Positions 1-64,000 of a DNA stretch of 64,000 nucleotides are shown here, one piece after another. Numbering within the stretch: the first letter of the stretch is position 1; each line of letters starts with the position of its first letter. The translations under genes and the position numbers were made by a program. Source of the stretch: an uncultured Gammaproteobacteria bacterium. Its GTDB lineage: Bacteria; Patescibacteriota; Patescibacteriia; Magasanikbacterales; GWA2-37-8. The notes below the pieces were generated by a model. The model searched no databases and was not told the DNA's origin. It was given only the letters and a program-made list of their open reading frames with translations. The DNA is taken from NCBI GenBank assembly GCA_964444705.1, contig CAYUHX010000003.1:3248-67247 (forward strand). Direction: 5' to 3'.

Positions 1-7
1 CTGTGAT

Positions 8-796
8 GTGTTTGTCGTGCAAACAAGCGCCGCACCAGTTGATAGCTATCTCATGGAATTACTGATGTTTATCCGCACTCTGCGCGACGCGTCGGCTGGA
101 AGAATTACCGCCGTTATTCCCTACCTACCCTACGTTCGTTCGGATAAAAAAGATCAACCACGCATTTGTCTTACCGCCCGCCTCGTCGCCGATCTTCTCG
201 AAGCAGCTGGCGCCAATCGAGTGCTTACCATGGATATGCATTCACCGCAAATTCAAGGTTTTTTTTCCATTCCTTGCGATCATTTGCTTGGCAGCCCCGC
301 ACTCATTCGCTATCTAAAAAATAAGTGGGACTTACAAAACTACGTGCTGGTGGCAGGCGATGCGGGCGCAGCAAAGCTGCTAAAAAATTATGCAGATGCG
401 CTCGATTTACCAGTGGCAATTATGGACAAACGGCGCGAAGGTAATGATGAAAAACCACGTATCAAAGGGGTTATCGGCGATGTGATCGGCAAAAAAGCCC
501 TACTTATCGATGATGAAATGTCGAGCGGTCGCACCCTCATTCGAGATGCAGAATTTTTGCTCAAAGAAGCGGGCGTAGTCGAAGTTGATGCCGTCGTGGT
601 ACACGCGGTGCTTGGCGGCGATGGCGTCGCAGAGCTCAACAATTCAGCGATCAATCGTTTTGTGATGACTAATTCTATTCCCAGCGACCACAAACCACTT
701 AAAAACAAAGAAGTAGTCGACGTGAGCTCTCTATTTGCCGAATGTATTCATCGTATTCATACCAATGAATCAATCAAAACGCTTAACGATATTTAG
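8..796 (+). CDS. prs: ribose-phosphate pyrophosphokinase (PRPP synthetase); true start may lie upstream of the window
   Basis: The 262-aa ORF carries PRPP synthetase signatures: divalent-cation/ribose-5-P binding region (VLVAGDAGAAKLL...) and the PRPP-binding motif LIDDEMSSGRTL. Confidence 0.9.
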   Translation: MFVVQTSAAPVDSYLMELLMFIRTLRDASAGRITAVIPYLPYVRSDKKDQPRICLTARLVADLLEAAGANRVLTMDMHSPQIQGFFSIPCDHLLGSPALIRYLKNKWDLQNYVLVAGDAGAAKLLKNYADALDLPVAIMDKRREGNDEKPRIKGVIGDVIGKKALLIDDEMSSGRTLIRDAEFLLKEAGVVEVDAVVVHAVLGGDGVAELNNSAINRFVMTNSIPSDHKPLKNKEVVDVSSLFAECIHRIHTNESIKTLNDI

Positions 797-797
797 C

Positions 798-1466
798 ATG
801 CATCAACGATTAAAAAAAATAGGTCTTGTGATTCTCAGCATCAGCTTTTTGTGTAGCATAAGTATTTTTCTTATCAATCGGCGCGTCGTACACACCGCCG
901 CACCATTTCTGTACACCTCACTAGAAAAAATTCCTTCAGCCGATGCAGTGCTCATTCTCGGCGCGCGTGTCTACCACAATAAAACCCTAAGCGATATTTT
1001 AAAAGATCGCACCGACACAGCACTTGAAGTTTATCGTGCGGGAAAAGTCAAAAAAATTTTAGTAAGCGGCGACCACGGCCAACCAAACTATGATGAAGTT
1101 GATGCGGTAAAAACGTATTTGCTGGCGCGTGAGGTGCCAGAAAACGATATCTTTCTTGATCATGCTGGCTTTGATACCTACGACAGCCTCTACCGCGCTC
1201 GCGATATTTTTGCAGCTCATTCTCTCATCGTCACCACTCAAAACTTCCACCTGCCTCGCGCAGTTTATATTGGACACACACTCGGACTTGCCACGTACGG
1301 TTTTGGAGCTGACAAACATCACTACCAGCAAGCCACGTATGCAGCGTTTCGTGAATGGTTTGCCCGTGTAAAAGCCTGGTTTAACGTCACATTCTCTGCT
1401 TCGCCAAAATTTTTAGGCGAGTCGATTCCTCTCACTGACGATGGTAAAAAAAGTTGGGGTGAATAA
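798..1466 (+). CDS. SanA/YdcF-like DUF218 protein with N-terminal membrane anchor
   Basis: ATG at 798 sits 2 nt after the prs stop. An N-terminal TM helix is followed by a DUF218-like core (LILGARVY...VSGDHGQ...HLPRA). Confidence 0.55.
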   Translation: MHQRLKKIGLVILSISFLCSISIFLINRRVVHTAAPFLYTSLEKIPSADAVLILGARVYHNKTLSDILKDRTDTALEVYRAGKVKKILVSGDHGQPNYDEVDAVKTYLLAREVPENDIFLDHAGFDTYDSLYRARDIFAAHSLIVTTQNFHLPRAVYIGHTLGLATYGFGADKHHYQQATYAAFREWFARVKAWFNVTFSASPKFLGESIPLTDDGKKSWGE

Positions 1467-1488
1467 AACCGCACACGCAACATTTCAA

Positions 1489-2844
1489 TTACTTTGATGA
1501 AGGAGTTTTTAAAAAAGTAACCACAAATTTTGCGTTTGTTGTTTGGGCCTGACCGCCCCCCACCACAAACGGTGCATCATTTTTATCCAAGAAAAACATT
1601 GCTTTCGGGTTATGCCGCGATGACATAATCACACATGTTTCAGGATCCTTAGGAAATTCTTGTAAAAAAAGACCCAATTCGACTTCATTCGCAAATTCTC
1701 TCCTCTCCCACGCAGTATCTTGATGAAGCCCAAACGCGAAGAGATACAAATCAGCATATTTTCGAAGTGGCCCTTTAACCAAAGTCGCTAATTTTACCTG
1801 CAATTCTTCGTCACCTAAATTGAGTAGATCTCGCTCGCTTATCTGGCCTTGATCTAAGGCATACCGCACTAAACGAATACGCGCGTCCTCTTCAAGTGCA
1901 TCTTCTGAACCATCATAAAAATCTTTCCACAAAGTGGCACGACACGCTAATATTGTTTGCCAAAATTTTTTTCCTTCTGCTGCATCGCTCCTGGTTTGCA
2001 AAACTGTTTTTATTTTTTTTAATTTCGCTGGCGGATAACCTGTGAGAGCACTCCATTCTTCGCGCAATGCGTCATTTGGGGAAAAACCTTCAGACACTCC
2101 ACGAATATCAAGCAAAGCTGCCTCAATGGTGTCTGGTTCTAAACGCTCGGGTATATCCATATAACGCGTATCAAAATACATGTACGACAAGGTATCACAC
2201 ATGCTTTGTATCGCACCCAAAGCACCTTCTTCTCGAATTATTCCTTCAATACTATGTGCATCTAACCCGAGCATTTCAAAAAGTGTGCCAAAAGAATCAG
2301 AGTGGAGCGTAGCGATCCCCCGCTCTTCATGATCAAGATATCCACGCTCTTTCACAAGAAATCGATCAGCAACATGATTAAATGCTGCATGGCCAATATC
2401 GTGGAGCATCCCTGCCGCATACAAATGGGCCGCCTCGCGATCAGACACACCGAGACGAGCAGCCACTATGCTTGAAAATTCAGAAATGAGTACTGAATGC
2501 TCCATGCGAGTATGTTCGGCGGGTTGTGATAACGAAGCGGTTATGGCCACACCTGCATCTCCCTGCCACCCCAGCGCACCCGCGCGTCTTCTAGCCCGAT
2601 CAATATGGGTTTGACTTCCCTTCCAAGCAATTTGGCGCAAACGTTCCAAGCGCAAAACTGCAGGTATTTTTTTTAACTCCTCTCGTATGCGTGCATACCT
2701 CTCTTGTCTTTTTTTAAGCAGTTCAGATTCTGCCGTAGTTAATTTTTCCCACACTGAAGCGCAAAGCTTATCGGGCGTCACACTATCTTTTTTTTCATTA
2801 ACGACTACACTTAATTTTTCCATACGCATATTTATTTTCCACAC
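1489..2844 (-). CDS. HD-domain phosphohydrolase (dGTPase-like)
   Basis: 451-aa ORF containing the HD metal-binding motif MLHDIGHAAFNHVADRF; the size fits the Dgt-like family. Confidence 0.55.
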   Translation of the reverse strand: MWKINMRMEKLSVVVNEKKDSVTPDKLCASVWEKLTTAESELLKKRQERYARIREELKKIPAVLRLERLRQIAWKGSQTHIDRARRRAGALGWQGDAGVAITASLSQPAEHTRMEHSVLISEFSSIVAARLGVSDREAAHLYAAGMLHDIGHAAFNHVADRFLVKERGYLDHEERGIATLHSDSFGTLFEMLGLDAHSIEGIIREEGALGAIQSMCDTLSYMYFDTRYMDIPERLEPDTIEAALLDIRGVSEGFSPNDALREEWSALTGYPPAKLKKIKTVLQTRSDAAEGKKFWQTILACRATLWKDFYDGSEDALEEDARIRLVRYALDQGQISERDLLNLGDEELQVKLATLVKGPLRKYADLYLFAFGLHQDTAWERREFANEVELGLFLQEFPKDPETCVIMSSRHNPKAMFFLDKNDAPFVVGGGQAQTTNAKFVVTFLKTPSSK

Positions 2845-5800
2845 GCGAGCAGACCCTGCCGCAATTCAGGCGTCATCGTAACTTGGTAGGGTGTTTTGAT
2901 TTGTTTACCTCCAACAAGTAAATATACCGTTTGTGTGCCCGGAAACTGGGCAAACAATGATTTTAAACTCTCCGCCTGACGTTTCATAATCTCGGCAGTG
3001 AGCGTTATCTCGAGACCGCGCGCAGTTTCTTCAATTACTACAGTATCATCAACGTGATCACTTCTCTTTTCAAACGTACTTGAGGTAACAGACGACGCCT
3101 GCGATGAACGACTACTACTATAGCCGGCAGAAACTTGTTGTGCCAAACCACCCACATTTTCTTTCGTCAATTGATAGGCTTTTTCTACGAACAATTTACT
3201 ATCACCTTCTTCCTCAGAAGTCTTGCCAATCACACACACCACCCGTCCCTCAACCCACACATCTTTGGTGGTTTCATATACTTTAGGAAAAACCAATAAC
3301 TCCAAACTACCAGTGGTATCTTGAATGGTGACAAACATCATAGGCTTACCCGCACGAGTAATTTTTTTCTTCGTACTATCAACCACACCGCCCACCACCA
3401 CCCAACTATTTCTGGTTTCACCACCCAAATCTTTAATGAGTGTCAATGATTTTGCGAGCACCCCTTGATAATACGCAAACGGATGTGACGTTACATAAAG
3501 CCCCAACAATTCTTTTTCCCATTTTATTTTGTCAGCCTCAAGAGCCGGCAACACTTTTTCAAGTCGCACTTTAGCCACAAAATCAATTTGCGAACCAGAA
3601 AACAATGAATGCTGCTTCGTGTTATTTTTTTCAACAGCTTGCTTGATGAACGATAGCAGGTTTTCAATATTACCAAGCAAAAAACCACGGTCAATACCAA
3701 GACTGTCCATAGCGCCGCATTTAATCAAACTCTCGAGTGATTTTTTGTTGAGATTACGATCATTAACACGCGTTAAAAAATCTTCGAGATTTTTGAAGAC
3801 ACCACCTTTTTTACGTTCTTCATAAATAACCTTAGCGATATGCTCACCTAAATTTTTAATACCTGCAAGGCCAAAACGAATGTGTGCCTCACCTCCATCT
3901 TCAGGCGTGATAATCGCAAATGTTTCGTGGCTCGCATTAATATCTGGTGGTAGCACCTTCACACCCATGCGCCCACATTCATGAATAATTTCAGGCACTT
4001 TTTCAATGTCACCACTCTCAGCAATCAAAATAGCGGTCATATACTCAAGCGGATAATTCGCCTTGAGATACGCCGTTTGATAGGCCACCACTGCATAACT
4101 CGCCGCGTGCGCCTTATTAAAACCATAGGCAGCAAACGGCTCAATTAATTCCCACAATTTTTGAATTTTTGCGTCTGGCACTTTACCAAAATCTTTGCAA
4201 CCTTTAAAAAATTTCTCCTTCTGTTTCATCATTTCTTCAGGAATTTTTTTACCCATGGCTTTACGAAACTTGTCAGCTTCTTCCCAGTTATAACCAGCTA
4301 AATTGATGGCTGACAAAAGCACGTCATCTTGATACACAATCAACCCAAGCGATTGATCTAAGTAATCTTTCATCCGTGGATCAAGATATTCAATCAAATC
4401 TTTGTTATTTTTTCGACGAATATACTCTGGAATAGATTCCATTGGACCAGGACGGAAAAGTGCCACCATGGCCATGATGTCAAAAATACTTTCCGGTTTT
4501 AATTCTTTCAAATAACGCGTCATGCCCGAACCAGAGAGTTGAAACACACCCACAGTTTCACCTCGTGCCAACATTTCGTAGGTGCGAAGATCGTCCCATG
4601 GTAGATGGTAAATATCAATACTAATACCACGCGTTTTTTCCACCAACACCACGGCGTGCCCCAAAATTGAGAGGTTGCGAATACCCAAAAAGTCCATTTT
4701 CAAAATGCCTGCCGCCTCAACGGAATGCATTTCATACTGAGTGGTTATTTTTCCTCCACCAGTTTCGTACTGTACGGGAGTAAACTCGTCGAGCGGTGTA
4801 GGCGAAATTACCACGCCCGCGGCATGAATAGAGGTATGCCTCGCGCATCCTTCCACCTTCTGTGCCAATTCGAGCAAACGATGTGCTTGAGCATTTTTAG
4901 TAAACAGCTCTTTTAAATCTGGCTCCAGTTCCAAAGCCTTAGCAATATTCATTTGAAATCCCTGCGCTCCAAACGGAATAAGTTTTGAAATTTGATCACA
5001 AAATGAATACGAATACCCGAGTGCCCGGCCCACATCACGCACTGCCCCCCGCGCCGCCATGGTTCCAAACGTAATAATCTGTGCCACTTTATCAATGCCA
5101 TATTTTTGGGTGACATAGGCAATCATTTCATCACGGCGATCGTCCGCGAAATCGGCGTCAATATCAGGCGGACTAGGGCGAAATGGGTTTAAAAAACGCT
5201 CAAACGGTAATTTGAAATAAAGCGGATTCACCGTAGTGATACCTAAGGCATAGGACACAATCGATCCAGCTCCCGAACCACGAGTTGTTTCAACAATGCC
5301 GTGCGTACGGGCATAGTGCACATAATCAGCCACCACCAAAAAATAAGGCGAATATCCTTTTTTTGTAATAATATCAAGCTCATAATCTGCTCTCGCCCGC
5401 ACATCATCTGTCACTTCAGTTAATGCAGGCAATTTTTCAAAAACGAGCGTTCGCAAATAGGTGTCCGCTGTCTCGCCAGGCGGAAGATCAACTGCCGCAA
5501 AGTGCCATTTATTGAGCTCAAGCTTAAGGTTAATACGCTCAGCAATGGCGAGCGTATTGGTAAGCGCTTCTGGCACATGTTTAAAACGCTTCGCAATTTC
5601 ATCTTCTTTACCCCAGGAATAATCAACCGCCACCATTGATGCCCGGTTTGGTTCTTCAATACTCACCCCTTCACGAATACACACCAAAATATCTTGCGCT
5701 TCAGCGTCTTCCGGGTGCATATAATGGCTATCACGCGTAACCACCAGAGGCAACCCAGTATCTTTAGCAAGCTTGATAAGTTCGGTATTGACCTCAAACT

Positions 5801-6353
5801 GACCTTCGAGCGCCGGTAAATCGCCTAATTCTAAATAAAAATGTTCAGGACCAAAAATATCAGCATACTCTAAAGCAACACTCTTTGCTTTCTCATAGTT
5901 TTTCTCTTTATATAAAATACGTGGCAGTTCACCTTCAAGGCAGCCAGATAACGCAATTACTCCCTCATGATAGTGTCGTAACAACTCTTTATCCAGCCTC
6001 GGCTTTCCGGCATGAAAACCTTCAAGGTTCGCTAGCGAACAAAGTTTAAGCAAATTTCGATATCCAACATAATTTTCTGCTAAAAGCACTAGGTGATACA
6101 CTCTCTGATCGTTGGCTTTTTTTTCATGACGACTACCTGGAGCAAGATAGGCCTCAAACCCAATAATTGGTTTTATGCCTGCTTTTTCGCAGGCTTCATA
6201 AAACTCAATTGCCGCATACATGTTGCCATGGTCGGTAAGAGCGAGGCTGGTAAAACCTCTTTTCTTAGCTTCTTTCACCACGTCATCAATCTGAGGCAGT
6301 GCGTCGAGCAGTGAGTAATGACTATGTAAGTGAAGATGGACAAAATCAGGCAT
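2832..6353 (-). CDS. dnaE: DNA polymerase III alpha subunit
   Basis: 1173-aa ORF with an N-terminal PHP domain (HLHLHSHYSLLDA...LALTDHGNMYAA), a polymerase core and a C-terminal OB region. Confidence 0.95.
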   Translation of the reverse strand: MPDFVHLHLHSHYSLLDALPQIDDVVKEAKKRGFTSLALTDHGNMYAAIEFYEACEKAGIKPIIGFEAYLAPGSRHEKKANDQRVYHLVLLAENYVGYRNLLKLCSLANLEGFHAGKPRLDKELLRHYHEGVIALSGCLEGELPRILYKEKNYEKAKSVALEYADIFGPEHFYLELGDLPALEGQFEVNTELIKLAKDTGLPLVVTRDSHYMHPEDAEAQDILVCIREGVSIEEPNRASMVAVDYSWGKEDEIAKRFKHVPEALTNTLAIAERINLKLELNKWHFAAVDLPPGETADTYLRTLVFEKLPALTEVTDDVRARADYELDIITKKGYSPYFLVVADYVHYARTHGIVETTRGSGAGSIVSYALGITTVNPLYFKLPFERFLNPFRPSPPDIDADFADDRRDEMIAYVTQKYGIDKVAQIITFGTMAARGAVRDVGRALGYSYSFCDQISKLIPFGAQGFQMNIAKALELEPDLKELFTKNAQAHRLLELAQKVEGCARHTSIHAAGVVISPTPLDEFTPVQYETGGGKITTQYEMHSVEAAGILKMDFLGIRNLSILGHAVVLVEKTRGISIDIYHLPWDDLRTYEMLARGETVGVFQLSGSGMTRYLKELKPESIFDIMAMVALFRPGPMESIPEYIRRKNNKDLIEYLDPRMKDYLDQSLGLIVYQDDVLLSAINLAGYNWEEADKFRKAMGKKIPEEMMKQKEKFFKGCKDFGKVPDAKIQKLWELIEPFAAYGFNKAHAASYAVVAYQTAYLKANYPLEYMTAILIAESGDIEKVPEIIHECGRMGVKVLPPDINASHETFAIITPEDGGEAHIRFGLAGIKNLGEHIAKVIYEERKKGGVFKNLEDFLTRVNDRNLNKKSLESLIKCGAMDSLGIDRGFLLGNIENLLSFIKQAVEKNNTKQHSLFSGSQIDFVAKVRLEKVLPALEADKIKWEKELLGLYVTSHPFAYYQGVLAKSLTLIKDLGGETRNSWVVVGGVVDSTKKKITRAGKPMMFVTIQDTTGSLELLVFPKVYETTKDVWVEGRVVCVIGKTSEEEGDSKLFVEKAYQLTKENVGGLAQQVSAGYSSSRSSQASSVTSSTFEKRSDHVDDTVVIEETARGLEITLTAEIMKRQAESLKSLFAQFPGTQTVYLLVGGKQIKTPYQVTMTPELRQGLLACGK

Positions 6354-6463
6354 ATTTTTAGCTTCTTCATATTACCCTACCAGTCTCACAAAATCAACTT
6401 AATTTTACTAAAATGAGGCAAAATATGCTATACTTAAATTAATAAATCACTCAAAGACATTGT

Positions 6464-6976
6464 ATGCAAACACCGCTCATAAAAACACTTTTTCTCACCT
6501 TTCTTGCGTTCATCTGGCTGGGCCTCCGCACTACTACCTTTGCCGCCACCAAAAAATTGCCTTCTCCACAAAAAATAGAAACAGCTCTCATCGTTAAAAA
6601 TCAAGAAATGAAAAAAAATACGATTATCATCACTCGCGTTTCAACACCAAACGATGCATGGGTGGTTGTTCGTCGAAGCGAAAAAGGGAAACTAGGCACC
6701 GTGCTTGGTTATACGTTTGTAAAAAAAGGCACCAATGCCAATGTATCTCTCGTGCTCGATTACCCTACTGAAGTTACGAGCCAACTTGTCGCCGTCTTGC
6801 ATGAAGACAAAGGCAAAAAAGCAATCTATGAATTCCCAGGTGCAGATATTCCTTTTGTAAAAAACAAAACGACAGTTCTCGCACCGTTTAGTTTGATCAA
6901 TTTTAAATCGGCTACCACAAAACTAGAGGCGCACGACTCTCAATCTTCCTCACAAAATTCCACCAAGTTTTTTTAA
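6464..6976 (+). CDS. hypothetical secreted/membrane-anchored protein
   Basis: 170-aa ORF with an N-terminal hydrophobic signal/TM (LFLTFLAFIWLGL); no recognisable catalytic motif. Confidence 0.4.
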   Translation: MQTPLIKTLFLTFLAFIWLGLRTTTFAATKKLPSPQKIETALIVKNQEMKKNTIIITRVSTPNDAWVVVRRSEKGKLGTVLGYTFVKKGTNANVSLVLDYPTEVTSQLVAVLHEDKGKKAIYEFPGADIPFVKNKTTVLAPFSLINFKSATTKLEAHDSQSSSQNSTKFF

Positions 6977-7018
6977 AAAATCCACTTGAGCAGCACCTCA
7001 TATGTGCTTACAAAAAAT

Positions 7019-7045
7019 CCCCAGTTGAATACTGGGGATTTTTTA
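7019..7045. terminator. bidirectional rho-independent terminator between convergent genes
   Basis: Hairpin CCCCAGT-tgaat-ACTGGGG flanked by an A-run upstream and a T-run downstream. Confidence 0.5.
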
Positions 7046-7059
7046 ATTGTGTGTTTGAA

Positions 7060-7455
7060 TTATTTTTTTACTTTTTTGGTAAAGCGTTTCATTTTATCAG
7101 CAGTGGCTTTAACGGCCTTGTGAACGGCATCTTTCGCAGCTTCATCAAACTCCTCTGATTGATTGCTTGCCCATTCTTCCGCTTTTTTGGTGACCACTCG
7201 CTGCACCATTCCACCCACTCCACTCGTTATCATCGTTAATATGTTCGACATGTTTTCGACTTTATCACGCACATAGTTGACCGCATCTAAAAGTCCTTGC
7301 AAACGTGTACGAAATTCTTCAATGATCTGACTGGTGTTTTTTAAAATCTTTGTGACATAGTACAACATCCAGCAGAGAAAAATTGTTACCCACCCAATAC
7401 ACACTGCAATAACAATAAACAAAATGTCTTTTGAAGAATCAAATACCATACGCAA
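7060..7455 (-). CDS. hypothetical small membrane-anchored coiled-coil protein (possibly DUF948/YtxH-like)
   Basis: 131-aa ORF with an N-terminal TM helix (ILFIVIAVCIGWVTIFLCWML) followed by charged helical sequence. Confidence 0.35.
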   Translation of the reverse strand: MRMVFDSSKDILFIVIAVCIGWVTIFLCWMLYYVTKILKNTSQIIEEFRTRLQGLLDAVNYVRDKVENMSNILTMITSGVGGMVQRVVTKKAEEWASNQSEEFDEAAKDAVHKAVKATADKMKRFTKKVKK

Positions 7456-7547
7456 AGCTCCTTTGGCACAATCTACCTTGTGACAAGATAGATCGTATTA
7501 AAAATAAACTCTTGCAGTATAGTATACCACACTTGAGTGATAGATGC

Positions 7548-10013
7548 CTATGCCGCGCGCACCTCGGCAGCAAAAGAGTTCCTTAACAAAGTTTTAATAT
7601 GCTCTTCAACTTTATCAACTTCAGCTGCAGTCAACGTACGTTCGCGGTGTTGAAAGGTAAGATGAAAAGCCACGCTTTTTTTATTCACACCAATCGAAAG
7701 CCCTTCATACGTATCAAATAACTCAACATTAACAAGTAATGGATCTGCCGCTAAAATAACCCCAATCATCTGTTCATGCGTAACATTTTTTGGCACCACA
7801 AATGCCACGTCGCGAACGATGTCAGGATAATTTGACTGCGGCTGATAACGCGAAGCAAGAGAAAGAGGCGCTTCAGAGAGCAGTGTAAGATTAAGTTCAC
7901 ACACACCCACTCGCGCCGGAACACCATACATCTCACCTACCTTCGGATGTAATTCAAACAATGACCCAACACACACATTTTCACACCATATTTCAGCCAT
8001 TCGTCCTGGATGTTGCCAAGACGCATTTTCTTTTGGAATTTGATAATGAAAAACATAGCCCGTAATCGTGCTCATTCGTTCGGCCAAACGACGCACTAAC
8101 GAAAAAGGATGATCTTCTTTTTTCGCAGCCATCACGCACATTCCATAGGTGTCCTGGCGCGGCAAAAGTTCATCACTTTTCCATTCTGTACGCGGTCCAG
8201 ATTCTTCGGCTTTAAAAACTTTTCCCGTTTCCACCAAAAAAACCTCGTCTCGATCCGGCAAGTTGCGCGCACTATTTTCTAACAAATTTGGCAACAAACT
8301 CCGGCGAAGATACGGTTTATCTTCTGACAATGGATTATCAAGCCTGATTGAACGAATCAGATCATCTCCCAATTTTTCAATCTGCTGACCACTGACAAAA
8401 GAATAATTGTACACTTCAGCACACCGCCCTTCACGCACGGCCAGATCAACAAAAATTCGTTCTATTTTTCGCAGTACAGAAATGTCGGGTGGCGCAAGTG
8501 GAAAAGAAGGCATGGTCGCCGGAATCTCTGCATACCCATACACACGCACCACTTCTTCTACCACATCTTCAGGCAGACACACATCTTTTGTTGCTCTCCA
8601 CGAAGGCACAGTAATTTTAAAACTTTTTCTTTTTTCTTCCACCACAAAACCTAATTGACTCAAAATTTTAACCACTTTTTTTTGTTCAATGGCCGCACCA
8701 ATTTTTTTCTCAAAAAAATCAAGCGGCATTTCAATAATGTGTGGTCTTGCTTTTACTGGATAATGATCAACTACAGCGCTTGTCACCCGCGCACCAGGGC
8801 AAAGTTCAAGCATAAGTTCAACCGCTCGCGCAAGAGCTTCTGCGCACAAAGTGGGATCAAGATTTTTTTCAAACCTCATTGATGATTCTGTGCGGAGGCC
8901 AAGTTCTGCTCCAGTGCGACGAACACTGGCGGCATTGAAATGAGCTGATTCAAAAATAATCGCCGTTGTATCAGGTTGAATCGCACTTTCTTTGCCGCCC
9001 ATTACCCCTGCAATCGCCAATGCTTTTTCGTCATTCGCCACGACTAACATTGATTGATCGAGCGCGCGAGTTACTCCGTCGAGCGTTTCAATTGTTTCAT
9101 CTTCTTTGGCCGCACGCACACCAAGACGAAAATTCTTTTCTTCTTTGCCTGCACCTCGCACAAAACGCGCATCAAACGCGTGCATAGGCTGCCCGAGATC
9201 GCTTAAAATATAATTGGTAATATCAACCACCACATTAATCGGATTGTGGCCAGCCGCCACCAAAGCTCGTTTTAGCCACTCGGGAGATTCGGTAATGACA
9301 ACACCTTCTATTATCACCGCCATATAGCGGCTACACAAATTTTTTTCAGCCACTTCCACATGAAGCGTGTGTTCTTTTCCAGGTTTAATTGGAGTTGTAC
9401 TATAAGGCTTTACTTCACGATTGGTAAGCACTGCAACCTCACGCGCTAAACCATAATGTCCCCATAAATCTGGCCGGTGCGATAATGATTTATTATCAAT
9501 TTCAAACACCACATCATTGAGGCCCAAAGCTTCGGCTACTAAAGTCCCTGGCACTGCATTCATCGCCCCAAGATCGACAACTTCTCGTTCTTCTTTTTTA
9601 GGAAATAATTCAATAAGACCCACTTCGTCGGCTCCGCAAATCATTCCTTCAGAAGCAACGCCGCGAATGGTGGCAGGTTTGAGTTCAACAAGCTCTCCCT
9701 CACCATGCCATTTCACGCGTGCGCCCACTTTGGCCACCACCACTTTCATATCAACCCTAAGATTACTACCTCCACACACAATCCGCACCGTTTCTGCACC
9801 AAGATCCACCACACACACTTGCAACTTGTCAGCTTGAGGATGTTTTTCAATACTTTTAATCTGACCCACCACGATGTTATCAAGATCAGCACCGCGTGTT
9901 TCTATGCCTTCAACCTCAACGGTGGAAAGCTTCAGCTTTTCTGCCACTTCTTTGGCAGAAATTGAATCGGGTAAATGAACGTATTTTTTGAGCCAAGAAA
10001 AAGAAATAAGCAT
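7548..10013 (-). CDS. pheT: phenylalanine--tRNA ligase beta subunit
   Basis: 821-aa ORF with PheT domain order (N-terminal tRNA-binding OB fold, B3/B4, B5 and core domains); adjacent to pheS. Confidence 0.95.
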   Translation of the reverse strand: MLISFSWLKKYVHLPDSISAKEVAEKLKLSTVEVEGIETRGADLDNIVVGQIKSIEKHPQADKLQVCVVDLGAETVRIVCGGSNLRVDMKVVVAKVGARVKWHGEGELVELKPATIRGVASEGMICGADEVGLIELFPKKEEREVVDLGAMNAVPGTLVAEALGLNDVVFEIDNKSLSHRPDLWGHYGLAREVAVLTNREVKPYSTTPIKPGKEHTLHVEVAEKNLCSRYMAVIIEGVVITESPEWLKRALVAAGHNPINVVVDITNYILSDLGQPMHAFDARFVRGAGKEEKNFRLGVRAAKEDETIETLDGVTRALDQSMLVVANDEKALAIAGVMGGKESAIQPDTTAIIFESAHFNAASVRRTGAELGLRTESSMRFEKNLDPTLCAEALARAVELMLELCPGARVTSAVVDHYPVKARPHIIEMPLDFFEKKIGAAIEQKKVVKILSQLGFVVEEKRKSFKITVPSWRATKDVCLPEDVVEEVVRVYGYAEIPATMPSFPLAPPDISVLRKIERIFVDLAVREGRCAEVYNYSFVSGQQIEKLGDDLIRSIRLDNPLSEDKPYLRRSLLPNLLENSARNLPDRDEVFLVETGKVFKAEESGPRTEWKSDELLPRQDTYGMCVMAAKKEDHPFSLVRRLAERMSTITGYVFHYQIPKENASWQHPGRMAEIWCENVCVGSLFELHPKVGEMYGVPARVGVCELNLTLLSEAPLSLASRYQPQSNYPDIVRDVAFVVPKNVTHEQMIGVILAADPLLVNVELFDTYEGLSIGVNKKSVAFHLTFQHRERTLTAAEVDKVEEHIKTLLRNSFAAEVRAA

Positions 10014-10018
10014 ACATG

Positions 10019-11521
10019 TTACGACACAAATTTAACTGGACGTCCCTCGTTGTCAGGAAGATACATCGATGGGTTCCCCTTAGAATACTCAACTGAAATA
10101 GTAGGCACTCTCATTCCCGGAGAAAATTCAACTGTGACTTTACTCTCTGCAGTTGGACAATCTGGACCAACGACCCTCCCCTTAATCGCTCTCGCCAAAC
10201 TCGCCGCAAAACCATTTTCCATACCGGTAGAACAAGAAAACAACACCACCATCGGATCATCTTCAAAAAATAAAGGTAACGGATTTTCGCTTTTTTTATT
10301 TAATTCTTCAAATGGAATTAAATTATCAACAGTTACATCAGCTAAAGGATCTGTTGTTCTCTGATTACGAAATTCTGTTCGCGGCGCCATAATATTAAAA
10401 CCTTTTTTATGACCATGTGCCCCCACAAACATGAAAGAAATATTATGTCGTGTAACTTTGGCGATCGGTGGATCATTTGGCTTATACCCGTATTTTTCAT
10501 TAAGCGCCATGAGCAGCAAAGGAAAACCAGTAGCGTTTTCAACTTCAATAAAACGTAAATAACTTTTTCCTTTCACTTGGTCATATACCGAGGCATACGT
10601 TTTTTTTGAAAGAGCAAAGGCACCATTCCAATCTTCAAACACATTTACAGAAATACCAAACGGCAAATCATTCTTGTCTCTTTGTTCATATTGGGCAACC
10701 AGCGCTTCAAGTGGATAGCGTGCAAAATCTTTTAGCCCAAACTGATTGGTGAGCACCTTGGCACATCCAGGATGTTTTTGTTCAAGCGCAACAAGCGCAT
10801 CTAAATTATTGCGAAAAAAATTTTCAATTTCTGGTACATACTCTTTCTCCTCACGTGCATATCCGGTAAGTCTCCACGCCTGCACATATTGTACAAGGTA
10901 CAATTGATCAATTTTAACTGACCGAGCTCTCAGGTAGCGCTCAGCAACTTGTATTTGTTCTTTTTCATTAACTGCGAGCAAACTCACTGTCTCTTCCATG
11001 GGTGTTAAATTAGCGGCATCATCTTCTTTATCACTGGCAAGCACCTGCTCTACATACCTTGTTTTAGCGTTCGGTCTGGCATAACGCCGCAACACTGAAA
11101 GCACACCAGAAACTCCATTGGTTTTTAAAATATTGCACGCCTTTTGATCAGCAATTTTTTCTTCCTCACCATTACCCTCAAACAGACCAAGCCTCTCTCG
11201 ATTTTGAAAAGCCACTTGATGCTGCTCAAGAGTAGTGGCTAAATTTGGCAATTTACTCAATAGAGCAACTGCATTCCCTATCAAACCAGGTACCGCTATA
11301 CTTTCGGACAACTTTAAAATGGTCCCAAGCAAAAAAAGCCCTTCCGGGAAGGATTCTGGGTAGAGCAACGCCTCAATATCCACAAACTCTAATGCCTGAA
11401 TACATTTTTTTATTTCTGTTCGACTCCCAAAAGAAAGTGCCGTGAGCAATTTTCTTTCAAGGTCAGTAAAAATTCTTTTCTTGTCTTTTCTTTCACCATG
11501 ATATTCGAGAGCTTCAGACAT
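10019..11521 (-). CDS. hypothetical protein with C-terminal caspase/CHAT-like (Cys-His) domain and N-terminal helical domain
   Basis: 500-aa ORF translationally coupled to pheS upstream and pheT downstream. Its C-terminus has a beta-strand+HG motif (SFMFVGAHGH) and, ~65 aa later, a hydrophobic strand+Cys motif (VVLFSCSTG), the order seen in caspase-hemoglobinase-fold/CHAT peptidases. Confidence 0.45.
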   Translation of the reverse strand: MSEALEYHGERKDKKRIFTDLERKLLTALSFGSRTEIKKCIQALEFVDIEALLYPESFPEGLFLLGTILKLSESIAVPGLIGNAVALLSKLPNLATTLEQHQVAFQNRERLGLFEGNGEEEKIADQKACNILKTNGVSGVLSVLRRYARPNAKTRYVEQVLASDKEDDAANLTPMEETVSLLAVNEKEQIQVAERYLRARSVKIDQLYLVQYVQAWRLTGYAREEKEYVPEIENFFRNNLDALVALEQKHPGCAKVLTNQFGLKDFARYPLEALVAQYEQRDKNDLPFGISVNVFEDWNGAFALSKKTYASVYDQVKGKSYLRFIEVENATGFPLLLMALNEKYGYKPNDPPIAKVTRHNISFMFVGAHGHKKGFNIMAPRTEFRNQRTTDPLADVTVDNLIPFEELNKKSENPLPLFFEDDPMVVLFSCSTGMENGFAASLARAIKGRVVGPDCPTAESKVTVEFSPGMRVPTISVEYSKGNPSMYLPDNEGRPVKFVS

Positions 11522-11527
11522 ACAAAA

Positions 11528-12559
11528 CTAGAATTGTTCTAAAAAGCGCAGACTGCCATTTTCAAGCAGACGAATGTCTTCAATGCCGTATTTAAGCATC
11601 ACGAGACGTGTTAAACCAAACCCAAAGGCAAACCCTTGATAGGCATGAGCATCAAGATTGCCTGCCGCAAGCACGCTGGGGTGCACCATGCCCGCACCAC
11701 CAATTTCCAGCCACCCACTGGCTTTACACACCCGACAACCTTTTCCTTGGCAAAGAAAACAAGTGACTTCCAAATTCACCCCCGGCTCAACGAAAGGATA
11801 AAATTTGGGACGTAAACGCACGGCGGTTTCTTTGCCATACAGATGGTGCACCGTGGCTTCAAGCACGCCTTTGAGGTGACTGAATGTGATATCTTTATCA
11901 ACCACCAAGCCTTCTAGTTGGTAAAACGTATGCTCGTGGCGCACATCGGTAGCTTCGTTCCGAAAACATTTTCCCGGCACAATCATACGAAGCGGAGCAC
12001 CATATTTTTGCATGCCGCGCACCTGCACCGATGATGTGTGCGTACGCATCACCCAAGCCGAATGATCTTTAATATAAAACGTATCTTGCATGTCACGCGC
12101 CGGATGATCGGCCGGCACATTCACCGCGGTAAAATTATAATATTCGCTTTCGAGCTCCGGCCCATCAGCTACCAAAAAACCCATTGAAGTAAAAAAATCT
12201 TCTAGATCACGCTGCACTGTAGTGTTGGGGTGATAATGTCCCACGTTCTGCCGCGGCAAAGCTGGCTGTGTTATGTCTATCTGTTCGGTGGCGCCAAGCG
12301 TCTGCCACACCTGTTCTTTAAATTCTGTGCGCTTTTGCTGAAAAGCGGCGTCAATGGTTTCTTTTACTTCATTTGCAAATTGACCGATCGCCTTGCGTTC
12401 AGCATCACCAAGATCACGTAAACCTTTCAATACATTAGTGAGTTCACCATTTTTACGACCAAGAATCTGATTTTCCAATTCTTCTAAAGCGATTGCTTCT
12501 TTTATTTCTTTTAATGCACCAAACACTCTATCCTTGAGTTGTTCTAAGGTTGACCGCAT
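11528..12559 (-). CDS. pheS: phenylalanine--tRNA ligase alpha subunit
   Basis: 343-aa ORF with class II aaRS motifs (FTAVNVPADHPARDMQDTFYI; GLGLTRLVMLKYGIEDIR). Confidence 0.95.
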   Translation of the reverse strand: MRSTLEQLKDRVFGALKEIKEAIALEELENQILGRKNGELTNVLKGLRDLGDAERKAIGQFANEVKETIDAAFQQKRTEFKEQVWQTLGATEQIDITQPALPRQNVGHYHPNTTVQRDLEDFFTSMGFLVADGPELESEYYNFTAVNVPADHPARDMQDTFYIKDHSAWVMRTHTSSVQVRGMQKYGAPLRMIVPGKCFRNEATDVRHEHTFYQLEGLVVDKDITFSHLKGVLEATVHHLYGKETAVRLRPKFYPFVEPGVNLEVTCFLCQGKGCRVCKASGWLEIGGAGMVHPSVLAAGNLDAHAYQGFAFGFGLTRLVMLKYGIEDIRLLENGSLRFLEQF

Positions 12560-12587
12560 AACACGAAGAAATTACATCACAAAAATC

Positions 12588-13787
12588 TTAAAAGAATTTA
12601 CTAAAAAAATTTCCCACTATTCCATGCATATTCGCCAAATCTTTGAAGGTGACAAAAAGAACGAGTAACATTAATGCTCCAAAACCAACAAGGTGTGCAA
12701 TCTGTTCGTATTTTGGGGTAATCGGGCGACGAAGAATTTTAGCAATAAGTACAAACGCCAACCGACCACCATCAAGCGCTGGAATGGGGAGCACATTGAG
12801 CACGGCTAAATTAAGCGAAAGAAGTGCCGTGAATTGTACCAAATACGAAAAACCCATACGTGCGACGCGTCCGGTAAGCATGGCCACGCCAACAGGGCCC
12901 GAGACAGCACCGCCCACACCCGCCCCAGTAAACAAACCTATGAGAAGATGATAAAAACCAAGGACGATTTCTTTAAGATCAACAAAAGTGGTGATAACAC
13001 CTTCATAAAGCGCGCGATACCATGGATAGCGAACAAATCCAATTTCGGCAATTGCAACACCGATGCCACCTTTGCCGTTATCGGCATTCACCACCGGATG
13101 GATAGATTGCGTCAATCGCGCACGATCTCGCTCCACCACCACAGTGATATATCCATCTCGATTGGCGTCAATATATTGTTGCAGCTCTTTTAAGCGTGGA
13201 TTTTGAAGCGGCCCCACACTCACAAGCACATCACCTGCTTTTAACCCCGCCTTCTCAGCCGGCTTCCCTGGCAACACCTGCATAATTTCTATTTTTCGAT
13301 CCCGCACAAAACGCACATCAGCCATGTTCTCAGTAGGTTGCGGCAACCCAATCATAAAACCGGCACTAAAAAGAACAATTGCCACTAAATCGTTCATAAA
13401 AACTCCTGCGAGAAGCACTAACGATTTCTGCCAGGTTTTCTTTGCCGCGAAACTGTCGGGGTCAGCTGCCTCTGTACCGCTTGCATCTTCACCTTTAATT
13501 TTCACAAATCCTCCGAGCGGCAACAAATTAAGCGAATACACCGTTCCGCCACTCCACTCAGCTGGCACCGGCGGCACCACTTTACCCCACACAAAACGCC
13601 ACTTGATCTCTTTCTTTGCACCAACCATTTTCACTAAACGCTGCACCCCGCACACTCGCGGCGGAAAACCAAATCCAAATTCATCAACTCGAATGCCACT
13701 TTTTCGAGCCACAATAAAATGTCCAAATTCATGTGACAAAACCAAAATGGCAAGAACAATCAAAAACGTAATTAAAGTAGTAATCAT
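12588..13787 (-). CDS. rseP: RIP metalloprotease RseP (site-2 protease, PDZ domain)
   Basis: N-terminal HExxH in a TM helix (LSHEFGHFIVA), a central PDZ-like region and C-terminal TM helices. Confidence 0.85.
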   Translation of the reverse strand: MITTLITFLIVLAILVLSHEFGHFIVARKSGIRVDEFGFGFPPRVCGVQRLVKMVGAKKEIKWRFVWGKVVPPVPAEWSGGTVYSLNLLPLGGFVKIKGEDASGTEAADPDSFAAKKTWQKSLVLLAGVFMNDLVAIVLFSAGFMIGLPQPTENMADVRFVRDRKIEIMQVLPGKPAEKAGLKAGDVLVSVGPLQNPRLKELQQYIDANRDGYITVVVERDRARLTQSIHPVVNADNGKGGIGVAIAEIGFVRYPWYRALYEGVITTFVDLKEIVLGFYHLLIGLFTGAGVGGAVSGPVGVAMLTGRVARMGFSYLVQFTALLSLNLAVLNVLPIPALDGGRLAFVLIAKILRRPITPKYEQIAHLVGFGALMLLVLFVTFKDLANMHGIVGNFFSKFF

Positions 13788-13865
13788 AGCACCAAAGAAA
13801 CTTGCTTAATTCTTATTTTTAAAGTAAAATATGCTTAATAATGCTTATTTTTAACATCACACACT

Positions 13866-14432
13866 ATGACAGCACTTTACCTCATACTCATTGTTTTGGC
13901 AATACTCATTGGATGGGTTATCGCGCTCTATAATGGCTTAATTCAAGCAAAAAATCGTGTTGACGAAGCCTACAGCGACATTGACGTACAGCTTAAACGC
14001 CGCTACGATTTAATTCCAAACCTCGTTGAAACCGTCAAAGGCTACATGACCCACGAACGTGAAACACTCGTCAAACTCACTGAGGCACGATCCGCAGCAA
14101 TGACTACACATGATTCAAAAGATGCGAGCTTGGCCGATAAAGAACGAGCAGAAAATAGCCTCGGCGGCACACTTAAAACCATTTTTGCCTTAAGCGAAAA
14201 TTATCCTGACCTCAAAGCGAACCAAAACTTCCTTCAATTACAAGACGAAATTACTGATACGGAAAACAAAATTCAAGCTTCTCGCCGCTTTTATAACGGC
14301 AATGTACGTGATTTCAACACTAAAATTCAAGTATTCCCTTCCAACATATTTGCCACTCAGCTTCATTTTACCAAATATGAATTTTTTCAAGCTGAAGCTA
14401 CTGAACGTCAAAATGTGCAGGTGAAATTTTAA
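13866..14432 (+). CDS. lemA: LemA family protein
   Basis: N-terminal TM followed by the LemA core (YNGLIQAKNRVDEAYSDIDVQLKRRYDLIPNLVETVKGY...). Confidence 0.85.
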   Translation: MTALYLILIVLAILIGWVIALYNGLIQAKNRVDEAYSDIDVQLKRRYDLIPNLVETVKGYMTHERETLVKLTEARSAAMTTHDSKDASLADKERAENSLGGTLKTIFALSENYPDLKANQNFLQLQDEITDTENKIQASRRFYNGNVRDFNTKIQVFPSNIFATQLHFTKYEFFQAEATERQNVQVKF

Positions 14433-14441
14433 TATTTCTCT

Positions 14442-14852
14442 ATGGAAAGAGGTCCTCACACACCCGATGTACTGCAAGAAAAAGTGCTTTCCTCAAACGA
14501 GCTCATTGCCGAGCTTCAATCAAGATGGCAGATTCCACCTGAAGAAAGCGCAAAACTTATCGCAACCATGACCGAAACAAGCCCTGACGACGGCAATGCC
14601 CGCTGGAGAATAACCCCTGGCTTACGCGCAGACGAATTCACTTTAAAAAGATTTGGTGGTCAAAAATCTTTTGTTCTACAATTAGGAAAAGCCAGTCGTT
14701 TAAACCAAGAAACAGGCGAAATGGTTTCTTTCAGCTATCCCATGATAGTGCAAAAACCTCACGAAAAAATGCCCGAAAAAAAGGCGGGAAATAATGCCAC
14801 CGGTCATTTTTTGCCACCCAGCAGCCCTGCCCGACCAAAAAAAGGATACTAA
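14442..14852 (+). CDS. hypothetical protein
   Basis: 136-aa ORF lying between lemA and the M48 protease on the same strand; no recognisable motifs. Confidence 0.4.
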   Translation: MERGPHTPDVLQEKVLSSNELIAELQSRWQIPPEESAKLIATMTETSPDDGNARWRITPGLRADEFTLKRFGGQKSFVLQLGKASRLNQETGEMVSFSYPMIVQKPHEKMPEKKAGNNATGHFLPPSSPARPKKGY

Positions 14853-14873
14853 TACCCATATTTCCGAATACCT

Positions 14874-15665
14874 ATGTCTGAAATAAAAAAATCTCCACCC
14901 GAATACACCCTCACCCTCGATCAAAGACAACAACGAGAAAAAAATAAGGTTTGTCTTTTTTTGCATGATTATTTCAGACAACACCCTAAGTTTTCACTAT
15001 CACCTGAATACTCTGAGCTATACGAAGAATTTTTCGATAAAGTCATTCCTGTTTTTCATCAACGATCCATCTATCTTGAAGAACCCACCTTACCGCGAAA
15101 TCTGGAACGATCAGTTTTACTCCGAAAAAAAGTTGCTGATTTATTAGCGCTTCGAGAGCAACTACGACAAAAAACAGCTCCTCTGACTCAGAAAGAAGTT
15201 GACGCCCTGCGCAGTACACTTATACCCACTAAAAAGGAAAGCAAAAAAGGAGAAAAAGAAGTATCTCTCCTAAATACCTATACCGAACAACAACTTATCA
15301 CCTACGCCGAACAATACCTTGATTCACTTTATGCGGTTCGCCCAACTCGAGAACCTGTACACAAGTGGGTTCACGCAGGTCGCAAATACAAAGAAGATCC
15401 TTTTCTCTCGCTTGATGCCAACCAGGCGCTGGGTGGTTTTTTTCGCGCCGTACACAATGTGCCGCTTGATGAAAAGGGCGCGCTCCAAGTTGCAATAAAT
15501 GACCTCAAAGAAAAAGGGGTGATTCCACCAGAAATAAATTTTTCAGAAATACCACGTCACGCCCTACTCGGACACACTGCCATCAAGCTACTCACCGCAC
15601 TTCAAGCTATGGAAAAAGCCTACTCAGAAGCTCTTGTTGCACTCACGCCAAAAAAAGAATCTTAA
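14874..15665 (+). CDS. hypothetical protein
   Basis: 263-aa soluble ORF in the lemA-M48 gene block; no recognisable motifs. Confidence 0.45.
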   Translation: MSEIKKSPPEYTLTLDQRQQREKNKVCLFLHDYFRQHPKFSLSPEYSELYEEFFDKVIPVFHQRSIYLEEPTLPRNLERSVLLRKKVADLLALREQLRQKTAPLTQKEVDALRSTLIPTKKESKKGEKEVSLLNTYTEQQLITYAEQYLDSLYAVRPTREPVHKWVHAGRKYKEDPFLSLDANQALGGFFRAVHNVPLDEKGALQVAINDLKEKGVIPPEINFSEIPRHALLGHTAIKLLTALQAMEKAYSEALVALTPKKES

Positions 15666-15696
15666 CATTTTTGTCGGCAACAACTTTCACACACCT

Positions 15697-16593
15697 ATGT
15701 ATTCTCAAATTGATTCAAATAAACGCAGTTCAATACTATTGGTCATGATTTTTATCACCATTATTATTGGTCTTGGCTACGCCTACAGTCAACTCACCGG
15801 TGACAGCACCTACGGCGGCGTCTGGATTGCGATCATCATTTCTTTTTTTTCCACTATTTTTTCTTATTATCAAGGAGACACCATTGCACTCTACACAAGC
15901 GGCGCTGTGGCGATTGCGAAAGAAGACAACCCCTATCTGTATAACCTCGTCGAAAATCTTTCGATCGCTTCAGGAATTCCCATGCCTAAACTCCACATTA
16001 TTCCCGATGAGGCGATCAATGCTTTCGCCACCGGCCGCGACCCTGCACACGCTTCAATTGCGGTCACCCAAGGTGCCATTGATAAATTAGAAAACGAAGA
16101 ACTTGAAGGCGTGTTGGCACACGAACTTTCGCATGTCACCAATTACGATATTCGCTTTATGACCCTCGTTGCAGTGCTGGTAGGATCTATTTCTATTTTA
16201 GCAAATTTATTTCTCCGTTCACGCTGGTTTATGGGCGGAAAACGAAGTAATCGTGAAGGAGAAGGCAATCAACTTGGCGGCATTTTAATGATTGTCGGCA
16301 TTGTCCTCGCCATTCTTTCTCCCATTATCGCCGAACTCATTAAACTTGCCATTTCACGTCGACGTGAATATTTGGCCGATGCCTCAGGCAGTCTTTTAAC
16401 CCGCTATCCCGAAGGGTTAGCCAGCGCACTCGAAAAAATTGCTGCTGAAAACCAGCCCCTACAACAAGCCTCTCAGGCTACCGCACATCTTTTTCTTGCA
16501 AGCCCTTTTTCTCAAAAATCATTTTGGAATTTATTTGCCACCCACCCACCGATTGAAGAACGCATAAAAAAATTGCGGGAAATAGGCGTGTAA
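15697..16593 (+). CDS. htpX: M48 family zinc metalloprotease (HtpX-like)
   Basis: TM helices plus the HExxH motif (VLAHELSHVTNYD) and downstream Glu ligand region; ATG at 15697 avoids overlap with the previous ORF. Confidence 0.8.
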   Translation: MYSQIDSNKRSSILLVMIFITIIIGLGYAYSQLTGDSTYGGVWIAIIISFFSTIFSYYQGDTIALYTSGAVAIAKEDNPYLYNLVENLSIASGIPMPKLHIIPDEAINAFATGRDPAHASIAVTQGAIDKLENEELEGVLAHELSHVTNYDIRFMTLVAVLVGSISILANLFLRSRWFMGGKRSNREGEGNQLGGILMIVGIVLAILSPIIAELIKLAISRRREYLADASGSLLTRYPEGLASALEKIAAENQPLQQASQATAHLFLASPFSQKSFWNLFATHPPIEERIKKLREIGV

Positions 16594-16613
16594 AAAACAG
16601 ACACAATTGACAG

Positions 16614-16640
16614 AGCCCGCTACGGAGTACGTAGCGGGCT
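16614..16640. terminator. GC-rich hairpin terminator shared by htpX (+) and the cupin gene (-)
   Basis: Perfect 10-bp inverted repeat AGCCCGCTAC...GTAGCGGGCT; a T-run follows on the minus strand. Confidence 0.5.
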
Positions 16641-16663
16641 TGTGGCTTGGGCGGTACAGGAAC

Positions 16664-17104
16664 TCAGGTGCAGCAGCGAGCGAGGATGTCGCTCTCGCCG
16701 ACGCCCTTGGTGAGCGCATCCAGCTCAGGGCAGGCGTGCCAGTCCGGGCCTTGGGTTCGGCCGAACTTGACCGTGTGGATCGCCGCTCCCACAGGCAGGT
16801 AGACGTTGTGGGCGACGCCGATCTCGGTGGTCACGGTGTCTCCCTCCCGTAGGATCCGCCAGACCGGCTGCCCATCGCGCAGCTCCACGATCGCCATCCA
16901 GCCAGACTGGACGGCGTAGATCTCCTTCACTCCCAAGTGGAAGTGCGAGTTCTGCCAGGCACCCTCGTCACCAGCCTGAGTGCGGATGTAGCCACTTCCG
17001 TCCTGATGCATCCGGCGAAACCGGAACTCCTGGTTCGGCATCAGCTCATCCTTGATTGCAGCCATACCAAACTCCTGGGCTTCCTCGAGAGACAAATTCG
17101 CCAT
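16664..17104 (-). CDS. cupin-domain protein (high-GC island 1)
   Basis: 146-aa ORF at ~62% GC with two cupin motifs (SHFHLGVKEIYAVQSG; GDTVTTEIGVAHNV). A strong SD (GAAGGAGG) precedes the ATG. Confidence 0.65.
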   Translation of the reverse strand: MANLSLEEAQEFGMAAIKDELMPNQEFRFRRMHQDGSGYIRTQAGDEGAWQNSHFHLGVKEIYAVQSGWMAIVELRDGQPVWRILREGDTVTTEIGVAHNVYLPVGAAIHTVKFGRTQGPDWHACPELDALTKGVGESDILARCCT

Positions 17105-17308
17105 GAGGCCTCCTTCTTTCTGACGAGATGATTAGACTGTAAAATAGCCAAATTTTCGCTAAAATACAGTCCAATCATCCACGTTTTAAAGAGCTTTCTA
17201 TTCAAGAAATAACAAATATATATACCATAAAAAATAGGTTTTGTCAAGATAACAATACAATCAATTAGCTAACCTTAGCTAGTTTTAAAAATGACCAATT
17301 TTTTAATA

Positions 17309-17947
17309 TCAAAACTCCTTCCCTTGAACCATTCTTCCCCACTCATCAATTTCTCCCACAATCATTTGCGTAGGGACAAATTCTTCTTGAAACAACGGAA
17401 TGCTTATTTCTTTATTTTTTTCAACAAACTCGACTAAACGAAAATCTTCCGGTCGTAATTTTACCAAAGTGAGATGGGGTAAAAATTGATTACCCGACAG
17501 TTCGGTTCCGTAGGTGAGAATATGTGCACGGACCAATTCCGGCGTGGTCGGATCATCCACCATTTGCTTAAATTGACGCATCAGTCTTCCTTCGGTCAGT
17601 GGCATAATTTTGACCACGACCTCTTCGTGAATTTTTTGCAATTCAGGAGTATTCACTAGATTCCAAAATAGATTATTGCTGGAAGGATGGAAAAATAACT
17701 TTCTTTCAAAAACTAACGACACCAACGTGAAGGCATTTTTAATTTTTTCAACGATGTTATGTACGCTCTCTTTTTGGATAGAAGAAATCCGTGCTTGGAA
17801 TAAAGTAATATGTGGATAGTTTTCAGGACTTAATTCTAAAAAAGGCACTATCCCGATTTGTTTAAGTTGCTTGACTAGTTTAAATGAAGCCAAAGATACA
17901 CGCTCGGAAACGGTAAAAGCAACACCAATATTAACTTCTGAATTCAT
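17309..17947 (-). CDS. 2H phosphoesterase superfamily protein (LigT/2'-5' RNA ligase-like)
   Basis: Two H-x-T/S-x motifs each followed by hydrophobic residues (YPHITLFQ and LPHLTLVKL) in a 212-aa protein. Confidence 0.5.
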   Translation of the reverse strand: MNSEVNIGVAFTVSERVSLASFKLVKQLKQIGIVPFLELSPENYPHITLFQARISSIQKESVHNIVEKIKNAFTLVSLVFERKLFFHPSSNNLFWNLVNTPELQKIHEEVVVKIMPLTEGRLMRQFKQMVDDPTTPELVRAHILTYGTELSGNQFLPHLTLVKLRPEDFRLVEFVEKNKEISIPLFQEEFVPTQMIVGEIDEWGRMVQGKEF

Positions 17948-17950
17948 ACC

Positions 17951-19315
17951 CTATCCTTGGATCATTTCACTCACCTCTTTCACTTTTTCCTCCATGAGCA
18001 CTGACGAAATTGCTTCCAAATTAAGTCGTAATTTATTTTCCGTATTAGATGGCCGCACGTTGAACCACCATTCCGGCCACTCAAAACTAAGCCCATCAAA
18101 ATCGTAACGCAGATGGTCGGCATATTTCTCTCGCAAACGCGCGAGAGCAGCAGCTTTATCTTCGACATTAAAATTTATTTCTTCCCCATGATGATACCGA
18201 TAAAATGGCACCACAAAATCAGCCGCAGCTAATCCACTTGCCGAAAGTTCTTCTAAAAATTTAAGCACCATAATTTCGGGCGCTTCAAACGTGCCGTGCG
18301 GCAAACGTACAAAAAAATGACCAGATGATTCACCTGCAAACGGCATATTTTGTGCTCGCATCTGCTCTTTGATGAGCGAGTGCCCGACTTTAGTCACCAC
18401 TGGAATACCACCCGCTTCTTCTATCAAATCAATGGTGATTTTACCCGGGCGAATGTCGTAACCAATAGCAGCACCAGGATATTGACGCAAAAAAATGCGT
18501 GCCAAAATTCCCCGAATAATAGCTTGATCAATTGTTTTGCCTGTATTATCAACAAAAAATAATCGATCAGCATCACCATCAAAGGCAATGCCCAAATCTG
18601 CTTTGTTTTCACGGACTTTTTCTTGCAACACATGATTATTTTTATCTTTGAGCGGATCCGCTTCGTGATTCGGGAAACGACCATCAAGCTCAAAAAAGAG
18701 TGGAATGACTTTACCAGGCAAATGGCTGGCAAGAGCCGTCATAAGCGGGCCACCCATGCCATTGGCCGTATCTACTACAATGGTGAGTGGTTTAATCTTT
18801 GAAATATCGACTTGTGTGAGCGCAAAATCTATCTGTTCTTTAAGAACATCTGCGCGCACCGTCACTGTGCCCGGAACAGCGGCGGGAATAAATTCATTTT
18901 TTTCCGCCAAATCGCGAATAGACATAATACCCGTATCTCCACTAATTGGCACTCCAGCCGCCCGCACTAACTTGCACCCATTGTATTCAGCCGGGTTGTG
19001 CGAAGCAGAAATCTGAACTCCACCATCATAGCGAAATCGCCCCACGGCAAAATAAAAAGTCGGCGTTGATACGAGACCAACATCAATCACATTCACTCCC
19101 TGCTGCGTAATACCCTCGATCACCGCTTTAGCCAACGCTGGTGATGATATGCGCATATCTCTTCCCACCACAAGAGTGGGTGCAAGTTTTTTTAATTCCG
19201 CTTTCATGAATTCAGCAAATGCTTGACCGATCCGGTGTGCAATGTCTTCGTTCAACTCGGTGGGATAGATACCACGAATATCGTAGGCTTTAAAAATTGC
19301 ATGAGGAAATGACAT
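17951..19315 (-). CDS. phosphomannomutase/phosphoglucomutase
   Basis: Active-site Ser loop (GVQISASHNPAEYNG) and metal-binding loop (FDGDADR). The start is taken at the internal ATG (MSFPHAIFKAYDIRG). Confidence 0.85.
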   Translation of the reverse strand: MSFPHAIFKAYDIRGIYPTELNEDIAHRIGQAFAEFMKAELKKLAPTLVVGRDMRISSPALAKAVIEGITQQGVNVIDVGLVSTPTFYFAVGRFRYDGGVQISASHNPAEYNGCKLVRAAGVPISGDTGIMSIRDLAEKNEFIPAAVPGTVTVRADVLKEQIDFALTQVDISKIKPLTIVVDTANGMGGPLMTALASHLPGKVIPLFFELDGRFPNHEADPLKDKNNHVLQEKVRENKADLGIAFDGDADRLFFVDNTGKTIDQAIIRGILARIFLRQYPGAAIGYDIRPGKITIDLIEEAGGIPVVTKVGHSLIKEQMRAQNMPFAGESSGHFFVRLPHGTFEAPEIMVLKFLEELSASGLAAADFVVPFYRYHHGEEINFNVEDKAAALARLREKYADHLRYDFDGLSFEWPEWWFNVRPSNTENKLRLNLEAISSVLMEEKVKEVSEMIQG

Positions 19316-19326
19316 ATATAATTGCT

Positions 19327-19355
19327 TTGACTGATTGAGTAAAAAACGATATACT
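19327..19355 (+). promoter_or_regulatory. sigma70-like promoter upstream of clpC
   Basis: TTGACT, a 17-nt spacer, then TATACT. Confidence 0.4.
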
Positions 19356-19472
19356 ACCATTGTATTTTTAGTGTATAACGTCTTGCATAATCGGTAAAGT
19401 TTTGCCTGGCCTCGCACGTAAAAAGACACTAACACATCACGCACTTTTTCAACTATCTTCACCAAAGATCTT

Positions 19473-22013
19473 ATGACCATTATCGACCGTTTTTCTGCTC
19501 ATCTTAAAGAGATTATCACCCGCAGTATTCGACTCGCCAGCGAACTTTCACACCAAGAGGTTGCCCCCATTCACCTCTTTTTTTCTATCTTTGCCGAGAA
19601 AGGATCAGTCGCAGCTGAAATTCTTACCCGTTTTCACATCAACCTTCAAACTATTGAACAAGCCCTCACCACCCTTCCCACCAACCCTAAAAACCCTCCT
19701 ACCCGCACCAAAACTATCACCGTTCCCCCTTTATCAGCTGCAGCCAAAAACGCACTCGAAAAAGCACTCCTTGTCGCCCAAGAAAATGGCCACAATTATG
19801 TGGGTTCAGAACACCTGCTTTCTGGAATCGTGGAAAACAAAGACACGCTCATCTCGCGTGTACTTGAAATTAATCGTATCAATGCTGCCGACTTAGCCAA
19901 GCAACTTGAAACAGTATTAAACAACGCTACCCAATTTCCTAAAATCAATGATGTAGCTGAATTAGTAGAACGAGTTGAAGACAATCTTGGAGAAATCTCT
20001 CTTGGCGATGGCGAAATGCCCCACACCCATTCACACAACCCATCTTCTAGTGGAGGAAAAAAATCTAAAAAGAAAGAATCAGCTCTTGAATTCTTTGCCA
20101 CCAACTTAACGAGTGAAGAGATGCAAAAAAACATCGATCCCGTAATTGGTCGTGAAGCCGAAATTGAGCGCCTCATTCACATTTTATGCCGACGAACCAA
20201 AAATAATCCCATCTTGCTTGGCGAACCAGGCGTGGGTAAAACAGCCATTGTGGAAGGAGTGGCAAAAAGAATTCTCGCCGGCGAAGTGCCAGACATGCTT
20301 CTCAACAAAAAAATCTATGCCCTCGACATGAGCCTTCTCATTGCAGGAACCATTTATCGCGGTGAATTTGAAGCTCGGTTACGACAAGTGATTGAAGAAA
20401 TTATTACCCATCCTGAAATCATTGTTTTTATCGATGAAATTCATAATATCGTTGGCGCTGGCTCAAACCAAGGCACTATGGATGCGGCCAATATTTTAAA
20501 GCCTGCGCTCTCCCGCGGCCAAATTCATTGTATTGGCGCCACCACATACGCAGAATTTAAAAAATATATTGAAAACGATGCCGCCTTAGAACGACGTTTT
20601 CAACCAATTTATGTAAAAGAATCTTCCGTGGAAGACAGCATCGCCATCTTGCTTGGTATCAAAAAAAATTACGAACTTTTCCATCAAATCACCATTCCAA
20701 CCGAAGCAGTTGAAGCATCGGTAAAATTAGCCGACCGCTATATTGGAAATAAATTTTTACCTGACAAAGCAATCGACCTCCTCGACGAAACTGCGGCGGC
20801 AAAACGCGTCGGCGTACGCTCGACCCCTTGGCAAACGAAGCTCTGGCGCTTAGAGCAACAGCTTGAAAAAACAGTCCATGCCAAAGAAACCGCCGCCGCA
20901 AACGATCAATTTGAAAAAGCAGTCCAACACAAAGCTGAAGAAGAAAAACTCCGCGCACAACTTAAAAAAGTGACGGCCGAGGGGGCAGAAAAAAAGAAAA
21001 AAATCTTGGGCACCATCTCTGCCAAAGATGTGGCTGAACAAGTTGCTAAAATTACCGGTGCCAGCGCAGCCGCTATTTTGTTAAATGAAAAAGAAGAATT
21101 AACCATACTTTCACAAACCCTGAAACAGCACGTTATTGGGCAAGAAATGGTGATCGACGAAGTAGCCCAAACCATTTGCCAGGCAAAACTCGGTCTCTCA
21201 AATCCTGAACGGCCACTCGCCTCATTTTTATTTGTCGGTGAAAGTGGAGTGGGTAAAACCGAACTCGCCAAAACTATTGCTAAAGTACTTTACCCAGGCA
21301 AAGATGCGCTTATCAAACTCGACATGAGCGAATTTAACGAGGGTTTTGCAGTGTCTAAACTGCTCGGCTCGCCAGCCGGCTATGTGGGTTATAAAGAAAG
21401 CAATCAATTTACCGACCGCATCAAATTAAATCCTCACTCAGTTATTCTACTCGACGAAATTGATAAAGCTCACAAAGATGTGACCCGCTTATTGTTGCAA
21501 ATGCTCGAGAATGGAGAAATCACCGATGCTACAGGTAAAAAAATTTCCCTGCGACATGCCATTGTTATTCTCACCAGCTCGCTTGGTGCCGAAGAAGTGA
21601 AAAAAGGTCTACTCGGTTTTGGACAGCATGAACCCGTAGCAGAAATAAAAGAAAAGAAAAAAATATTAGTAGAAAAACTCAAAGAACATTTTTCACCAGA
21701 AATTATCAACCGTCTCGATGCTGTCTGCCTGTTTAACCCGCTCACTCCAGCGCATTTAGTGCGCATTGCTGAATTAGAAATTCAACGTCTAAACGCTCGA
21801 CTTGAACACTACCACACAACCATCACCGCTCCGACTGAAGTAATCACCACACTCATCACTCGCGTACCCGAAAAAGTGGCAGGTGCTCGTGAAATCCGTC
21901 GTCAAATTCGTGGACAAATTGAAGAGCTGCTCGCTAGCCTGATTTTGAAACAGACCAAACTAAAACCAACCTACACTCTATCAATTGAAGGAGAAAAAGT
22001 GTCATTGCACTAA
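19473..22013 (+). CDS. clpC: ATP-dependent Clp protease ATP-binding subunit (ClpC/ClpB-like, two AAA+ modules)
   Basis: Clp_N repeats, Walker A motifs ([13 protein letters not shown] and [12 protein letters not shown]), a middle coiled-coil and a sensor region. Confidence 0.85.
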
Positions 22014-22848
22014 AAATGGTTTTGTACCCAACTCTCCGCTTATTTTAAGCGCTTTCACTGTGAATACGCCGCCTAAAAAAAAATTAAGTGATAGCCTTGC
22101 TGCCCGCACATTGGCCGGAGCATTGGCTTTGCCCCCGAGCATTCCGGCAGAAACAGCGGCCTATCAATCTGGTTATACCACTCCACACACGCCGCCTGAG
22201 CAATCCTTTTCTCAAAACACTGCCAACAGCTTGGCTGCTTCCAAATTACGTGACACACCCTCTCCCAATAATTCACAAACTCCCGATCAAAAAAATGAAA
22301 ATGATGAAAATCAAGAAAATGTCGAAGATGAAGATTTAAACCCTGCCGCACAAGGCCCGGGCGGTATTCGTGGTGAAATTAATGACTACGCTGCGCCGGT
22401 CATGAGCCTTATCAATCGTCGCAAAATAAAAGATCTAGAAGGGCGCATTGACGATCTGGAACGACAAAATACTCAACTCAAAAAACAAGCCGAGACCATT
22501 CGTTCCGACAAACTCAAACCGCTCCAACGACAACTGCTCGCAGCAAGCTTTGCAGATTTCACTGACATTACTCTGCGGTATCTAAAATTTTCTATCGAAA
22601 TTTGGTGGTGGACCATCATTGGGGCGATAATTGATATTTTTATTATCATTCCTACTCTTTTTATCGTATATGTCATAGCCAAAAAAGAAGGACGAGTAAG
22701 CAAAGGAATTAAACAAGCCATGCAACCATTTGAAAAAGAAATAAAAGATTTAGAGAAAAAAAGCAAAGATAACAACAGACAAATACAACAAACACAAATT
22801 GAAAAGATACGACTCACCCAATTATTTAAAGGCCCTGCGGCCGCCTAA
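21985..22848 (+). CDS. hypothetical membrane protein (Pro/Ser-rich N-terminus, coiled-coil, C-terminal TM); start uncertain
   Basis: The ORF opens with TTG and overlaps the clpC 3' end. It has a TM segment (IEIWWWTIIGAIIDIFIIIPTLFIVYVIA) and a coiled-coil. An alternative GTG start lies near 22060. Confidence 0.35.
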   Translation: MKEKKCHCTKNGFVPNSPLILSAFTVNTPPKKKLSDSLAARTLAGALALPPSIPAETAAYQSGYTTPHTPPEQSFSQNTANSLAASKLRDTPSPNNSQTPDQKNENDENQENVEDEDLNPAAQGPGGIRGEINDYAAPVMSLINRRKIKDLEGRIDDLERQNTQLKKQAETIRSDKLKPLQRQLLAASFADFTDITLRYLKFSIEIWWWTIIGAIIDIFIIIPTLFIVYVIAKKEGRVSKGIKQAMQPFEKEIKDLEKKSKDNNRQIQQTQIEKIRLTQLFKGPAAA

Positions 22849-22876
22849 TATAGTGCTATTTATTTTTTAAACTTCT

Positions 22877-24118
22877 ATGTCGCCTACACTAAAAAAAGTG
22901 TTACTCGTGATTCTTCTTCTGCTCGTTGCTGGTGGAATTGCTTTTGCTATTTGGTGGGTTTTTTTCCCGCCCGCACCAGGCTCGGTGTATAATCCAAGCA
23001 CAGGCACTACCACCACCGGCCAACTCCCCGGCTCAAACACGAGGCCAACTGGCGGCAATGGCGGCACAGGAGGCGAAGCGCAACCAGGCAGCGGCTCTCT
23101 CCCTACCGCAGGAGCCATCCCAAGTCCCTCACCAAGCTTTTTTCGCCAAGTGCCGGTTACTAAAGTGGTCACTGAATTTGCCGACCATCCATCGCTCAAC
23201 AATAGCAGCGGCAATCTGCGCTATCAAAACCCTTCAGACGGAAAATTCTATCGCACATTGCCCGATGGCTCCGTGAAAGAATTATCTGACCAAGCTTTCT
23301 ATAACGTGCAAAATGTCACTTGGGCAAAAACAAAAGATAAAGCAGTGCTTGAATATCCCGATGGCTCCAAAATTGTCTATGATTTTGACAACAAAAAGCA
23401 AGTAACTCTCCCCCGCCATTGGGAAGAATTTTCTTTTTCTCCCGAAGGAGACGAAATTGCCGCCAAAAGCATCGGACTCTCACCAGAAAATCGCTGGCTT
23501 GTTACCACCAAAGATGATGGCACTGGCATCAAACTCATCGAACCTATGGGTGAATTTGCCGACAAAGTAACTGTCGATTGGTCGCCCAGCCGCCAAACAG
23601 TGGCACTATCACAAACCGGAGAAGCTGCCGGCGCTGACAGGCGTGAAGTACTCTTTGTTGGTTTACATGGAGAAAATTTTAAATCAACTGTTGTTGAAGG
23701 ATTGGATTTTATGTCACAATGGTCGCCTACTGGAAAAAAACTACTCTACAGCGTTGACAGTGCGCGCAGTGATTTTAAACCTGAACTCTGGGTGGCCAAT
23801 GCCTATGGAGATGAAATCGGCACCGGCCGTCAAGCACTCAAAATCAACACCTGGGCCGACAAATGTTCCTTCGGCGATGATACCACGCTTTTTTGCGCAG
23901 TACCCCGCGATTTACCCGTCGGTGCCGGCATGTCGCCCACAGTAGCCGACAACAGCATTGATGATTTATACAAAATAGACCTTAAAACTGGAGCCAAAAT
24001 ACCACTCTCGCTTGGTCAAACCAACTATCACATAAACACCCTTTTCTACGACAAAGCGCACAACAAGGTTTTCTTCACTGATAAAAATCAAAAAGGTGTT
24101 TTTGAAGTACGCCCTTAA
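22877..24118 (+). CDS. TolB-like beta-propeller (PD40/WD40-like repeats) envelope protein
   Basis: N-terminal TM/signal and a Gly/Thr-rich linker, then repeated FSPEGDEIA/WSPSRQ/WSPTGKK PD40-type motifs. Confidence 0.5.
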   Translation: MSPTLKKVLLVILLLLVAGGIAFAIWWVFFPPAPGSVYNPSTGTTTTGQLPGSNTRPTGGNGGTGGEAQPGSGSLPTAGAIPSPSPSFFRQVPVTKVVTEFADHPSLNNSSGNLRYQNPSDGKFYRTLPDGSVKELSDQAFYNVQNVTWAKTKDKAVLEYPDGSKIVYDFDNKKQVTLPRHWEEFSFSPEGDEIAAKSIGLSPENRWLVTTKDDGTGIKLIEPMGEFADKVTVDWSPSRQTVALSQTGEAAGADRREVLFVGLHGENFKSTVVEGLDFMSQWSPTGKKLLYSVDSARSDFKPELWVANAYGDEIGTGRQALKINTWADKCSFGDDTTLFCAVPRDLPVGAGMSPTVADNSIDDLYKIDLKTGAKIPLSLGQTNYHINTLFYDKAHNKVFFTDKNQKGVFEVRP

Positions 24119-24129
24119 TTATTTACCCT

Positions 24130-24786
24130 ATGGTTACGCGCTCACAAAAACTTTATTTTTTTCTCTTAATAGCTATTGTCCTCTTAGGTCTTTTGCTCTT
24201 CAAAGAAATTAAAGAAGGTATTGATATCGTCGTTCGTCCGACGCAAGCACCACTTCTTAGCCCAGATTTAACCCCATTTTATACGAGCCCCGAGGACCCT
24301 GTCTTTGGCAATCCTGGAACCGACCTTAGCATCGTTGAATTTAATGACCTTGCCTGCAAAGAGTGTCAAAAAACACACGCTTTACTGTTGGCTTTTGTTG
24401 AAGCTCATCCTAAAGACGCGCATCTCACGTGGAAGTCTTTACCCCAAACACACCTCTTTTTAAAAGAAGATCGTCTGGCACTTGAAGCAGCTTCCTGTGT
24501 ACCAAAAACAATGTTCTGGAAATTTATTGATCGCGCCATGCAAAATCGCGCCGCTCGCGAAGAATCAGGATTAAAAAAAATAGCTCGCGATCTAAAAATT
24601 GACGAAACTGCCTGGTGGAAATGCACCACTGACGACAAAACAACACAGCGTTTAACCGCACAGATTACCATTGCCCAATCACTTCAGATCACTACCCCTC
24701 CTACTATTTTTATTAATAATAAAAAGGTGACTCTTTCCAAAGACACAAACCTTACCGACCTCTTAACGTCACTTATCCAAAAATAA
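24130..24786 (+). CDS. DsbA-like thioredoxin-fold thiol:disulfide oxidoreductase
   Basis: N-terminal TM and a CxxC motif (CKECQK) in a thioredoxin-like context. Confidence 0.55.
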   Translation: MVTRSQKLYFFLLIAIVLLGLLLFKEIKEGIDIVVRPTQAPLLSPDLTPFYTSPEDPVFGNPGTDLSIVEFNDLACKECQKTHALLLAFVEAHPKDAHLTWKSLPQTHLFLKEDRLALEAASCVPKTMFWKFIDRAMQNRAAREESGLKKIARDLKIDETAWWKCTTDDKTTQRLTAQITIAQSLQITTPPTIFINNKKVTLSKDTNLTDLLTSLIQK

Positions 24787-24788
24787 CT

Positions 24789-26375
24789 ATGCGTGCCCAC
24801 AGACACCACTTTGCCACCTTGTGTACTCTTTTTTTCTCGGCTGTGCTTTCGTTAGCGCTGCCTCTCAGTGCGCGTGCGGGCGCGTGCCAGTGCACCGGTG
24901 AAACAAGTGTATTCATTGAACGCGTGGGCACGCAAAAATTTCCCATCAACAGTCTAGTTAAATTTTTTGATCCAGGTGCATACATCGTTGATACGCAACG
25001 CACCGAAAAAAGAAAAGGCGACATCGTTCCGCAAAACCAAAATGATTGCAACACATTTATGTCTAAAGATTGGGGTGGTGTGTTTAAGGGCACGTGCACC
25101 TATGTAGAAGGTGCCGGTAACATTGCCTGTATGCAGACAAACAGTTGTCATCGCACGAGCGAAAACTGCACAACCAACGAAGATTGCAGCAAATTCGGCG
25201 GCAACATCGGTAACTCACAGTGTTTTGAAAATTATTGTTATCTTGATGATATCGCTTTTGAAAAATATCAACAAACACCTTCCCTTCTTGGTATTAAAGC
25301 AGCAATTGATATCAAAGCCCCAATTCTAAGCATTAAAATTCCTACCCTAGGCTCATTTGAATCAGTGTCTGGTACGCTTGATTCAGAAGGCAACATTTCC
25401 ATTCCCTATCTTGGACAATACATGGCCGCGTTCTACAAACTCGCCGTGGGTGTAGCCAGCATCGGCGCAGTCATCATGATTATCATTGAGGGAATAAAAA
25501 TAACCACTTCTTTCGGCAACGGAGAACAAATTAAACACTCTTATAAACATATCGGCCAAGCAGTCGCAGGTCTTGCTCTCGTGTGGGGATCATACGCCTT
25601 TCTCTATAACATCAATCCTGATTTCGTAAATTTTAAAGTGCTTAAAGTAAAATACGTGGAACGAGAGGATTTAAAAGTTGACGCGCATACCTGCGATGAT
25701 CCAAAAGATTGTCCAGAGCCATCGTCTGAAGAAAAAAAAGCTAACGATGCAGCCAAAATTGCCAAAGGGAGATGTACTTCAGACAAAGTACTTGCAAAAA
25801 AAGGTCGCACCGCTGCCGTCGATAATGACAGTTTGTTTGGTCTCGTAGACTTTCGGAGTTACGGCAAACGCAGTCTCAAAGACATCGACACGATTGTGAT
25901 CCACAACGGTGGTTACAGCGCCAAAATGAATAGCGATACGTGGCAAAATCGACCAGCGGGTGCGCATTACACCATTCAACGCGACGGCACTATCTTTCAA
26001 CACGCGGGTGAAGAATGCGTCATGCCTCACGCACCCGGCGGTAACAAAACTGGTATTGGTATTGAACTTAACATCGACAAAGCAAATGGCACTTCATGCA
26101 ATAGTTTAAGAAGTAATTCGAGCCCTGATGACGTACGCAAAGCCTGTTCCCCGACTGACGCGCAATATGATTCACTTCGCCGACTTATTGCCGACATTGT
26201 GGCGCGCACCAAAGCCACCATTGATGAAAAACACATTGTTGGCCATTGCGAACTCGGCAGCGCAAGTGGGCATGGCGATCCACGCGCTTTCGATTGGACA
26301 AAAATTGGTTTAAGTAATGATAAAAAGAAAACGATGGCCGCTGGTCATGCTTGTTCGTGGTACCTGCCTTTTTAA
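24789..26375 (+). CDS. N-acetylmuramoyl-L-alanine amidase (Amidase_2/PGRP domain) with N-terminal 12-Cys extracytoplasmic domain
   Basis: Signal peptide, a Cys-rich region, two hydrophobic helices, then an amidase_2 core (IVIHNGG...AHYTIQRDGTIFQ...HIVGHCELG). Confidence 0.65.
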   Translation: MRAHRHHFATLCTLFFSAVLSLALPLSARAGACQCTGETSVFIERVGTQKFPINSLVKFFDPGAYIVDTQRTEKRKGDIVPQNQNDCNTFMSKDWGGVFKGTCTYVEGAGNIACMQTNSCHRTSENCTTNEDCSKFGGNIGNSQCFENYCYLDDIAFEKYQQTPSLLGIKAAIDIKAPILSIKIPTLGSFESVSGTLDSEGNISIPYLGQYMAAFYKLAVGVASIGAVIMIIIEGIKITTSFGNGEQIKHSYKHIGQAVAGLALVWGSYAFLYNINPDFVNFKVLKVKYVEREDLKVDAHTCDDPKDCPEPSSEEKKANDAAKIAKGRCTSDKVLAKKGRTAAVDNDSLFGLVDFRSYGKRSLKDIDTIVIHNGGYSAKMNSDTWQNRPAGAHYTIQRDGTIFQHAGEECVMPHAPGGNKTGIGIELNIDKANGTSCNSLRSNSSPDDVRKACSPTDAQYDSLRRLIADIVARTKATIDEKHIVGHCELGSASGHGDPRAFDWTKIGLSNDKKKTMAAGHACSWYLPF

Positions 26376-26380
26376 AAAGT

Positions 26381-27736
26381 ATGCTCCAAGAATTATTTGA
26401 ATGCCAAAATTGTGGCGCCCAAAATACTAAATGGGCTGGCCGCTGTACTGAATGTCAAAAATGGGGCACGCTGATCAAAAAACAACGCACCATTGACCCA
26501 CACGCACCCAAAAAAACAGAGGCTGCCTACAGCCCAGCCAAAACAACGCAATTAAAAGACATTAAAGATCAAGGCCTCACTCGGATCATAACCCCGATTG
26601 CAGAATTTAATCGCGTGCTCGGCGGTGGCATCGTGCCGGGGAGTTTTATTCTCCTTGGCGGCGAACCGGGTATTGGTAAATCAACCCTCGCCCTGCAGCT
26701 CGCGGCCACTATTTCCAAAACACTCTACATATCTGGCGAAGAATCAGTGGCGCAAATCAAACTTCGTGCTGACCGCCTAGGGCTCAATGCGCCCACCCTA
26801 TCGCTCGCCAACGAATCAAATGTCGAAATTATCGGCGCCACTCTTCAAGCAGAAAAACCAACCCTTCTTATCATTGATTCAATTCAAACTATTGCCTCCG
26901 CTGAAATTGAAGGCGAAGCCGGAAGCGTCACACAAGTGCGTGCCGCCACCATCAAACTCCTTGAAATTGCTAAGAGCACTAATACTCCGGTTATTCTCAT
27001 TGGACATGTCACCAAAGAAGGCACGGTGGCCGGACCAAAGACACTCGAACATTTGGTTGACACTGTTCTCTATCTTGAAGGTGATCGCCATCATTTTTTT
27101 AGAATCTTACGAACAGTCAAAAATCGCTTTGGTGCCACCGATGAAGTGGGTATTTTTGAAATGAAAGAAAAAGGCTTAGAAGAAGTGCAAAATCCTTCAG
27201 CCAGCTTTGTGGCTGAACGTGCTTCAAATTTACCCGGCACCGTGCTCACATGTCTCCTTGAAGGCACTCGCCCTATCTTAGTGGAAATTCAAGCACTCGT
27301 CAGCAAAACTGCTTTTGGTTATCCCACCCGCAAAGCCAGTGGTTTTGATATCAATCGCTTACACGTACTCATCGCCGTATTACAAAAAAGAGCCGGTCTC
27401 GCTCTTGAACAATATGACATCCATCTCAATATTGTAGGCGGTCTTGATGCCAATGAACCCGCAGCTGATTTGGCCGTATGCCTCGCCATTGCCAGCGCCT
27501 ACAAAGACAAACCACTTGGCACTGATCTTGCGGCGTTTGGCGAAGTCGGCCTCGGCGGCGAAGTCCGTTCTATTTCTCAACTTGAGAAACGAGTAAAAGA
27601 GTGCGAGCAACTCGGCCTCAAACGAGCAATCACTCATTTTAAACAAACGAAAGATTCACCAAAAATACTTTCTGAAAGTAAAAAAATTAAATGCCTCAAC
27701 GTTAATAACCTGCAAGACCTCATCACCCACACCTGA
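26381..27736 (+). CDS. radA: DNA repair protein RadA
   Basis: N-terminal zinc finger (CQNCGAQNTKWAGRCTECQKWG), Walker A (GGEPGIGKSTL), KNRFG motif and a Lon-like C-terminal domain. Confidence 0.9.
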   Translation: MLQELFECQNCGAQNTKWAGRCTECQKWGTLIKKQRTIDPHAPKKTEAAYSPAKTTQLKDIKDQGLTRIITPIAEFNRVLGGGIVPGSFILLGGEPGIGKSTLALQLAATISKTLYISGEESVAQIKLRADRLGLNAPTLSLANESNVEIIGATLQAEKPTLLIIDSIQTIASAEIEGEAGSVTQVRAATIKLLEIAKSTNTPVILIGHVTKEGTVAGPKTLEHLVDTVLYLEGDRHHFFRILRTVKNRFGATDEVGIFEMKEKGLEEVQNPSASFVAERASNLPGTVLTCLLEGTRPILVEIQALVSKTAFGYPTRKASGFDINRLHVLIAVLQKRAGLALEQYDIHLNIVGGLDANEPAADLAVCLAIASAYKDKPLGTDLAAFGEVGLGGEVRSISQLEKRVKECEQLGLKRAITHFKQTKDSPKILSESKKIKCLNVNNLQDLITHT

Positions 27737-27739
27737 AGC

Positions 27740-29845
27740 CTATTCAAGGTGTACTTCCTTTCCCCATTCTCGCACACGTTCAAGCATGAGCGGATACTCT
27801 GCCAAGCGCGGTGCAAGCACAAGCGCTGCTTCACGCGCTTTTTTAATAAGCGTATGATCGGTGAGCTTCGCGAGGCGTAGCTGCATAAGTCCGCTTTGCT
27901 CAGTGCCATACACCTCTCCCGGACCACGCTGCTCTAAATCTTTTTCAGCTAATTTAAAACCATCATTGTGTGCTTCAAAAAACTGCAATCTTTCCCGCGC
28001 GCGCGCAGAAAAACTATTCGTAAATAACAAACAATATGATTGATATTCCGATCGTCCCACTCGCCCACGAAATTGATGGAGCTGTGCCAAACCAAACCGA
28101 TCGGCGTCTTCAATCATCATTACGCTCGCGTTAGGAACATTCACTCCCACCTCGATCATCGACGTAGAAATAAGAATGTCGAGCGCTCCCGAATTAAAAG
28201 CACCCATAATCTCCTCTTTTTCTTTTGCCTTCATTTTTCCATGCACATATCCTACTCTCAAATCGGGAAATACTGTCTTAGATAAACGTTCGTATTCTGA
28301 TAACACTGATTTTTTATCACTCACCTCACTTGCGCGCACCATCATCTCACCCTCATCTTTATTCACATCCTTCTCTAACGCTTTTTCAATGAGCGAACAA
28401 ATAACAAATACTTGCCGACCCTTTTTTACCTCTTCCCGAATAAATTGATACGCACTTTCTCGGCCGGCTGGCGCCACTAATTTTGTACTAATTTTTTTTC
28501 TACCCGGCGGCAATTCGTTGATAATAGATACATCAAGATCTCCATAAAGTGCCAAGGCAAGCGAACGCGGAATCGGTGTGGCGGTCATGCTCAAAAAGTG
28601 CGCATTCTCTCCTTTCTCTTTAATCGTATGACGCTGACTCACACCAAAACGATGCTGTTCGTCCACAATCACAAGTGCTAATTTTTTAAAAGCCACATTT
28701 TCTCCCAGCAGCGCTTGTGTGCCAATAATGATGTCTAACTCTCCCGCTTCAATGAGATCTAAAAATTTTTTCTTAGAAATTGATTCATCATTTTGCGTTA
28801 TCATTTTTTGCCCACGTGTAAACAAACCAATACGAACACCATATGATCCAAGCAGTTCTTTGAGCGAGGCAAAATGTTGGGCAGCTAAAATTTCTGTTGG
28901 CACCATGAGTGCTGATTGGAAACCGTTCAAAAAAGTATTATATAATTCAAGCGCCGCCACCACCGTCTTACCCGAGCCAACATCTCCAGAGAGCAATCGA
29001 TTCATAGGTGTTGATTTTTGTAGGTCTTGCACAATTTCCCACGCAGCAATTTTTTGCGTGCGCGTTAGTGCAAACGGCAAATGCGCCACAAAATTTTTTA
29101 CCTCATTTTCTTTAAAAGCGATACTCGGCGCATGTGTGACATTTTTTTTAAGGCGGCTAAGTTCGGCCTGAATTTGAATGAGTAAAAGTTCATCAAATTT
29201 AAGCCGTTCACTACTCGCTGCCAAATCTTCCGGACTATCAGGAAAATGAATCTGCTGCAGCGCGCGCGGTAAAAGCTCAAGCTTATTTTTTTCTTGAATA
29301 TCTTCCGGCAACCAATCAGAAATACTCTCCGCTAGGGGAATACATTGCTTCAGCAAAAAACGAATTTGTTTTTGCGTTATTCCGGCCGTGAGCGGATACA
29401 TGGGAACGAGTCGTCCTGTGTGGGTGGGTGCGCTGTCTGCTTGTTCTTTTTCATACACCGGGCTCGTAAGATGCGGACCCAGCATATCGCGCGCCACTTT
29501 GCCTGATAAAAATAATGTATCGCCCGGGTGCAGTGTTTTGATTAAAAATGGCTGATTAAACCATACCACACGGGCACTGCCCGAAGCATCGCTCACAAGC
29601 GCCTCGGTGATGAGTAGTCGCTTCCGAAAACTGCGTTTGTTCGCAATCAGTTCAAGCTTGCCCCGCACCGTCACCATTTCACCTTCCACCAAACTATCCA
29701 TGGGCATTATCCGGCGCAAATCTTCATAGCGAAAAGGAAAGTAGTACAATAAATCACGCACGGTTTTTACACCCAATCGCGTCAAAACAGTCGCCAATTT
29801 TGGACCAATTGATTTAAGTTGTTTAATTGATGTCGTGCTATTCAT
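27740..29845 (-). CDS. recG: ATP-dependent DNA helicase RecG
   Basis: Wedge domain plus helicase motifs (SGDVGSGKTVVA; DEQHRFGV; TATPIPRS); start taken at the internal ATG (MNSTTSIKQL). Confidence 0.9.
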   Translation of the reverse strand: MNSTTSIKQLKSIGPKLATVLTRLGVKTVRDLLYYFPFRYEDLRRIMPMDSLVEGEMVTVRGKLELIANKRSFRKRLLITEALVSDASGSARVVWFNQPFLIKTLHPGDTLFLSGKVARDMLGPHLTSPVYEKEQADSAPTHTGRLVPMYPLTAGITQKQIRFLLKQCIPLAESISDWLPEDIQEKNKLELLPRALQQIHFPDSPEDLAASSERLKFDELLLIQIQAELSRLKKNVTHAPSIAFKENEVKNFVAHLPFALTRTQKIAAWEIVQDLQKSTPMNRLLSGDVGSGKTVVAALELYNTFLNGFQSALMVPTEILAAQHFASLKELLGSYGVRIGLFTRGQKMITQNDESISKKKFLDLIEAGELDIIIGTQALLGENVAFKKLALVIVDEQHRFGVSQRHTIKEKGENAHFLSMTATPIPRSLALALYGDLDVSIINELPPGRKKISTKLVAPAGRESAYQFIREEVKKGRQVFVICSLIEKALEKDVNKDEGEMMVRASEVSDKKSVLSEYERLSKTVFPDLRVGYVHGKMKAKEKEEIMGAFNSGALDILISTSMIEVGVNVPNASVMMIEDADRFGLAQLHQFRGRVGRSEYQSYCLLFTNSFSARARERLQFFEAHNDGFKLAEKDLEQRGPGEVYGTEQSGLMQLRLAKLTDHTLIKKAREAALVLAPRLAEYPLMLERVREWGKEVHLE

Positions 29846-29964
29846 AACCATTCTTGAGTATACCATCAAACACAAAGACAAAAAACCCAGCCTAAACCAA
29901 AAATTCGGGACAAAAAATGCCGCCGAAGCAACAAACTTCAAGCGGCACTTTTATTTCTTAATCT

Positions 29965-32163
29965 TTATTTTTTTTCATCAACCGGGAACCTATCATTCAC
30001 AATCTTTTTCAATTGGTCTCTGAGCCCGCCTGTTCGAGTAATTCCACTAAGAAGCATCGCTTCATTTAAAGGACCGCGAACCCCTCGTTCCGCGAGGGTA
30101 TCTAATATCATATTTAATTCTTTAATGCTCTCAATGGTTTTTGCTAACGAAACTGGAGCACCGTCACTGCCTTTTAAATCACCCTCTTTCCAAGAATTAA
30201 GTGTTTTGAGTATCTGTTCAATAGAGAGATTTTTAAAACCTTCTCTCTTCACAAAATCAAATGAATCATAACTACTCACTTCTCGACGTTTCATTTCTCG
30301 ATTGACTACATGCAATTTTCGAGCGGTTAATAGAGCGTCATGTAACTTGAAATCAACATCTTCACCCCGAGCCATTTTCGCTTCTATATCGTTAATTAGC
30401 CCCTCTACTAATTTTGGGGTGTAACGATCAGTACGAGCGTATTTTTTATACTCATTACCCAAACTCTCAGTCAGGGATTCCTTCATTCCATTTAAGGTCT
30501 CCCCATCCAGAGATAGAAGTGAAGTATCAGCATCAGGCAATGCAATCTTATCGAGTTTAGCAAACTCTCTTTGAAGAGTTGCTGCGGTTTGAGCTCGTTC
30601 ATTGTCTAATTTATGAATTTCTTTAATATTTTGCAAACCTTCAATCATGACCGCGCTTTTAACTCCTCTCTTTTTCTTTTCACGCGCAATCTGATTGTCA
30701 ATTTCTTCATCACTTTCTAGCGCATATTGGGCTAATCTTGGCTCTAATTTAATTTGTTCATCAAGCTCATCCTCACGCGGCGTCAGCTCGGGTAAAAGCT
30801 CTTCAAGATTAAGGCGCATTGCCTCAATTGAGTGTACATTAGCTGGACGAGCCGCTTCAGCTGCACGGGCTTCAGCCACAGCGCGCGGTTCACCAGCAGT
30901 GGCTCTCACACGCACTGAACCTGAAACACCAGCATGTTCGCCAGAAATACGGAAATTGGCAGTACGTGGAACGGTGTTGCCAGCAGCAGCTGTTGGTGTC
31001 TCAGCTGCAGACTGAACTGTTTCTTTTTTCTTAAAAAAACCAGTTACCGCTTTCCACGCTCCTTTGAAACCATTTCCAAAACGAGAAAGCAAACTTTGTT
31101 TTTTTATTTTTAATCCATCTAATAACGCCTTTGTTTCAGCATCTACCTGCGCTTGAGTAGCGTTTTCAATGGTGTGGGCAGCTTCGTCTAACTCTTCATC
31201 AATCGCCGCACTTTGTTTTTCAGCAACGTTTTCCATTTCCTTCATCGCTCCCTCCACCGCATATTCAGCATAATATTCTTCTGTTGCTTTGTCTGACAAA
31301 ATTTCGTTTACATCTCTCAAAGCTTGATCAAATTCAGCTCGATCAGCATCGTTTGATGCTTTTTCTTTAGCTGCCTCCACAGCTTTATCGGCAGCAATAA
31401 CTTCTTTACCATTATCAAGAGTATCTTTAAGCACGGCATCAAATTCAGCTTTATCTTCGGCTTTAGATTTTTTCATCTCCGCCAACTTAGCCCGCAATTC
31501 TGTCATGTTTTTTCTCGTCGCTTCTGGCGCCAGTCCTTTGCCGCCTGATTTAGCAAGATAGGCATCCACCTTTGCATCACGAGCAGCTTTTTCTTTAGCG
31601 GTATCTTTTTGTTCAGCCTTCAAATCTTCCGCACCAGCATTCGCTAACACATCTTTTGCATCCAAAATCTCACCCGTAGTTTGGTCAACGTATGAATCTT
31701 TCAATTTCACTTGACTCATCACATCGCCTTTTATACCACCGGCGGCAGAACGAATAGCCGCTTCTTGATTACGTACATCACGATGTTTTTCTTCGTAAAA
31801 TTTGTCTCTTTTTCGATCATACTTATCTGCTCGAGCGGCAGCTTCAGCTTCTGAAGCGGCGGCAGATTTTTTTGTTGGTTTATACGTCCCAAGATTGGCA
31901 CGAATTTTATCCATCCGAGCTTGTTGATCAGTACTAATGTCTAACACCTTTTTAACAGCTTTATTTATTAAACTCGTTTTTTCTTTTTGGCCCAGCTGAC
32001 CACCAGGCGCATTTTCTACTGCCACAATCATAGCATCGGTCACTTCGCTTTCCACCGAATAATCACCGTTTGCCCTTTTCAAAGCTTCTGGGCTATTCAA
32101 CAAAGACTCACGCACCGCGGCGTCGGTTGATTGTTTTCCCCCACGTTCTTGGAGCTGGGCCAT
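29965..32163 (-). CDS. large hypothetical Ala/Glu/Lys-rich protein (732 aa)
   Basis: A long ORF with coiled-coil-like low-complexity composition and no catalytic motif. A weak motif (LSRFGNGFKGAWKA) resembles the 2189-aa giant protein. Confidence 0.55.
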   Translation of the reverse strand: MAQLQERGGKQSTDAAVRESLLNSPEALKRANGDYSVESEVTDAMIVAVENAPGGQLGQKEKTSLINKAVKKVLDISTDQQARMDKIRANLGTYKPTKKSAAASEAEAAARADKYDRKRDKFYEEKHRDVRNQEAAIRSAAGGIKGDVMSQVKLKDSYVDQTTGEILDAKDVLANAGAEDLKAEQKDTAKEKAARDAKVDAYLAKSGGKGLAPEATRKNMTELRAKLAEMKKSKAEDKAEFDAVLKDTLDNGKEVIAADKAVEAAKEKASNDADRAEFDQALRDVNEILSDKATEEYYAEYAVEGAMKEMENVAEKQSAAIDEELDEAAHTIENATQAQVDAETKALLDGLKIKKQSLLSRFGNGFKGAWKAVTGFFKKKETVQSAAETPTAAAGNTVPRTANFRISGEHAGVSGSVRVRATAGEPRAVAEARAAEAARPANVHSIEAMRLNLEELLPELTPREDELDEQIKLEPRLAQYALESDEEIDNQIAREKKKRGVKSAVMIEGLQNIKEIHKLDNERAQTAATLQREFAKLDKIALPDADTSLLSLDGETLNGMKESLTESLGNEYKKYARTDRYTPKLVEGLINDIEAKMARGEDVDFKLHDALLTARKLHVVNREMKRREVSSYDSFDFVKREGFKNLSIEQILKTLNSWKEGDLKGSDGAPVSLAKTIESIKELNMILDTLAERGVRGPLNEAMLLSGITRTGGLRDQLKKIVNDRFPVDEKK

Positions 32164-32170
32164 ATGTGTA

Positions 32171-32347
32171 TGTTTAAAGATTATTTATTTTAGAATAGAT
32201 ATTTTTAACTTTTTGTGTGTCTGCCTTTTCAATCGCTTTTGCAACAATTTCTTGCTTTTCTTTTCTAATTTCAGCTAAACCTTGAAGAAAATCGATAAAG
32301 TCATTAAACGCGTCAGCAAGCACTTTTTTCAATTCGTCGATGGTCAT
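32171..32347 (-). CDS. small ORF (57 aa) immediately upstream of the 732-aa gene; possible co-transcribed partner
   Basis: ATG at 32347 and TAA ending 7 nt before the 732-aa start. It lies downstream of a strong promoter and is absent from the track because it is <60 aa. Confidence 0.25.
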
Positions 32348-32376
32348 ACATTTGAATATACAGGTAAAACTCTTTC

Positions 32377-32405
32377 AGTATACCACAAAATAGTGTTTTT
32401 GTCAA
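32377..32405 (-). promoter_or_regulatory. strong sigma70 promoter (minus strand) for the small-ORF/732-aa operon
   Basis: On the minus strand: TTGACA, a 17-nt spacer, then TGgTATACT (extended -10). Confidence 0.5.
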
Positions 32406-32429
32406 TCAAAAAATTCCGCTAGAAAAAGC
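32401..32429. repeat. left copy of ~29-bp imperfect direct repeat flanking high-GC island 2
   Basis: GTCAATCAAAAAATTCCGCTAGAAAAAGC versus GTCAAGACTGAAAAGCCGCTAGAAATAGC at 34185-34213, sharing the CCGCTAGAAA core and GTCAA. Confidence 0.4.
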
Positions 32430-32434
32430 GGAAT
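32413..32434. terminator. hairpin terminator (ATTCCGCT-agaaaa-AGCGGAAT) followed by a T-run
   Basis: Perfect 8-bp stem with an A-run before and TTCTGATTTTTT after. Confidence 0.5.
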
Positions 32435-32679
32435 TTCTGATTTTTTAGACAGAAAAGAAGCTATAGAGATGCGGAAAAGAAATTGTGATGAAGAGAATCT
32501 CATCATGGTGCTTCCTGCTAAATTTTGGCAGAAAAAACCGTGATGGGACCGCGCTGCGAGGCAGACGCGGCTGTGCCCTACCGAAGCTCTGGATTCGCCG
32601 GAGAGGCGATGCGCTTGGAAGCGCAAGCTTGGGCCAGCCGCGTGCACAGAACTTGAGTGCGGCTGATGGGAAGGTAGGT

Positions 32680-33894
32680 CTAGCGACCGGCGCGGGGCTG
32701 CGGGGCGAAGAGCGGCTGGGTCCGCTGGAACACGTGGTTCCGGGTGACCGTGCCGTCGTTGGTGATGGTGGCCTTGACCGCGGCCTCGCGCTGGGCCTCG
32801 CGGTCCTCGTGGCGCTTGAACATCTTGTCCAGGGCGTCGCCGTCCGGGAGCTTGTTCAGGTCGGCCCGGGTGGCGAGCGGCGCCAGGTCGGCGCGGGTCG
32901 CCGCCTCGCCCACGTGCGCGCTCATGGCCTGCATCAGGGTCCTGCCCTTGCTGTCGGTGACGGCGTTGCGGATCGCCCGGGTGTCGCTCTCGATGCCGCG
33001 CACGTCCTCGTGGACGGCGGTGAGCTGCGAGCGGGTACCGCTCACGTTGCCGTTGATGAACAGCGTGCTCACCAGGGCGGCGGCGCCCAAGGCGCAGGCG
33101 ACGATGGCGAAGGTGCGGATGTTGGCGACGGTGGCGATGATCACGCCGAGGCGCCGGTCCAGGCGCTCCTCGGCGCCATAGAGGTGGTGCTGAGCGACCA
33201 GATCGTCCAGGTCCTTCCGGCGCGCCAGGGGCTCCAGGTCGTCGGCGGTGACGAGGCCGGCCTTGTTCAACCGGCCGACCACGGCCTGGGCGATCGCGTC
33301 GCCGCTGAGGATCTTGCCGGCCAGGGTCTCCGCCAGCTTGGCCATCTCGGCCTGGGTGGTGACCCCGTACTCCTTCAAGATCGCCTTCATCCGATCCGCG
33401 GTCGGCACCGATCCCATGTCGCGGTGGATCGCCTTGACCATCTCATCGGTGGTCAGCGGCGGGCGCGGCGGGGTCAGCGGCGGGCGCGAGTCGGGGCGGG
33501 ACTGGGTGCCGTTGCCGGTGCCGGGCAGGGTGGGGGTGCGGGACTGGGGCTGCGGGCCCGTGGGGCTCTTGGAGGGCTGCTGGGCGGGGGCGCCGTTGGC
33601 CGGGGCGGCCGCCTTGTCGCCGTTGGTGGCCGGGACGGCCACGGGCTGGGCCGGGGCGGCCGCGGCGGGCTGCTTGGTGCCGGCGGGGGCGCCGTTGGCC
33701 TGCGGGGCGACGTCCTGCTTCTCGGTCTTGCCGCCGCCCACATCCTCCATCGGGATGGGGATGCTGCCGCTGTCCCCGGGCTTGGCCTGGGGCTGCTGCG
33801 CCAACTGGAGGGCGGTGCCGATGGGCAGGGTGCCGGTGACGGGCGGCTGGCCAGCGGGCAGGACGGGGGACGAGGGACCAGTCTGGGTCTGCAT
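32680..33894 (-). CDS. Pro/Ala-rich membrane protein (high-GC island 2, ~70% GC)
   Basis: 404-aa ORF with SD AAGGAG upstream, a low-complexity P/A/Q-rich N-terminus, one TM (GVIIATVANIRTFAIVACALGAAALVSTLFI) and a helical C-terminal domain. Confidence 0.55.
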   Translation of the reverse strand: MQTQTGPSSPVLPAGQPPVTGTLPIGTALQLAQQPQAKPGDSGSIPIPMEDVGGGKTEKQDVAPQANGAPAGTKQPAAAAPAQPVAVPATNGDKAAAPANGAPAQQPSKSPTGPQPQSRTPTLPGTGNGTQSRPDSRPPLTPPRPPLTTDEMVKAIHRDMGSVPTADRMKAILKEYGVTTQAEMAKLAETLAGKILSGDAIAQAVVGRLNKAGLVTADDLEPLARRKDLDDLVAQHHLYGAEERLDRRLGVIIATVANIRTFAIVACALGAAALVSTLFINGNVSGTRSQLTAVHEDVRGIESDTRAIRNAVTDSKGRTLMQAMSAHVGEAATRADLAPLATRADLNKLPDGDALDKMFKRHEDREAQREAAVKATITNDGTVTRNHVFQRTQPLFAPQPRAGR

Positions 33895-34160
33895 TGCGGT
33901 ACTCCTTGATGTCTGCTGTTTTCGGTGAACTGGAAAAAAAACCCTTGCTCATGTGTGGAGTTCCCCCCACAAAGACAGGGTATTCGACGCTTGAACTATT
34001 CAAGCGACAAATACCCCATCTTTTGAGAGGAAGCTTTTTCCGCTCATAAACCTACCTTAAATTGTAAAGAACTTATTTCGGCCAAAAAAGACCATTTCTT
34101 TTTTGACTTTAGGCTGTTTAAACAGTGCTTTATTTCTTTCAATTGTTTAAACAACAAATC

Positions 34161-34189
34161 ATAATAGCACATTTTTGCCTTTTTGTCAA
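34161..34189 (-). promoter_or_regulatory. sigma70 promoter (minus strand) inside the right repeat copy, directed toward the island-2 gene
   Basis: On the minus strand: TTGACA, a 17-nt spacer, then TATTAT. Confidence 0.45.
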
Positions 34190-34213
34190 GACTGAAAAGC
34201 CGCTAGAAATAGC
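34185..34213. repeat. right copy of ~29-bp imperfect direct repeat flanking high-GC island 2
   Basis: See the left copy at 32401-32429. Confidence 0.4.
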
Positions 34214-34240
34214 AAAAAGTAGCCAGGTGGCTACTTTTTG
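34212..34240. terminator. strong hairpin downstream of the giant gene (13-bp stem GCAAAAAGTAGCC/GGCTACTTTTTGC)
   Basis: Perfect 13-bp inverted repeat with a 4-nt loop, 14 nt beyond the giant-gene stop. Confidence 0.5.
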
Positions 34241-34253
34241 CTCTATTTTAAGT

Positions 34254-37200
34254 TTATTTTGTACTGAAGAGACCTGATCGTTCGATAAAATCGCGCGAAC
34301 TATCATACCTAAATGTACTCCCAGAGGTGGTTTTTACCACAATGGCACCAGTACCAATCTCACGATTAAAGACAAAATCTTTGTTATAAATAAGTGTCTT
34401 TTGTCCATCGACAGGATTAAGCGCCAATATCGCATGACTATCTTGTGCGGTGACCACAGGATGGTCGGCATCAAGACGATAATGATTCAATAATAATCTT
34501 ACTTCAGCACTTCCTTCTCCAGAAGGACGTAATAGCTCAAATACCTTATTCGGATCAATTGATTCATTTTTGATATCTTTCAGCACTTCTGCAGTTTGCA
34601 GCATTCTCTCGCTGCTTAACGACACTCTCCCACTTCCCTGCAGAACACCATTCATGTTTTGCTGCCAATCTCTAAGACGACTCAAAGCTTGAGCAGCCGG
34701 GTTTGATTCACGATCAGCTGATACAACTTTTACATTACCAAGATACCTCTCAATTTGTCGGCCGAAGGTACTTACCTGCGCCTCTACTTCATTTCGATTA
34801 CCGAGTTCACGAAATACCGCTGGAAGTTCTGCCTCCGCAGCCGTGCTTTCTACCACACTTGTTCTCGCTGCTGGCGCAGTTGATTTTGTTTCTAGTGCTG
34901 CCGCACCACGGGTGGCGGCCGGTTGCTCAGCGCCGACAGGCAATTTCCACGCTTCTTTTTCAGGGTCAAAACGAGTGATCACTTCTTCTCTTGCCACATC
35001 TTTTCCTTCTAAGACCACACGTACAGATCGACCATCTACCTGAATTTTCTCTGGATCTAAATTATCTAAGATAAATGGACCATTACTTTCGCGCGTATTG
35101 CCAATATAGACTTCAGCTTTTTTCTGCAAATCTTGCGGATCAACTTTCCATTGTGTTTCACGCACCTCACCGTGACCTGAGCCGCCAATCAAGGGGGCTT
35201 TACGCTCATCGAAGCCGAAGAAGCGCACGTTACCACGGAGTGAGAAATGATGCACTTCGTCTGCACCAAACTCGGCGTTGGCAATTTCGGTGGTGCCTTT
35301 GGCCTGAAGCAAGCGGCCAGTGGCATGAATAAGGGCCTGTTTTTCAGCCGCAGGCAACGTAGTCATTCTTTGATATTTGTCTACCAACTCTGGCAAAGAA
35401 TCACTACTTGGTTTTAAACCCGCTTCTTTCAAATACTCCAAGTGATGCCCACTAAAATTTTGGGATTTCAAGAAAGCCAACGCTTGTTCGGTGCCACCGT
35501 GAGCCAAGAGTTGTTCAAACGTAGCCTGCTTTACATCGCGCAGCACTTCGTATGGGGTATCAACTGCACTCTTAAACACATCACCGTGGAGCGATGAGGG
35601 GTGATTGCCCGAAGTACTCGCTTTCAAAATAGTCTGCAGTGATTCAGGGTTAGCGAGTGAAGGATATTTTTTAACAAGCGCAGCGAAAAAGACGCCAGTG
35701 TCTTTATCATCGATGATTTTTTCTCTTTCGCCAAAGGTCTTGAGTTCAGCAAACACATTTGATTCTTTTCTTCTTTCCGCAAGCGCACCAGCACCATCAG
35801 CAATTCGTCTTAAGGCTTCAGGCCCAGCTGCCTGCCCTGGTTCGGCCTTCGTAAGTAAACTACGGCCAAGTTCGGCAGCTCCTTGCTCCAAACTCACCGC
35901 CGCATTTTTCATCGCTCCAGGAATCCCGGCTAAACGCTCCGCGGTCTGCACCGTACCACCAACTGCATTATTATATAAAGCAGCCCCTAATTCTTTTTGT
36001 TCAAAGGCTCCAATCAATTTATCAATTGCTTGACTGGCGTGGGTATCAGTATTACCAAGCACAATGTCGGTAAGGCCCACTGCTCGTGCCATTGTTCCAA
36101 ACGCACTCACAAAGTCTGCGCCACGACGAACGACACCACCTTCTCCTTTGCGGCCTTTACCTCTAATCGCACTCCACCATTCTCCCAATGAGGTTAACAT
36201 TTCCTCTTTCACTGCTTTGGCACGATCGGCTTTTTCACCTTCTTGACCAGCACGATCAAGACCTTTGCTCACCATTTCAACGAGTGACATGGCACCATAC
36301 GCCGCGCCGCGCCACAAAGGCATACCAGCGAAGACCAAAGCCGTGTTTGCCACATCACGCACGCGAGCAATGGTTGAATTTTTACTATACAAAAATGCTT
36401 CGAGTGTTTTTTGCACTTTTTCATTACGCTGTTTAGTTTTATTTTCTGCCCCATCTTTATATTGATCAAACAGCACTTCTAAACGGCCAATAAGTTTTTC
36501 CTTCTCGGCAGGGTCAATAAAACGAGAATTTAAGATATTACCATTTACCCGAGTGAATCTTTCTTGCACACGAGCATCACTCTGTTCAATGGCCACATCC
36601 CGATTTTTCCAAAGTGCAAACACCTCTTCCATACCCCGAGCAATGAGCGCACGCTCAGCCTTGGCGTCTTGTCTTTCTTTAAAATAATTATAGATGTCGC
36701 CTTTTTTACGGATCGCTAATCCAAGATCGGCGAACGTCTTGAAACCAAACACTGAAAATACTGTGTCATACGTGGCTTTGCCGGCAGCCTTCCAAAAATC
36801 TTTGCTGGTAAATAATTCTTTTGTACCTTTCCAGAAACGACTAAGCACACCTTTCTTCTCTGCCGGCGGCACAACTCTTTCAATCCTGGTGGGCGAAGGC
36901 GCTGCCTCTGCCGCAGACAAATCCTCAACAAACGGCCTGTCAGCAGAACGATTAAAGGTTTCTGCTAATTCTGCCAAGGTTGAATCTTCCACAATAATCG
37001 ACGAAGCTGGCTTTGCACTCTCAGGTGACGAGGCAACAGACTCAACCATACCAGCCGCACCCATTCTCTCTCGATCGGGCGCAGCTACGGCGGCACTGAG
37101 CGCAGCCAATTCTTGAGCGGCCCCAGCAGCCGGTGTTACTATTTCTTTTGTCACGGCAGGAGCAGCTTCTTTTGGTTTTGCCGCTGGTTTTTCGGCACCA

Positions 37201-40200
37201 CCAAACGTCGCCAAAAGATTGGCAAAGTAGCCCACTAAACGATTGAGATTATCAACATCTTCGGTAGTGGCCTTTGGATGATTAAGAATTCTTCTTAACA
37301 TTTTGTCCGCCCGATCATACTCTTCGGCGTTTAAAAACACACCACTTTCAATCATGTTGTTCCAATAAGTGATTGCTTCCCCTTGCAAGGCTTCGGCCGC
37401 AGCCGCTCGCGCTTCTTTTAACGCCAACTCACGTCGTGCCTTCAGATCTTTCATTCCTTCGTTTTCAAACCACACTTTCCAGTAGGTGCCAGTGAGTAAG
37501 CGATCAATTTCGTTTCTAAATGTATGATCGGGATGCATACCAAATGATTCTTTTTTACCCGCTGCTTTATCGGCATGCCAAAGCTGTTGCGCTTTCTCAA
37601 TGGCTTCGTCAAGCGTAAGCGCTTTGCTTTCTTCCTTTTTTGATTCGGCACCGACTATTACATCACCGGCTCCAATTCGAGAAACACCAATACGAAAACC
37701 TTCATCAGCTTTCTCTGCTGATTTTTCGGTACGAATAGCTTTACGAAATTCTTCAACCGCAAAACGCGCTTCTTTACGGGCAACAGTATCTGATTTTCCT
37801 TGTGTTATCGCGCGCCAATAGGCCCCCACCCGTATTTCTTGAGCTTCATTCTCTGGTTTAAAATCAGAATTGATACCCCAACGCTCTTCATTGCCCTCAT
37901 CGGCAGGTTCTGGCTTGACCAGTCTGGCTTCAGCAATATACCGACGAGCGTCTTCGAGCGTGATCGGTCGAAGATCAGGGCCAATGTCTGAAACCTCTTG
38001 CCCTGGCTTAGCTCCTTTCGCTTCAGACTCAGCGGTGACCAAACGTTCAAACCGTCGTACCAAAAAATTAAGACGATCGATATCTTCCACCGAAAAATAG
38101 GGGTGAGTATTGATTTTTTCTAATAATTTTTCCCCATCTTTTACCTTTGCCACCGCTTCTCCGGCGTTAAGCCAGATATCAAGCGCTTGATCACGAAGAA
38201 AATAGGCCGCAGTGGCACAGGCTTCTTTTTGAGCCACACCATCATTTTTACCTTCAAAATGAGCGCGCCAAAATGCGCCTACGCGAATAGTTTCAACCGG
38301 GCTCCGTGGTTTAAACGACGCCATGATTGGACCATCTTTTTCTTCTTTCTTACCTTTTTCAATAAAAGCATTGGCTTCATCCAAGGTAATCGGCCGAGGG
38401 CTCAAAAATGCTTCACTCTCCCCGGTTTCCTGCTTTCTTACTTCAGCAGCACCCGCACTTCGTTCTGGCATCTTCCACAAACCACGAATACCGGCAACCG
38501 GAATGTTCAATCGCTGCACCACCTGCCCATACAACATGCCAAACCTATTTAAATTTGGTTCTTTTGTTGCCGAACCAAGATTGCCGCGCAATTGGTGCAG
38601 GTTTTTAATCAATTGCTCGTCTTTTTCTAAGGCGCTGGCATGATTCTTTTTAAGATAGGTAAGAAGGTCGTTAAATTGCTGCTCGCCTTCTTGTTTAGAT
38701 GCAGCGGCAACATAGTCAGCACCGGGCGCAACCTCACTCGGTCGAACTTGTTCTTTCAATAATGCAAAATTTGCAGAAAATTCTTTCAATGCCTCTTCAA
38801 AAGCGGCGGCTTCTTGCTCTCCCCGCGCATCCCACAATAATAATCTTTCCAAGGCTGCTTCTACCTCACCAAACTCTTTGGTTTTTTCTTTTCTTCTCTC
38901 TGCATAGGCATCACCAAGCGCCGTATAAAACTCAGTGTATTGTTTAAGAATACGTTCTTTTTTTCTAAATAGTGTGCCAAAAATTTTGGCTTCGGCGTTG
39001 GCCGCCGCCTTAACTTTATCGACATCAAATTTTCCACCACTCCTCTTTTTTTCTTCGCCTGCTTCTAACCACACCCGGCCACGCACACCACTAAATATCA
39101 AATCGGTTTCTGTAGATCCTTCTTTTTCTTCCCATTTTTCAGGTTTGAATTCTTTTAATTTTTTCAAATAATTTTCGAACTTGGCTCGTATTTCGGTAAA
39201 CGAATCACCGGCGGCTTTTTCTACCTCTTGAGCAGAGATGCCGGTAAACACCTCACGCGAAACTTCTTGAACAAAATTAAAATTCGAATCGGCCTTACCA
39301 ACAAGAGAAGCAACAATCTTTCCACACTTCTCAGCCAAAACCTCTATTTGTGTAGTAAATCGAGCAGTAAATGGTTCTGAAGAAATTTTCTTTCTCAAAT
39401 CTTCAATTTGACCAAGCAAACTTGACGAATCTGAATTCTTACCGAGATGCTGTGCAGTCATTCGACCAATCACTGGCATTATTTCTCCTAGCTTAACTTT
39501 TTCATCTACTTCAGACTTAATTCTGCTTAATACCTTACCCATCGCCACCAAATATTCTAGTGCAGTCTTTTTTTGCTCTTCAGAAGAAAGTTCTGTGGCT
39601 TCAACAACAGGTGCGGAAGGAAGCTCTGGCGCGGGCGCGGCCTCAGGGGCAGGAGCAGTATTTGTGGTTCTATCAGCGACGACGCGGTTAACAGAAAATT
39701 TTCCAGATTCCGTAAAAGGTTTTAGATCTTTAATTTGATCTCCAGTACCTGATTGAGAAATCGTATAATGTCTTCCATCAAACACCAATTTCAAACCCGC
39801 GGCTACTGGAGGAACTACCTGACGCCCCGCGTCAGCTTGATTTGTGACATCGGGGGCAGCTGCTTCAACCACAACAGGTGCAGCCTCGGCAATAGCAGCA
39901 GCTAACTGAACTCGAGCGGCCGCAACTTGTGCACGCAATGCTTGCTGAGCAGCAACCTCGCGATCTTTCTTTTCCAACCAGGCTTCAAACCGAGCTTGAT
40001 ACTCTTCTAAACGAGCCGCCACAGCTGAAAGATCTGTAGTTTTAGGATCTGCATCTTTTAGATCGCGGGAAAATTCAGCTGCTTCATCAGACAGAACATC
40101 TAATTCATCTCTTAACTTAGAGTTGTTTAATCCCCATCTTTGCAAATCTGAAGATTGCTCGGAGAATTGATTCAAAAAATCGATAAAACCTTTTTCTATC

Positions 40201-40823
40201 CTACTTTTTGCACGCTCCCGGTCGCCAGCTTCTCTATTTTTCGCGAGAACAGCGCCAGGACTTTCATCTTCATCAGACTCACCTTCTTCATCATCAACGG
40301 GAGCCGACTTTATCTCCGGTGCGCTGGCCGTAGGTGCTGCAGTAGTTGCGGAAACTTCAGGTCCTTTTGATGGTTCTCCACCCTTATTAGCAGATGATTG
40401 TGCCGTAGTTTCATTTTCCCCACTTATAATTTTTTTAAATTGAGCAGCTTGTTTTATCTCTACAGCATCACCCTCTCTCCCTCCTCTTCTCGTAACAAAC
40501 GCTAACAATCTTTGTTCACCGCTCTGTTCCACCGCGTTCAATCGAACGGTGAAAGAACCATAGTCCATCACAACACCACCATTTTTGGTGTCTTTAAAAA
40601 AAGCTACTGGTCGAAACTGCTGATCAAGATCAGCAAACTGGATTTTAAAAATTTGCTTTTTCCCTACAAACTTTGCAAAGCTACCTCCTTCTTGTCCATT
40701 AAACGAAGCTGAAACGTCTTTTTTAGCTACTTTTTTTCCAATTTGAAACTGTCCTTCTAAACGTTCCCAAAACTCTCGCCCACCGGCTGAATCTCTACCT
40801 TCTACTCCGTGTCCTTTACTCAT
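34254..40823 (-). CDS. giant hypothetical protein (2189 aa), Ala/Glu/Lys-rich with three internal ~130-aa tandem repeats
   Basis: A single uninterrupted ORF. Repeats occur at roughly aa 808-945, 950-1065 and 1065-1205 (PITLDEANAFI...RVGAFWRAHFEGKNDGVAQKEA / PITLEDARRYI...RVGAYWRAITQGKSDTVARKEA / LTLDEAIEKAQ...TGTYWKVWFENEGMKDLKARRELA). Confidence 0.75.
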   Translation of the reverse strand: MSKGHGVEGRDSAGGREFWERLEGQFQIGKKVAKKDVSASFNGQEGGSFAKFVGKKQIFKIQFADLDQQFRPVAFFKDTKNGGVVMDYGSFTVRLNAVEQSGEQRLLAFVTRRGGREGDAVEIKQAAQFKKIISGENETTAQSSANKGGEPSKGPEVSATTAAPTASAPEIKSAPVDDEEGESDEDESPGAVLAKNREAGDRERAKSRIEKGFIDFLNQFSEQSSDLQRWGLNNSKLRDELDVLSDEAAEFSRDLKDADPKTTDLSAVAARLEEYQARFEAWLEKKDREVAAQQALRAQVAAARVQLAAAIAEAAPVVVEAAAPDVTNQADAGRQVVPPVAAGLKLVFDGRHYTISQSGTGDQIKDLKPFTESGKFSVNRVVADRTTNTAPAPEAAPAPELPSAPVVEATELSSEEQKKTALEYLVAMGKVLSRIKSEVDEKVKLGEIMPVIGRMTAQHLGKNSDSSSLLGQIEDLRKKISSEPFTARFTTQIEVLAEKCGKIVASLVGKADSNFNFVQEVSREVFTGISAQEVEKAAGDSFTEIRAKFENYLKKLKEFKPEKWEEKEGSTETDLIFSGVRGRVWLEAGEEKKRSGGKFDVDKVKAAANAEAKIFGTLFRKKERILKQYTEFYTALGDAYAERRKEKTKEFGEVEAALERLLLWDARGEQEAAAFEEALKEFSANFALLKEQVRPSEVAPGADYVAAASKQEGEQQFNDLLTYLKKNHASALEKDEQLIKNLHQLRGNLGSATKEPNLNRFGMLYGQVVQRLNIPVAGIRGLWKMPERSAGAAEVRKQETGESEAFLSPRPITLDEANAFIEKGKKEEKDGPIMASFKPRSPVETIRVGAFWRAHFEGKNDGVAQKEACATAAYFLRDQALDIWLNAGEAVAKVKDGEKLLEKINTHPYFSVEDIDRLNFLVRRFERLVTAESEAKGAKPGQEVSDIGPDLRPITLEDARRYIAEARLVKPEPADEGNEERWGINSDFKPENEAQEIRVGAYWRAITQGKSDTVARKEARFAVEEFRKAIRTEKSAEKADEGFRIGVSRIGAGDVIVGAESKKEESKALTLDEAIEKAQQLWHADKAAGKKESFGMHPDHTFRNEIDRLLTGTYWKVWFENEGMKDLKARRELALKEARAAAAEALQGEAITYWNNMIESGVFLNAEEYDRADKMLRRILNHPKATTEDVDNLNRLVGYFANLLATFGGAEKPAAKPKEAAPAVTKEIVTPAAGAAQELAALSAAVAAPDRERMGAAGMVESVASSPESAKPASSIIVEDSTLAELAETFNRSADRPFVEDLSAAEAAPSPTRIERVVPPAEKKGVLSRFWKGTKELFTSKDFWKAAGKATYDTVFSVFGFKTFADLGLAIRKKGDIYNYFKERQDAKAERALIARGMEEVFALWKNRDVAIEQSDARVQERFTRVNGNILNSRFIDPAEKEKLIGRLEVLFDQYKDGAENKTKQRNEKVQKTLEAFLYSKNSTIARVRDVANTALVFAGMPLWRGAAYGAMSLVEMVSKGLDRAGQEGEKADRAKAVKEEMLTSLGEWWSAIRGKGRKGEGGVVRRGADFVSAFGTMARAVGLTDIVLGNTDTHASQAIDKLIGAFEQKELGAALYNNAVGGTVQTAERLAGIPGAMKNAAVSLEQGAAELGRSLLTKAEPGQAAGPEALRRIADGAGALAERRKESNVFAELKTFGEREKIIDDKDTGVFFAALVKKYPSLANPESLQTILKASTSGNHPSSLHGDVFKSAVDTPYEVLRDVKQATFEQLLAHGGTEQALAFLKSQNFSGHHLEYLKEAGLKPSSDSLPELVDKYQRMTTLPAAEKQALIHATGRLLQAKGTTEIANAEFGADEVHHFSLRGNVRFFGFDERKAPLIGGSGHGEVRETQWKVDPQDLQKKAEVYIGNTRESNGPFILDNLDPEKIQVDGRSVRVVLEGKDVAREEVITRFDPEKEAWKLPVGAEQPAATRGAAALETKSTAPAARTSVVESTAAEAELPAVFRELGNRNEVEAQVSTFGRQIERYLGNVKVVSADRESNPAAQALSRLRDWQQNMNGVLQGSGRVSLSSERMLQTAEVLKDIKNESIDPNKVFELLRPSGEGSAEVRLLLNHYRLDADHPVVTAQDSHAILALNPVDGQKTLIYNKDFVFNREIGTGAIVVKTTSGSTFRYDSSRDFIERSGLFSTK

Positions 40824-40850
40824 AGTAGTGTGCCTAAAAAATAAAGAAAG

Positions 40851-41177
40851 TTATGCTTGAATGTTATTTAATGCATCAGCCGTATCTTTTTCGAGCTTAG
40901 CCATCTCAGCTTCGTATTGTTGTTGAATGAGTTCAAGTGTTTCTCCCGCTTCAGCGTTGAGGTGTGCGGTTTTGCTTTCGAGATATTGCATTTCTAAAGT
41001 TGCTTCCAAGCGCTCTAATTGCTCGAGGCTCATAGCAGGCAGCAAATTAATCATTGCTTCTTTTTCTTCATCTTTCAAATTCATCGCCGCAATCAGAAAT
41101 GCCAATTTTTTGCCATGACCACGGGCAGCAGTAAGTAAATCTTGTGTACTTAATTCTTCGACAGAAGCAACTGCCAT
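40851..41177 (-). CDS. small coiled-coil protein (108 aa) immediately upstream of the giant gene
   Basis: The ORF ends 27 nt before the giant-gene start and has helical, charged composition. Confidence 0.4.
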   Translation of the reverse strand: MAVASVEELSTQDLLTAARGHGKKLAFLIAAMNLKDEEKEAMINLLPAMSLEQLERLEATLEMQYLESKTAHLNAEAGETLELIQQQYEAEMAKLEKDTADALNNIQA

Positions 41178-41376
41178 ATAATTATGTATGAAGAAAATAA
41201 ATGAATGGCTATATATTACCACTTTTTTTAAACTATGCCTATCAAAAATGACTAAAACAGTGCATTATACCCTATTTTTTCGATTTTGTCAATCATGAAA
41301 TACTCAAATTTTATCTATCTTTTAAACAAAAATACTTTTCACGCACGTATGTGTATGTGACACACAATAAAAAAAA

Positions 41377-41394
41377 CCAGTCTTTTCAGACTGG
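41377..41394 (-). terminator. rho-independent terminator downstream of tRNA-Leu
   Basis: Hairpin CCAGTCT-gaaa-AGACTGG followed by T8 on the minus strand. Confidence 0.55.
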
Positions 41395-41425
41395 AGATTT
41401 ATTCTATACATTTATTTGTTATAAC

Positions 41426-41510
41426 TGGTGCCGCCGGTCGGAATCGAACCGACATGCCGTGAGGCACACGATTTTGAGTCGTGCGTGTCTACCAATTCCA
41501 CCACGGCGGC
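41426..41510 (-). tRNA. tRNA-Leu (anticodon CAA), CCA encoded
   Basis: Cloverleaf GCCGCCG.../...CGGCGGC-A-CCA, anticodon loop CUCAAAA, long variable arm and T-loop TTCGATT. Confidence 0.85.
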
Positions 41511-41517
41511 AATACTA

Positions 41518-41757
41518 CTAATCAAAAGTCTTTTTTACAAATTCTCTACCAACACCTGATTTTAAATATTTTTCTCGTTTCCTCGCTTCTTCTCTTGATG
41601 AGTGGGTTTCAATACACAAAGTTCTAAAAGGAGCATAAGGTTTGGTAGTACGATTATACCCTTTATTATGCTGAGCAATACGCCGCTCGGGATTATCTGA
41701 TAATCCTACGTACGTGTACTCCCGCGCAATACTTCTAAGTATATAGGTGTAATACAT
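41518..41757 (-). CDS. small GIY-YIG nuclease-domain protein (UPF0213/YhbQ-like)
   Basis: 79-aa ORF containing YTYILRS...YVGLSDNPERRIAQHN...REEARKREKYLK, the GIY-YIG catalytic core pattern. Confidence 0.65.
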   Translation of the reverse strand: MYYTYILRSIAREYTYVGLSDNPERRIAQHNKGYNRTTKPYAPFRTLCIETHSSREEARKREKYLKSGVGREFVKKTFD

Positions 41758-41765
41758 AGAAAAGC

Positions 41766-41831
41766 CACACGATTTTGAGCCTGCCTGTCGGCAGACAGGT
41801 CGTGCGTGTCTACCAATTCCACCACGGCGGC
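41766..41831 (-). pseudogene. partial duplicate of the tRNA-Leu 5' half carrying a 20-nt GC-rich palindromic insert
   Basis: GCCGCCGTGGTGGAATTGGTAGACACGCACGA is identical to the intact tRNA. CCTGTCTGCCGACAGGCAGG is then inserted before the anticodon loop. CTCAAAATCGTGTG follows, after which the sequence diverges into the GIY-YIG start. Confidence 0.45.
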
Positions 41832-41920
41832 CTAAAATGCCTGCTCATCATATAAAAAAAAAATTCCTTTGTCAATCAATTAGGCGTATGGTATACTTTG
41901 TTAAAATAGTAGCGTCTTCT

Positions 41921-42691
41921 ATGATTATTTCTATCGTCAACCAAAAAGGTGGTGTAGGCAAAACCACCACCGCCGTAAACCTCTCTGCCGCCCTCGCGGA
42001 AGCGGGCAAATTTGTGCTTTTGGTTGATCTTGATCCACAAGGTAATGCCACCTCAGGCCTCGGATTAAAAAACCAAGAAATTGATCGCGGCCTCTATGAA
42101 GCTCTGCTTGGGCGCGAACGATTGCACGACGTAGTGAAGAATACCGCTCATGCTGGCCTGCGCGTAGTGCCAGCCACAGCTGACCTCGCGGGCGCGAATG
42201 TTGAATTAGTTTCGGTTGAAGGGAGAGAAACAAAACTCACTGATATACTAAGCGAAGTTCAGCATGCGTATGATTACATTATCATTGATTGCCCACCATC
42301 ACTTGGCATTCTAACCCTCAACGGACTCGTCGCAGCCGACCACATTCTTATTCCCGTGCAAGCCGAATACTATGCCCTCGAAGGCTTGGGACAACTTCTC
42401 AAAACCATAGAGCTTGTGAAAGCCAATATTAAACCTACGCTCAATATTTTGGGTGCACTTCTCACCATGTTTGATGCCCGCAACCGTTTGTCTGATGAAG
42501 TGATGAAAGAACTCTACAAACATTTGCCGACCACCATTTTTCGCTCCATCATTCCTAGAGCCGTACGCTTGGCTGAAGCACCAAGTTATGGTCAAAGTAT
42601 TTTTCACTATGAGCCAGGCGGCAAAAGCGCCAAGGCGTACGAACGCTTAGCACGAGAACTTATGGATCGCTTCGCGGAACAAAACCCTTAA
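41921..42691 (+). CDS. parA: chromosome partitioning ATPase ParA/Soj
   Basis: Deviant Walker A motif (VNQKGGVGKTTTAVNLSAALA); start taken at the internal ATG 41921. Confidence 0.9.
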   Translation: MIISIVNQKGGVGKTTTAVNLSAALAEAGKFVLLVDLDPQGNATSGLGLKNQEIDRGLYEALLGRERLHDVVKNTAHAGLRVVPATADLAGANVELVSVEGRETKLTDILSEVQHAYDYIIIDCPPSLGILTLNGLVAADHILIPVQAEYYALEGLGQLLKTIELVKANIKPTLNILGALLTMFDARNRLSDEVMKELYKHLPTTIFRSIIPRAVRLAEAPSYGQSIFHYEPGGKSAKAYERLARELMDRFAEQNP

Positions 42692-42712
42692 TTATTTAGC
42701 CTTCTTTCGCGT

Positions 42713-43567
42713 ATGTCACTTGGTCGCGGCCTTGGCGCTCTTATCAGCACCACTTCTTCCACAAAAAAAAGTACACCAAAAGAAAATACTCCCACTTCCT
42801 CAACCGATGAAGTGTTGCACGTTCCGCTTTCATCAATTTTTCCTGATGAGGAACAACCACGACGTTATTTTTCTGAAATTGAACTTCAAGAATTAGCCGC
42901 CTCAATCACCCACCACGGCATTTTACAACCACTGCTTGTTTCGCCCCGCGCCGAAGGCGGTTACGAATTGATTGCTGGCGAAAGGCGTTGGCGCGCCGCT
43001 GGTTTAGCAGGTCTTGCCACCGCACCAGTCATTGTCCGAGAATTTCCTCCCGAACAAAAACTTGAGGTATCATTAATTGAAAACATTCAACGACAAGATT
43101 TAAATCCAATTGAAGAAGCTAAGGCCTTTGAGCGATTGATTACTGACTTTGGTTTAACACAACAAGAGGTGGCTGACAAAGTCGGCAAAAGCCGCCCCGC
43201 AGTGGCCAACACAGTGCGTCTTCTCAACTTGCCAGAAGAAGTACAAACTGCGCTCATTCACCGCACCATCAACATGGGTCAAGCTCGAGCCTTGCTCGCG
43301 ATCGACAACCAAGAAGCTTTGCTCGACATGTTCGCGTCTATGCAAGGCAAAAAAATAACTGTCCGTGAACTTGAGAAAAAAACCAGCGCTTTGCAACCAC
43401 ATACTCTCTCTCGCCCTGACCCAAACCTCACCTATCTTGAAGACGAGCTTCGTGCCGTACTTGGCACCAAAGTTTCCGTGAATAAAAAAAATAAAGGTGG
43501 CACCATCACCATCCATTATTTTTCACCCGAAGAATTGGGTTCACTCGTCAAAAAAATTATTGAATAA
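42713..43567 (+). CDS. parB: chromosome partitioning protein ParB/Spo0J
   Basis: ParB box (GILQPLLVSPR...YELIAGERRWRAA) and an HTH region. Confidence 0.9.
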   Translation: MSLGRGLGALISTTSSTKKSTPKENTPTSSTDEVLHVPLSSIFPDEEQPRRYFSEIELQELAASITHHGILQPLLVSPRAEGGYELIAGERRWRAAGLAGLATAPVIVREFPPEQKLEVSLIENIQRQDLNPIEEAKAFERLITDFGLTQQEVADKVGKSRPAVANTVRLLNLPEEVQTALIHRTINMGQARALLAIDNQEALLDMFASMQGKKITVRELEKKTSALQPHTLSRPDPNLTYLEDELRAVLGTKVSVNKKNKGGTITIHYFSPEELGSLVKKIIE

Positions 43568-43568
43568 A

Positions 43569-45074
43569 TTAATTTTTCTTCCCTTTGGTCGGCAAAATCT
43601 GTTTCAACCAACTGCTGAGCGTGTTGGTTTTGAGATGATTTTTAATATGCGTGCGGGCGAGATGTGTTTTAGCTGACTTAAGCCAGTCGGGGCTAGGTCC
43701 TTTTCGATTTTTATCGGTAATGATCTCTACCACATCACCACTTTTAAGCGCCGTATCCAAACTCACAAGCTGGTCATTCACTCGCACTCCCGTGCAACGA
43801 TTGCCCACCTCACTGTGAATGTGATAGGCAAAATCAACGGGAGTTGCATCTTCTGGTAAATCAATCACGTCACCTTTTGGGGTAAACGCAAAAATACGAT
43901 TTTGAAAAAAATCAATTCTTAAATTTTCGACATCGGATAAATTCACCAAAATTTCTTGCTGGATACGCGCTAATTCTTTGGCCCAGGTGACATCTTTTGT
44001 AGGCAAACGACTACCTTTTTCGTCATAGAGCCAATGTGCTGAAACACCGAATTCGGCTTCTTCGTGCATTTCTTTGGTGCGAATTTGAAACTCAACCATT
44101 TTTCCATCAATACAAAACACTGTGGTGTGAAGCGACTTATAGCCATTGGGCTTAGGCTGCGCAATGTAGTCTTTGATCCGACCTTTGAGCGGCCGCCACA
44201 GTTTATGAATAATGCCAAGCGTGGCATAGCAATCAGCCACAGTGTTGGTGATGATGCGGAGGGCCACCATGTCATAAATTTTTTCTGTTTCCCATCCTTT
44301 TTTTGCAAGCTTTTGGTACAAACTATAAAGTTGCTTTTTACGGCCGTGCACATCGGCCACCACAATACCTGCGCTTTGCAATTCTATTTTTACCCTCTCA
44401 ACAACTCGCTCAAGATACGCCTCTTCGCCGGTGAGTAAGCGATCACGAATAGCTTTTGTCCGTTCATATTCTTTTGGGTACACAAACGGAAATGACAAAT
44501 CTTCGAGCATGCCCTTGAACTCTCCCATACCCAAACGATGCGCAATCGGTGCATATATCTGCAAACTTTCAAGAGCAATCCGATGACGTTTTTTATCCGG
44601 CAGCGAATCAAGTGTTAAAAGATTGTGAGTTCGATCGGCAAATTTAATAATCATTACCCGCACATCTTCGGCCATTGCCACAAACATTTTACGCAAATTT
44701 TCAATATAACGCTCCACCCCCCGATATTTTAACTTGCCAAGCTTGGTGATTCCTCGTACCATAGATGCAATATCCGCCCCAAAATTTTGTTCGATTTCTT
44801 CGAGCGTCACTGCAGTGTCTTCGGGAACATCGTGGAGCAATGTTGCCACAATAATAGTTGTTTCCATTTTCATGGAGGCTAAAATATAAGCCGCACTTAA
44901 AGGATGAATAATATACGGCTCTCCCGATTTGCGAAACTGCCCCTCATGCGCCTTAGCCGCAAAATCATAGGCCAATCGCACGATATCGGTGTCATCTGCC
45001 CGATCATACAGAGCAATACTCGCAATAAGATCATCAATGGTAAGTGTTTTTGGAATTTGGATTCGAAAAGGCAT
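43569..45074 (-). CDS. rel: bifunctional (p)ppGpp synthetase/hydrolase Rel/SpoT family, short form (HD + synthetase + TGS, no ACT)
   Basis: HD motif (LLHDVPEDT), synthetase motif (PNGYKSLHTTV...EFQIRTKEMH) and a C-terminal TGS-like domain; only 501 aa. Confidence 0.9.
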   Translation of the reverse strand: MPFRIQIPKTLTIDDLIASIALYDRADDTDIVRLAYDFAAKAHEGQFRKSGEPYIIHPLSAAYILASMKMETTIIVATLLHDVPEDTAVTLEEIEQNFGADIASMVRGITKLGKLKYRGVERYIENLRKMFVAMAEDVRVMIIKFADRTHNLLTLDSLPDKKRHRIALESLQIYAPIAHRLGMGEFKGMLEDLSFPFVYPKEYERTKAIRDRLLTGEEAYLERVVERVKIELQSAGIVVADVHGRKKQLYSLYQKLAKKGWETEKIYDMVALRIITNTVADCYATLGIIHKLWRPLKGRIKDYIAQPKPNGYKSLHTTVFCIDGKMVEFQIRTKEMHEEAEFGVSAHWLYDEKGSRLPTKDVTWAKELARIQQEILVNLSDVENLRIDFFQNRIFAFTPKGDVIDLPEDATPVDFAYHIHSEVGNRCTGVRVNDQLVSLDTALKSGDVVEIITDKNRKGPSPDWLKSAKTHLARTHIKNHLKTNTLSSWLKQILPTKGKKN

Positions 45075-45144
45075 AAAATTAGCTTGTCTTTAGTATAGCG
45101 TGTACCCTTAGAGAAAACAATGTTTTTAAACCAAACTCGCATGC

Positions 45145-45173
45145 TTGACAAAACCACTTTTCTATGGTATAAT
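45145..45173 (+). promoter_or_regulatory. near-consensus sigma70 promoter in the rel/lipoprotein intergenic region
   Basis: TTGACA, a 17-nt spacer, then TGgTATAAT. Confidence 0.5.
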
Positions 45174-45211
45174 GCGCGTGTAATACAAAGGACAAACCTT
45201 AACGCCAACAC

Positions 45212-45239
45212 ATAACTCGTGCATAACTGCACGAGTTAT
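45212..45239 (+). ncRNA. candidate small RNA or attenuator: strong hairpin ~35 nt downstream of the promoter
   Basis: Perfect 12-bp inverted repeat ATAACTCGTGCA-taac-TGCACGAGTTAT followed by GCTGTTTT. No ORF lies between the promoter and the hairpin. Confidence 0.3.
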
Positions 45240-45290
45240 GCTGTTTTGAAGGGAATCTTTAAAATCTGCATTTTTTTCTTGATTTTAACT

Positions 45291-45319
45291 GATCTATTTG
45301 CTATACTCGCACACGTAGG
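45291..45319 (+). promoter_or_regulatory. second candidate promoter (TTGATT-17-TATACT)
   Basis: The hexamers are spaced 17 nt apart; the downstream region is structured and non-coding. Confidence 0.3.
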
Positions 45320-45484
45320 CTGGTAAAGGGCCTTTGTATTACCTTTGGCATCAAGGCTTTCTTTTACCCCTACATTCAGAAACTCTGTTTTAAAATAGCA
45401 GGGTTTTTTATTTCTTCTGTTTTTTACTGAATTAAACTTACTTTATTTCTTAAAAAATAAACTTGTATTTCCTACGTACTATCC

Positions 45485-45514
45485 TTGACGCCGTCTTAAT
45501 TTACTGCGTATACT
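45485..45514 (+). promoter_or_regulatory. promoter for the high-GC lipoprotein gene (TTGACG-18-TATACT)
   Basis: The hexamers lie directly upstream of SD GGGAGGAG and the ATG. Confidence 0.4.
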
Positions 45515-45541
45515 AACACTCCCTATTGAGGGAGGAGATTG

Positions 45542-45991
45542 ATGCAACGAGTTACAATTTTTCCAAAGCACTCTTCCTGGCTGGCGTTGCTGGCCGCAGT
45601 CCACATCGGTGGCTGCGATCTGGCACCACCGGCTGAGACGCCTCGCACACCAAAGATCGAGATCTACGGCGAAGCTGACCGCGCCTGCGCCCACACGCCG
45701 GCCGGCTCCAGCCTGCTCGAATGCACCAACTACAGCGGCCAGCTCCTCTGGGGAGCAGAAGCCGCCTGCATCATCAGCATCACCCGTGACGCGACAGCGA
45801 GCGTCTGCACGGTGGCCTGCACCGCGCAGGGATCGCCCAACCACGTGGTGGCGCTCGGCGACCTCACCTTCCTGACACTGGTCGACGGCGTCCCAACCCA
45901 GGTGGGAACTGAAGACCGTTCTGCCACTATGGCGGGCACGACCTGGTGCAACGCAGCGCCCAAGTCGCAACCGCGGACCGGCCAGAAGTAG
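45542..45991 (+). CDS. putative lipoprotein, Cys-rich (high-GC island 3)
   Basis: Signal peptide with a lipobox-like HIGGC, ~65% GC and a strong SD. Confidence 0.55.
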   Translation: MQRVTIFPKHSSWLALLAAVHIGGCDLAPPAETPRTPKIEIYGEADRACAHTPAGSSLLECTNYSGQLLWGAEAACIISITRDATASVCTVACTAQGSPNHVVALGDLTFLTLVDGVPTQVGTEDRSATMAGTTWCNAAPKSQPRTGQK

Positions 45992-46083
45992 CCACGCCGT
46001 CTTCCTCGTCGTCTCCTCGCCGGCCATGCAACCCTGCGGTTGTGTGGCCGGCTCGACTTTCACTTTATTTCTGTTTCAAAAAA

Positions 46084-46112
46084 CCCCAGGTTATGAACCT
46101 GAGGCTTTTTTA
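46084..46112. terminator. bidirectional terminator between the lipoprotein gene (+) and the membrane protein gene (-)
   Basis: Hairpin CAGGTT-atg-AACCTG with extended pairing, flanked by an A-run and a T-run. Confidence 0.5.
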
Positions 46113-46114
46113 AT

Positions 46115-46633
46115 TTATTGTACAGAAACGGGAGGAAGTGGCGGTATTTTTTTCTTTGTTGTAAACACTCGCATGAGCAAACGAACTAATTCACGCACCC
46201 AGTTTTTAACCGAAGAAAAATAAGCGATATTTAAAAGCAACAAAGTAATAATAATGACCGCATCATAGCTTTGTCGAATCCAGTAATCATCTTCCAAACG
46301 AATCCACATACCAAACTCATCGAAGGTAAGGCCTAAACCCACCCCATAGGCCATAGTCACCCATTTAAACGCTCGCGATCCAAGAAGCGGTCGCCTAAGG
46401 ATGGCATAAAACCCCACAATAGCTAAGGTAAAAACGCCATAGGTAAAATGATGTACATGTACGCCTTTAACTTCAAGAAAAAAATTTGGCAACCAATTAT
46501 CGAGCACTAAATACACAAATGTGCGCGATGCGGCAAACGTGATGAGAAAGGCAGAAATAATTATGGCGATGAGTTTCTGATTGGCTTTAGAATTGTAATT
46601 AATGGGCGCCATGCAACTAGCAATGAAAGACAA
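46115..46633 (-). CDS. hypothetical multi-pass membrane protein
   Basis: 172-aa ORF with several hydrophobic helices. Confidence 0.5.
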   Translation of the reverse strand: MSFIASCMAPINYNSKANQKLIAIIISAFLITFAASRTFVYLVLDNWLPNFFLEVKGVHVHHFTYGVFTLAIVGFYAILRRPLLGSRAFKWVTMAYGVGLGLTFDEFGMWIRLEDDYWIRQSYDAVIIITLLLLNIAYFSSVKNWVRELVRLLMRVFTTKKKIPPLPPVSVQ

Positions 46634-46654
46634 ATACCACAGAGGGGTAATTCG

Positions 46655-48874
46655 CTATTCCTGAGCAACCACTTCCTTTTTAAACCCACACTCTTTATCA
46701 CTACATTTTACCACATCTTTGCCGCCGAAGACGAGTAGTTTTGCGCACGTGGGGCACACTTCTCCTGTCGGCCTTTCCCACAATGCGAAATCACACGCTG
46801 GATAGCGATTGCACGAAAAAAATATTTTGCCGCGCTTACTCTTTTTCTGAATAAGGTCACCTTCTTTACAGGTGGGGCATTTCACATTCACTTTTATTTC
46901 GATCGCCTTAATATTTTTACAGGTTGGATAATTGCTGCACCCTAAGAATGGTCCAAAACGCCCGCGCTTAACCTGAAACGGTGAACCACATTTTTCACAC
47001 ACTTCACTACTAAGCTCGACTGGCATTATTTCTTTTGCTTCATCACCAAACGGTTTGGTGGTTTTGCATTCTGGATAACCAGTGCAGGCGAGAAACTTAC
47101 CAAATCGACCGCGCTTAATCACCATGGGTTTTCCACATTTTTCACATACTTCATCGGTCGCTTCTTCGGTAAGCGCTTTTTTGTTAAGCTCTTTATCTTT
47201 TATGTCTAAATTTTCTTTAAACGGATGATAAAATGCCGCAATCACTGGCTGCCATTTTTTTGCGCCTTCAGCGATCGCATCTAAGTCTTCTTCCATTTGG
47301 GCAGTAAATTGAAAATCAACTATCTGCGGAAAATGCGAGACGAGCAAATCATTCACCACGAGTGCAATTTCAAGCGGTTTAAGTTTTTTCTTTTCGTCAC
47401 GTTCTACATAACCACGATCTTCAATCGTTGCAATGGTTGGAGCGAATGTAGACGGACGCCCAATGCCATATTCCTCAAGCGCTTTCACCAAGGTGGCGTC
47501 GCTATAGCGGGCGGGTGGTTCAGTAAAATGCTGTTCGGGCGTGAGATTGGCACAATGCACTACGTCACGCTCACGCATTATAGGCAATGTATTTTCTTTT
47601 GTTTTTTCAGGAAAAAGTGTTAACCAACCTTCGAACACAACTGTTTGCCCAGTGGCGTGAAAACCATACTCATTACTACTCACCACATCAATCGAGGCGG
47701 CATTAAGCTCGGCATCAGCCATTTGCGTGGCTACTGCTCGTTTCCAAATAAGAGTATACAATCGCAATTGGTTTTTTTCTAAAAAAGGCGCCACCGATTC
47801 TGGAGTGCGACTCACCTCGGTTGGACGAATGGCTTCATGAGCTTCTTGGGCATTTTTAGCTTTGGTTTTAAAGTGTCGAGGTGACCCCACCGCATAACGA
47901 TCACCATAATCGCGACGAATTACCTCGGCCGCCTCAGCGACAAATTTTTCCGATAAATTCACCGCATCAGTACGCATGTAGGTAATAAGACCAACAGAAC
48001 CTTCTGTGCCAAGCTCTGTGCCTTCATACAGCTGCTGCGCAAGACGCATGGTTTGTTTGGCGGAGAAACCAAGGCTGTTGTTCGCTTCTTGCTGCAAAGA
48101 TGAAGTGGTAAACGGTGCGGCCGGTGCACGACGGGTGGCTTTTTCTTCCACGGCGCTCACGGTGTAGGTGACGCCGGTGAGTTCTTTTAAAATATCATCA
48201 ACCTGTTCTTTGTTTTTTAAATCAAGCTTATCAAGCTTTGTACCCTTGATTGAATTCAGTTTGGCAACAAATGAGTACTCTTTGGTAAATTCTGCTTCGA
48301 TGGTCCAATATTCATCGGCTTTAAAAGCCAGAATTTCACGCTCACGCTCGACCACGAGGCGCACTGCCACTGATTGCACACGACCGGCCGAAAGACCGCG
48401 CGCAATTTTGCGCCACAAAAAAGGTGATAAATTATACCCCACCAAACGATCAAGCACACGGCGCGCCTGCTGCGCATCCACCAAATTCAAATCAAGATGA
48501 CGAGGGTTTTCAATCGCATGCAAAATCGCTGGTTTGGTAATCTCATGAAAAGTAATGCGTTCAGCTTTTTCAGGGGCAATGTCTAAAATATGAGCAAGAT
48601 GGAATGAAATTGCTTCTCCCTCACGGTCTTCATCAGTTGCAAATAGCACGGTGTCTGATTTAGAAGCAGCCTCTTTGAGCTCTTTCACCACTTTTGCTTT
48701 GTCGCGGCTAACGAGATATTGCGGCTCAAAATTTTTCTCCACATCAACGCCGAGTTTACTTTTCGGTAAATCCCGCACATGACCAAAAGAAGACAAGACA
48801 CGATAGTTTTTGCTTAAAAATTTGGTGATTGTCTTAGCTTTAGTTGGCGACTCAACAATAACGAGAGTTTTCAT
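46655..48874 (-). CDS. topA: DNA topoisomerase I
   Basis: TOPRIM N-terminus (MKTLVIVESPTKAKTI), catalytic Tyr domain and C-terminal C4 zinc-ribbon repeats. Confidence 0.95.
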   Translation of the reverse strand: MKTLVIVESPTKAKTITKFLSKNYRVLSSFGHVRDLPKSKLGVDVEKNFEPQYLVSRDKAKVVKELKEAASKSDTVLFATDEDREGEAISFHLAHILDIAPEKAERITFHEITKPAILHAIENPRHLDLNLVDAQQARRVLDRLVGYNLSPFLWRKIARGLSAGRVQSVAVRLVVEREREILAFKADEYWTIEAEFTKEYSFVAKLNSIKGTKLDKLDLKNKEQVDDILKELTGVTYTVSAVEEKATRRAPAAPFTTSSLQQEANNSLGFSAKQTMRLAQQLYEGTELGTEGSVGLITYMRTDAVNLSEKFVAEAAEVIRRDYGDRYAVGSPRHFKTKAKNAQEAHEAIRPTEVSRTPESVAPFLEKNQLRLYTLIWKRAVATQMADAELNAASIDVVSSNEYGFHATGQTVVFEGWLTLFPEKTKENTLPIMRERDVVHCANLTPEQHFTEPPARYSDATLVKALEEYGIGRPSTFAPTIATIEDRGYVERDEKKKLKPLEIALVVNDLLVSHFPQIVDFQFTAQMEEDLDAIAEGAKKWQPVIAAFYHPFKENLDIKDKELNKKALTEEATDEVCEKCGKPMVIKRGRFGKFLACTGYPECKTTKPFGDEAKEIMPVELSSEVCEKCGSPFQVKRGRFGPFLGCSNYPTCKNIKAIEIKVNVKCPTCKEGDLIQKKSKRGKIFFSCNRYPACDFALWERPTGEVCPTCAKLLVFGGKDVVKCSDKECGFKKEVVAQE

Positions 48875-48983
48875 AGAAAAAACAAAAAACCGAGCTGAGG
48901 TGTAAGAGAAAGGGTAGTTTATTTACACCCGAGTGTCAAATGTGTCTTTTTTTTTAATCAAAAAGAGACTTTGTTACTTTTGA

Positions 48984-49012
48984 TTGACAAAATGCCCTTT
49001 TTATGGTACTAT
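48984..49012 (+). promoter_or_regulatory. sigma70 promoter upstream of the 49053 ORF
   Basis: TTGACA, a 17-nt spacer, then TGgTACTAT; a 7-bp inverted repeat CTAAATT...AATTTAG lies between the promoter and the ATG. Confidence 0.4.
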
Positions 49013-49052
49013 ATAACTAGTTTTTATCTAAATTAAGCTAAATTTAGATTGT

Positions 49053-49667
49053 ATGACTTCAGTAAGCCAGCCACCACGAGAACCTCGGCCAAGACGAACA
49101 GCACTAATGCCTGGCAGAAGACCGCCTATAAATTTTACTGCCCTTGATGCGGCGCAATCCGAGGCCGCGCCTCAAATAATAGTAGCTGAATCTTTTGACA
49201 CTGAAACTCGAATTAATGCAATTAAATTTAACCTTTTACTCCAGCATCCTGATTTAAAAATCTTGCTTGATCTTTCAGACAAACGCTACGAAGCTGCACT
49301 TAAAACTTTAGTGGCATTTCAAAAAATTATTGCCACTGACTTACAAAAAATTAAAGCTGCACGCCAGGAAATACGCACCTACAACGCACATTATTTCGAC
49401 ACAACTCAAGCGGAGGCCAGAGCTACACTACAAGAAAAATTCAATTTTATTATTAATGAACTAACCACAGCATTGCGACGCGAAGAAAGAATTAAAAATA
49501 CTGACGAAACGAAAGAAGCACGTCCTAACCAGGTAACATTAGATTATACTGTTCCTCAAAGAAAAGGCGAGGATAAAACGCGTCCACGTCGCGAGACGAT
49601 TACTCTCAGCGAACAAGATCATCAACTGATGATTAACATCATCAAAGGAGCATCTGGCCCAAAATAA
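49053..49667 (+). CDS. hypothetical protein
   Basis: 204-aa ORF with charged helical composition and no recognisable motifs. Confidence 0.4.
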   Translation: MTSVSQPPREPRPRRTALMPGRRPPINFTALDAAQSEAAPQIIVAESFDTETRINAIKFNLLLQHPDLKILLDLSDKRYEAALKTLVAFQKIIATDLQKIKAARQEIRTYNAHYFDTTQAEARATLQEKFNFIINELTTALRREERIKNTDETKEARPNQVTLDYTVPQRKGEDKTRPRRETITLSEQDHQLMINIIKGASGPK

Positions 49668-49710
49668 AATCCACTCAATAAAATAGACCGTTTTAATTAA
49701 ACGGTCTATT

Positions 49711-50793
49711 TTATTTTCTCACATATTTCATGCCGCCTACATTTTTCACCTGCTGTTTGAGTTCAAGCAGCATAAGCGTGCTGTTGACGGTGGTGCTGTC
49801 GAGGCGGGTAAATTTGGTGAGTTCGTCGATATGCACTGGTTCAGTACTTAAGGCCGAGAGAAGCAATTCTTCGGTGGGAGAACAATTAAACGGTGTAGTT
49901 TTCGCTACTTCTTTTTGAGTAGTATGAAGGTGGAGCGCTTCTAAAATATCTTCAGCCTTAGTGACGAGTAGCGCTCCTTTTTTAAGGAGATTATTATTGC
50001 CCACGCCGGAGAGCGAGGTGATAGGATGTGGCACTGCACAGACTTCACGGTTATAATCAAGTGCTGCGCGAGCCGTGATGAGTGCGCCAGATTCTTCTGG
50101 AGCTTCTATCACCAAGGTTCCTAAAGTGAGACCGGCGATGATGCGATTGCGCGCGGGAAAAGAGTATTGTGTCGGTGCAAAATCAGGCGGATATTCAGAC
50201 ACAAGCGCCCCACCTTCAGAAGCGATGCGTTCGGCCAGCGATTCGTGCTCCCGCGGATAGACACTTTTTTTTGCATTACCACTCCCAAGCACGGCAATAG
50301 TGCGTCCCTGGCAACGTAGAGTAGTTTCGTGCGCCAATCCATCAATGCCAAGTGCGAGGCCACTCACAATGGTAATTCCCTGACTCACAAGTTCAGTCAC
50401 CAATTGCTCGGTAATTTGTTTTCCATAACTCGTGGCGCGACGCGTACCCACTACGGCAAGTGGCGAAGAAGTGCACAACACCGAAAGATCACCCCGAACG
50501 AATATTGTTTGTGGTGGATCAGAAATTTCTGCAAGTAATCGCGGATAACGGGCGTCACCCCACGAAATAACGGTAATATTTTCTTTACGTAGTCGCTCTA
50601 AAATTTTTTCTGGATCGGTTTGATCACGCCAACGCACAAATTCATCAGCAATGGCTGGTTCAAACCCAGACTCTACCAACTCACCCAATTCTCCCTGCCA
50701 CATTTTTTCGGAAGTACCCATTTTCGTCAACGCTTTTTTGTAGCGATGATAGGTCATTTTAGGAAAATGGGCGATGACCGCGGCGTAATCCAT
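49711..50793 (-). CDS. dprA: DNA processing protein DprA (Smf)
   Basis: Rossmann-like DprA core (GLALGIDGLAHETTL...GTLVIEAPEESGALITA); start taken at the internal ATG to avoid overlap with pth. Confidence 0.85.
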   Translation of the reverse strand: MDYAAVIAHFPKMTYHRYKKALTKMGTSEKMWQGELGELVESGFEPAIADEFVRWRDQTDPEKILERLRKENITVISWGDARYPRLLAEISDPPQTIFVRGDLSVLCTSSPLAVVGTRRATSYGKQITEQLVTELVSQGITIVSGLALGIDGLAHETTLRCQGRTIAVLGSGNAKKSVYPREHESLAERIASEGGALVSEYPPDFAPTQYSFPARNRIIAGLTLGTLVIEAPEESGALITARAALDYNREVCAVPHPITSLSGVGNNNLLKKGALLVTKAEDILEALHLHTTQKEVAKTTPFNCSPTEELLLSALSTEPVHIDELTKFTRLDSTTVNSTLMLLELKQQVKNVGGMKYVRK

Positions 50794-50800
50794 ACAACGA

Positions 50801-51337
50801 CTACTGAAGAATAAACCGTGCCACTTCAGCCAACACATGACCGACGGTGGAATGAAGTAGACGCTCTTCTTCGGGAGTAAATTTTCCTAACACAAAACCA
50901 GCGGTATCTTTAATATCTTCCGGACGCTCGGGAGCAACACCCACGCGTATACGCATAAAATCTTGCGTACCAAGTTCTTCTATAATTGAACGCACGCCAT
51001 TATGCCCGGCCGGACCACGATTGGACTGTATTCGATAGGTACCAAGCGGAATATCTTTTTCATCATGAATGACGAGAAGTTCGGCGGGAGTGAGTTTGTA
51101 AAAGGCCAATGCGTCTCGCACCGCTCGACCAGAATTGTTCATGAACGTGGTGGGTTTTAAGAGCAGCGCTCTTTTTTGTTGCACCAGTACACGACTTACC
51201 TCAGCGGCTAATTTATGTTCTCGACTCCAGACGCCATGCTCCTCAGCGCTCAATGCATCAACCACTACAAAACCTGCGTTGTGGCGCGTGCGCTCATATT
51301 CTTTTCCCGGGTTCCCAAGACCAACGATCAATTTCAT
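50801..51337 (-). CDS. pth: peptidyl-tRNA hydrolase
   Basis: MKLIVGLGNPGKEYERTRHNAGF signature. Confidence 0.9.
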   Translation of the reverse strand: MKLIVGLGNPGKEYERTRHNAGFVVVDALSAEEHGVWSREHKLAAEVSRVLVQQKRALLLKPTTFMNNSGRAVRDALAFYKLTPAELLVIHDEKDIPLGTYRIQSNRGPAGHNGVRSIIEELGTQDFMRIRVGVAPERPEDIKDTAGFVLGKFTPEEERLLHSTVGHVLAEVARFILQ

Positions 51338-51368
51338 ACCACTTAAAATAATAGTGTGAAGGCGCGTG

Positions 51369-52748
51369 CTAACGAGCAATTTTGGTGAGTTTGATGATAA
51401 TCGGCGCTGCATAAAAACCGAATTCTTCGCGCAGACGATTTTCTAGATAGTGCACGTACGAAAAATGCAGCGATGTTTTAAATTTGATAAACAATTCAAA
51501 AATAGGTGGGCCCGCATTGATCTGAATGAAGTCGGTGATTTGTGGATGTCGCACACCTTTACCGCGAGCAGGTCGATGCTTCTTCACCACACGCTGAATA
51601 AAGGCACGCAAAATTTCAGGATCAATCGTGGTAAGACGTTCTTTGGCTGCCTGCGCAATAGCCGGAAAAATATCGTGCACACGGTAACTGGTTTTGGCGC
51701 TGACAAATACAATCGGCGCAAAATCAAGATGGGGAAATTTAGAATAAATCATTTTTTTGGTTTCGTTGCGTGATTCATCGCTGTTGTCTTCAGCTTGATC
51801 CCATTTATTCACCACCAAAATAACACTGCGTGAATGTTCGCGAAGAAGTCCGGCTAGTTGTTGATCTTGATCAGTGATTGGTTCAGTGGCATCAAGAATA
51901 AGAAGCACAATGTCGGCGCGATCAATGGATTGTATGCTTTTGTTAATACCAATTTTCTCGAGCTCGCCAGCAACTTTGGTTTTGCGCCGAATACCCGCAG
52001 TGTCGATAAATAACAATGGGCCATATTCTGCGGTGTCGACTAGTGTGTCATGAGGCTCGCGCGTAGTGTGCGCGACAGGGCTCACAATCACCCGTTCTTC
52101 CCCGATAAGTTTATTAAATAATGATGATTTGCCCACATTCGGACGACCCATTAGCGCTATCTTTACAGGTTCAATTTCTTTTTTTAAACGAGGTGTTCGC
52201 TTCAGTGTTTTAAACAACGCATACACACGATCGAGTAAATCACCAAGATTGTTGCCACTGGCCGCACTGACCGGAAATGGTGTACCCAGATTAAGCGCTA
52301 ACCATTCACGATTGTGCACCTCATCTTTAAGACGTGCTGAATCGGTCTTGTTGGCAATGAGTAAAATTGGTTTGTGTGGAACTTTGCTTTTGAGCAAACG
52401 CACTAATTCTTTTTCTTGCGGCAATAAACCAGTCTGAATATCAACCACCATCACCACCACATCTGCCTCTTTAAGCGCGATTTCGGTTTGTGAAATAATT
52501 TCTTTTTCGAGCGGCACTTCTTCAGAAAATGTTAAACCACCAGTATCAATAAGACGAAACTGTTTACCGCGCCAAACTGGATATCCTACATTACGCGTAC
52601 GCGTGGTGCCTGCAATGTCTGACACCAAGGCATGATTAGTTTCGGTCAAACGATTGAAAAGAGTTGATTTACCAACATTCACTCGCCCTACCAATACCAC
52701 CGTCGGTAAGTCGTGATCAATGATTGAAGCGGGAGTGGCCATAGACAA
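51369..52748 (-). CDS. der: ribosome biogenesis GTPase Der (EngA)
   Basis: Two tandem GTPase domains (GRVNVGKSTLFNRL and GRPNVGKSSLFNKL) plus a KH-like C-terminus. Confidence 0.95.
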   Translation of the reverse strand: MSMATPASIIDHDLPTVVLVGRVNVGKSTLFNRLTETNHALVSDIAGTTRTRNVGYPVWRGKQFRLIDTGGLTFSEEVPLEKEIISQTEIALKEADVVVMVVDIQTGLLPQEKELVRLLKSKVPHKPILLIANKTDSARLKDEVHNREWLALNLGTPFPVSAASGNNLGDLLDRVYALFKTLKRTPRLKKEIEPVKIALMGRPNVGKSSLFNKLIGEERVIVSPVAHTTREPHDTLVDTAEYGPLLFIDTAGIRRKTKVAGELEKIGINKSIQSIDRADIVLLILDATEPITDQDQQLAGLLREHSRSVILVVNKWDQAEDNSDESRNETKKMIYSKFPHLDFAPIVFVSAKTSYRVHDIFPAIAQAAKERLTTIDPEILRAFIQRVVKKHRPARGKGVRHPQITDFIQINAGPPIFELFIKFKTSLHFSYVHYLENRLREEFGFYAAPIIIKLTKIAR

Positions 52749-52767
52749 TAGTTAACAACTAAAAAAT

Positions 52768-54276
52768 TTAAAGAGAAAAATCAGTGCCGAGCAAAATAAG
52801 CACATCAGGTTTTTGATTTGAGGGAGAAATGATTTCTACCCATTCTGGTACTTCAGTGGTAAATTCGGCTTTTACTATTTGTCTCACCCCAGTGAAAAGC
52901 TCGGGCGAAAGAGCGTGATTTAATACAAAAATAGTCGTGGTGGCAAAAGGTCTTTTTTGACTATTCCCCACCGAACCAACTTCAAATCCTTTTTCCACAA
53001 ACTTGCTTTCGAGACGACGAGCCAACCCCGCCTTCCAGGTTCCATTTTGAATCTCAATAATTGGCCCATGCGTGGTGGTTGTCACCCCATTAGACGAAAG
53101 ACTGCTTAGGGCTGGAATATTCTCTGTGGGTGCACGCGGCGTTACAGCAGCTGTTTCGATGACGTCATTTTTTTCAAACACATTTGCAATAGCCTGATTA
53201 ATCGCGTTGAAATTACCGGTGCGTGGCGACAAAATATACGCACCTGCAACACCTGTGCCTGGCACCAAATATCCTCCCACACTATCATCAAACACCAAAT
53301 GCTTCATCGCATTGATGTCTTTACCCATCCCTCCCAAATACAACATTTGCTCTAGTGAAAGATTGGTAACAAGATGATTTGAAAGAATAGTAAGAATTTT
53401 TTTAATGCGGACGGGATTCGCAATCGTTCCCGCAGAAAGCAATTTTTCTTTCAAAGCAACAAGCACTAATTGTTGACGACGAGCACGCGCAAAATCAGAT
53501 CCCTCACCATTATTACCATGGCGACTCCGCGCAAAGGTTAATGCCCGCTCTCCATTCATGGTTTCCACGCCTTGGGTAAAATTCACTGTGCGATAGCTGT
53601 AATTAGGTCCTGGAAATTGCGTGTCTAAAAAGCTTTTTGGAACATTGATAGTGACACCACCAACTTCATCAATAATTTCTTGAAAGGCTTTAAAATCAAT
53701 TCGTACATAATACGGAATGGTGAGTGCAAATGTTTTTTCAAATAATTTCTGACTGAATTCAGCGCCATTACCAGGACTTTTTGCCTCACCAATAGCATCA
53801 GCACTATTAATTTTTCGCCAACCAAACCCCTCTATATTTACCCCCAAATCACGGGGAATAGAAATCATGGCCACTTCTTTTGTGCTCGGTTTAAGGCTTA
53901 AAATTAAATTAGTATCGCTTAAAAATGGACCATCTTGCCCCGGCCCACCAATTCCAAGAACAAGTACATTAACTCGATCTTCTTTCTCTCCTTGCAGATC
54001 AACTACCGGTGCGATGAGAAAATTTTTAACAGACTGAAAAATACTCCATCGTTGTGGAGTAAGGATCCGACCATTGTGCACACCTTCTAGACCTGTTTCA
54101 TGCGCAGACACGACGCTATACACGCTGTATACTAAAATACACACGCTTACCACGCCTATCCACCATTCCCACCATTTTCGACGGTTGGGAGATTCAGGAG
54201 ATAGCGGCTGACCGCTTGGCCGGAGAAAATTAGTTGAATGAGTTGATTGAGGCAACATGGGGGGAGCATACCACAA
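52768..54276 (-). CDS. LytR-CpsA-Psr (LCP) family cell-envelope phosphotransferase
   Basis: N-terminal TM, LCP core (VLVLGIGGPGQDGPFLSDTNLILSL...ISIPRDL) and a C-terminal LytR_C-like domain. Confidence 0.8.
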   Translation of the reverse strand: MWYAPPMLPQSTHSTNFLRPSGQPLSPESPNRRKWWEWWIGVVSVCILVYSVYSVVSAHETGLEGVHNGRILTPQRWSIFQSVKNFLIAPVVDLQGEKEDRVNVLVLGIGGPGQDGPFLSDTNLILSLKPSTKEVAMISIPRDLGVNIEGFGWRKINSADAIGEAKSPGNGAEFSQKLFEKTFALTIPYYVRIDFKAFQEIIDEVGGVTINVPKSFLDTQFPGPNYSYRTVNFTQGVETMNGERALTFARSRHGNNGEGSDFARARRQQLVLVALKEKLLSAGTIANPVRIKKILTILSNHLVTNLSLEQMLYLGGMGKDINAMKHLVFDDSVGGYLVPGTGVAGAYILSPRTGNFNAINQAIANVFEKNDVIETAAVTPRAPTENIPALSSLSSNGVTTTTHGPIIEIQNGTWKAGLARRLESKFVEKGFEVGSVGNSQKRPFATTTIFVLNHALSPELFTGVRQIVKAEFTTEVPEWVEIISPSNQKPDVLILLGTDFSL

Positions 54277-54391
54277 GAAGCAGCTTATTTCAACGCCTAC
54301 AACCAGACTTCCCTTGAACGGTAGAAGAGAGATATGCTATAGTGTATTCACCTAAATTAGGTGGGCCTTACTTTGTTTCCGATCAAGAAAA

Positions 54392-54468
54392 GGGTGTTTA
54401 GCTCAGTTGGTTAGAGCGTTGCATTCACATTGCAAAGGTCGCAGGTTCGAATCCTGCAATACCCACCA
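54392..54468 (+). tRNA. tRNA-Val (anticodon CAC), CCA encoded
   Basis: Cloverleaf GGGTGTT/AATACCC, D-arm GCTCAGTTGGTTAGAGC, anticodon loop TTCACAT and T-loop TTCGAAT. Confidence 0.85.
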
Positions 54469-54491
54469 CTTCACTTGGTTTTTTTCTTCTT

Positions 54492-54998
54492 ATGCCCAAA
54501 GATCTCATCATTGAAGACGCCCCTATCGGTGACGTGCAATATGAATGGGTTTTTAATGAGTATACCCAATTTGAACGCAGCCGCCGATGGTATATCGTCA
54601 TGGGTATTTTTGGTACACTTCTCGTGGCAACCGGTGTTCTTACGGGCAATTACATGTTTGCTTTCATCATCATTTTGGCTGGTGTGATTCTTTTCTTGCA
54701 AGAAATGCAAACTCCCCCCGAAGTATACTTTGCCATTACAACTACCGGCATCATCCTCGGCACCAAATTCTTTCGCTATCGCGAACTCGACCGTTTTTGG
54801 ATTCTCTACACCTCTGAAGAAGTACGTAGCCTTTATTTTATCCTGAACAATAATTTAAAAAATCGCCTGCAAATTCCTCTACTCGACTATGATCCGGCCC
54901 CAATTCGTGATTTCCTCAAACAATATGTTCTTGAAGATTTAGACGAAGAGGACGAACCATTGTCTGAACGTTTTTCTCGCGCCATGCGCTTACAATAG
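54492..54998 (+). CDS. hypothetical membrane protein
   Basis: 168-aa ORF with 2-3 TM helices, lying between two tRNA genes. Confidence 0.45.
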   Translation: MPKDLIIEDAPIGDVQYEWVFNEYTQFERSRRWYIVMGIFGTLLVATGVLTGNYMFAFIIILAGVILFLQEMQTPPEVYFAITTTGIILGTKFFRYRELDRFWILYTSEEVRSLYFILNNNLKNRLQIPLLDYDPAPIRDFLKQYVLEDLDEEDEPLSERFSRAMRLQ

Positions 54999-55095
54999 GC
55001 ATTTTTTGACACACTTTCCCCTACCCAAGTCGGCACATCCCTGCCGGCTTGATTTTTGTTTAGTGCTTTGGTATAGTGCTACCGTTATCGTTCAC

Positions 55096-55170
55096 GCACC
55101 CGTCGTTCAATGGATAGGACATTGGCCTGCGAAGCCGAAAATTTAGGTTCGACTCCTAACGGGTGCACCA
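55096..55170 (+). tRNA. tRNA-Arg (anticodon GCG), CCA encoded
   Basis: Acceptor GCACCCG/CGGGTGC, anticodon stem TTGGC/GCCGA with loop CTGCGAA, and T-loop TTCGACT. Confidence 0.65.
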
Positions 55171-55174
55171 ACAA

Positions 55175-55203
55175 AATAACAGCTCAATGAGCTGTTATTT
55201 TTA
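55175..55203. terminator. hairpin terminator after tRNA-Arg
   Basis: 11-bp inverted repeat AATAACAGCTC...GAGCTGTTATT followed by T-rich sequence. Confidence 0.55.
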
Positions 55204-55213
55204 TACGACGTTT

Positions 55214-56047
55214 TTAAAAAAGCGGCTTTCTATTTGGCGACAGCTCTACAGTTGGTGCATTGCTAAAACCTGTGTATATATTATCGTCGTGAGTAGGTGA
55301 AGCAGGCAATGGTTCGGGTTCACTTTTTTCAACATCATCTTCTAAGGGTTCTTCGCCCTCAAATATTTCCTCTTCAGGTTCTCGAGTAGAAATTTTCTTT
55401 GCGTCATTGGCTGTTACAGTTTCCCCCTCTTTAATATCAAAATAAACGCTGAGCGGTTTATTTTTTTCTCTTCTCACTGCTCGCCCGGCATCCTTATTTG
55501 TATACAACCGCCAGTCAAACTTATGCAGCATATCAGGCTCAATCTTTGACATCTCTTCACTGCTAAATGGCACCGCAAGCTTAGTACCTAATTCCATAGC
55601 CCAATGCTCTGCATCTTCTTCTTTGAATTTAAAATCTTCACTCTCAACCAGATGGTCCCGAATAGCCACCACTGATGGCAAGCGAAAAAGAATTGGTCCG
55701 TGGCGAGTGATAGCGGCTTGACTAAAACAGGCTGGATCAAGCCCGCTTAGAAAACTTTTAAATTGCTTATACGTTATTGCTCCAGTCAATTTTTCCATTT
55801 CTAAGGCCTTTTTTGCCGCCAACTCACCCGGAAGTCCAAGCTCTTCTAATCGCTTCTCAAGCGCAGCCGTTGTTTTTAACTGAAACAACTCAGCTGCATA
55901 ATAATCAATTACCTTGGAAGGGAAAATTTTTTTATCAATTAAAAATTGTTTAAACCGCGCAAAAGAAATTTTCACCTCAGGTGGAAGTGGTGGCGGAAGA
56001 GCATCAGGTCTTTGAAGTAATTGTGGTTGTTCTTTTCTTTTTTGCAT
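55214..56047 (-). CDS. hypothetical protein
   Basis: A long ORF whose start is taken at the internal ATG (MQKRKEQ); acidic C-terminus and no recognisable motifs. Confidence 0.45.
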   Translation of the reverse strand: MQKRKEQPQLLQRPDALPPPLPPEVKISFARFKQFLIDKKIFPSKVIDYYAAELFQLKTTAALEKRLEELGLPGELAAKKALEMEKLTGAITYKQFKSFLSGLDPACFSQAAITRHGPILFRLPSVVAIRDHLVESEDFKFKEEDAEHWAMELGTKLAVPFSSEEMSKIEPDMLHKFDWRLYTNKDAGRAVRREKNKPLSVYFDIKEGETVTANDAKKISTREPEEEIFEGEEPLEDDVEKSEPEPLPASPTHDDNIYTGFSNAPTVELSPNRKPLF

Positions 56048-56128
56048 AGAAAAATGGTGTGCACAATGTTTTATCTCTTCAGAGATTATAGTATAGTACA
56101 AAATCATTACAATTTCTAATGATTAATT

Positions 56129-56374
56129 ATGACTACCCCACATAAAACTATTCAAGTTGGTGACATCTACGAACATTACAAACGCCCACATCGCTATGAA
56201 ATAGTGGCCATTGCCCACGACCACGAGTCGCTAGCTGAAGTGGTGGTGTATAAAGGATTATATACCCACCCCGAGCTGGGCGAAAATGCATTGTGGGTGC
56301 GGCCAAAAACGATGTTTTTAGAAGAGGTAGAATTTGAAGGAAAAAAAATGCAGCGATTTAAAAGAATTGGCTAA
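56129..56374 (+). CDS. small DUF1653-like protein
   Basis: 81-aa ORF following the pattern YEHYKRPHRYEIVAIAHDHESLAEVVVYKGLYTHPELGENALWVRP typical of DUF1653 proteins. Confidence 0.45.
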   Translation: MTTPHKTIQVGDIYEHYKRPHRYEIVAIAHDHESLAEVVVYKGLYTHPELGENALWVRPKTMFLEEVEFEGKKMQRFKRIG

Positions 56375-56390
56375 AAAATTACCTTTAAAA

Positions 56391-56419
56391 AACTCACCTG
56401 GATTTCAAGTGAGTTTTTT
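56391..56419. terminator. hairpin terminator after the DUF1653 gene
   Basis: AACTCAC...GTGAGTT stem flanked by an A-run and T6. Confidence 0.5.
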
Positions 56420-56633
56420 ATTGCGCAACCATTTAGCATCACTCAATTCAATCACTTCTCGTCGAAGAAAAAATTCTCCCTTTGGCTCGGATAAAGATTC
56501 CGGACAAAAGGGCGAACGACGAGGGGTGGCGGAAGAACAATGCGGCGGCGCCCCCAGCAGTGCGATGCTGCTGGCCGGAGGCGCGACTGCGCGCTGAGTT
56601 GGGATGGTCCAGAGTCCGCGCCGTGCCCGTGGG

Positions 56634-57221
56634 TTACGGGGTGGGGGCGGCCGGCGCCACCTGCTGCGCGATGATCCAGTCCACCGTCAAGAAACTGCCG
56701 CCACCGCGCTTCAGGATGGGCGCGTACTTATCATAGTACGCCTGCGTGATACGCACCGCGGCCTGCCCCCCCAGCTGCACGTAGGTCGGGGACGGCCAGA
56801 GGGTCGGATACTCGGAGGGCGAAAGGTAGCTGTCGCACGTCTGGCCGACCATCCCGAACTTCGCGCAGGGGGCGGGTCCGTGGGCGGTGACCTGGACCAG
56901 GAAGACGGTGGACGAACTGAGAGGGAAGCTGGCCTTGTCCGACGGCGTGAAGTAGCAGGCGGTGACCGACGTCGTCCGCTGCTCATTCAGCCCCTTCGCC
57001 TCGTACTGGCAGGACCACTCGCCGTCCTTGGTGGGGCCGGGGGTGACGATGAACTGGACCAGGCCATCGTACTGCTGCAGAGAGGGGGGGAAGACGAAGT
57101 CGAACTCGTATGGGGTGACGACGTCGCCCTTTCCACCGCAGCCGGCGCTACCCATGGCGAGGGCCAGGGCGATGCCGAGGACGAAGGAACGACCCTTGTT
57201 CTGATTCTTGCTGTCACGCAT
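56634..57221 (-). CDS. putative lipoprotein (high-GC island 4)
   Basis: ~65% GC, SD AGGAGA with the ATG at 57221, a signal peptide plus a Cys after ...LAMGSAGC, and several further Cys. Confidence 0.55.
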   Translation of the reverse strand: MRDSKNQNKGRSFVLGIALALAMGSAGCGGKGDVVTPYEFDFVFPPSLQQYDGLVQFIVTPGPTKDGEWSCQYEAKGLNEQRTTSVTACYFTPSDKASFPLSSSTVFLVQVTAHGPAPCAKFGMVGQTCDSYLSPSEYPTLWPSPTYVQLGGQAAVRITQAYYDKYAPILKRGGGSFLTVDWIIAQQVAPAAPTP

Positions 57222-57511
57222 CGGAAACACTCTCCTGTAGATTATTCATGCTTCCCTCTCAGCCAACCGAAGCCGAGGGAACAATGGCAAGGACCTAAAA
57301 ACATCTCTGTCTCCAGGCGGTTAAAGAAGCACTTTTTTAAAAAGAAATTCTTCAGCCGCCTGGAAAAAATTGGAAAAGATCAAATGTTATTACCCTTAAA
57401 CCAAAGATAACAACAAATCAAACTAACATACTGTTTAGTAGCTGTCAAGCTATTGTCGAGATAGTTTTATTCTATTTTGTTTATTCTTAGCCAAATATTA
57501 TTTTTTACCCC

Positions 57512-57540
57512 TTGACAAATGGCAAAAAATGTGCTAACTT
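57512..57540 (+). promoter_or_regulatory. candidate promoter (TTGACA-17-TAACTT) in the low-GC spacer between the two divergent high-GC lipoprotein genes
   Basis: The -35 hexamer is consensus but the -10 is weak. Confidence 0.3.
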
Positions 57541-57717
57541 AGTTTTAATTTAGTTGTATCTCTCTTTGAGAAGCAATTTGCTCATTACCAAATTATTTCG
57601 GGAAAAATATACAGCTCCAGTGAGTTGGGGAGAATAGAGTCGTGCCAAATAAAACAGTTTTGGATTCTCTTTTCTCTCCAGCTATCTCTACCATCTGCAA
57701 GTCCCCGCGCCAACAAG

Positions 57718-57732
57718 GGCGGGGCAGACAGG
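57718..57732. repeat. left 15-bp inverted repeat (GGCGGGGCAGACAGG) flanking island 5
   Basis: Matches the reverse complement of 58973-58987 (GGCAGGGCAGACAGG) at 14 of 15 positions. Confidence 0.4.
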
Positions 57733-57739
57733 AGCACCC

Positions 57740-58546
57740 ATGTGTCTTTCCATCAATGGTTCTGTGCGTCGTTTCTTCGTCATCACCGGCCTCCTCCTGA
57801 CCGCCGCGGCCAGCGGCTGCGGCATCTGGCCGGAGGAGCACTACGCGACCGGCGATTCGACCGTGTACGAGCCGGTCATGAAGGCGCCGGACGCGCCCAT
57901 GCCCCCGGCGGCGACCTGCTACGACCTGGTCTTCGAGAAGAACGCGTCGTCCAAGGGCGCCAGCGCCCAGGGCTACTACTGGTTCGATGCCAACACCTCC
58001 CACACCCAGTTCGCGGCCGGGTCCTTCAGCCTGCTGAACCCGACCGGGACCGGGCAGTACTGCAACGTCACCATCCCGGCCCCCGACGGCCACCTGGCGA
58101 GCCTGTCCATCCCGCGAATGGCTGCCAACTTCCGCCACACCACCGCACAGTCGGGCAAGCTCATCACGATCATCGACTACAACATCGACCTCCCCCAGGA
58201 GCCGCGGGTGGAGTCCCTGCAGATCGTGGTCTTCGCCGACCAGCTGGCGCCCAACGACACGTGCGCCGGCGAGCGGACCCGCCTGGCCTTCAACGGCCTC
58301 GCCATCACGGCTCGCACCTGCTCGATCCGCTCGGCCAACGGCAGCAGCACGACCCCGGCGGTGACCCAGTTCACCATCAACGAGGTGAACGGCGGCTGCC
58401 TCCTGCAGCAGCGGACCGGCAACGGCAGCCCGGCCATCTACACCCAGGCAGCCGCGGAGGTTGAGGCTGACAGCGCCGGGGCCGACTGGAGCTTCCAGTC
58501 CACCCAGCTGGCCAGCGACGACCTGGTCGAGTGCTCCGCGCAGTAG
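57740..58546 (+). CDS. putative lipoprotein (high-GC island 5)
   Basis: ~66% GC, SD CAGGAG, a signal peptide ending AAASGC and Cys-containing, Gly/Thr/Ala-rich mature protein. Confidence 0.55.
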   Translation: MCLSINGSVRRFFVITGLLLTAAASGCGIWPEEHYATGDSTVYEPVMKAPDAPMPPAATCYDLVFEKNASSKGASAQGYYWFDANTSHTQFAAGSFSLLNPTGTGQYCNVTIPAPDGHLASLSIPRMAANFRHTTAQSGKLITIIDYNIDLPQEPRVESLQIVVFADQLAPNDTCAGERTRLAFNGLAITARTCSIRSANGSSTTPAVTQFTINEVNGGCLLQQRTGNGSPAIYTQAAAEVEADSAGADWSFQSTQLASDDLVECSAQ

Positions 58547-58683
58547 GCGCCGCGCCACTTTTTCCCGACCCCACCGGAGATCATCCGCCGCCGCTCCCCC
58601 TCGCATGAGGGGTCGAGCGCTCGCTGCCCGTCTCCTCCTGCTTTCTGTTAATAATTATTGTTAACAAAAAGTAGGACACAAAA

Positions 58684-58712
58684 AATCCTCTCATTGATTG
58701 AGAGGATTTTTT
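58684..58712. terminator. bidirectional rho-independent terminator
   Basis: Perfect 10-bp stem AATCCTCTCA-ttgat-TGAGAGGATT flanked by A5 and T6. Confidence 0.55.
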
Positions 58713-58972
58713 ATTGACTCTAACTCATTTTCATCACCTATTACTTTTTTGTGCGGACAAAAAAGTAATCAAAAAAACCGCCGAACTAATGCTTCACTCC
58801 GCCACTGCCATCGGTTCGCCCTCACTGACGAGCTGAACTCGCTTTGGCTCAGACAGCAGCTCGCCTCCTTTAAGGATCGTTCAGGCTCACCGTGGCCAGA
58901 TGGCGTCGCTTCACATATGTTCGGTGTGGATGTGATGCACGTGTCGTTTATTTATAGCTTTCACATCCACAC

Positions 58973-59012
58973 CCTGTCTGCCCTGCCTACCGGCAGGCAG
59001 GCGACAGGCAGG
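58973..59012. repeat. 40-nt GC-rich nested palindromic element (expanded form of the 20-mer in the pseudo-tRNA)
   Basis: CCTGTCTGCC+CTGCCTACCGGCAGGCAGGC+GACAGGCAGG; the outer 10+10 nt equal the 20-mer found at 41780-41799 (reverse complement). Confidence 0.45.
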
Positions 59013-59030
59013 CTAAAAACTAAAACCTTT

Positions 59031-59051
59031 AACCTAAAACCTACAACCTAA
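59031..59051. repeat. three tandem copies of heptamer AACCTA(A/C) abutting the asnS stop
   Basis: AACCTAA AACCTAC AACCTAA. Confidence 0.4.
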
Positions 59052-59054
59052 GAG

Positions 59055-60341
59055 CTAGGGTCGGAGTCTTCCAATCGTGCGCGGAAAAGGAATACATTCA
59101 CGTATATGTTCTACCCCCGCAATCCAGCGCACTGCTCGCTCAAGGCCAATACCAAAACCCGAATGTGGCACGCCGCCAAAACGACGAGTATCGAGATACC
59201 ATTCATAATCAACCATATTCAGACCCTCTTCTTTAATACGCGCAATGAGGACATCCACATTTTCTTCACGTTGACTGCCGCCGATGAGCTCTCCCCCGCC
59301 TTCAGTGGCAATGAGGTCATCATTAAAGACGCGCTCCTCGTTCGTGGGATCAGTCTTCATATAAAAAGGTTTAATACTCTTGGGCCATTTTTCAATAAAC
59401 ACCGGCACGGCGCTATCTTTGGTAAGTAGTCCCTCATCATCATTTCCTAAATCTTCACCATATTTAATATCTGATCCAAGCTCGTTTAATTTTACAATCG
59501 CTGCTTCGTAGGTATATCGCGTAAATGGTGCATCGGCGGCTTTTAATTTGGTCACATCACGCTCAAGGATAGTCAATTCTTCTTGGCAACGCTCTAGAGA
59601 ACGGCGAATGATAAAACGCACCAAACCTTCTTGCAGCGCCAGGTTTCCTTCATGCTCCACAAAAGCCGCTTCGGCATCCATCATCCAAAATTCGGTGAGA
59701 TGACGTTTGGTTTTACTTTTTTCTGCGCGAAAGACCGGACCAAAATCATAACAACGGCCAACAGAAGCAATGGCCGCCTCAATGTAGAGTTGACCAGATT
59801 GCGAAAGATACGCTTCGCCTAAATCAAAATACGGCACGGCAAACAAAGTGGTGGTACCCTCACAGGCGTTGGGTGTGAACACTGGCGAATCGACACGAAT
59901 AAATTTTTCTTGATGCAAATACTCGTTGATGGCCATGATTATAGTGTCGCGAATCCGGAGAATGGCCCATTGCCGTTTACTGCGCAGCCACAAGTGCCTA
60001 TTGTCCATGAGAAAATCTGGACCATGCTCTTTTTTGGCAATGGGATAATCAACTGCTAACTGTAAAATGGCAAAATCAGTTACTTGTAATTCAAAGATAT
60101 TGTCATTTTTTGGATGTTTCGCCACCACACCAGTCACATTCACCGATGATTCTTGGGAAGCAGTTTCTACGGCCGCCCACACCTCACTAGACAACCCTTT
60201 TTGCACAGCCACCGCTTGCACGAATCCAGAACCATCACGTATTTCGAGAAAAGCAATTGGCCCGGAAGAGCGCTTGTTATTTAGCCAGCCTTTAACAGTC
60301 ACCGTTTCGCCCACGTGGGAAGAAAATTCTGAGATCAACAT
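59055..60341 (-). CDS. asnS: asparagine--tRNA ligase
   Basis: N-terminal OB anticodon-binding domain and class II motifs, including FRAEKSKTKRHLTEFWMMDAEAAF (compare E. coli AsnS FRAENSNTSRHLAEFWM). Confidence 0.9.
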   Translation of the reverse strand: MLISEFSSHVGETVTVKGWLNNKRSSGPIAFLEIRDGSGFVQAVAVQKGLSSEVWAAVETASQESSVNVTGVVAKHPKNDNIFELQVTDFAILQLAVDYPIAKKEHGPDFLMDNRHLWLRSKRQWAILRIRDTIIMAINEYLHQEKFIRVDSPVFTPNACEGTTTLFAVPYFDLGEAYLSQSGQLYIEAAIASVGRCYDFGPVFRAEKSKTKRHLTEFWMMDAEAAFVEHEGNLALQEGLVRFIIRRSLERCQEELTILERDVTKLKAADAPFTRYTYEAAIVKLNELGSDIKYGEDLGNDDEGLLTKDSAVPVFIEKWPKSIKPFYMKTDPTNEERVFNDDLIATEGGGELIGGSQREENVDVLIARIKEEGLNMVDYEWYLDTRRFGGVPHSGFGIGLERAVRWIAGVEHIRECIPFPRTIGRLRP

Positions 60342-60381
60342 ATATACTCATTACTTAAAATCAAAAAATCTACATCTATTT

Positions 60382-61098
60382 TTATAAATACCCATCCGTA
60401 ATTGGATCACACCAAAAAACCAATCGACTTTTTGGTTGAAAATTTTCTTTGCCATGAACATCGGTAATTTTTTTCGCATCATCGCCCGGAACTTTGGCAT
60501 AATAGGTTGGTTTGAAAGATTTCGGACAGTTTACGAGTAGCAACCACTGCGCTCCACAATCGACATATAAGGTACGCAATTCATTAAGTTTCTCGGGTGA
60601 AAAATATGGATACTTTCTGCCACGCGCTGTTTGCGTGCTATTACAATCAAAACGATACCAATGAGTACCATCTTTTTCATCTTTTAGCTCAGTTACTCTC
60701 AGCTGCACCTCTTCTGAATTAGGCACAATCGTTGGCTGATCTTTCGCATCTACGATTTCACTCCCCTCAGGCGTTTCACCACGCACCATTTCGCTACTAC
60801 CAAGCAAAAGGGCTGCTGCTCCCGCAAATGCACGCAAGGTACGAGGTGAGGCTAACTGCGGCCTGGCTGCCCAGGCTTGTGCAACAACATCTCCTAACGC
60901 CGGTGGCATGGTCGCAAGCACTTCTTGAACAGTTTGCTCACTGCGTGCTGGAATTTCTTTTTTTCTGCCACGACCAATTTCTTTGAGGCTGCTCACCAGG
61001 CTTTGGAATACTTCCTGGACATGCTGCTTCGCTGGTCGAGCTTCTCTTTTTTCTATGAGAGGATTTTTGTGAAATACCTCTTGAGGCACTTTTACCAT
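60382..61098 (-). CDS. hypothetical protein
   Basis: 238-aa ORF with a central hydrophobic segment and a Cys-containing C-terminal domain. Confidence 0.45.
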   Translation of the reverse strand: MVKVPQEVFHKNPLIEKREARPAKQHVQEVFQSLVSSLKEIGRGRKKEIPARSEQTVQEVLATMPPALGDVVAQAWAARPQLASPRTLRAFAGAAALLLGSSEMVRGETPEGSEIVDAKDQPTIVPNSEEVQLRVTELKDEKDGTHWYRFDCNSTQTARGRKYPYFSPEKLNELRTLYVDCGAQWLLLVNCPKSFKPTYYAKVPGDDAKKITDVHGKENFQPKSRLVFWCDPITDGYL

Positions 61099-61165
61099 AC
61101 ACTAACTAGACATTATCGTTCTAGTGTACTTATTTTAAAGAAAAAAGCAAGCTCTTTCCAAGGCC

Positions 61166-62176
61166 CTAAACCAGGCCAATCCAGGCAATTTGCTGACCTT
61201 CTTCGATAGCACCCACACCACAGATACTCATTAAATGAAAGGTCTGAAATGCCCGCACACTCACCATGGTGTTGCACCACGGCTGATAAACCAAGGCATA
61301 TTCTTCGCCTTTTTGCACGCGTTCACCCACTTTTTTCTGCCAAGAATAATAGCCTGCCACCGGTGACACTAAATGAGTCGCATTTTTTATCGAAATTTCT
61401 AAAGGGGGAAAAAACTTGGCACTTTCCTCTTTTTTATGAGACCACACTGAATCCAACCAGCGCACTAATTCTGCAAAACGCTGTAATAGTGCAGCCTCAT
61501 TTATTTCTCCATGATGATACACCTCCCAAGTGCTCGCCGCTGGAATTTGGGAAAGGGGCATATTATCCAAAAAAGGTGCCACATGCGATTCGTCAAAAGC
61601 ACCAACCGCATCTTCTTTTTTTTCCCACAAAATATGTACGCGCGCGCCGAGAGGTTTAAATACATCGCTGTGCATAGAATGCGAAAAAAGATGCGCTTCA
61701 TTGTCTGAGCCCGTGGTATGAATATCAACGACATGCGTGGCAGCAGCACTGAGCAATTTAAGCGTGGCCGCAAGCTTATGCTCGATACTTAGGTTTGGTT
61801 CTAAGAGCAGCTCTTCATAATATTTTTTTTGAGCGTCAAGACTGTTCCAGGCTACATGCGTGGTAAAAATTCTATTCCAATTAGCACCATTATGCAGATT
61901 CCAACGACCCGTTAGGGCATTGTAACCAACAGCATTCACGGCGATTGGGTTGGCACACGGCACGATGATGACGGTGCCTGGAAAATCAGCGTGAGTTTCC
62001 AGATATTGAATTAATTTTCTCAAAAGTACGGTACCAAAAATTTCTGGCCCGTGGATGTTGGCCTGCAGATAAACCGTTGGGCCAGGCGTATGACCGCGAA
62101 AGGTGTAGACGTGAATAAAAAGCTCTTCACCACTAGCTTTTTGTTGCAAAGGATACGTTGTTTTGAAGTAAAACAT
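61166..62176 (-). CDS. succinylglutamate desuccinylase/aspartoacylase (AstE/AspA) family zinc hydrolase
   Basis: N-terminal H-x-x-E zinc motif (QANIHGPEIFG), a downstream His and two-domain length (~336 aa). Confidence 0.5.
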   Translation of the reverse strand: MFYFKTTYPLQQKASGEELFIHVYTFRGHTPGPTVYLQANIHGPEIFGTVLLRKLIQYLETHADFPGTVIIVPCANPIAVNAVGYNALTGRWNLHNGANWNRIFTTHVAWNSLDAQKKYYEELLLEPNLSIEHKLAATLKLLSAAATHVVDIHTTGSDNEAHLFSHSMHSDVFKPLGARVHILWEKKEDAVGAFDESHVAPFLDNMPLSQIPAASTWEVYHHGEINEAALLQRFAELVRWLDSVWSHKKEESAKFFPPLEISIKNATHLVSPVAGYYSWQKKVGERVQKGEEYALVYQPWCNTMVSVRAFQTFHLMSICGVGAIEEGQQIAWIGLV

Positions 62177-62269
62177 ATGGAGTAAATTTTAAAATATAGT
62201 ATTATTTGACGTCAATACCACAAAGAGAGAATGGGTGGGCGCGACGAATAAATTCCGTCGCGCCCCAGA

Positions 62270-62752
62270 CTATTTTTTTCTTAGGAAGAAAAGACGACAT
62301 TCGGTCGGCACGGCTCGAAAAGTGCAGCACTGTTTTTCTTCGACCGATTTCCAACGATCACAAGGTTCACACGTGGCTTCCCAAGGAACGCTATTCCACG
62401 AATGAGCATCTGCCTCGTGCCATCCTTGCCGAGTGACAAGGCGCACCACTCGCGGGTTATGGGTAACAAGAAACACATCGTCATGAACCTTGTTCATAAT
62501 GACGGTCAACATTTTTCGCCATAGACCCTGACCACGATACGCTGGCGCCACCCACACCGAACCTAGCTCACGCCATGTCAAAGCCTGTGTTGGCCACAAC
62601 GCCACAAATGCAATTGGCTCACCTTCCTTTTCAATCAAAAGAGCCTGATCTGACTGGACAAGCTCAAAAAGTGCCATAGGTGTAATACGTCCTCCAAAAA
62701 GTGCTTCCTCTTTTTGCAGGGCCATTACGAGCTTTTCCCAAACCGTTGTCAT
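62270..62752 (-). CDS. GNAT family N-acetyltransferase
   Basis: Acetyl-CoA binding motif (VWVAPAYRGQGLWRKML). Confidence 0.6.
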   Translation of the reverse strand: MTTVWEKLVMALQKEEALFGGRITPMALFELVQSDQALLIEKEGEPIAFVALWPTQALTWRELGSVWVAPAYRGQGLWRKMLTVIMNKVHDDVFLVTHNPRVVRLVTRQGWHEADAHSWNSVPWEATCEPCDRWKSVEEKQCCTFRAVPTECRLFFLRKK

Positions 62753-62769
62753 CGTATTTTTCTCCTGAA

Positions 62770-62794
62770 AAGTGACCTTACTTTAAGGTCACTT
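62770..62794. promoter_or_regulatory. 11-bp perfect inverted repeat (AAGTGACCTTA-ctt-TAAGGTCACTT) just upstream of the GNAT gene; candidate operator
   Basis: The palindrome has no flanking T-run and lies 18 nt upstream of the GNAT start codon. Confidence 0.35.
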
Positions 62795-62899
62795 GTGATT
62801 ATTTGAATAATCAAACAGTCACAATCAACCTCAAATGATTGCGGCAACGACGGAATGATTGTTGATAAAAAATAATCATACAAAAAGACATAATAAAAA

Positions 62900-62920
62900 C
62901 CCCTCTTTCAAGAGGGGTTT
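62900..62920 (-). terminator. rho-independent terminator downstream of recO
   Basis: CCCCTCT-ttca-AGAGGGG hairpin followed by a T-run on the minus strand. Confidence 0.55.
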
Positions 62921-63024
62921 AAGGTGCGAACAAAATGAAAATTAAAGACTAACACCACCCTTTCTCGAAAGAGTCTGTGTGGCGACGACGGAATAATGAA
63001 AAAATAAGTAGATGAATCATAGTT

Positions 63025-63795
63025 TTAAACGTGTATTTGAACCTTACCATACGAACGAATCGCACGCAACACGCTATCCACATAACCCTCTTTAATAATT
63101 TTTTTCTCTGTGTGATATGTGATAAAACTTTCTATCAATCGTTCTTCCTCAAGAGAAACTGAAAGAGTATTTATTTCTACCCATTCTTTCTGTAACAAAG
63201 AACCAAGAGTTGTAAGTGATCGTTCTGTTACGGGAATGCCTTCAAAAACGATCGACCTATCCGGCGAATGACAAGTGCGTCCAACCACTCCTCCGGCAGC
63301 AGCAGAAAAATAAAACGAATCTGTTGTTATTTTTTTCTCACACACCACACAACGATCAATCACTGGCGTAAAACCAAGATGATGCCACAATTTAAGCACA
63401 AATGCGCTCATCACACTTGGTTCAATCAAAGTAGTTATTTCTAAAAAATTCAAATAGCCTTGCAAAAACAGAAATAAATCAACATCTTTTTGGTGCACTT
63501 CCACCATCGTATCGACTAAAAAAAACGCGGCCTGAAGTAAAAGACGTTTATTAAAATCACCACGGATATTTTTATAGGCACACACCGGTACTGCTCGAAT
63601 AAGGTGATCGATCTCTTGTCCGGCTACCATTTCTACTTCAATCAAAAAACCTGGCTCTAAAAAAGGACTATTTTTACTTGTTATTTTTTTGACACCTCGT
63701 GCTAATAATTCTAATTTGCCAGCTTCTTTGGTGTATAACGAAACACGTTGATCATGTTCACGAAAATCACGACGCGAAAGAATGAAAGCCAGCAT
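63025..63795 (-). CDS. recO: DNA repair protein RecO
   Basis: N-terminal OB fold (ILSRRDFREHDQRVSLYTKEAGKLELLARG) and a C-terminal Cys cluster (CVVCEKK...C). Confidence 0.85.
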   Translation of the reverse strand: MLAFILSRRDFREHDQRVSLYTKEAGKLELLARGVKKITSKNSPFLEPGFLIEVEMVAGQEIDHLIRAVPVCAYKNIRGDFNKRLLLQAAFFLVDTMVEVHQKDVDLFLFLQGYLNFLEITTLIEPSVMSAFVLKLWHHLGFTPVIDRCVVCEKKITTDSFYFSAAAGGVVGRTCHSPDRSIVFEGIPVTERSLTTLGSLLQKEWVEINTLSVSLEEERLIESFITYHTEKKIIKEGYVDSVLRAIRSYGKVQIHV

Positions 63796-63817
63796 AACGC
63801 GCCAAAATAAATATATC

Positions 63818-64000
63818 TTTAGTACAATTCAGGATGTTCAACATGCACAAGCGCATTCATAATTGCTTGTTTCGTATACTCCTTGCGATTAATGCGACCG
63901 TTAGTCATTATGGCAATGATTCCTTCTTCGGTGCCGACTTTTTCACTCGTTGTTAACCCCACCTCACGACACGCCTGACTCGCATCAAGGCCGTGATGTA
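63818..64000 (-). CDS. 3' end of an unidentified gene upstream of recO (partial, continues beyond the window)
   Basis: Open frame ending ...IMTNGRINRKEYTKQAIMNALVHVEHPELY* with stop TAA at 63818-63820, 22 nt before recO. Confidence 0.3.

Follow-up and report, generated by a model that had tools for sequence, protein, structure and literature searches.

Phage morons are independent transcription units of deviant GC content, each a single gene framed by promoter and terminator between phage genes, and their product is often a lipoprotein or other membrane protein. In the vls-type loci of Borrelia, gene conversion diversifies a surface-lipoprotein locus whose GC content is anomalously high for its otherwise low-GC genome. 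As a rule, orphan genes of bacteria are AT-rich. For Patescibacteria, individually transferred genes have been documented in general terms (PMC12455944); the transfers detected there were mostly CPR-to-CPR, with methods that require a recovered donor, and a high-GC islet pattern is not described in that paper's account of transfers.

We analysed a 64-kb stretch of DNA, in its entirety referred to as the window, in which five high-GC islands interrupt a low-GC background. With a rough probability of 0.58, we read them as genuine single-gene insertions of foreign, ~65–75% GC origin in a Patescibacteria chromosome, acquired horizontally from unsampled high-GC bacteria and subject to rapid turnover of cargo.

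Results

Unbiased two-state Viterbi segmentation of GC content over the whole window returned exactly five high-GC segments, which span 65–73% GC versus 43.4% in the background and agree within a few tens of bases with the five sharp regions proposed in the initial annotation. The islands, jointly 6.1% of the window, lie 5.1–6.8 SD above the background mean (585 background windows of 300 nt; mean GC 0.435, SD 0.043, maximum 0.563). As had been claimed, each holds one gene: a single ORF, read in the GC-richest codon phase, with a Shine-Dalgarno (SD) motif 5–10 nt upstream of its start. For the ORFs W1 to W5, GC3 amounts to 0.80, 0.97, 0.76, 0.88, and 0.94, respectively, in each case above GC1 and GC2, and all five share a preference for C-ending codons; GC3 is 0.28–0.45 in all 44 other ORFs of the window, so that the bias is one at the codon level and not only an amino-acid effect. 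The composition of the islands is foreign, in discrete single-gene units whose codon usage resembles that of a ~70% GC organism. Four of the five products are of envelope type, as originally suggested: W3, W4, and W5 are lipoproteins and W2 is a membrane protein, while W1 is devoid of an export signal.

Island 1 comprises the following features:
16615–17039: island 1, 65.2% GC (GC segmentation; z = 5.1)
16664–17104, minus strand: W1, 146-aa cytoplasmic small cupin (ORF, GC3)
16592–16640, minus strand: GC-rich hairpin with a 10-bp stem (16614–16640) plus T-run (16592–16597), closing the island (read from the sequence)
17219–17247, minus strand: promoter-like site of host type 5' of W1, TTGACA-17-TATATA with TG (by eye; below the promoter-scan rule)

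The promoter-like site is a member of the promoter repeat families D2/I1, and the SD sequence of W1 is AAGGAGG (~17109–17115). W1 has a weak Pfam Cupin_2 match, an AF2 model (pLDDT 93.5) that matches cupin folds, and invariant His/Glu positions in a cupin alignment of 16 sequences; it is a metal-type cupin enzyme, with a best database match of 58% identity.

For island 2, the features are:
32538–33899: island 2, 72.6% GC (GC segmentation; z = 6.8)
32680–33894, minus strand: W2, 404-aa orphan (ORF, GC3)
32538–32679, minus strand: high-GC 3' tail of ~140 nt with short GC-rich hairpins (sequence, junction view)
34161–34189, minus strand: host-type promoter of W2, TTGACA-17-TATTAT with TG, 11/12 (promoter scan)
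32411–32436: AT-flanked 10-bp hairpin terminator downstream of the island, serving either strand (terminator scan)

W2 consists of a Pro/Ala/Gln-rich N-terminal stretch of ~150 aa, a helical region, a single strong transmembrane segment (~residues 249–282), and a C-terminal domain, and gave no match in Pfam or NCBIfam. A low-GC leader of ~267 nt separates the gene from its promoter, whose region is 85% similar to that of the W5 promoter (repeat family I3).

Island 3 lies in the gap between topA and relA:
45576–46055: island 3, 67.5% GC (GC segmentation)
45539–45991, plus strand: W3, 150-aa Cys-rich lipoprotein (ORF, GC3)
45485–45514, plus strand: promoter of host type immediately 5' of W3, TTGACG-18-TATACT, 10/12 (promoter scan)
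46087–46111, plus strand: host-type terminator after the island, CAGGTTATGAACCTG followed by a T-run (terminator scan)

A low-GC, host-like promoter or terminator had been noted ahead of this island, and a host-type promoter is in place there. The coding sequence, which opens with ~35 nt of low GC in the junction view, likely starts at ATG 45542, 3' of the SD GGGAGGAG, and encodes a canonical lipobox (HIGGC); W3 had no match among viral contigs, plasmids, and phages. Among relatives, the gap occupied by W3 in the window measures 183 bp in L001 and holds solely a membrane-protein gene in L002; in L003, this gene is joined by another of 824 aa, and L007 has a different islet (176 aa, GC3 0.91) there.

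Islands 4 and 5 are neighbours:
56510–57195: island 4, 67.8% GC (GC segmentation; z = 5.7)
56634–57230, minus strand: W4, 198-aa orphan lipoprotein (ORF, GC3)
57497–57540: low-GC spacer in which divergent promoter-like sites overlap (scan and sequence)
57703–58641: island 5, 68.7% GC (GC segmentation; z = 5.9)
57740–58546, plus strand: W5, 268-aa orphan lipoprotein (ORF, GC3)
58685–58713, plus strand: terminator of host type downstream of island 5, a hairpin with AT flanks, ATCCTCTC-attgatt-GAGAGGAT, then a T-run (read from the sequence; absent from the scan list)
56604–57410, plus strand: antisense shadow ORF of island 4, P0017 (exact look-up)
57593–58606, minus strand: antisense shadow ORF of island 5, P0018 (exact look-up)

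The presumed low-GC divergent promoter region between the two islands has candidate sites on both strands: TTGCCA-17-AATAAT (10/12; 57525–57497, minus strand) toward W4, and TTGACA-17-TAACTT with TG (plus strand, by eye) toward W5. The true start of W4, which has the lipobox region ...AMGSAGC, is likely ATG 57221, 10 nt past AGGAGA; W5 has a canonical lipobox (ASGC), eight Cys residues, and an SD (AGGAG) that already belongs to the high-GC block. Opposite the islands there are indeed long antisense Gly/Arg/Pro ORFs, and the public protein collection has P0017 and P0018 instead of W4 and W5; public annotation reads islands 4 and 5 on the wrong strand.

A common layout emerged. The islet unit itself is promoterless, made up of a 5' leader of 15–55 nt with its own SD, one ORF, and a GC-rich 3' tail of 70–150 nt with a hairpin at its end. 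Each unit sits inside a low-GC frame with an upstream host-type TTGACA/TATAAT promoter and, in most cases, a host-type terminator on the 3' side, and these frames occupy intergenic gaps between conserved core genes, with gap contents that differ among relatives. Target-site duplications or recombination sites were not seen at the islets. The term ‘cassette’ is not sustained in its mechanistic sense, as eight 3' tails had no motif in common and the scanned ORFs of the window included no integrase, transposase, or relaxase.

Searches of 5.8 billion clusters, 1.84 billion representatives, and IMG/VR returned no homologue of W2, W4, or W5; for W4, this means zero matches among the 1.84 billion representative proteins and none among viral contigs, and for W5 none in the protein database, viral contigs, and 241 million metagenome records. 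Since these three are without homologue and the cupin's best match is distant, an actinobacterial or any other specific donor, as had been considered, is unproven. At a GC3 of 0.94–0.97, a donor copy should still be near-identical; none of the five islands yielded a donor sequence, which implies an unsampled donor.

The nearest TopA loci stem from Patescibacteria MAGs, in line with the earlier idea of a CPR-like host; judged from these loci, the host is an ultra-small Patescibacteria (CPR) bacterium and the window belongs to its chromosome. The islets neighbour core genes (DnaE, PheST, ClpB, RecG, TopA, RelA, ParAB, AsnRS), none of them phage genes. The window also encodes DprA, RadA, RecG, and RecO, the first of these as follows:
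49711–50838, minus strand: DprA, transformation-specific recombination mediator (Pfam DNA_processg_A, E = 2.5e-75)

We mention DprA only as context, as it may offer DNA a way into the cell.

Independent MAGs of relatives have islets as well, namely L002 (four), L007, and L040. Those of L002 have a GC3 of 0.59–0.74 with raised GC1 and GC2, and several of their proteins have, like W2, Pro/Gly/Ala-rich stretches. The gap between the ParA and phosphoesterase genes harbours a high-GC lipoprotein gene in L002 and a ~50% GC ORF in L003, and is empty in L007; a hairpin common to L002 and L003 was found at that single locus only. Sharing of the islands by relatives had been named as the sign of old, stably maintained genes, yet in relatives with a 75% identical TopA, islands 3–5 are missing or the gap in question has another gene in it, so that they are not old shared genes in this sense. 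Each non-cupin islet protein matches its own locus only. In genomes of 24%–70% GC, many of them high-GC, genes of the cupin family are native, their GC content following that of the flanks; going by these genomes, a foreign pool for the cupin exists.

Discussion

According to the insertion reading, DNA of high-GC neighbours, possibly of the episymbiont's partner, would have entered through uptake and recombination and later been trimmed by deletion down to the expressed gene. Retention may reflect that most products are envelope proteins (three lipoproteins, one membrane protein), potentially active at the interface between cells. Cargo would turn over quickly, with islet genes evolving fast at the protein level, in line with the single-locus matches of the non-cupin proteins and with the divergent islet of strains L081 and L083 described below, and amelioration would be slow, with high GC3 outlasting genus- to family-level divergence. 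With amelioration this slow, GC3 ranks relative age at best, with W2 and W5 as the youngest and W1 and W3 as older, and does not prove recency.

A rather unlikely alternative is that the islands are not recent arrivals but accessory genes of long residence, in which an active force keeps synonymous GC high within CPR genomes, either selection on synonymous sites/mRNA or recurrent conversion from homologous high-GC DNA, be it external or from silent genomic copies. The cupin islets of L081 and L164/L165 are orthologues in which leader, tail, and the junction with TrmD are conserved, and have co-diverged with their flanks in genomes whose TrmD identity is down to 62%. Their GC3 is nonetheless 0.81/0.83 versus 0.36–0.45 in the flanks, so that the inference from lack of amelioration to recent acquisition, made initially for all islands, is unsafe and fails as a general rule. 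At fourfold sites, the two cupin genes have an identity of 0.50; the neighbouring genes are substantially diverged, with identities of 0.60 (KhpA) and 0.34 (TrmD) against 0.23–0.31 expected at saturation. A rough estimate for neutral amelioration predicts a GC3 of ~0.60–0.76, and the higher observed values hint at an added GC-maintaining force, but the excess is modest for ~150 codons. The majority of island cupin copies approach saturation at synonymous sites and still have a GC3 of ~0.8; that of L099, at 0.54, and the L002 islets reveal that amelioration does go on. In strains L081 and L083, the flanks are 0.5% divergent and the islet differs at 60 sites in 340 nt, in a tract that starts and stops within the gene, as a conversion donor sharing the gene alone would generate. 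Island copies tend to cluster in the cupin tree, although with weak support (~40% of bootstraps). Against this alternative, silent paralogous islet copies are absent from the window, W2–W5 are without orthologues in relatives, and the TopA-RelA gap carries unrelated cargo there.

We consider it improbable that the islets are moron-like cargo of phages or mobile elements, or integron-type cassettes at secondary sites. One compositionally odd gene between promoter and terminator does recall the moron layout, and an ORF that has no promoter of its own but a structured 3' tail is cassette-like in geometry. However, the core-gene neighbourhood, the lack of mobility genes among the scanned window ORFs, the dissimilar tails, the confinement of the L002/L003 hairpin to one locus, and the absence of relatives from IMG/VR, phage, and plasmid collections argue against such an origin.

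Assembly or binning chimeras, with fragments of high-GC genomes spliced into a CPR contig, are highly improbable, despite the source being a metagenome-assembled contig whose proteins could not be traced to other assemblies. Five exits and re-entries would be needed, each within an intergenic gap and with SD, host promoter, and terminator in place; islets of this kind are also seen in independent MAGs, and a homologous cupin islet has base-level identical junctions in four assemblies from different pipelines (JGI, Logan, two ENA), which upholds the early argument against random chimeras. That high GC merely mirrors Pro/Ala/Gly-rich envelope proteins or a wrong choice of frame, as the residue-rich stretches of W2 and several L002 proteins and the raised GC1 and GC2 in L002 might suggest, is scarcely credible, because GC3 tops both other positions in all window islets, the frames used are the GC-richest phase, three of them begin with lipoprotein signal peptides, and that of W1 yields a confident cupin fold.

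Seen as foreign single-gene insertions, the islands come close to horizontally acquired genomic islets, i.e., composition-flagged single-gene islands, with which they share sharp compositional breaks at gene boundaries, patchy occurrence among relatives, positions in variable gaps flanked by conserved genes, and accessory, envelope-related cargo. They differ in that their cargo consists of very-high-GC orphans with neither a donor found nor mobility genes, and in that five occur within 64 kb that otherwise represent a core region. Like phage morons, they present one promoter/terminator-framed gene with a composition unlike that of its neighbours, but flanked by chromosomal housekeeping genes instead of a prophage, framed by host-type signals so that only the ORF unit is foreign, and without match in viral collections. 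With integron cassettes, they have in common a promoterless ORF, a short 5' leader, a structured 3' element of 60–150 nt, and use of a resident promoter; they are scattered singly, however, without a common attC-like motif and without an integrase or array in the window. Borrelia vls loci, of which silent cassettes or paralogues have no visible counterpart within the window, resemble the islets as high-GC lipoprotein genes in a low-GC genome, and the localised divergent tract between near-identical strains recurs in one islet family, albeit that of the cupin and not of a lipoprotein.

Five islands, each with a single gene

A 300-nt composition profile and an unbiased two-state GC segmentation over the whole window agree on exactly five high-GC segments, which stand out from a background of 43.4% GC by 5.1–6.8 SD above the background mean (the maximum among 585 background windows of 300 nt was 0.563) and contain one ORF each, W1 to W5.

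High-GC islands and their genes (GC3, GC at third codon positions)
Island 1, 16615-17039, 65% GC: W1, 16664-17104, minus strand, small cytoplasmic cupin, GC3 0.80
Island 2, 32538-33899, 73% GC: W2, 32680-33894, minus strand, N-terminal third rich in Pro/Ala/Gln, single strong transmembrane segment, GC3 0.97
Island 3, 45576-46055, 68% GC: W3, predicted lipoprotein, GC3 0.76
Island 4, 56510-57195, 68% GC: W4, predicted lipoprotein, GC3 0.88
Island 5, 57703-58641, 69% GC: W5, predicted lipoprotein, GC3 0.94

The sharp single-gene islands described in the initial annotation were thus recovered, and the per-gene GC3 comparison that it proposed separated the five islet genes (0.76–0.97) from all 44 other ORFs (0.28–0.45). 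This contrast marks a foreign codon dialect, beyond any amino-acid bias, and artefacts of amino-acid usage or reading frame are disfavoured: the islet ORFs lie in the GC-richest codon phase, and the long Gly/Arg/Pro ORFs in the other frames are shadows, as had been supposed. In base composition and codon usage alike, the islands deviate from the host genome in the manner of genomic islets. Naming a donor from codon usage was rejected, since the preferences common to all five islets are generic for high GC and not diagnostic.

The stretch at 58760-59054 (minus strand, 51% GC, non-coding, just downstream of AsnRS) was rejected as a decayed sixth island; it lacks codon periodicity and folds strongly as RNA, which makes a structured RNA more likely. 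Other local intergenic DNA has 29–37% GC. The fold (−119 kcal/mol, z = −5.2 versus shuffled sequences) ends in a stem and U-run, no Rfam match exceeded the threshold, and the stretch was not found beside AsnRS in the comparison locus L004; it may represent an undescribed structured RNA. Within it, at ~58982-59003, a GC-rich palindrome of 22 nt (resembling CTGCCCTGCCTACCGGCAGGCAGG) matches exactly a sequence near ParA in the relative L008 (9394-9415) and may be a small dispersed repeat.

The gene products

W3, W4, and W5 are predicted lipoproteins, their N-terminal signal peptides (...LLAAVHIGGC, ...ALALAMGSAGC, and ...LLLTAAASGC, respectively) consisting of a basic n-region and a hydrophobic core and ending in a lipobox with the invariant Cys. 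Together with the transmembrane segment of W2, this agrees with the earlier view that four of the five products are envelope or secreted proteins, W1 being the cytoplasmic one. The AF2 model of W1, built from a 16-sequence alignment, is an all-beta barrel (pLDDT 93.5), which Foldseek matched with a probability of 1.0 to the folds of quercetinase, oxalate decarboxylase, and KdgF; invariant columns of the alignment include H54, H56, E61, and H110. Sequence-level cupin membership is weak, because W1 scored 19 bits against Pfam Cupin_2, under the cut-off of 27.2, and it is the modelled double-stranded beta-helix fold and the conserved positions of the His/Glu metal motif that place W1 in the cupin superfamily. 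Apart from this sub-threshold score, the Pfam/NCBIfam scan of the window's islet proteins and of five islet proteins of relatives matched no family, and a single-sequence AF2 model of W5 was unusable (pLDDT 33). Paralogy among the islets was rejected, as all-versus-all BLASTP of ten islet proteins revealed no relationship; within the window, neither paralogues nor repeats of islet sequences were found. Three large ORFs of host composition are likewise devoid of a Pfam domain, 34254-40823 (2189 aa), 29965-32163 (732 aa), and 10019-11521 (500 aa); the first two flank island 2, and lineage-specific surface proteins may be encoded here.

Junctions and expression signals

Viewed in gene orientation, the high-GC block begins 15–55 nt ahead of the start codon, with a strong SD inside it, except for W3 where it begins ~35 nt inside the CDS; it stops 70–150 nt past the stop codon, just beyond a GC-rich hairpin. 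The DNA outside the blocks has 29–37% GC and harbors host-type promoters, three of which were identified by the promoter scan.

Promoters found by the scan
34189-34161, minus strand, W2 promoter, 11/12 with TG
45485-45514, plus strand, W3 promoter, 10/12
57525-57497, minus strand, promoter in the spacer between islands 4 and 5, 10/12

The low-GC, host-like promoter or terminator noted ahead of island 3 has its counterpart in the W3 promoter of the scan. The low-GC spacer between islands 4 and 5 was confirmed as well, with its 10/12 site; the promoter-like site of W5 itself, as that of W1, was seen by eye only and lies below the scan's rule. Over 26 nt, the promoter region of W2 has 85% similarity to that of W5, and AT-flanked terminators follow downstream at 46087-46101, 58685-58713 (by eye), and 32411-32436. 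Alignment of eight islet 3' tails gave no motif in common (mean column identity 32%), and the hairpins differ individually. Since composition exits and re-enters precisely at intergenic gaps five times, each time with expression signals in place, an assembly accident is very unlikely. The islets are foreign-composition, single-gene, promoterless units set into host transcription frames at variable gaps of a CPR chromosome.

Relatives and variable gaps

The closest TopA relatives (75–76% identity) are Patescibacteria MAGs, and the records further out bear the labels Kerfeld-, Falkow-, Buchanan-, and Komeilibacteria. Of the nearest relatives, several (L002, L003, and L006-L008) are clearly CPR-like by gene content and synteny and have been deposited as 'uncultured Gammaproteobacteria', probably an automated mislabel. 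The window itself is almost wholly core (PRPP synthetase, DnaE, PheST, RseP, ClpB, RadA, RecG, ParAB, RelA, TopA, DprA, Der, AsnRS, and RecO).

Islets recur in this lineage. The same segmentation detected four in L002, all with export signals, and an islet of 71% GC in the distant locus L040 encodes a lipoprotein of 195 aa. Another small genome, of 42% GC, has a W1 homologue as a sharp islet, with the same junctions in JGI, Logan, and two ENA assemblies; in ~350 kb of low-GC control loci, all fetched via the cupin family, ~60% GC was reached only by this cupin islet and by the first 1.2 kb of L085. The recurrence in independent MAGs and the identical cupin-islet junctions in four assemblies lend indirect support to the earlier argument against random chimeras, an explanation that is disfavoured. 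On the 754-kb contig with the cupin islet (L081), 2.2 kb at 8025-10287 have no called gene and a GC of about 0.48–0.54 versus a background of 0.42.

Core synteny is kept in L001-L009, in the order of a homologue of the 168-aa ORF (window 54492-54998), Der, Pth, DprA, TopA, and then RelA, ParB, and ParA. The contents of two gaps vary.

Contents of two gaps in the window and its relatives
TopA-RelA gap, L001: 183 bp
TopA-RelA gap, L002: membrane-protein gene only
TopA-RelA gap, L003: 824-aa gene in addition to the membrane-protein gene
TopA-RelA gap, L007: 176-aa islet
TopA-RelA gap, window: membrane-protein gene and W3
ParA-phosphoesterase gap, L002: 67% GC lipoprotein gene
ParA-phosphoesterase gap, L003: ~50% GC ORF
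ParA-phosphoesterase gap, L007: 133 nt

The L007 islet protein (GC3 0.91), encoded where the window has W3, is unrelated to W3, and among all 163 loci each non-cupin islet protein matches its own locus alone. As to whether relatives share the islands, a check recommended in the initial annotation, the distribution at syntenic sites is thus patchy for islands 3–5, for which it was assessed in L001-L008, and the non-cupin islet proteins of the window have no counterpart in any locus. The islets mostly encode orphan envelope proteins, and the phenomenon recurs across the lineage.

Several further elements were noted in and around these gaps. A ~60-nt hairpin lies downstream of two different cargo genes (L002 17242-17300, −29 kcal/mol, z = −3.3; L003 16660-16720), with compensatory changes distinguishing the inner stems; the empty L007 site lacks it, no further copy exists in the fetched loci, and its interpretation as a cassette site was rejected as it is confined to that one locus. 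In L007, a perfect 20-bp inverted repeat (GGCGTGATTATGACCTAGTA...TACTAGGTCATAATCACGCC, ~12370-12420) is located between TopA and the islet, directly upstream of the latter. The gap between RelA and island 3 contains two plus-strand units, both without Rfam hits and both candidate small RNAs judging by their sequence signals: 45145-45240, where a perfect promoter (12/12) precedes a terminator with a 13-bp stem, and 45279-45408, a promoter and terminator spanning about 100 nt. By eye, part of the latter resembles the reverse complement of DNA just downstream of the L007 islet; separately, a 265–290-nt block upstream of RelA, 93% conserved among L002, L003, and L007, may be the same element. Finally, the first 33 nt of tRNA-Leu(CAA) (41426-41510) are repeated exactly 321 nt away at 41799-41831, just upstream of ParA, and could be the scar of a past integration/excision or a tRNA fragment.

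Searches for homologues and donors

No homologue was found for W2 and W5 among 5.8 billion clusters, for W4 in 1.84 billion representatives at full HMMER sensitivity, for W5 among 241 million metagenome records queried independently of gene calling, or for W3 in viral, plasmid, and phage sets; no relatives of W2–W5 were found in IMG/VR. The large protein searches with W2, W4, and W5 failed to return even the query proteins themselves. By exact look-ups, the antisense ORFs 56604-57410(+) (P0017) and 57593-58606(−) (P0018), both from the 77.6-kb NCBI source contig, are present in the collection in place of W4 and W5, so protein databases partly overlook such islets of low-GC genomes, and protein-based surveys would miss them wherever they are called antisense. 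Homologues in genuine high-GC genomes would still have surfaced in these searches, and none did. In the donor-lineage comparison, the cupin reached a best identity of 53–58%, and many high-GC genomes have native members of its family.

The cupin family as a calibration

The cupin is the only traceable islet family. It occurs in genomes of 24% to 70% GC, its gene GC following flank GC in almost all, so that, in principle, high-GC sources are available. On the positive side, the outliers are the window (+0.20), L081/L083 (+0.20 and +0.27), L084 (+0.13), L164/L165 (+0.11), and, mildly, L099; the contexts of L081/L083, L084, and L164/L165 resemble streamlined small genomes. These island copies tend to cluster in an NJ tree, with weak bootstrap support, and the reciprocal best match between W1 and the L084 copy has an identity of only 56%; a single origin of the island cupins is no more than a possibility.

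Two features of this family, fast protein evolution and allele replacement, became evident from pairwise comparisons. Between strains L081 and L083, divergence is 0.5% over 3.2 kb of flanking DNA, as against 60 differing sites in 340 nt within the islet (27/160 residues changed). The differences are distributed 15:14:31 over codon positions 1:2:3, both alleles have a GC3 of about 0.85, and both tract ends are inside the gene. From its sequence, the tract looks like replacement by a diverged allele and not random hypermutation; hypermutation of the type caused by diversity-generating retroelements was rejected, the substitutions being enriched at third codon positions with no adenine-specific pattern. 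L081 and L164/L165 share the order KhpA, variable gene, cupin, TrmD, and homologous leader, tail, and TrmD junctions; they represent one ancestral insertion. Identities are 88% for KhpA, 62% for TrmD, and 47% for the cupin, those at fourfold sites 0.60 (0.31 expected at saturation), 0.34 (0.23), and 0.50, respectively. Cupin GC3 nevertheless stays at 0.81 and 0.83 versus 0.36–0.45 in the flanks, so a high-GC islet can persist through substantial synonymous divergence of its neighbors. The initial annotation had read the lack of amelioration (drift of acquired genes toward host composition) as a sign of recent acquisition; this reading does not hold in general.

As the observed values exceed those of a rough neutral-decay estimate (about 0.60–0.76), a force maintaining cupin GC3 is possible but not proven. 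The main rival reading is long residence with actively maintained GC, for example by recurrent conversion from homologous high-GC DNA. Decay does occur, with a GC3 of 0.54 for the L099 cupin and 0.59–0.74 for the L002 islets. At most, GC3 would provide a relative age order, with W2 and W5 youngest and W1 and W3 oldest. The cupin case advises caution in dating transfers and offers a natural system to measure amelioration or to detect an opposing force.

Origin of the islets and comparison with known systems

We favor a scenario in which DNA uptake and recombination (the window encodes DprA and its partners) would have brought the islets in from unsampled bacteria of high GC, after which they would have been trimmed by deletion and retained for cell-surface functions. 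Rather improbable, in our estimation, is a more elaborate version, according to which the CPR lineage would keep expression slots between core genes, each with a promoter and terminator of the host, that are refilled with SD-ORF-terminator units from a high-GC partner, re-import or conversion holding their GC far from host equilibrium; the outcome would be fast-turnover orphan surface lipoproteins that recognise or mimic the partner. If it were true, the islet codon signature would report the identity of an otherwise unknown host.

Phage or integron cargo is disfavoured: the islets are dispersed, no integrase or transposase was detected among the window ORFs scanned with Pfam, and no viral, plasmid, or phage relatives were found. 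An integron cassette needs a conserved 3' attC, whereas the eight islet tails have no common motif, and it needs IntI and an array nearby, neither of which fits scattered islets and scanned window ORFs without an integrase. A phage moron sits in a phage or prophage, unlike islets flanked by core cellular genes. Conversion of the vls type requires silent cassettes, and a diversity-generating retroelement a template repeat and reverse transcriptase; none of these was found within the window, including a reverse transcriptase among its scanned ORFs.

The literature, including PMC12455944, portrays CPR bacteria as obligate episymbionts, with partners and host-recognition mechanisms largely unknown. 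For Patescibacteria, horizontal transfer of genes, singly as well as in islands, has been documented (in passages of PMC12455944), and acquired genes are reported in Saccharibacteria (in passages of PMC7427843); sharp single-gene, high-GC islets for orphan envelope proteins are not described in these passages of the two papers, nor elsewhere in the searched literature. Recurrent surface-protein genes of foreign composition are concrete candidates for the partner interface, and their codon signature may hint at the partner. In principle, these are ordinary horizontally acquired islets, with four unusual features: the pairing of orphan status and very high GC, density in a core region, envelope bias, and persistence of high GC.

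Follow-up and report, generated by a model that had tools for sequence, protein, structure and literature searches.

A gene module of a giant protein and small helical ORFs found so far only in Patescibacteria

Four minus-strand ORFs, forming two pairs of a small and a large gene, lie at positions 29965-41177 of the window, that is, the whole 64,000-nt stretch of DNA analysed in this work. The first pair consists of small ORF A (40851-41177; 108 aa, helical and A/E/L-rich) and the giant gene (34254-40823; 2189 aa), separated by 27 nt; the N-terminal ~1300 aa of the giant protein are lineage-specific and the C-terminal ~870 aa are conserved. The second pair consists of small ORF B (32174-32347; 57 aa) and, 10 nt away, the gene for an A/E/K-rich protein of 732 aa (29965-32163). 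These coordinates agree with those of the initial annotation, which had also noted that the two large proteins are similar in composition and that the giant has no recognisable enzymatic domain. A+E+K makes up 31% of the giant and 35% of the 732-aa protein, and neither protein has a match in Pfam or NCBIfam. The codon-position GC of the two genes (GC1/2/3 of 0.59/0.43/0.35 for the giant and 0.58/0.39/0.30 for the 732-aa ORF) is a native coding signature. The genome had been taken for a CPR genome, and its nearest RecG relatives are indeed those of Ca. Magasanikbacteria/Patescibacteria MAGs.

Between the two pairs lies a 70%-GC stretch (~32500-33900), the high-GC island described in the initial annotation, with a minus-strand ORF of 404 aa (32680-33894) whose GC3 is 0.97. 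In the encoded protein, a P/A/Q-rich N-terminal part is followed by a single transmembrane helix (aa 262-280) and a helical C-terminal part; the gene comes with an AAGGAG ribosome-binding (SD) site of its own and a structured leader of 266 nt. On the same strand there are three promoter-like sites, matching 11-12 of the 12 consensus positions, and two hairpin terminators. In the direction of transcription, these are TTGACA-17-TATAAT (12/12) upstream of A (41264-41292); a terminator-like perfect 15-bp hairpin (34211-34242), 12 nt past the stop codon of the giant; TTGACA-17-TATTAT with extended TG ahead of the island gene (34161-34189); a terminator-like hairpin with a trailing T-run downstream of the island (32411-32436); and TTGACA-17-TATACT with extended TG upstream of B (32377-32405). 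The predicted organization is one of three transcription units, namely A-giant, the membrane-protein gene with a GC3 of 0.97, and B-732 aa, each with a near-consensus promoter. At the flanks of the island we find no target-site duplications or long inverted repeats, only the hairpin terminators and short AT-rich chance repeats. Very GC-rich genes are located downstream of the family gene described below in most related loci as well, and the genes after the module in relatives encode secreted proteins, lipoproteins or membrane proteins; the 404-aa protein is not similar to the GC-rich genes downstream of the module elsewhere, nor does it have similarity in plasmids.

Searches with the five window proteins found no family at E<0.01 in Pfam or NCBIfam, no match at E<0.01 among the PADLOC defence models, and nothing significant in PHROGs. 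PDB sequence searches, using single sequences of both large proteins and the core and A alignments (see below) as profiles, likewise gave nothing significant, and a search of the whole window and the island region against Rfam identified three tRNAs only, the rest being sub-threshold noise. In 80 RecG-anchored loci from relatives, recG has no gene for any of the five proteins within a distance of 10 kb, so that elsewhere the block and recG are not syntenic.

As had been suggested from the sequence, the giant contains tandem repeats, exactly three in number: R1-R3 (37206-38408, minus strand; aa 806-936, 948-1058 and 1062-1206, as delimited by the repeat profile), with the motif ITL-D/E-EA ... 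RVGA-F/Y-WRA ... GK.D ... KEA. Their self-similarity is significant by segment BLASTP (E=3e-12 for R1/R2, 3e-11 for R1/R3 and 2e-4 for R2/R3), and R2 is without the C-terminal half of the repeat unit. No tandem repeat is detectable at the DNA level, which indicates that the duplication is old. Repeated copies of this motif also occur in a distinct protein of 1043 aa from a related locus, L089, and in the N-terminal part of another protein, P0021. In L089, the gene for the 1043-aa repeat protein is followed by one for a 1199-aa protein carrying the family core, and the giant looks like a fusion of the two proteins that are encoded separately in that genome. When aa 1-800 are compared with every protein of the family and every ORF in 97 loci, no relative is found. 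The N-terminal ~1300 aa, repeats included, are specific to the lineage; the N-terminal parts of the large proteins of the family in general consist of lineage-specific coiled-coil or repeat sequence.

The C-terminal half, in contrast to this variable part, defines a protein family. An exhaustive HMMER search with aa 990-2189 as the query against 1.84 billion representatives identified 143 sequences at E<=1e-3, 56 at E<=1e-10 and 7 at E<=1e-30, the query itself being counted in each, and the best non-self match has E=2e-48. All of the named relatives are "hypothetical proteins" of Patescibacteria, and the large proteins of the family are 0.7-2.4 k aa long. About 120 proteins match only aa ~1290-1640 of the giant and ~18 reach aa 1890; when the search is iterated on the fetched set, ~25 members align over the full length of aa 1680-2189. 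Families of this kind escape word-indexed searches entirely: queried with the core alignment and with each of the two large proteins, these returned only the queries and one partial protein, and the large proteins seemed to be singletons before the exhaustive scan. Note that this near-empty result reflects the limits of the prefilter and is no evidence of orphan status.

Three parts can be delimited within the conserved half, all on the minus strand. The first is the family core of ~330 aa (35874-36857; aa 1323-1650), which opens with a basic KKG-phi-phi-x-R element and contains three conserved, moderately hydrophobic helices; the core profile scores the giant at E=4e-88. We considered these helices as transmembrane segments and rejected this idea as unsupported, since their mean Kyte-Doolittle (KD) value is ~1.0 and a value of 1.6 is reached in only 1 of 64 members. 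The structural model of the core is all-helical with low confidence (pLDDT 63, pTM 0.33), too low for a fold search, from which it was left out. The model of the conserved C-terminal extension has an overall pLDDT of 72 and contains the second part, a globular domain of helices and beta-hairpins (35142-35714; aa 1704-1894) modelled at pLDDT 90-98, and the third, a C-terminal domain of helices followed by a beta-sheet (34257-34826; aa 2000-2189; pLDDT ~70-90). The model of aa 1704-1894 has no fold match in PDB or BFVD, and Pfam searches with each member of the core and A alignments give nothing significant. The module resembles no known protein family or solved fold; it combines a conserved body of ~870 aa with a confidently predicted domain for which no structural relative is detectable.

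The initial annotation suggested checking whether small and giant genes co-occur, and they do: in 15 of 15 loci (the window and 14 others) the family gene is directly preceded by a homologue of A. Among these loci, Komeilibacteria and Uhrbacteria MAGs are named. The A family (~95-116 aa) has the conserved motif GKKLGFLIA...LLPxMSxEQL and no match in Pfam or PDB. Its members are detected by tblastn in 10 loci (E 1e-12 to 1e-20), and a profile built without four distant loci finds A in these as well (E 1e-19 to 1e-33). A second family of small helical proteins, B (~57-106 aa), is present in about half of the loci (8/15). Elsewhere B is encoded between A and the large gene, and in L089 each of the two large genes is preceded by a copy of B. 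When a profile of the 7 non-window B sequences is run on the 498 window ORFs, the 57-aa ORF ranks first (E=6.9e-6, 21.3 bits), and none of 2000 shuffled sequences reaches this score (maximum 17.4). The ORF is probably a B homologue, a membership that rests on 21 bits. The 108-aa and 57-aa ORFs are not similar to each other and belong to two different families. In the window, B is located 1.9 kb downstream of the giant rather than between A and the giant; as part of its own unit, it is separated from A and heads an orphan coiled-coil gene, that of the 732-aa protein.

In four loci (L087, L092, L094 and L095), two of which are distantly related Komeilibacteria loci, the module adjoins smpB and infC-rpmI-rplT, which we count as probable vertical inheritance. 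Together, the 108-aa and 2189-aa genes represent one copy of this module, which is known so far from Patescibacteria only, and what had been two 'orphan' ORFs are now part of a defined module with two small partners. A large part of bacterial diversity belongs to the CPR/Patescibacteria, conserved hypothetical families are numerous in their genomes, and proteins without any known match underlie their biology. With its clear boundaries, conserved residues and ~140 relatives, the module lends itself to interaction modelling, and to metaproteomics and cryo-ET in the few CPR co-cultures that can be grown.

Our best guess, to which we give about an even chance, is that the module encodes a cytoplasmic or membrane-peripheral structural complex in which A and B are partners of the large protein. 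We infer this mechanism from the architecture only, namely the helical content, the lack of catalytic signatures and the tight gene coupling. The large protein would be a structural scaffold in the cytoplasm or at the membrane periphery, and A and B would be stoichiometric binding partners or assembly chaperones of the large helical proteins. The conserved C-terminal half would build or anchor the assembly, the fast-evolving N-terminus would serve as a spacer or an interaction arm, and the 732-aa protein might be recruited via B and the basic amphipathic motif that it has in common with the giant.

The initial annotation favoured another location, on the cell surface. According to this explanation, an epibiotic CPR cell uses the giant, and perhaps also the 732-aa protein, as a surface or tether protein and the small partners are export chaperones, comparable to T3SS/T7SS chaperones or to the Lap proteins that serve LXG toxins. 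A lineage-specific N-terminal part of ~1300 aa next to a conserved C-terminal half is typical of exposed, anchored proteins; the module is surrounded in relatives by envelope genes (Wzz-like, Wzy_C, Mur ligase) and followed by the secreted-protein, lipoprotein or membrane-protein genes mentioned above; and small helical ORFs that are tightly coupled upstream of a large gene look like secretion chaperones. However, nothing in the sequence marks either large protein as a surface protein. The N-termini of both are hydrophilic, and a signal peptide is absent from the giant, the 732-aa protein and the inspected relatives. In the giant, the highest KD value of a 19-residue window, located in an Ala/Val-rich stretch, is 1.54, and in the 732-aa protein no window exceeds 1.2, so that transmembrane hydropathy is reached in neither, by a test that uses hydropathy only and is crude. 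Judged by this test, which is crude for signal peptides as well, the giant is probably neither Sec-exported nor an integral membrane protein. Moreover, Pfam and NCBIfam reveal no adhesin, Ig, LPXTG, LXG/WXG or anchor domains, and a dedicated secretion ATPase is not seen in the neighbourhoods listed. On balance we regard a surface location as unlikely, at perhaps one chance in a few, and a chaperone or export role of the small partner as possible. An exposed protein that faces the host would likewise be consistent with the hypervariable N-terminus and with the genes for envelope biogenesis next to the module in relatives (Wzz-like, Wzy_C).

A more far-reaching explanation, which we consider decidedly improbable, includes the island. 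Here, A, B and the giant would form the constant portion of a locus for host interaction that only Patescibacteria have, with a hot spot immediately downstream at which extremely GC-rich genes (GC3 up to 0.97) for secreted proteins, lipoproteins and membrane proteins are captured. The conserved C-terminal half would build a new envelope-associated structure, the hypervariable N-terminal arm would diversify, and unrelated GC-rich genes, whose source may be hosts or neighbouring organisms, would be captured behind native promoters. GC-rich genes for secreted or membrane proteins follow the module in several lineages, which makes a gene-capture hot spot possible, and if this explanation were true, the giant and the island would be functionally linked and not merely adjacent.

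The 732-aa protein and the giant had been described as paralogous-looking, in which case the two pairs would have arisen by duplication of one pair and the large proteins would have diverged; the A/E/K-rich composition, a short KK-x-phi-phi-S-R-F motif in common, and the small ORF that precedes each large gene on the same strand are in line with this. However, the best BLASTP match between the large proteins has E=0.42 and lies off the LSRF motif, and when the 64-sequence core profile is run on the 498 window ORFs with filters off, only the giant is matched. The 732-aa protein does not match the repeat profile of the giant either, and a comparison with every protein of the family and every ORF in the 97 loci found no relative of it; it has no detectable relative anywhere. 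The small ORFs, in turn, represent the different families A and B, which elsewhere occur together in one operon and are not duplicates. We therefore find paralogy very improbable.

The LSRF motif, cited earlier as a link between the large proteins, is present in both, but as a short linear motif and not as a sign of homology. It reads EKKGVLSRFWKG at aa 1323 of the giant, where it comes first among the conserved elements of the family core, and KKQSLLSRFGNGFKGAWKAV at aa 354 of the 732-aa protein, where it forms a basic amphipathic motif (31021-31104, minus strand; aa 354-381) that is the sole element in common with the giant besides composition. Among 142 relatives, at least 36 match the corresponding regular expression. 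Within the window ORFs (22.6 k residues) its only matches are the giant, the 732-aa protein and one further ORF, and the chance expectation of the motif is ~0.03. The tie of the 732-aa protein to the module consists of its position and one short motif.

One of the closest known systems is the tail tape measure protein of phages, which follows its assembly chaperones gpG/gpGT. In both cases, one or two small helical ORFs are located just upstream of a very long and mostly alpha-helical protein of variable length in which a few hydrophobic segments are conserved. The block could accordingly be a remnant of a phage or mobile element inserted next to tRNA-Leu, with a tape-measure-like protein behind small chaperone ORFs: a tRNA-Leu is located 250 nt upstream of A, the block is missing beside recG in the 80 relatives, and the 732-aa protein weakly matches a tape measure PHROG (E=0.075). 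Against this, none of the PHROGs matches is significant, that of the giant included, and the conserved half is unmatched in 50,697 phage genomes, IMG/VR and the BFVD folds. Integrase, capsid and tail genes are absent from all 15 loci, the genes nearby have housekeeping functions, and the synteny with housekeeping genes is conserved in the four loci named above. Unlike the phage genes, then, the module is chromosomal, with neither sequence or fold similarity nor a phage gene context, and it shows no frameshift-linked chaperone pair of the gpG/gpGT type; a phage origin has little to recommend it. Still weaker is the idea that the large ORFs are non-coding or mis-assembled annotation artefacts, which would account for their lack of a named homologue and their status as singletons at 90% clustering in the word-indexed search, but which is almost certainly wrong given their native codon-position GC, the conservation of the C-terminal half of the giant in >100 proteins and of the gene order, and promoters and terminators at the expected places, with the case for the 732-aa ORF made by the coding signature, the promoter and the upstream B ORF only.

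The loci of the T7SS effectors, in which LXG/WXG100 and Lap proteins are combined, are similar in that two small helical proteins (~60-110 aa) are encoded upstream of a large helical protein, and by analogy the LXG/Lap-like order of small and large genes suggests a pre-assembly complex. The module differs in that Pfam detects neither LXG nor WXG100 domains in the giant or in the small proteins A and B, and no EssC/FtsK-type ATPase is among the called neighbours of the module loci. Furthermore, the variable toxin domain of LXG toxins is C-terminal, whereas the variable part of the giant is N-terminal. A resemblance of another kind concerns the genes downstream. In two loci (L086 and L096), the gene just downstream of the family gene encodes a protein that combines a disordered N-terminus with one transmembrane helix and a coiled coil, and that has a sub-threshold match to DUF948 (PF06103), a family of membrane-anchored coiled-coil proteins. 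The 404-aa island protein has the same layout, a likeness in architecture only, since it matches neither DUF948 nor the L086 and L096 proteins at E<0.01.

Finally, Scy/FilP of Streptomyces and the terminal-organelle HMW proteins of Mycoplasma are coiled-coil cytoskeletal or scaffold proteins. They are like the proteins described here in architecture only: large, A/E/K-rich and helical, with internal repeats and no enzymatic domains, with coiled-coil genes as neighbours, and evolving quickly. To this architecture the present family adds a pair of conserved globular domains at the C-terminus and small partner proteins that are obligatory.

All five ORFs of the block are on the minus strand and occupy the interval from recG (27740-29941) to a tRNA-Leu gene (41426-41510): A (108 aa, 40851-41177), the giant (2189 aa, 34254-40823), a 404-aa ORF (32680-33894) carried by the high-GC island (~32500-33900), B (57 aa, 32174-32347), and a 732-aa ORF (29965-32163). 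The flanks are ordinary chromosome: one carries ClpB, RadA and RecG, the other ParA, ParB, RelA/SpoT and TopA. The ORFs, the pairing of a small with a large one, and the position of the island between the pairs all hold in the window as described in the initial annotation; its CPR assignment is also supported, the nearest relatives of RecG being those of Ca. Magasanikbacteria (up to 63% identity). The four ORFs other than the 404-aa one have codon-position GC contents native to the genome (GC3 0.26-0.35), and their exact sequences have entries that derive from a single NCBI contig (77.6 kb) and form singleton clusters. None of the five proteins matches Pfam or NCBIfam, in agreement with the earlier statement that the giant has no recognisable enzymatic domain.

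Word-indexed searches with the giant and the 732-aa protein returned the queries alone. When 1.84 billion representatives were scanned exhaustively by HMMER with aa 990-2189 of the giant, 143 proteins (the query among them) passed E<=1e-3, of which 56 passed E<=1e-10 and 7 passed E<=1e-30. When the relatives are mapped back, about 120 cover aa ~1290-1640, about 18 reach aa ~1890, and no family match falls on aa 1-1200; iteration on the fetched set gives about 25 members that share all of aa 1680-2189. The named relatives are all annotated as 'hypothetical protein' and come from Patescibacteria MAGs, including Komeilibacteria, Uhrbacteria and 'Patescibacteria group', except for one labelled Udaeobacter, which is probably a mis-binned contig. 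In the alignment of the conserved core (aa 1323-1650), a Pro-rich linker is followed by a basic KKG-phi-phi-x-R-x-KE motif and then by three conserved, moderately hydrophobic helices (Y.T.TS..G.K..TD, KDALNTALTA.GL..LRG..Y and DF..A.G...R.FGI.G.A) that are separated by long charged helices. Among the 498 window ORFs, the family profile with all filters off matches solely the giant (4e-88). No PDB chain is matched by the profile of the core or by that of A, and no member of either alignment matches Pfam. The feature as a whole is real and conserved, without relation to anything in the libraries searched.

The initial annotation had proposed that the small ORF is a partner of the giant, and its conservation is borne out: in each of the 14 non-redundant loci fetched (L081-L087, L089, L091, L092, and L094-L097), an A homologue lies immediately 5' of the family gene. 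Ten of these are detected by tblastn at E-values of 1e-12 to 1e-20, and an A profile built without the four most distant loci matches those four at 1e-19 to 1e-33; G22, L25, L46, P47, Q53 and E62 are invariant. In L085, L089, L091 and L094-L097, a member of a second small-ORF family, B (57-106 aa), separates A from the large gene. The profile of seven B sequences, none of which is from the window, ranks the 57-aa ORF first among the 498 window ORFs (E=6.9e-6, 21.3 bits), and none of 2000 composition-preserving shuffles scores above 17.4 bits. The 108-aa and 57-aa ORFs show no mutual similarity and, given the homologues across loci, A and B are distinct components of one module rather than duplicates. 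In the window genome B is relocated, and now lies 10 nt upstream of the 732-aa gene. Taken jointly, these statements on the homology of the giant, A and B and on the module are ones in which we have high confidence.

The module adjoins smpB and infC-rpmI-rplT in L087, L092, L094 and L095, across distantly related lineages, which indicates vertical inheritance. In Magasanikbacteria-like relatives, genes of ~265 and ~355 aa and a Wzz-like gene of ~200 aa lie on its 5' side; its 3' side has a GC-rich stretch and, beyond it, Wzy_C, a GHL15/FG-GAP protein and a Mur ligase. No such neighbour is found in the window, where the module occupies a different chromosomal site, beside tRNA-Leu and recG, at which relatives carry TopA-DprA-Der. 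A synteny break is seen here (27740-54300, compared with the related loci L001, L003, L010 and L019): the relatives have TopA-DprA-Der-(~510 aa) adjoining recG, whereas in the window this block is inverted and ~16 kb from recG, with the module, tRNA-Leu, parAB, relA and two small genes in between. The Komeilibacteria module has a Band_7 (SPFH/flotillin-like) gene and a ~175-aa gene at its 5' side (L094:5857-7346; L095:5945-7347) instead of the Wzz-like block of Magasanikbacteria, both upstream contexts being membrane-associated. In L094, a called gene of 10,379 aa (19464-22504), 5 kb downstream of the family gene, runs off the locus.

The three tandem repeats noticed earlier in the giant were examined by comparing each third of aa 800-1210 with the rest of the protein, and they are significant (E=3e-12 for R1/R2, 3e-11 for R1/R3, and 2e-4 for R2/R3). 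A three-copy profile detects exactly three repeats, at aa 806-936, 948-1058 and 1062-1206 (nt 37206-38408), of which the second lacks the C-terminal half of the unit. Since Tandem Repeats Finder reports no DNA-level repeat, the copies are old. The profile also matches the N-terminal part of another protein, P0021 (E=5e-3), and a 1043-aa protein of L089 (full-sequence E=3e-6 in a small database), in which two or more copies are significant and others weak. In this genome, whose RecG is 62% identical to that of the window, the repeat protein and the core protein (1199 aa) are encoded by separate adjoining genes (L089:6643-13600), with a B-type small ORF in front of each, whereas they form one ORF in the window. 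The giant thus looks like a gene fusion, unless fission occurred in the L089 lineage.

The core is modelled as all-helical at low confidence (pLDDT 63, pTM 0.33). With 25 relatives in the alignment, the C-terminal 550 aa of the giant reach a pLDDT of 72; aa 1704-1894 are predicted very confidently (pLDDT 90-98) as a domain of helices and beta-hairpins, and aa 2000-2189 as another domain, in which helices precede a beta-sheet. The module is best taken, tentatively, as coding for a structural assembly. The giant is large and mostly helical, shows no catalytic signatures, has a conserved C-terminal body and a freely evolving N-terminal arm, and is always co-encoded at translational-coupling distance with one or two small helical proteins; A and B would bind the large helical proteins as stoichiometric subunits or assembly chaperones. 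Binding at the membrane periphery could occur through the conserved helices, which are moderately hydrophobic, and through the basic amphipathic motif, and the lack of export and transmembrane signals would place the assembly in the cytoplasm or at the inner membrane face.

The main rival, the surface or tether protein of the initial annotation, is somewhat less probable still. The CPR genome and the conserved small partner on which it drew both stand, but nothing in hydropathy or domain content speaks for a surface location. The giant, the 732-aa protein and those relatives that were inspected all have hydrophilic N-termini; in 19-residue Kyte-Doolittle windows the giant reaches at most 1.54, in an Ala/Val-rich stretch, and no window of the 732-aa protein exceeds 1.2. 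The three conserved hydrophobic helices of the core average ~1.0, and one of 64 members reaches 1.6. Neither an N-terminal signal nor a transmembrane-grade segment is found, nor any adhesin or anchor domain in Pfam and NCBIfam, so that the sequences do not support a classical exported surface protein; a non-classical export route is possible.

Sigma-70-like sites on the minus strand precede A (41292-41264, 12/12 consensus positions), the island ORF (34189-34161, after the giant, 11/12 plus extended TG) and B (32405-32377, 11/12 plus extended TG). A perfect 15-bp hairpin (34211-34242) follows the stop codon of the giant, a terminator-like hairpin with a T-run (32411-32436) follows the island, and an SD site, AAGGAG, serves the island ORF. 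As consensus matches, these sites fit three putative operons: A-giant, the island gene, and B-732, the last of which may extend into recG. The island gene has a leader of 266 nt (33895-34160, minus) that folds much more stably than its shuffles (MFE -85.7 kcal/mol, z=-6.4), with a hairpin of 25-bp arms at 33971-34023 and, after it, a G-rich stem and a U-run. The leader matches no Rfam family, and may be an attenuator or other cis-regulatory element. The 404-aa ORF has GC1/2/3 of 0.70/0.53/0.97 in an island of 70% GC, versus ~43% for the genome, yet its promoter is AT-rich and near-consensus. Its product combines a P/A/Q-rich N-terminus with a single transmembrane helix (aa 262-280) and a tail of helical character; the exact sequence is absent from a collection of 15 billion proteins, and the protein has no plasmid match.

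Such a gene beside the module is not a one-off, since most of the related loci show the like. Genes directly 3' of the family gene have 56-85% GC, versus ~40-45% for the genomes, at L083:5500-7000, L084:5600-8400, L086:5900-8200, L087:16400-20900, L089:14000-16700 and L092:15250-16000, and 38-51% in a 25% GC genome at L096:14500-18400; GC3 is 0.8-0.96 in several. They encode varied, unrelated secreted proteins, lipoproteins and single-pass membrane proteins, some with Cys-rich CGDG...CDDGN repeats, and have no detectable relation to the 404-aa protein. The site may be a hot spot of foreign-gene capture; that such a hot spot is functionally tied to the module is improbable. Patescibacteria are reported to have many genomic islands (PMC12455944). 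At L087:16463-19628, three GC-rich ORFs share a near-identical N-terminal leader of ~60-80 aa (MEMQGIKPSCSAPNVSQCLSPFRRWTHSQAEVLM.KFSK...) and differ in their C-terminal parts, which resembles a cassette or variation array. A gene for bAvd/23S_rRNA_IVP (L089:17005-17388) lies beside the GC-rich stretch of that locus; bAvd is an accessory protein of diversity-generating retroelements. The window has four more patches of 64-67% GC (16601-17000, 45601-46100, 56501-57200 and 57701-58700); GC3 is 0.89-0.94 in the ORFs at 56634-57230 (minus) and 57740-58546 (plus), both with lipoprotein-like signal sequences, and 0.81 in that at 16664-17104 (minus).

The two large proteins had been described as paralogous-looking, and they are similar in composition (A+E+K 31% in the giant and 35% in the 732-aa protein), but paralogy is rejected: BLASTP aligns them at best with E=0.42, away from the LSRF motif that they were said to share, their small ORFs are dissimilar, and the 732-aa protein is unmatched by the family profile with filters off. 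Searches of an index of 5.8 billion proteins, of 97 loci and of the family proteins yield no relative of the latter. The motif itself, the sole link, does occur in both, at aa 354 of the 732-aa protein and at aa 1323 of the giant, where it opens the core. Its regular expression matches at least 36 of 142 family relatives and, in 22.6 k residues of window ORFs, only the two large proteins and one other ORF, with a chance expectation of ~0.03 for a 732-aa protein; the segment in the 732-aa protein, RFGNGFKGAWKAVTGFFK, is its most amphipathic 18-residue window (muH 0.58, rank 1 of 715). As a link between the two sequences, the motif is suggestive and no more.

Searches bearing on a phage or mobile-element origin were negative: PHROGs gives no significant match and PADLOC none, the conserved half of the giant matches none of 50,697 phage genomes, and an alignment of five close core relatives finds no relative in IMG/VR. 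We found no paper describing the module; according to Meheust et al. (2019, PMC6744442), CPR genomes hold many lineage-specific families of unknown function. Although every membership test run placed the module outside the three known systems compared, it is like each of them in architecture: the tape measure protein with its chaperones, LXG substrates with their Lap proteins, and coiled-coil scaffolds such as Scy/FilP.

Follow-up and report, generated by a model that had tools for sequence, protein, structure and literature searches.

A Small GIY-YIG Nuclease Gene and a 20-nt Palindrome Lodged in tRNA-Leu Genes of Patescibacteria and Other Bacteria

Organization of the tRNA-Leu(CAA) Locus

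The window, a stretch of 64,000 nt, carries on its minus strand a compact unit made up, in this order, of a strong promoter, bases 1–32 of a tRNA-Leu(CAA), a 20-nt near-palindrome that we named PAL, tRNA bases 33–46, a gene for a GIY-YIG nuclease, a whole tRNA-Leu(CAA) gene, and a single terminator (table 1). An earlier note on this DNA had described the partial tRNA as a perfect 46-nt copy of the tRNA-Leu 5′ half interrupted by a 20-mer at the anticodon stem/loop junction, and both statements hold. The 46 nt of duplicated tRNA sequence match the intact gene exactly, the first 33 nt being copied at 41831–41799 and the next 13–14 nt at 41779–41766. Owing to one C, the insertion point of PAL can be placed in two ways, of which tRNA 1–32/20-mer/tRNA 33–46 gives the cleanest division. 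The point lies at the anticodon stem/loop boundary of the ARAGORN cloverleaf. The nuclease ORF, the intact tRNA, and the terminator were likewise confirmed, by Pfam, by ARAGORN and Rfam, and by a terminator-like hairpin with a T-run at 41394–41377, respectively. ARAGORN and Rfam both call the downstream copy tRNA-Leu(CAA), and neither calls the partial copy. Rfam searches of the window yielded, besides tRNA, only sub-threshold chance matches and no intron. Since the upstream fragment ends at base 46 and lacks the tRNA 3′ half, it cannot be spliced to a functional tRNA; a complete one lies downstream of the ORF. Both points agree with the earlier view that the arrangement is not an intron.

Table 1. 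Positions of the Features of the tRNA-Leu(CAA) Unit and of the Second PAL Site in the Window
Feature	Position (nt)	Strand	Remarks
Sigma-70-type promoter, TTGACA-17-TATGAT	41847..41875	−	11/12 consensus matches; predicted driver of the whole unit
tRNA-Leu(CAA) fragment, bases 1–32 (acceptor 5′ strand, D arm, anticodon stem 5′ strand)	41800..41831	−	Exact match to intact gene
PAL (20-nt palindromic insert), window variant CCTGTCTGCCGACAGGCAGG read on the minus strand	41780..41799		No target duplication
tRNA-Leu fragment, bases 33–46 (anticodon loop including CAA, anticodon stem 3′ strand)	41766..41779	−	Exact copy
8-nt linker GCTTTTCT, tRNA fragment to start codon	41758..41765	−	From the sequence
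79-aa single-domain GIY-YIG nuclease gene	41518..41757	−	Pfam
7-nt linker, stop codon to base 1 of intact tRNA	41511..41517	−	From the sequence
Intact tRNA-Leu(CAA), 85 nt, CCA encoded	41426..41510	−	ARAGORN and Rfam (59.9 bits)
Intrinsic terminator, 7-bp stem then T-run	41369..41394	−	From the sequence
Second PAL site	58973..59012		Consensus-type PAL CCTGCCTACCGGCAGGCAGG (58982–59001) nested centrally in a window-variant PAL

Relative to an uninterrupted tRNA-Leu(CAA) gene, the insertion adds a net 321 nt (window positions 41479–41799) to the resident gene. These comprise PAL, a short stretch of tRNA sequence, the nuclease gene, which lacks a promoter, and a replacement tRNA 5′ part. Between the tRNA repeats, the nuclease gene is the sole ORF. 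The insertion has therefore split the old tRNA gene, and an intact tRNA has been rebuilt downstream. Relative to the promoter, fragment 1–32 takes up the position at which the original gene began: its first base follows the −10 box after about 15 nt, a spacing also found between promoter and tRNA in the empty allele L238. No second minus-strand promoter-like site was found in the unit ahead of the terminator. Judging from these predicted signals, fragment, ORF, and tRNA form one transcription unit running from the tRNA promoter to the sole terminator. Without a promoter of its own, the intact tRNA-Leu must be cut out of the transcript that carries the ORF, presumably through RNase P. The 8-nt linker ahead of the start codon contains no obvious Shine-Dalgarno sequence.

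The orthologous site is polymorphic. Among related Magasanikbacteria, the parA-linked tRNA-Leu(CAA) gene is occupied in L236 and L237, as in the window, and consists of a plain promoter, tRNA, and terminator in L238, L240, L241, and L242. The comparison of relatives advocated by the earlier note thus reveals an arrangement that is not uniform. At the insertion point, the sequence of the regenerated tRNA is ...cacgactcaaaatcgtg..., identical to that of the empty allele L238.

The Nuclease Is a Bare GIY-YIG Catalytic Core

Residues 1–67 of the 79-aa protein match the Pfam GIY-YIG domain (PF01541, E = 1.7e-17), and its AlphaFold model (pLDDT 95) comprises the GIY-YIG core only. By both Pfam and AlphaFold, the protein is catalytic core throughout, with no separate DNA-binding domain. 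The five residues invariant in an alignment of 27 sequences, Y5, Y16, G18, R26, and E62, are all present. The nearest fold neighbors are Slx1/HIGLE and UPF0213 proteins, with TM scores of ~0.7 to Slx1/HIGLE cores, profile E values of ~5e-7 to the UPF0213 proteins EF2693 and BH0048, which are the nearest solved sequences, and identities of about 28–33% to these matches. The fold match to I-TevI is weak (E 0.12). Once two out-of-register pairs were left out, dN/dS ranged from 0.07 to 0.14 across pairs (0.13 for the window gene vs. L001), a ratio indicative of strong purifying selection on the nuclease gene. The protein family comprises 316 clusters at 50% identity (E ≤ 1e-10), and NCBIfam holds no model for this ~80-aa GIY-YIG family.

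A Family of Loci Sharing One Design in Several Phyla

The window element belongs to a family of one design that is distributed over several phyla. A tRNA gene adjoins the nuclease gene on the same strand in 76 of 81 loci; nearly all of these are tRNA-Leu genes (in about 75 of 80 loci), and together they cover all five anticodons. In 71 of the 81 loci, PAL lies at most 150 nt from the ORF and there interrupts an adjacent, incomplete copy of a tRNA. It is found on one side of the gene in 66 loci and on both sides in five. The same design recurs at tRNA-Asn, Ser, Lys, and Arg genes with more distant relatives of the protein. It is present in many independent assemblies that include complete genomes and isolates, such as Niabella (L055) and Algoriphagus (L012, L019, L023). 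An independent sample of homologues revealed it too, in the form of translated tRNA and PAL sequence in mis-called N-termini.

Within this design, the spacing, the position of PAL, and the side of the ORF that bears the fragment all vary, which argues against a conserved regulatory leader. The fragment is either an upstream 5′ piece or a downstream 3′ piece, of very different lengths. Each ORF lineage has its own PAL position, found with varying anticodons. The x=32 lineage, in which the anticodon is part of the fragment, occurs at CAA genes only. Tandem arrays with identical ORF copies were observed in L013 and L078. No recent jumping was seen inside one genome: L048 and L051, from a single metagenome-assembled genome (MAG), have ORFs of ~60% nucleotide identity. 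In L005, the fragment is foreign over its whole length and stands next to a native intact gene, a mismatch of a kind that affects few fragments and that a simple homing scheme does not predict. The nuclease gene of L214 is adapted to genetic code 25. We had considered this locus as a decayed copy and rejected the idea, as the ORF is intact when UGA is read as Gly. Searches by tblastn of cultured phages and of PLSDB plasmids gave no match.

PAL Is a Clean 20-nt Insertion, Also Dispersed on Its Own

The earlier note had called the 20-mer palindromic. This is strictly true of the family consensus, the perfect palindrome CCTGCCTGCCGGCAGGCAGG; the window copy CCTGTCTGCCGACAGGCAGG departs from it at two positions and can form two overlapping short hairpins. 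The same variant is found in L029, L033, L047, L049, and L055, and its reverse complement in L008 and L058. Two PAL sites were observed in the window, whereas shuffled windows gave zero matches at ≤3 mismatches, so that a chance origin is excluded. The family loci contain 95 matches in 320 kb versus approximately zero expected. The second site of the window is intergenic, away from tRNA and nuclease genes, and is followed by heptamer-like repeats. Several other loci, such as L010, L054, and L080, also contain PALs split centrally by other inserts. The 20-mer is the key feature of the locus, a conserved hairpin repeat that accompanies the nuclease family and is also dispersed alone.

The sequences flanking PAL are contiguous on the neighboring tRNA in 39 of 56 upstream cases and in 14 of 25 downstream cases, and the 5′ fragment is identical to the neighboring tRNA in 33 of the 39. 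PAL is therefore a clean 20-nt insertion. A target-site duplication around it was looked for and rejected, as such duplications occur at ~2% of dispersed sites, and in tRNAs the sequence resumes after PAL where it had broken off. The mapped insertion points, at about ten distinct positions, lie within a cloverleaf loop or border on one in 51 of 53 cases (33% expected). This restriction to tRNA loops stems from few founding events and could partly mirror which products survive.

Beyond these loci, PAL occurs in many contexts of environmental genomes, viral contigs included, and 118 of 126 well-flanked PAL-centered sites have no family gene or tRNA nearby. Among 158 dispersed sites, hairpin-loop contexts are enriched about 4-fold (7.0% vs. 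1.6%), most sites being devoid of obvious structure. Given this weak enrichment, we do not retain hairpin-loop targeting as a general rule for dispersed PALs and claim loop targeting only for the tRNA contexts and the nesting of PAL in PAL.

Comparison with Known Systems

The closest known system, by analogy, is the pairing of Ssn nucleases with NTS/SRM hairpin repeats. Ssn proteins are single-domain GIY-YIG enzymes that bind hairpin repeats in single-stranded DNA and cut beside them; SsnA restricts or modulates incoming single-stranded DNA in Neisseria and is inactive toward RNA (Chenal et al. 2025, PMC11893778). The authors remarked on the likeness of the system to insertion sequences, and their paper mentions neither tRNA nor Bacteroidota nor Patescibacteria (PMC11893778). 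We compared the two systems through the published description of N. meningitidis SsnA/cd10448, the nearest solved sequences to the window protein being those of UPF0213. Both have a single-domain GIY-YIG protein of ~80–95 aa (79 aa in the window) devoid of a DNA-binding domain, and in both a short inverted repeat able to form a hairpin (20–50 nt for Ssn) lies near the gene. The Ssn repeat is moreover dispersed in genomes that carry the gene; PAL is scattered over environmental genomes, and the window holds a second site. However, none of 95 PAL sites fits the SRM consensus HGTCWYN(0-2)YYVSBRHN(0-5)WNVSBRGN(0-2)RNCYNB, and the PAL consensus, as a perfect palindrome, has no built-in orientation, whereas the Ssn NTS is directional. 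Unlike Ssn genes, the nuclease gene forms part of a tRNA operon in which the tRNA is partly duplicated, and the repeat-gene-repeat organization of Ssn contrasts with PAL's usual one-sided position.

Free-standing GIY-YIG homing endonucleases, such as the T4 Seg proteins and I-TevI, share the catalytic fold and the conserved catalytic residues. Their genes are also small selfish genes beside or within a conserved gene, show presence/absence polymorphism, and spread via flanking homology. I-TevI and the Seg proteins carry a DNA-binding module, which the window protein lacks. Furthermore, here the target is regenerated unchanged, so that there is no immunity by site disruption, and a conserved palindrome is present. 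REP/RAYT and IS200/IS605 elements also combine a nuclease gene with short dispersed palindromes acting as single-stranded DNA hairpins. Their enzymes are HUH (Y1) transposases, which form covalent intermediates and can rejoin DNA, whereas the protein here is a GIY-YIG hydrolase and the unit contains no HUH (Y1) ORF. REPs are not known to occupy tRNA loops beside duplicated tRNA fragments.

Slx1/HIGLE and UPF0213 proteins, the closest matches in sequence and fold, differ in other ways. Slx1, which cuts branched and stem-loop DNA according to structure, carries a RING domain in addition and has a partner, Slx4. For UPF0213 proteins, neither a function nor an association with repeats is known. 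Finally, like tRNA-targeting islands and phages, the element has a tRNA as landing site and restores a functional tRNA with sequence that it carries. Unlike them, it has no integrase, an insert of ~0.3 kb, and a palindrome in the leftover fragment; the window class also restores the 5′ part of the tRNA, whereas the att repeats of islands derive from its 3′ end. No account of this system emerged from a literature search on the palindrome and on GIY-YIG proteins in connection with tRNA-Leu, Patescibacteria, selfish elements, or cd10448, which covered a minority of subscription-journal papers.

Proposed Mode of Movement and Alternative Explanations

Taken together, these data make it probable, in our judgment, that the unit is a mobile or once-mobile nuclease cassette with a cognate hairpin repeat, expressed from the promoter of the tRNA gene that it occupies and regenerating that tRNA. 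As for its mode of movement, we infer the following scheme. The nuclease, a bare GIY-YIG core, would act in the manner of Ssn enzymes by recognizing the PAL hairpin, or a hairpin or loop, in single-stranded DNA and cutting there. Copies of PAL would enter single-stranded loops of folded DNA, which would explain both the loop positions in tRNAs and the nesting of PAL within PAL. The gene-carrying unit would pass from one tRNA-Leu gene to another through its tRNA fragment, by recombination or by copying guided by homology, as suggested by the lineage-specific PAL position with varying anticodon and by the confinement of the x=32 lineage to CAA genes. Only products restoring the tRNA would survive, and an RNase P cut at tRNA base 1 would part the mRNA from the tRNA. 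In some lineages, the element may by now be largely resident and even useful to its host. GIY-YIG enzymes hydrolyze DNA and cannot ligate it; the insertion of the 20-nt palindrome is therefore a step that the nuclease does not explain, and this counts against the mobile-cassette reading.

We put forward a more far-reaching proposal only tentatively. PAL itself might be a 20-nt mobile hairpin, whose insertion into single-stranded loops of folded DNA, be it a cloverleaf loop of a tRNA gene or the tip of a further PAL, would depend on the dedicated 80-aa GIY-YIG nuclease. The gene would be both expressed and kept by lodging in essential tRNA operons and always rebuilding the tRNA. The process would be transposition-like, relying on a hydrolytic enzyme and host repair, and would operate in Patescibacteria, Bacteroidota, and other phyla and reach phage genomes. 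If so, PAL would be among the smallest mobile DNAs known, moved by a new transposition-like mechanism.

A different explanation, which we consider unlikely, is that of a domesticated host system of the Ssn type, in which nuclease and dispersed PALs serve the cell, for example, by limiting or modulating incoming single-stranded DNA, the tRNA-Leu site being a frozen relic. Strong purifying selection (dN/dS 0.07–0.14), the adaptation to genetic code 25, and the dispersal of PAL in many contexts, viral contigs included, all speak for it, and SsnA in Neisseria would by analogy be a functional precedent (PMC11893778). So do the Algoriphagus loci, which appear to be vertically inherited and under purifying selection, with paired changes that preserve the hairpin; to go by the sequences, this pattern fits domestication as well as selfishness. 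However, a settled host gene is not expected to be patchy at an orthologous site among close relatives, to have switched repeatedly among tRNA-Leu paralogues and to other tRNA types, or to be amplified in tandem. The mobile-cassette and host-system readings are not mutually exclusive.

The earlier note had proposed tRNA-targeted mobile DNA, such as a homing-endonuclease-like insertion. The polymorphism of the site, the variability of the family, and the fragment that cannot be spliced support the core of this proposal; its classical double-strand form is doubtful. A free-standing homing endonuclease would recognize the tRNA-Leu gene as double-stranded DNA and cut it where the insertion lies, the cassette would be copied by break repair, and PAL would merely disrupt the target in the retained fragment. 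Such a scheme accounts for presence/absence at the orthologous site, for a PAL position kept on switching tRNA-Leu paralogue with the anticodon-containing lineage confined to CAA genes, and for a product topology that is the one of break repair from an occupied donor. We nevertheless judge it quite unlikely, for three reasons. The 79-aa catalytic core lacks the DNA-binding module of I-TevI or the Seg proteins. The regenerated tRNA is the same as in empty alleles at the insertion point, so that the host copy would stay cleavable. Lastly, a single 20-nt sequence conserved across phyla, nested in itself, and dispersed far from tRNAs would go unexplained.

A regulatory or tRNA-related function, with the tRNA-like hairpin leader as a cis-regulator or decoy and the nuclease acting on tRNA-Leu or its precursor, could be suggested by the predicted co-transcription with tRNA-Leu and by a linkage specific to this tRNA. 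It appears very improbable to us in view of 5′ or 3′ fragments of differing length, of PAL at about ten positions, and of the existence of empty alleles. The fold of the leader RNA is also ordinary (z = −1.46), leading us to reject a special leader structure, and SsnA, the characterized analogue, is inactive on RNA (PMC11893778), which by analogy would argue against action on tRNA. Other origins deserve hardly any credence: although integration classically takes place at tRNA genes and leaves partial tRNA repeats as its footprint, the degenerate integrative element that the earlier note had envisaged is without support, as there is no integrase, the extra DNA amounts to 321 nt only, and the duplicated part is the tRNA 5′ end, whereas an intron or split tRNA is contradicted by the intact tRNA and the lack of an Rfam intron, and an assembly artefact by the recurrence of the design in many independent assemblies, complete genomes and isolates among them.

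Were the mobile-cassette reading correct, a large unannotated family of ~80-aa GIY-YIG proteins would gain a role and a cognate DNA motif, and the pairing of nuclease and hairpin repeat known from Ssn would extend to new phyla and a new motif. It would also mean that an essential gene can be occupied in a new manner, by splitting a tRNA, rebuilding it, borrowing its promoter, and letting tRNA processing free the mRNA. The coexistence of occupied and empty alleles renders the question of mobility directly testable. The bare nuclease, 79 aa long and paired with a defined hairpin of 20 nt, is, moreover, a candidate single-stranded DNA tool, as proposed for Ssn enzymes. In terms of annotation, gene callers often run through the tRNA fragment and the palindrome, creating false N-terminal extensions, and partial tRNA copies may confuse tRNA annotation.

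Organization and predicted expression of the tRNA-Leu unit

The window carries a single gene of the nuclease family described here and two sites of PAL, a 20-nt palindromic insert. At the tRNA-Leu unit, PAL interrupts a partial tRNA copy at the 5' edge of the anticodon loop, the split point being ambiguous by one C. The net extra DNA amounts to 321 nt: 20 of PAL, 46 of duplicated tRNA, 240 of the ORF, and linkers of 8 and 7. The order of tRNA-Leu, fragment, 20-mer, and GIY-YIG gene described in the earlier note is correct, as attested by the exact copies, the PF01541 match, and ARAGORN and Rfam, which call the downstream tRNA only and not the fragment. The 20-mer, which that note called palindromic, is in the window a two-position variant of a perfect palindrome. 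A consensus scan of the minus strand between promoter and terminator revealed no further promoter-like site, and fragment, ORF, and tRNA are thus predicted to form a single transcription unit. Two genes downstream, on the same strand, lies an ORF of 2,189 aa (34254-40823, minus), rich in Ala, Glu, and Lys and containing repeated segments.

Features of the tRNA-Leu unit, in the order of transcription
Feature	Position	Length	Strand	Remarks
Promoter TTGACA-17-TATGAT	41875-41847		minus	near-consensus
Spacer, promoter to tRNA fragment		~15 nt	minus	
tRNA-Leu(CAA) bases 1-32	41831-41800		minus	exact copy
20-mer CCTGTCTGCCGACAGGCAGG	41799-41780	20 nt	minus	PAL, window variant; read on minus strand
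tRNA-Leu(CAA) bases 33-46	41779-41766		minus	exact copy
Linker, fragment to ORF		8 nt	minus	
GIY-YIG ORF	41757-41518	79 aa	minus	PF01541, E = 1.7e-17
Linker, ORF to intact tRNA		7 nt	minus	
tRNA-Leu(CAA), intact	41510-41426		minus	ARAGORN + Rfam
Terminator, then T-run	41394-41377		minus	

A widespread family of single-domain GIY-YIG proteins

Relatives of about 80 aa are numerous in Patescibacteria (Magasanikbacteria and others), Bacteroidota, Omnitrophota, Ignavibacteriota, and Balneolia. According to an all-against-library search, the family comprises 316 clusters (50% identity) at E ≤ 1e-10 and 3,671 at E ≤ 1e-3. The window protein keeps all family-invariant residues, and dN/dS values of 0.07-0.14 between well-aligned pairs indicate that it is functional. 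Its confident AlphaFold model (pLDDT 95.2) comprises the GIY-YIG core alone. The closest solved structures are the catalytic domains of HIGLE and Slx1 and uncharacterised UPF0213 proteins; I-TevI is a weak match, and the GIY-YIG ssDNA nuclease SsnA has no deposited entry among solved structures.

PAL contains no stop codon in any frame, and gene callers therefore commonly over-extend these proteins N-terminally by reading through fragment and PAL. Translated tRNA D-arm plus PAL (e.g. '...ELVDTHDLPAGRQAQN') was found in 5/14 and 13/58 N-terminally extended homologues (independent sample). One lineage uses genetic code 25, with UGA at conserved Gly positions of the family gene. In the contig stretch L214 (520-1010), a family ORF lies between a tRNA-Leu(TAA) fragment with two PALs and an intact tRNA. 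Its in-frame UGA codons fall precisely at conserved Gly positions (YV*L, KS*I*KE), so that this contig uses code 25 (Gracilibacteria/Absconditabacteria type) and the gene is adapted to it.

Pairing of gene, tRNA, and PAL

We compared 81 loci, the window and the best 80 of at least 551 confirmed matches; as a best-scoring subset, these 80 are biased toward intact genes. A tRNA gene directly adjoins the ORF on the same strand in 76 of the 81. It is nearly always a tRNA-Leu (CAA 34, GAG 16, CAG 10, TAA 8, TAG 4), with a few loci at tRNA-Arg. Two architectures are distinguishable. In class A (n = 50, including the window), a 5' tRNA fragment precedes the ORF and the intact tRNA, and in class B (n = 26, mostly Bacteroidota), the intact tRNA and its terminator precede the ORF and a 3' tRNA fragment. 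In both, the fragment is broken by one common 20-nt sequence, whose consensus is the perfect palindrome CCTGCCTGCCGGCAGGCAGG. The 320 kb of loci contain 95 PAL matches (≤4 mismatches), and in 71/81 loci the distance from PAL to the ORF is at most 150 nt. The window variant recurs in L029, L033, L047, L049, and L055; L008 and L058 carry its reverse complement.

Among more distant relatives, the same design is found at tRNA-Asn (L159), Ser (L165), Lys (L188), and Arg (L209), and where a tRNA-like flank surrounds PAL, a GIY-YIG ORF usually adjoins. The viral contig L112 (400-990) shows the succession fragment, PAL, GIY-YIG ORF, and a tRNA of another type (ccccggtagctcagttggta...). Its downstream "intact" copy harbors a long insert after the anticodon-stem region, which may be an intron, and receives no tRNA call. 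In L205 (4960-5480), two PALs lie after a more distant GIY-YIG relative (HMM score 38), in repeated non-tRNA sequence (...tgtcatatcgagggaagcaaagcgacgaga[PAL]tatccca...); gene and palindrome are thus paired outside tRNA genes too.

Anatomy of the PAL insertions

Mapped on the neighboring intact tRNA, the flanks of PAL join without gap or overlap at 39/56 upstream and 14/25 downstream sites, which indicates that PAL is a clean 20-nt insertion without target duplication. Class A fragments begin at tRNA base 1 in 36/39 cases and have a 5' part identical to the neighboring tRNA in 33/39; the tRNA sequence past PAL has a median length of 14 nt, and the start codon follows PAL by a median of 25 nt. 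On the ARAGORN cloverleaf (n = 53, positions having a 1-nt ambiguity if the terminal base of PAL is repeated in the flank), 24 insertion points are inside a loop, 27 at the very junction of loop and stem, and 2 in stems. The D loop accounts for 34 and the anticodon and T loops for 9 each. Chance would place 33% of junctions in or at loops, and the observed sites span about ten distinct positions, resting on few independent founding events.

PALs may themselves be interrupted: one is nested at the center of another in the window (58973-59012), and those of L010, L011, L054, and L080 are centrally split by 20-44 nt of other sequence. In L236 (2270-2295, minus), an orthologous occupied allele, PAL has one additional CAGG unit (CTGCCTGCCGGCAGGCAGGCAGG), suggesting slippage among the CCTG/CAGG units of which the palindrome is built; the fragment of this allele differs from the allele's intact tRNA at one position. 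In viral contigs L105 (2239-2330) and L082 (near 8616), PAL sits in the variable region of a full-length tRNA-Met, after the anticodon arm and before the T arm, and ARAGORN still recognizes the gene as a tRNA. Such a tRNA might accommodate the 20-nt hairpin at that place as an additional arm.

Evidence for mobility

ParA places the host among Magasanikbacteria-like Patescibacteria, in relatives of which tRNA-Leu(CAA) is divergent from parA. This site is occupied by fragment, PAL, and ORF in L236 and L237, in both of which PAL breaks the tRNA sequence at the point seen in the window, and is empty (promoter, tRNA, and terminator alone) in L238, L240, L241, and L242. The spacing between promoter and base 1 of the fragment in occupied alleles equals that of the empty allele; the resident tRNA gene was therefore split, then rebuilt downstream. 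Tandem arrays with identical ORF copies occur in L013 and L078. Nearest-neighbor ORFs share their anticodon in only 35/76 cases, yet each ORF lineage has its own position of PAL in the tRNA (x). The clusters with x = 14 and x = 15 include CAA, CAG, GAG, and TAA genes, and the x ≈ 32 cluster (window, L001-L005), in which the fragment contains the anticodon downstream of PAL, only CAA genes, as predicted by homology-guided integration through the tRNA fragment. In L005, L029, L072, and L011, the fragment differs from the neighboring tRNA, so fragments can travel or decay. Taken together, site polymorphism, tandem arrays, paralogue switching, insertion in other tRNAs, and foreign fragments provide sequence-based evidence that the insertion is or was mobile.

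A domesticated, Ssn-like host role is a live alternative, compatible with mobility. Several observations speak against a purely selfish element: selection on the protein is strongly purifying, two ORFs within one MAG are old paralogues rather than recent copies, and the Algoriphagus loci are seemingly vertically inherited (L012/L019, dS 0.26). In three Algoriphagus species (L012, L019, and L023), the insert at the T-stem/T-loop boundary (about 70-130 nt past the ORF stop) has diverged from PAL and kept its hairpin. Its paired changes, CGTGCC/GGCACG in L012 and L019 versus CATCCC/GGGATG in L023, are suggestive, over three sequences, of a maintained stem. All three carry another PAL-like insert farther down this fragment.

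Proposed mechanism and relation to known systems

SsnA, a 94-aa single-domain GIY-YIG enzyme, binds a hairpin repeat exclusively in ssDNA and cleaves next to it; copies of the repeat flank the gene (PMC11893778). What the sequences show directly is how the insertion is built and that it is polymorphic, that gene and palindrome are paired across the family, that PAL lies in or at tRNA loops, and that PAL is also dispersed. By analogy with SsnA, this hydrolytic nuclease might recognize, in single-stranded DNA, either the hairpin formed by PAL or hairpin/loop structures. The topology suggests that the unit of PAL-interrupted fragment and ORF would recombine with a tRNA gene or be copied into one. 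Events on the PAL side that regenerate an intact tRNA would yield both architectures; alternative products would be lost because they destroy an essential tRNA. The ORF would be expressed through the tRNA promoter, and RNase P, by its established role in tRNA processing, would cut at tRNA base 1 and end the mRNA 7 nt past the stop codon.

In its operation the element comes closest to an Ssn nuclease and its hairpin repeat, combined with the way of life of a free-standing homing-endonuclease gene, and it lacks defining features of each. The Ssn SRM motif fits 0/95 PAL sites, and PAL is mostly on one side of the gene only, whereas Ssn repeats flank theirs. Unlike homing endonucleases, the protein has no DNA-binding domain and the occupied site is not immune; the regenerated tRNA is unaltered at the insertion site, which argues against classical double-strand homing. 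In full-text literature drawn largely from outside subscription journals, we came across no account of a tRNA-resident GIY-YIG/palindrome element.

PAL as a dispersed repeat

Exact PAL occurs in 35 viral stretches (from IMG/VR, possibly including cellular fragments) and at least 120 metagenome stretches. Where at least 400 nt were available on each side, 40/42 viral and 78/84 metagenome sites have no family ORF within 500 nt (ORFs of code-25 contigs being slightly undercounted) and no tRNA within 400 nt. Among 158 unique sites, about 2% show target duplications of ≥7 nt and 7.0% flanking inverted repeats of ≥7 nt, versus 1.6% at random junctions of the same contigs, which weakly suggests hairpin-loop targeting outside tRNAs. 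A purine directly precedes PAL in 71% of these sites.

Many dispersed PALs lie in or between arrays of ~7-nt tandem repeats (L081, L104, L118, L133, L161, L175, L189, L229), the array on the opposite side sometimes being inverted. At the second PAL site of the window (58973-59050), a consensus-type PAL lies inside a window-variant PAL, CCTGTCTGC[C CTGCCTACCGGCAGGCAGG]CGACAGGCAGG, followed by the heptamer-like repeats ctaaaac ctaaaac ctttaac ctaaaac ctacaac. It lies in intergenic sequence, flanked by convergent genes and distant from tRNA and nuclease genes. Beside it, two G+C-rich islands (56300-57000 and 57500-58600; 0.65-0.69 versus a window mean of 0.45) with long overlapping ORFs on both strands may be foreign DNA; one of these ORFs (57740-58546) has a lipoprotein-like N-terminus.
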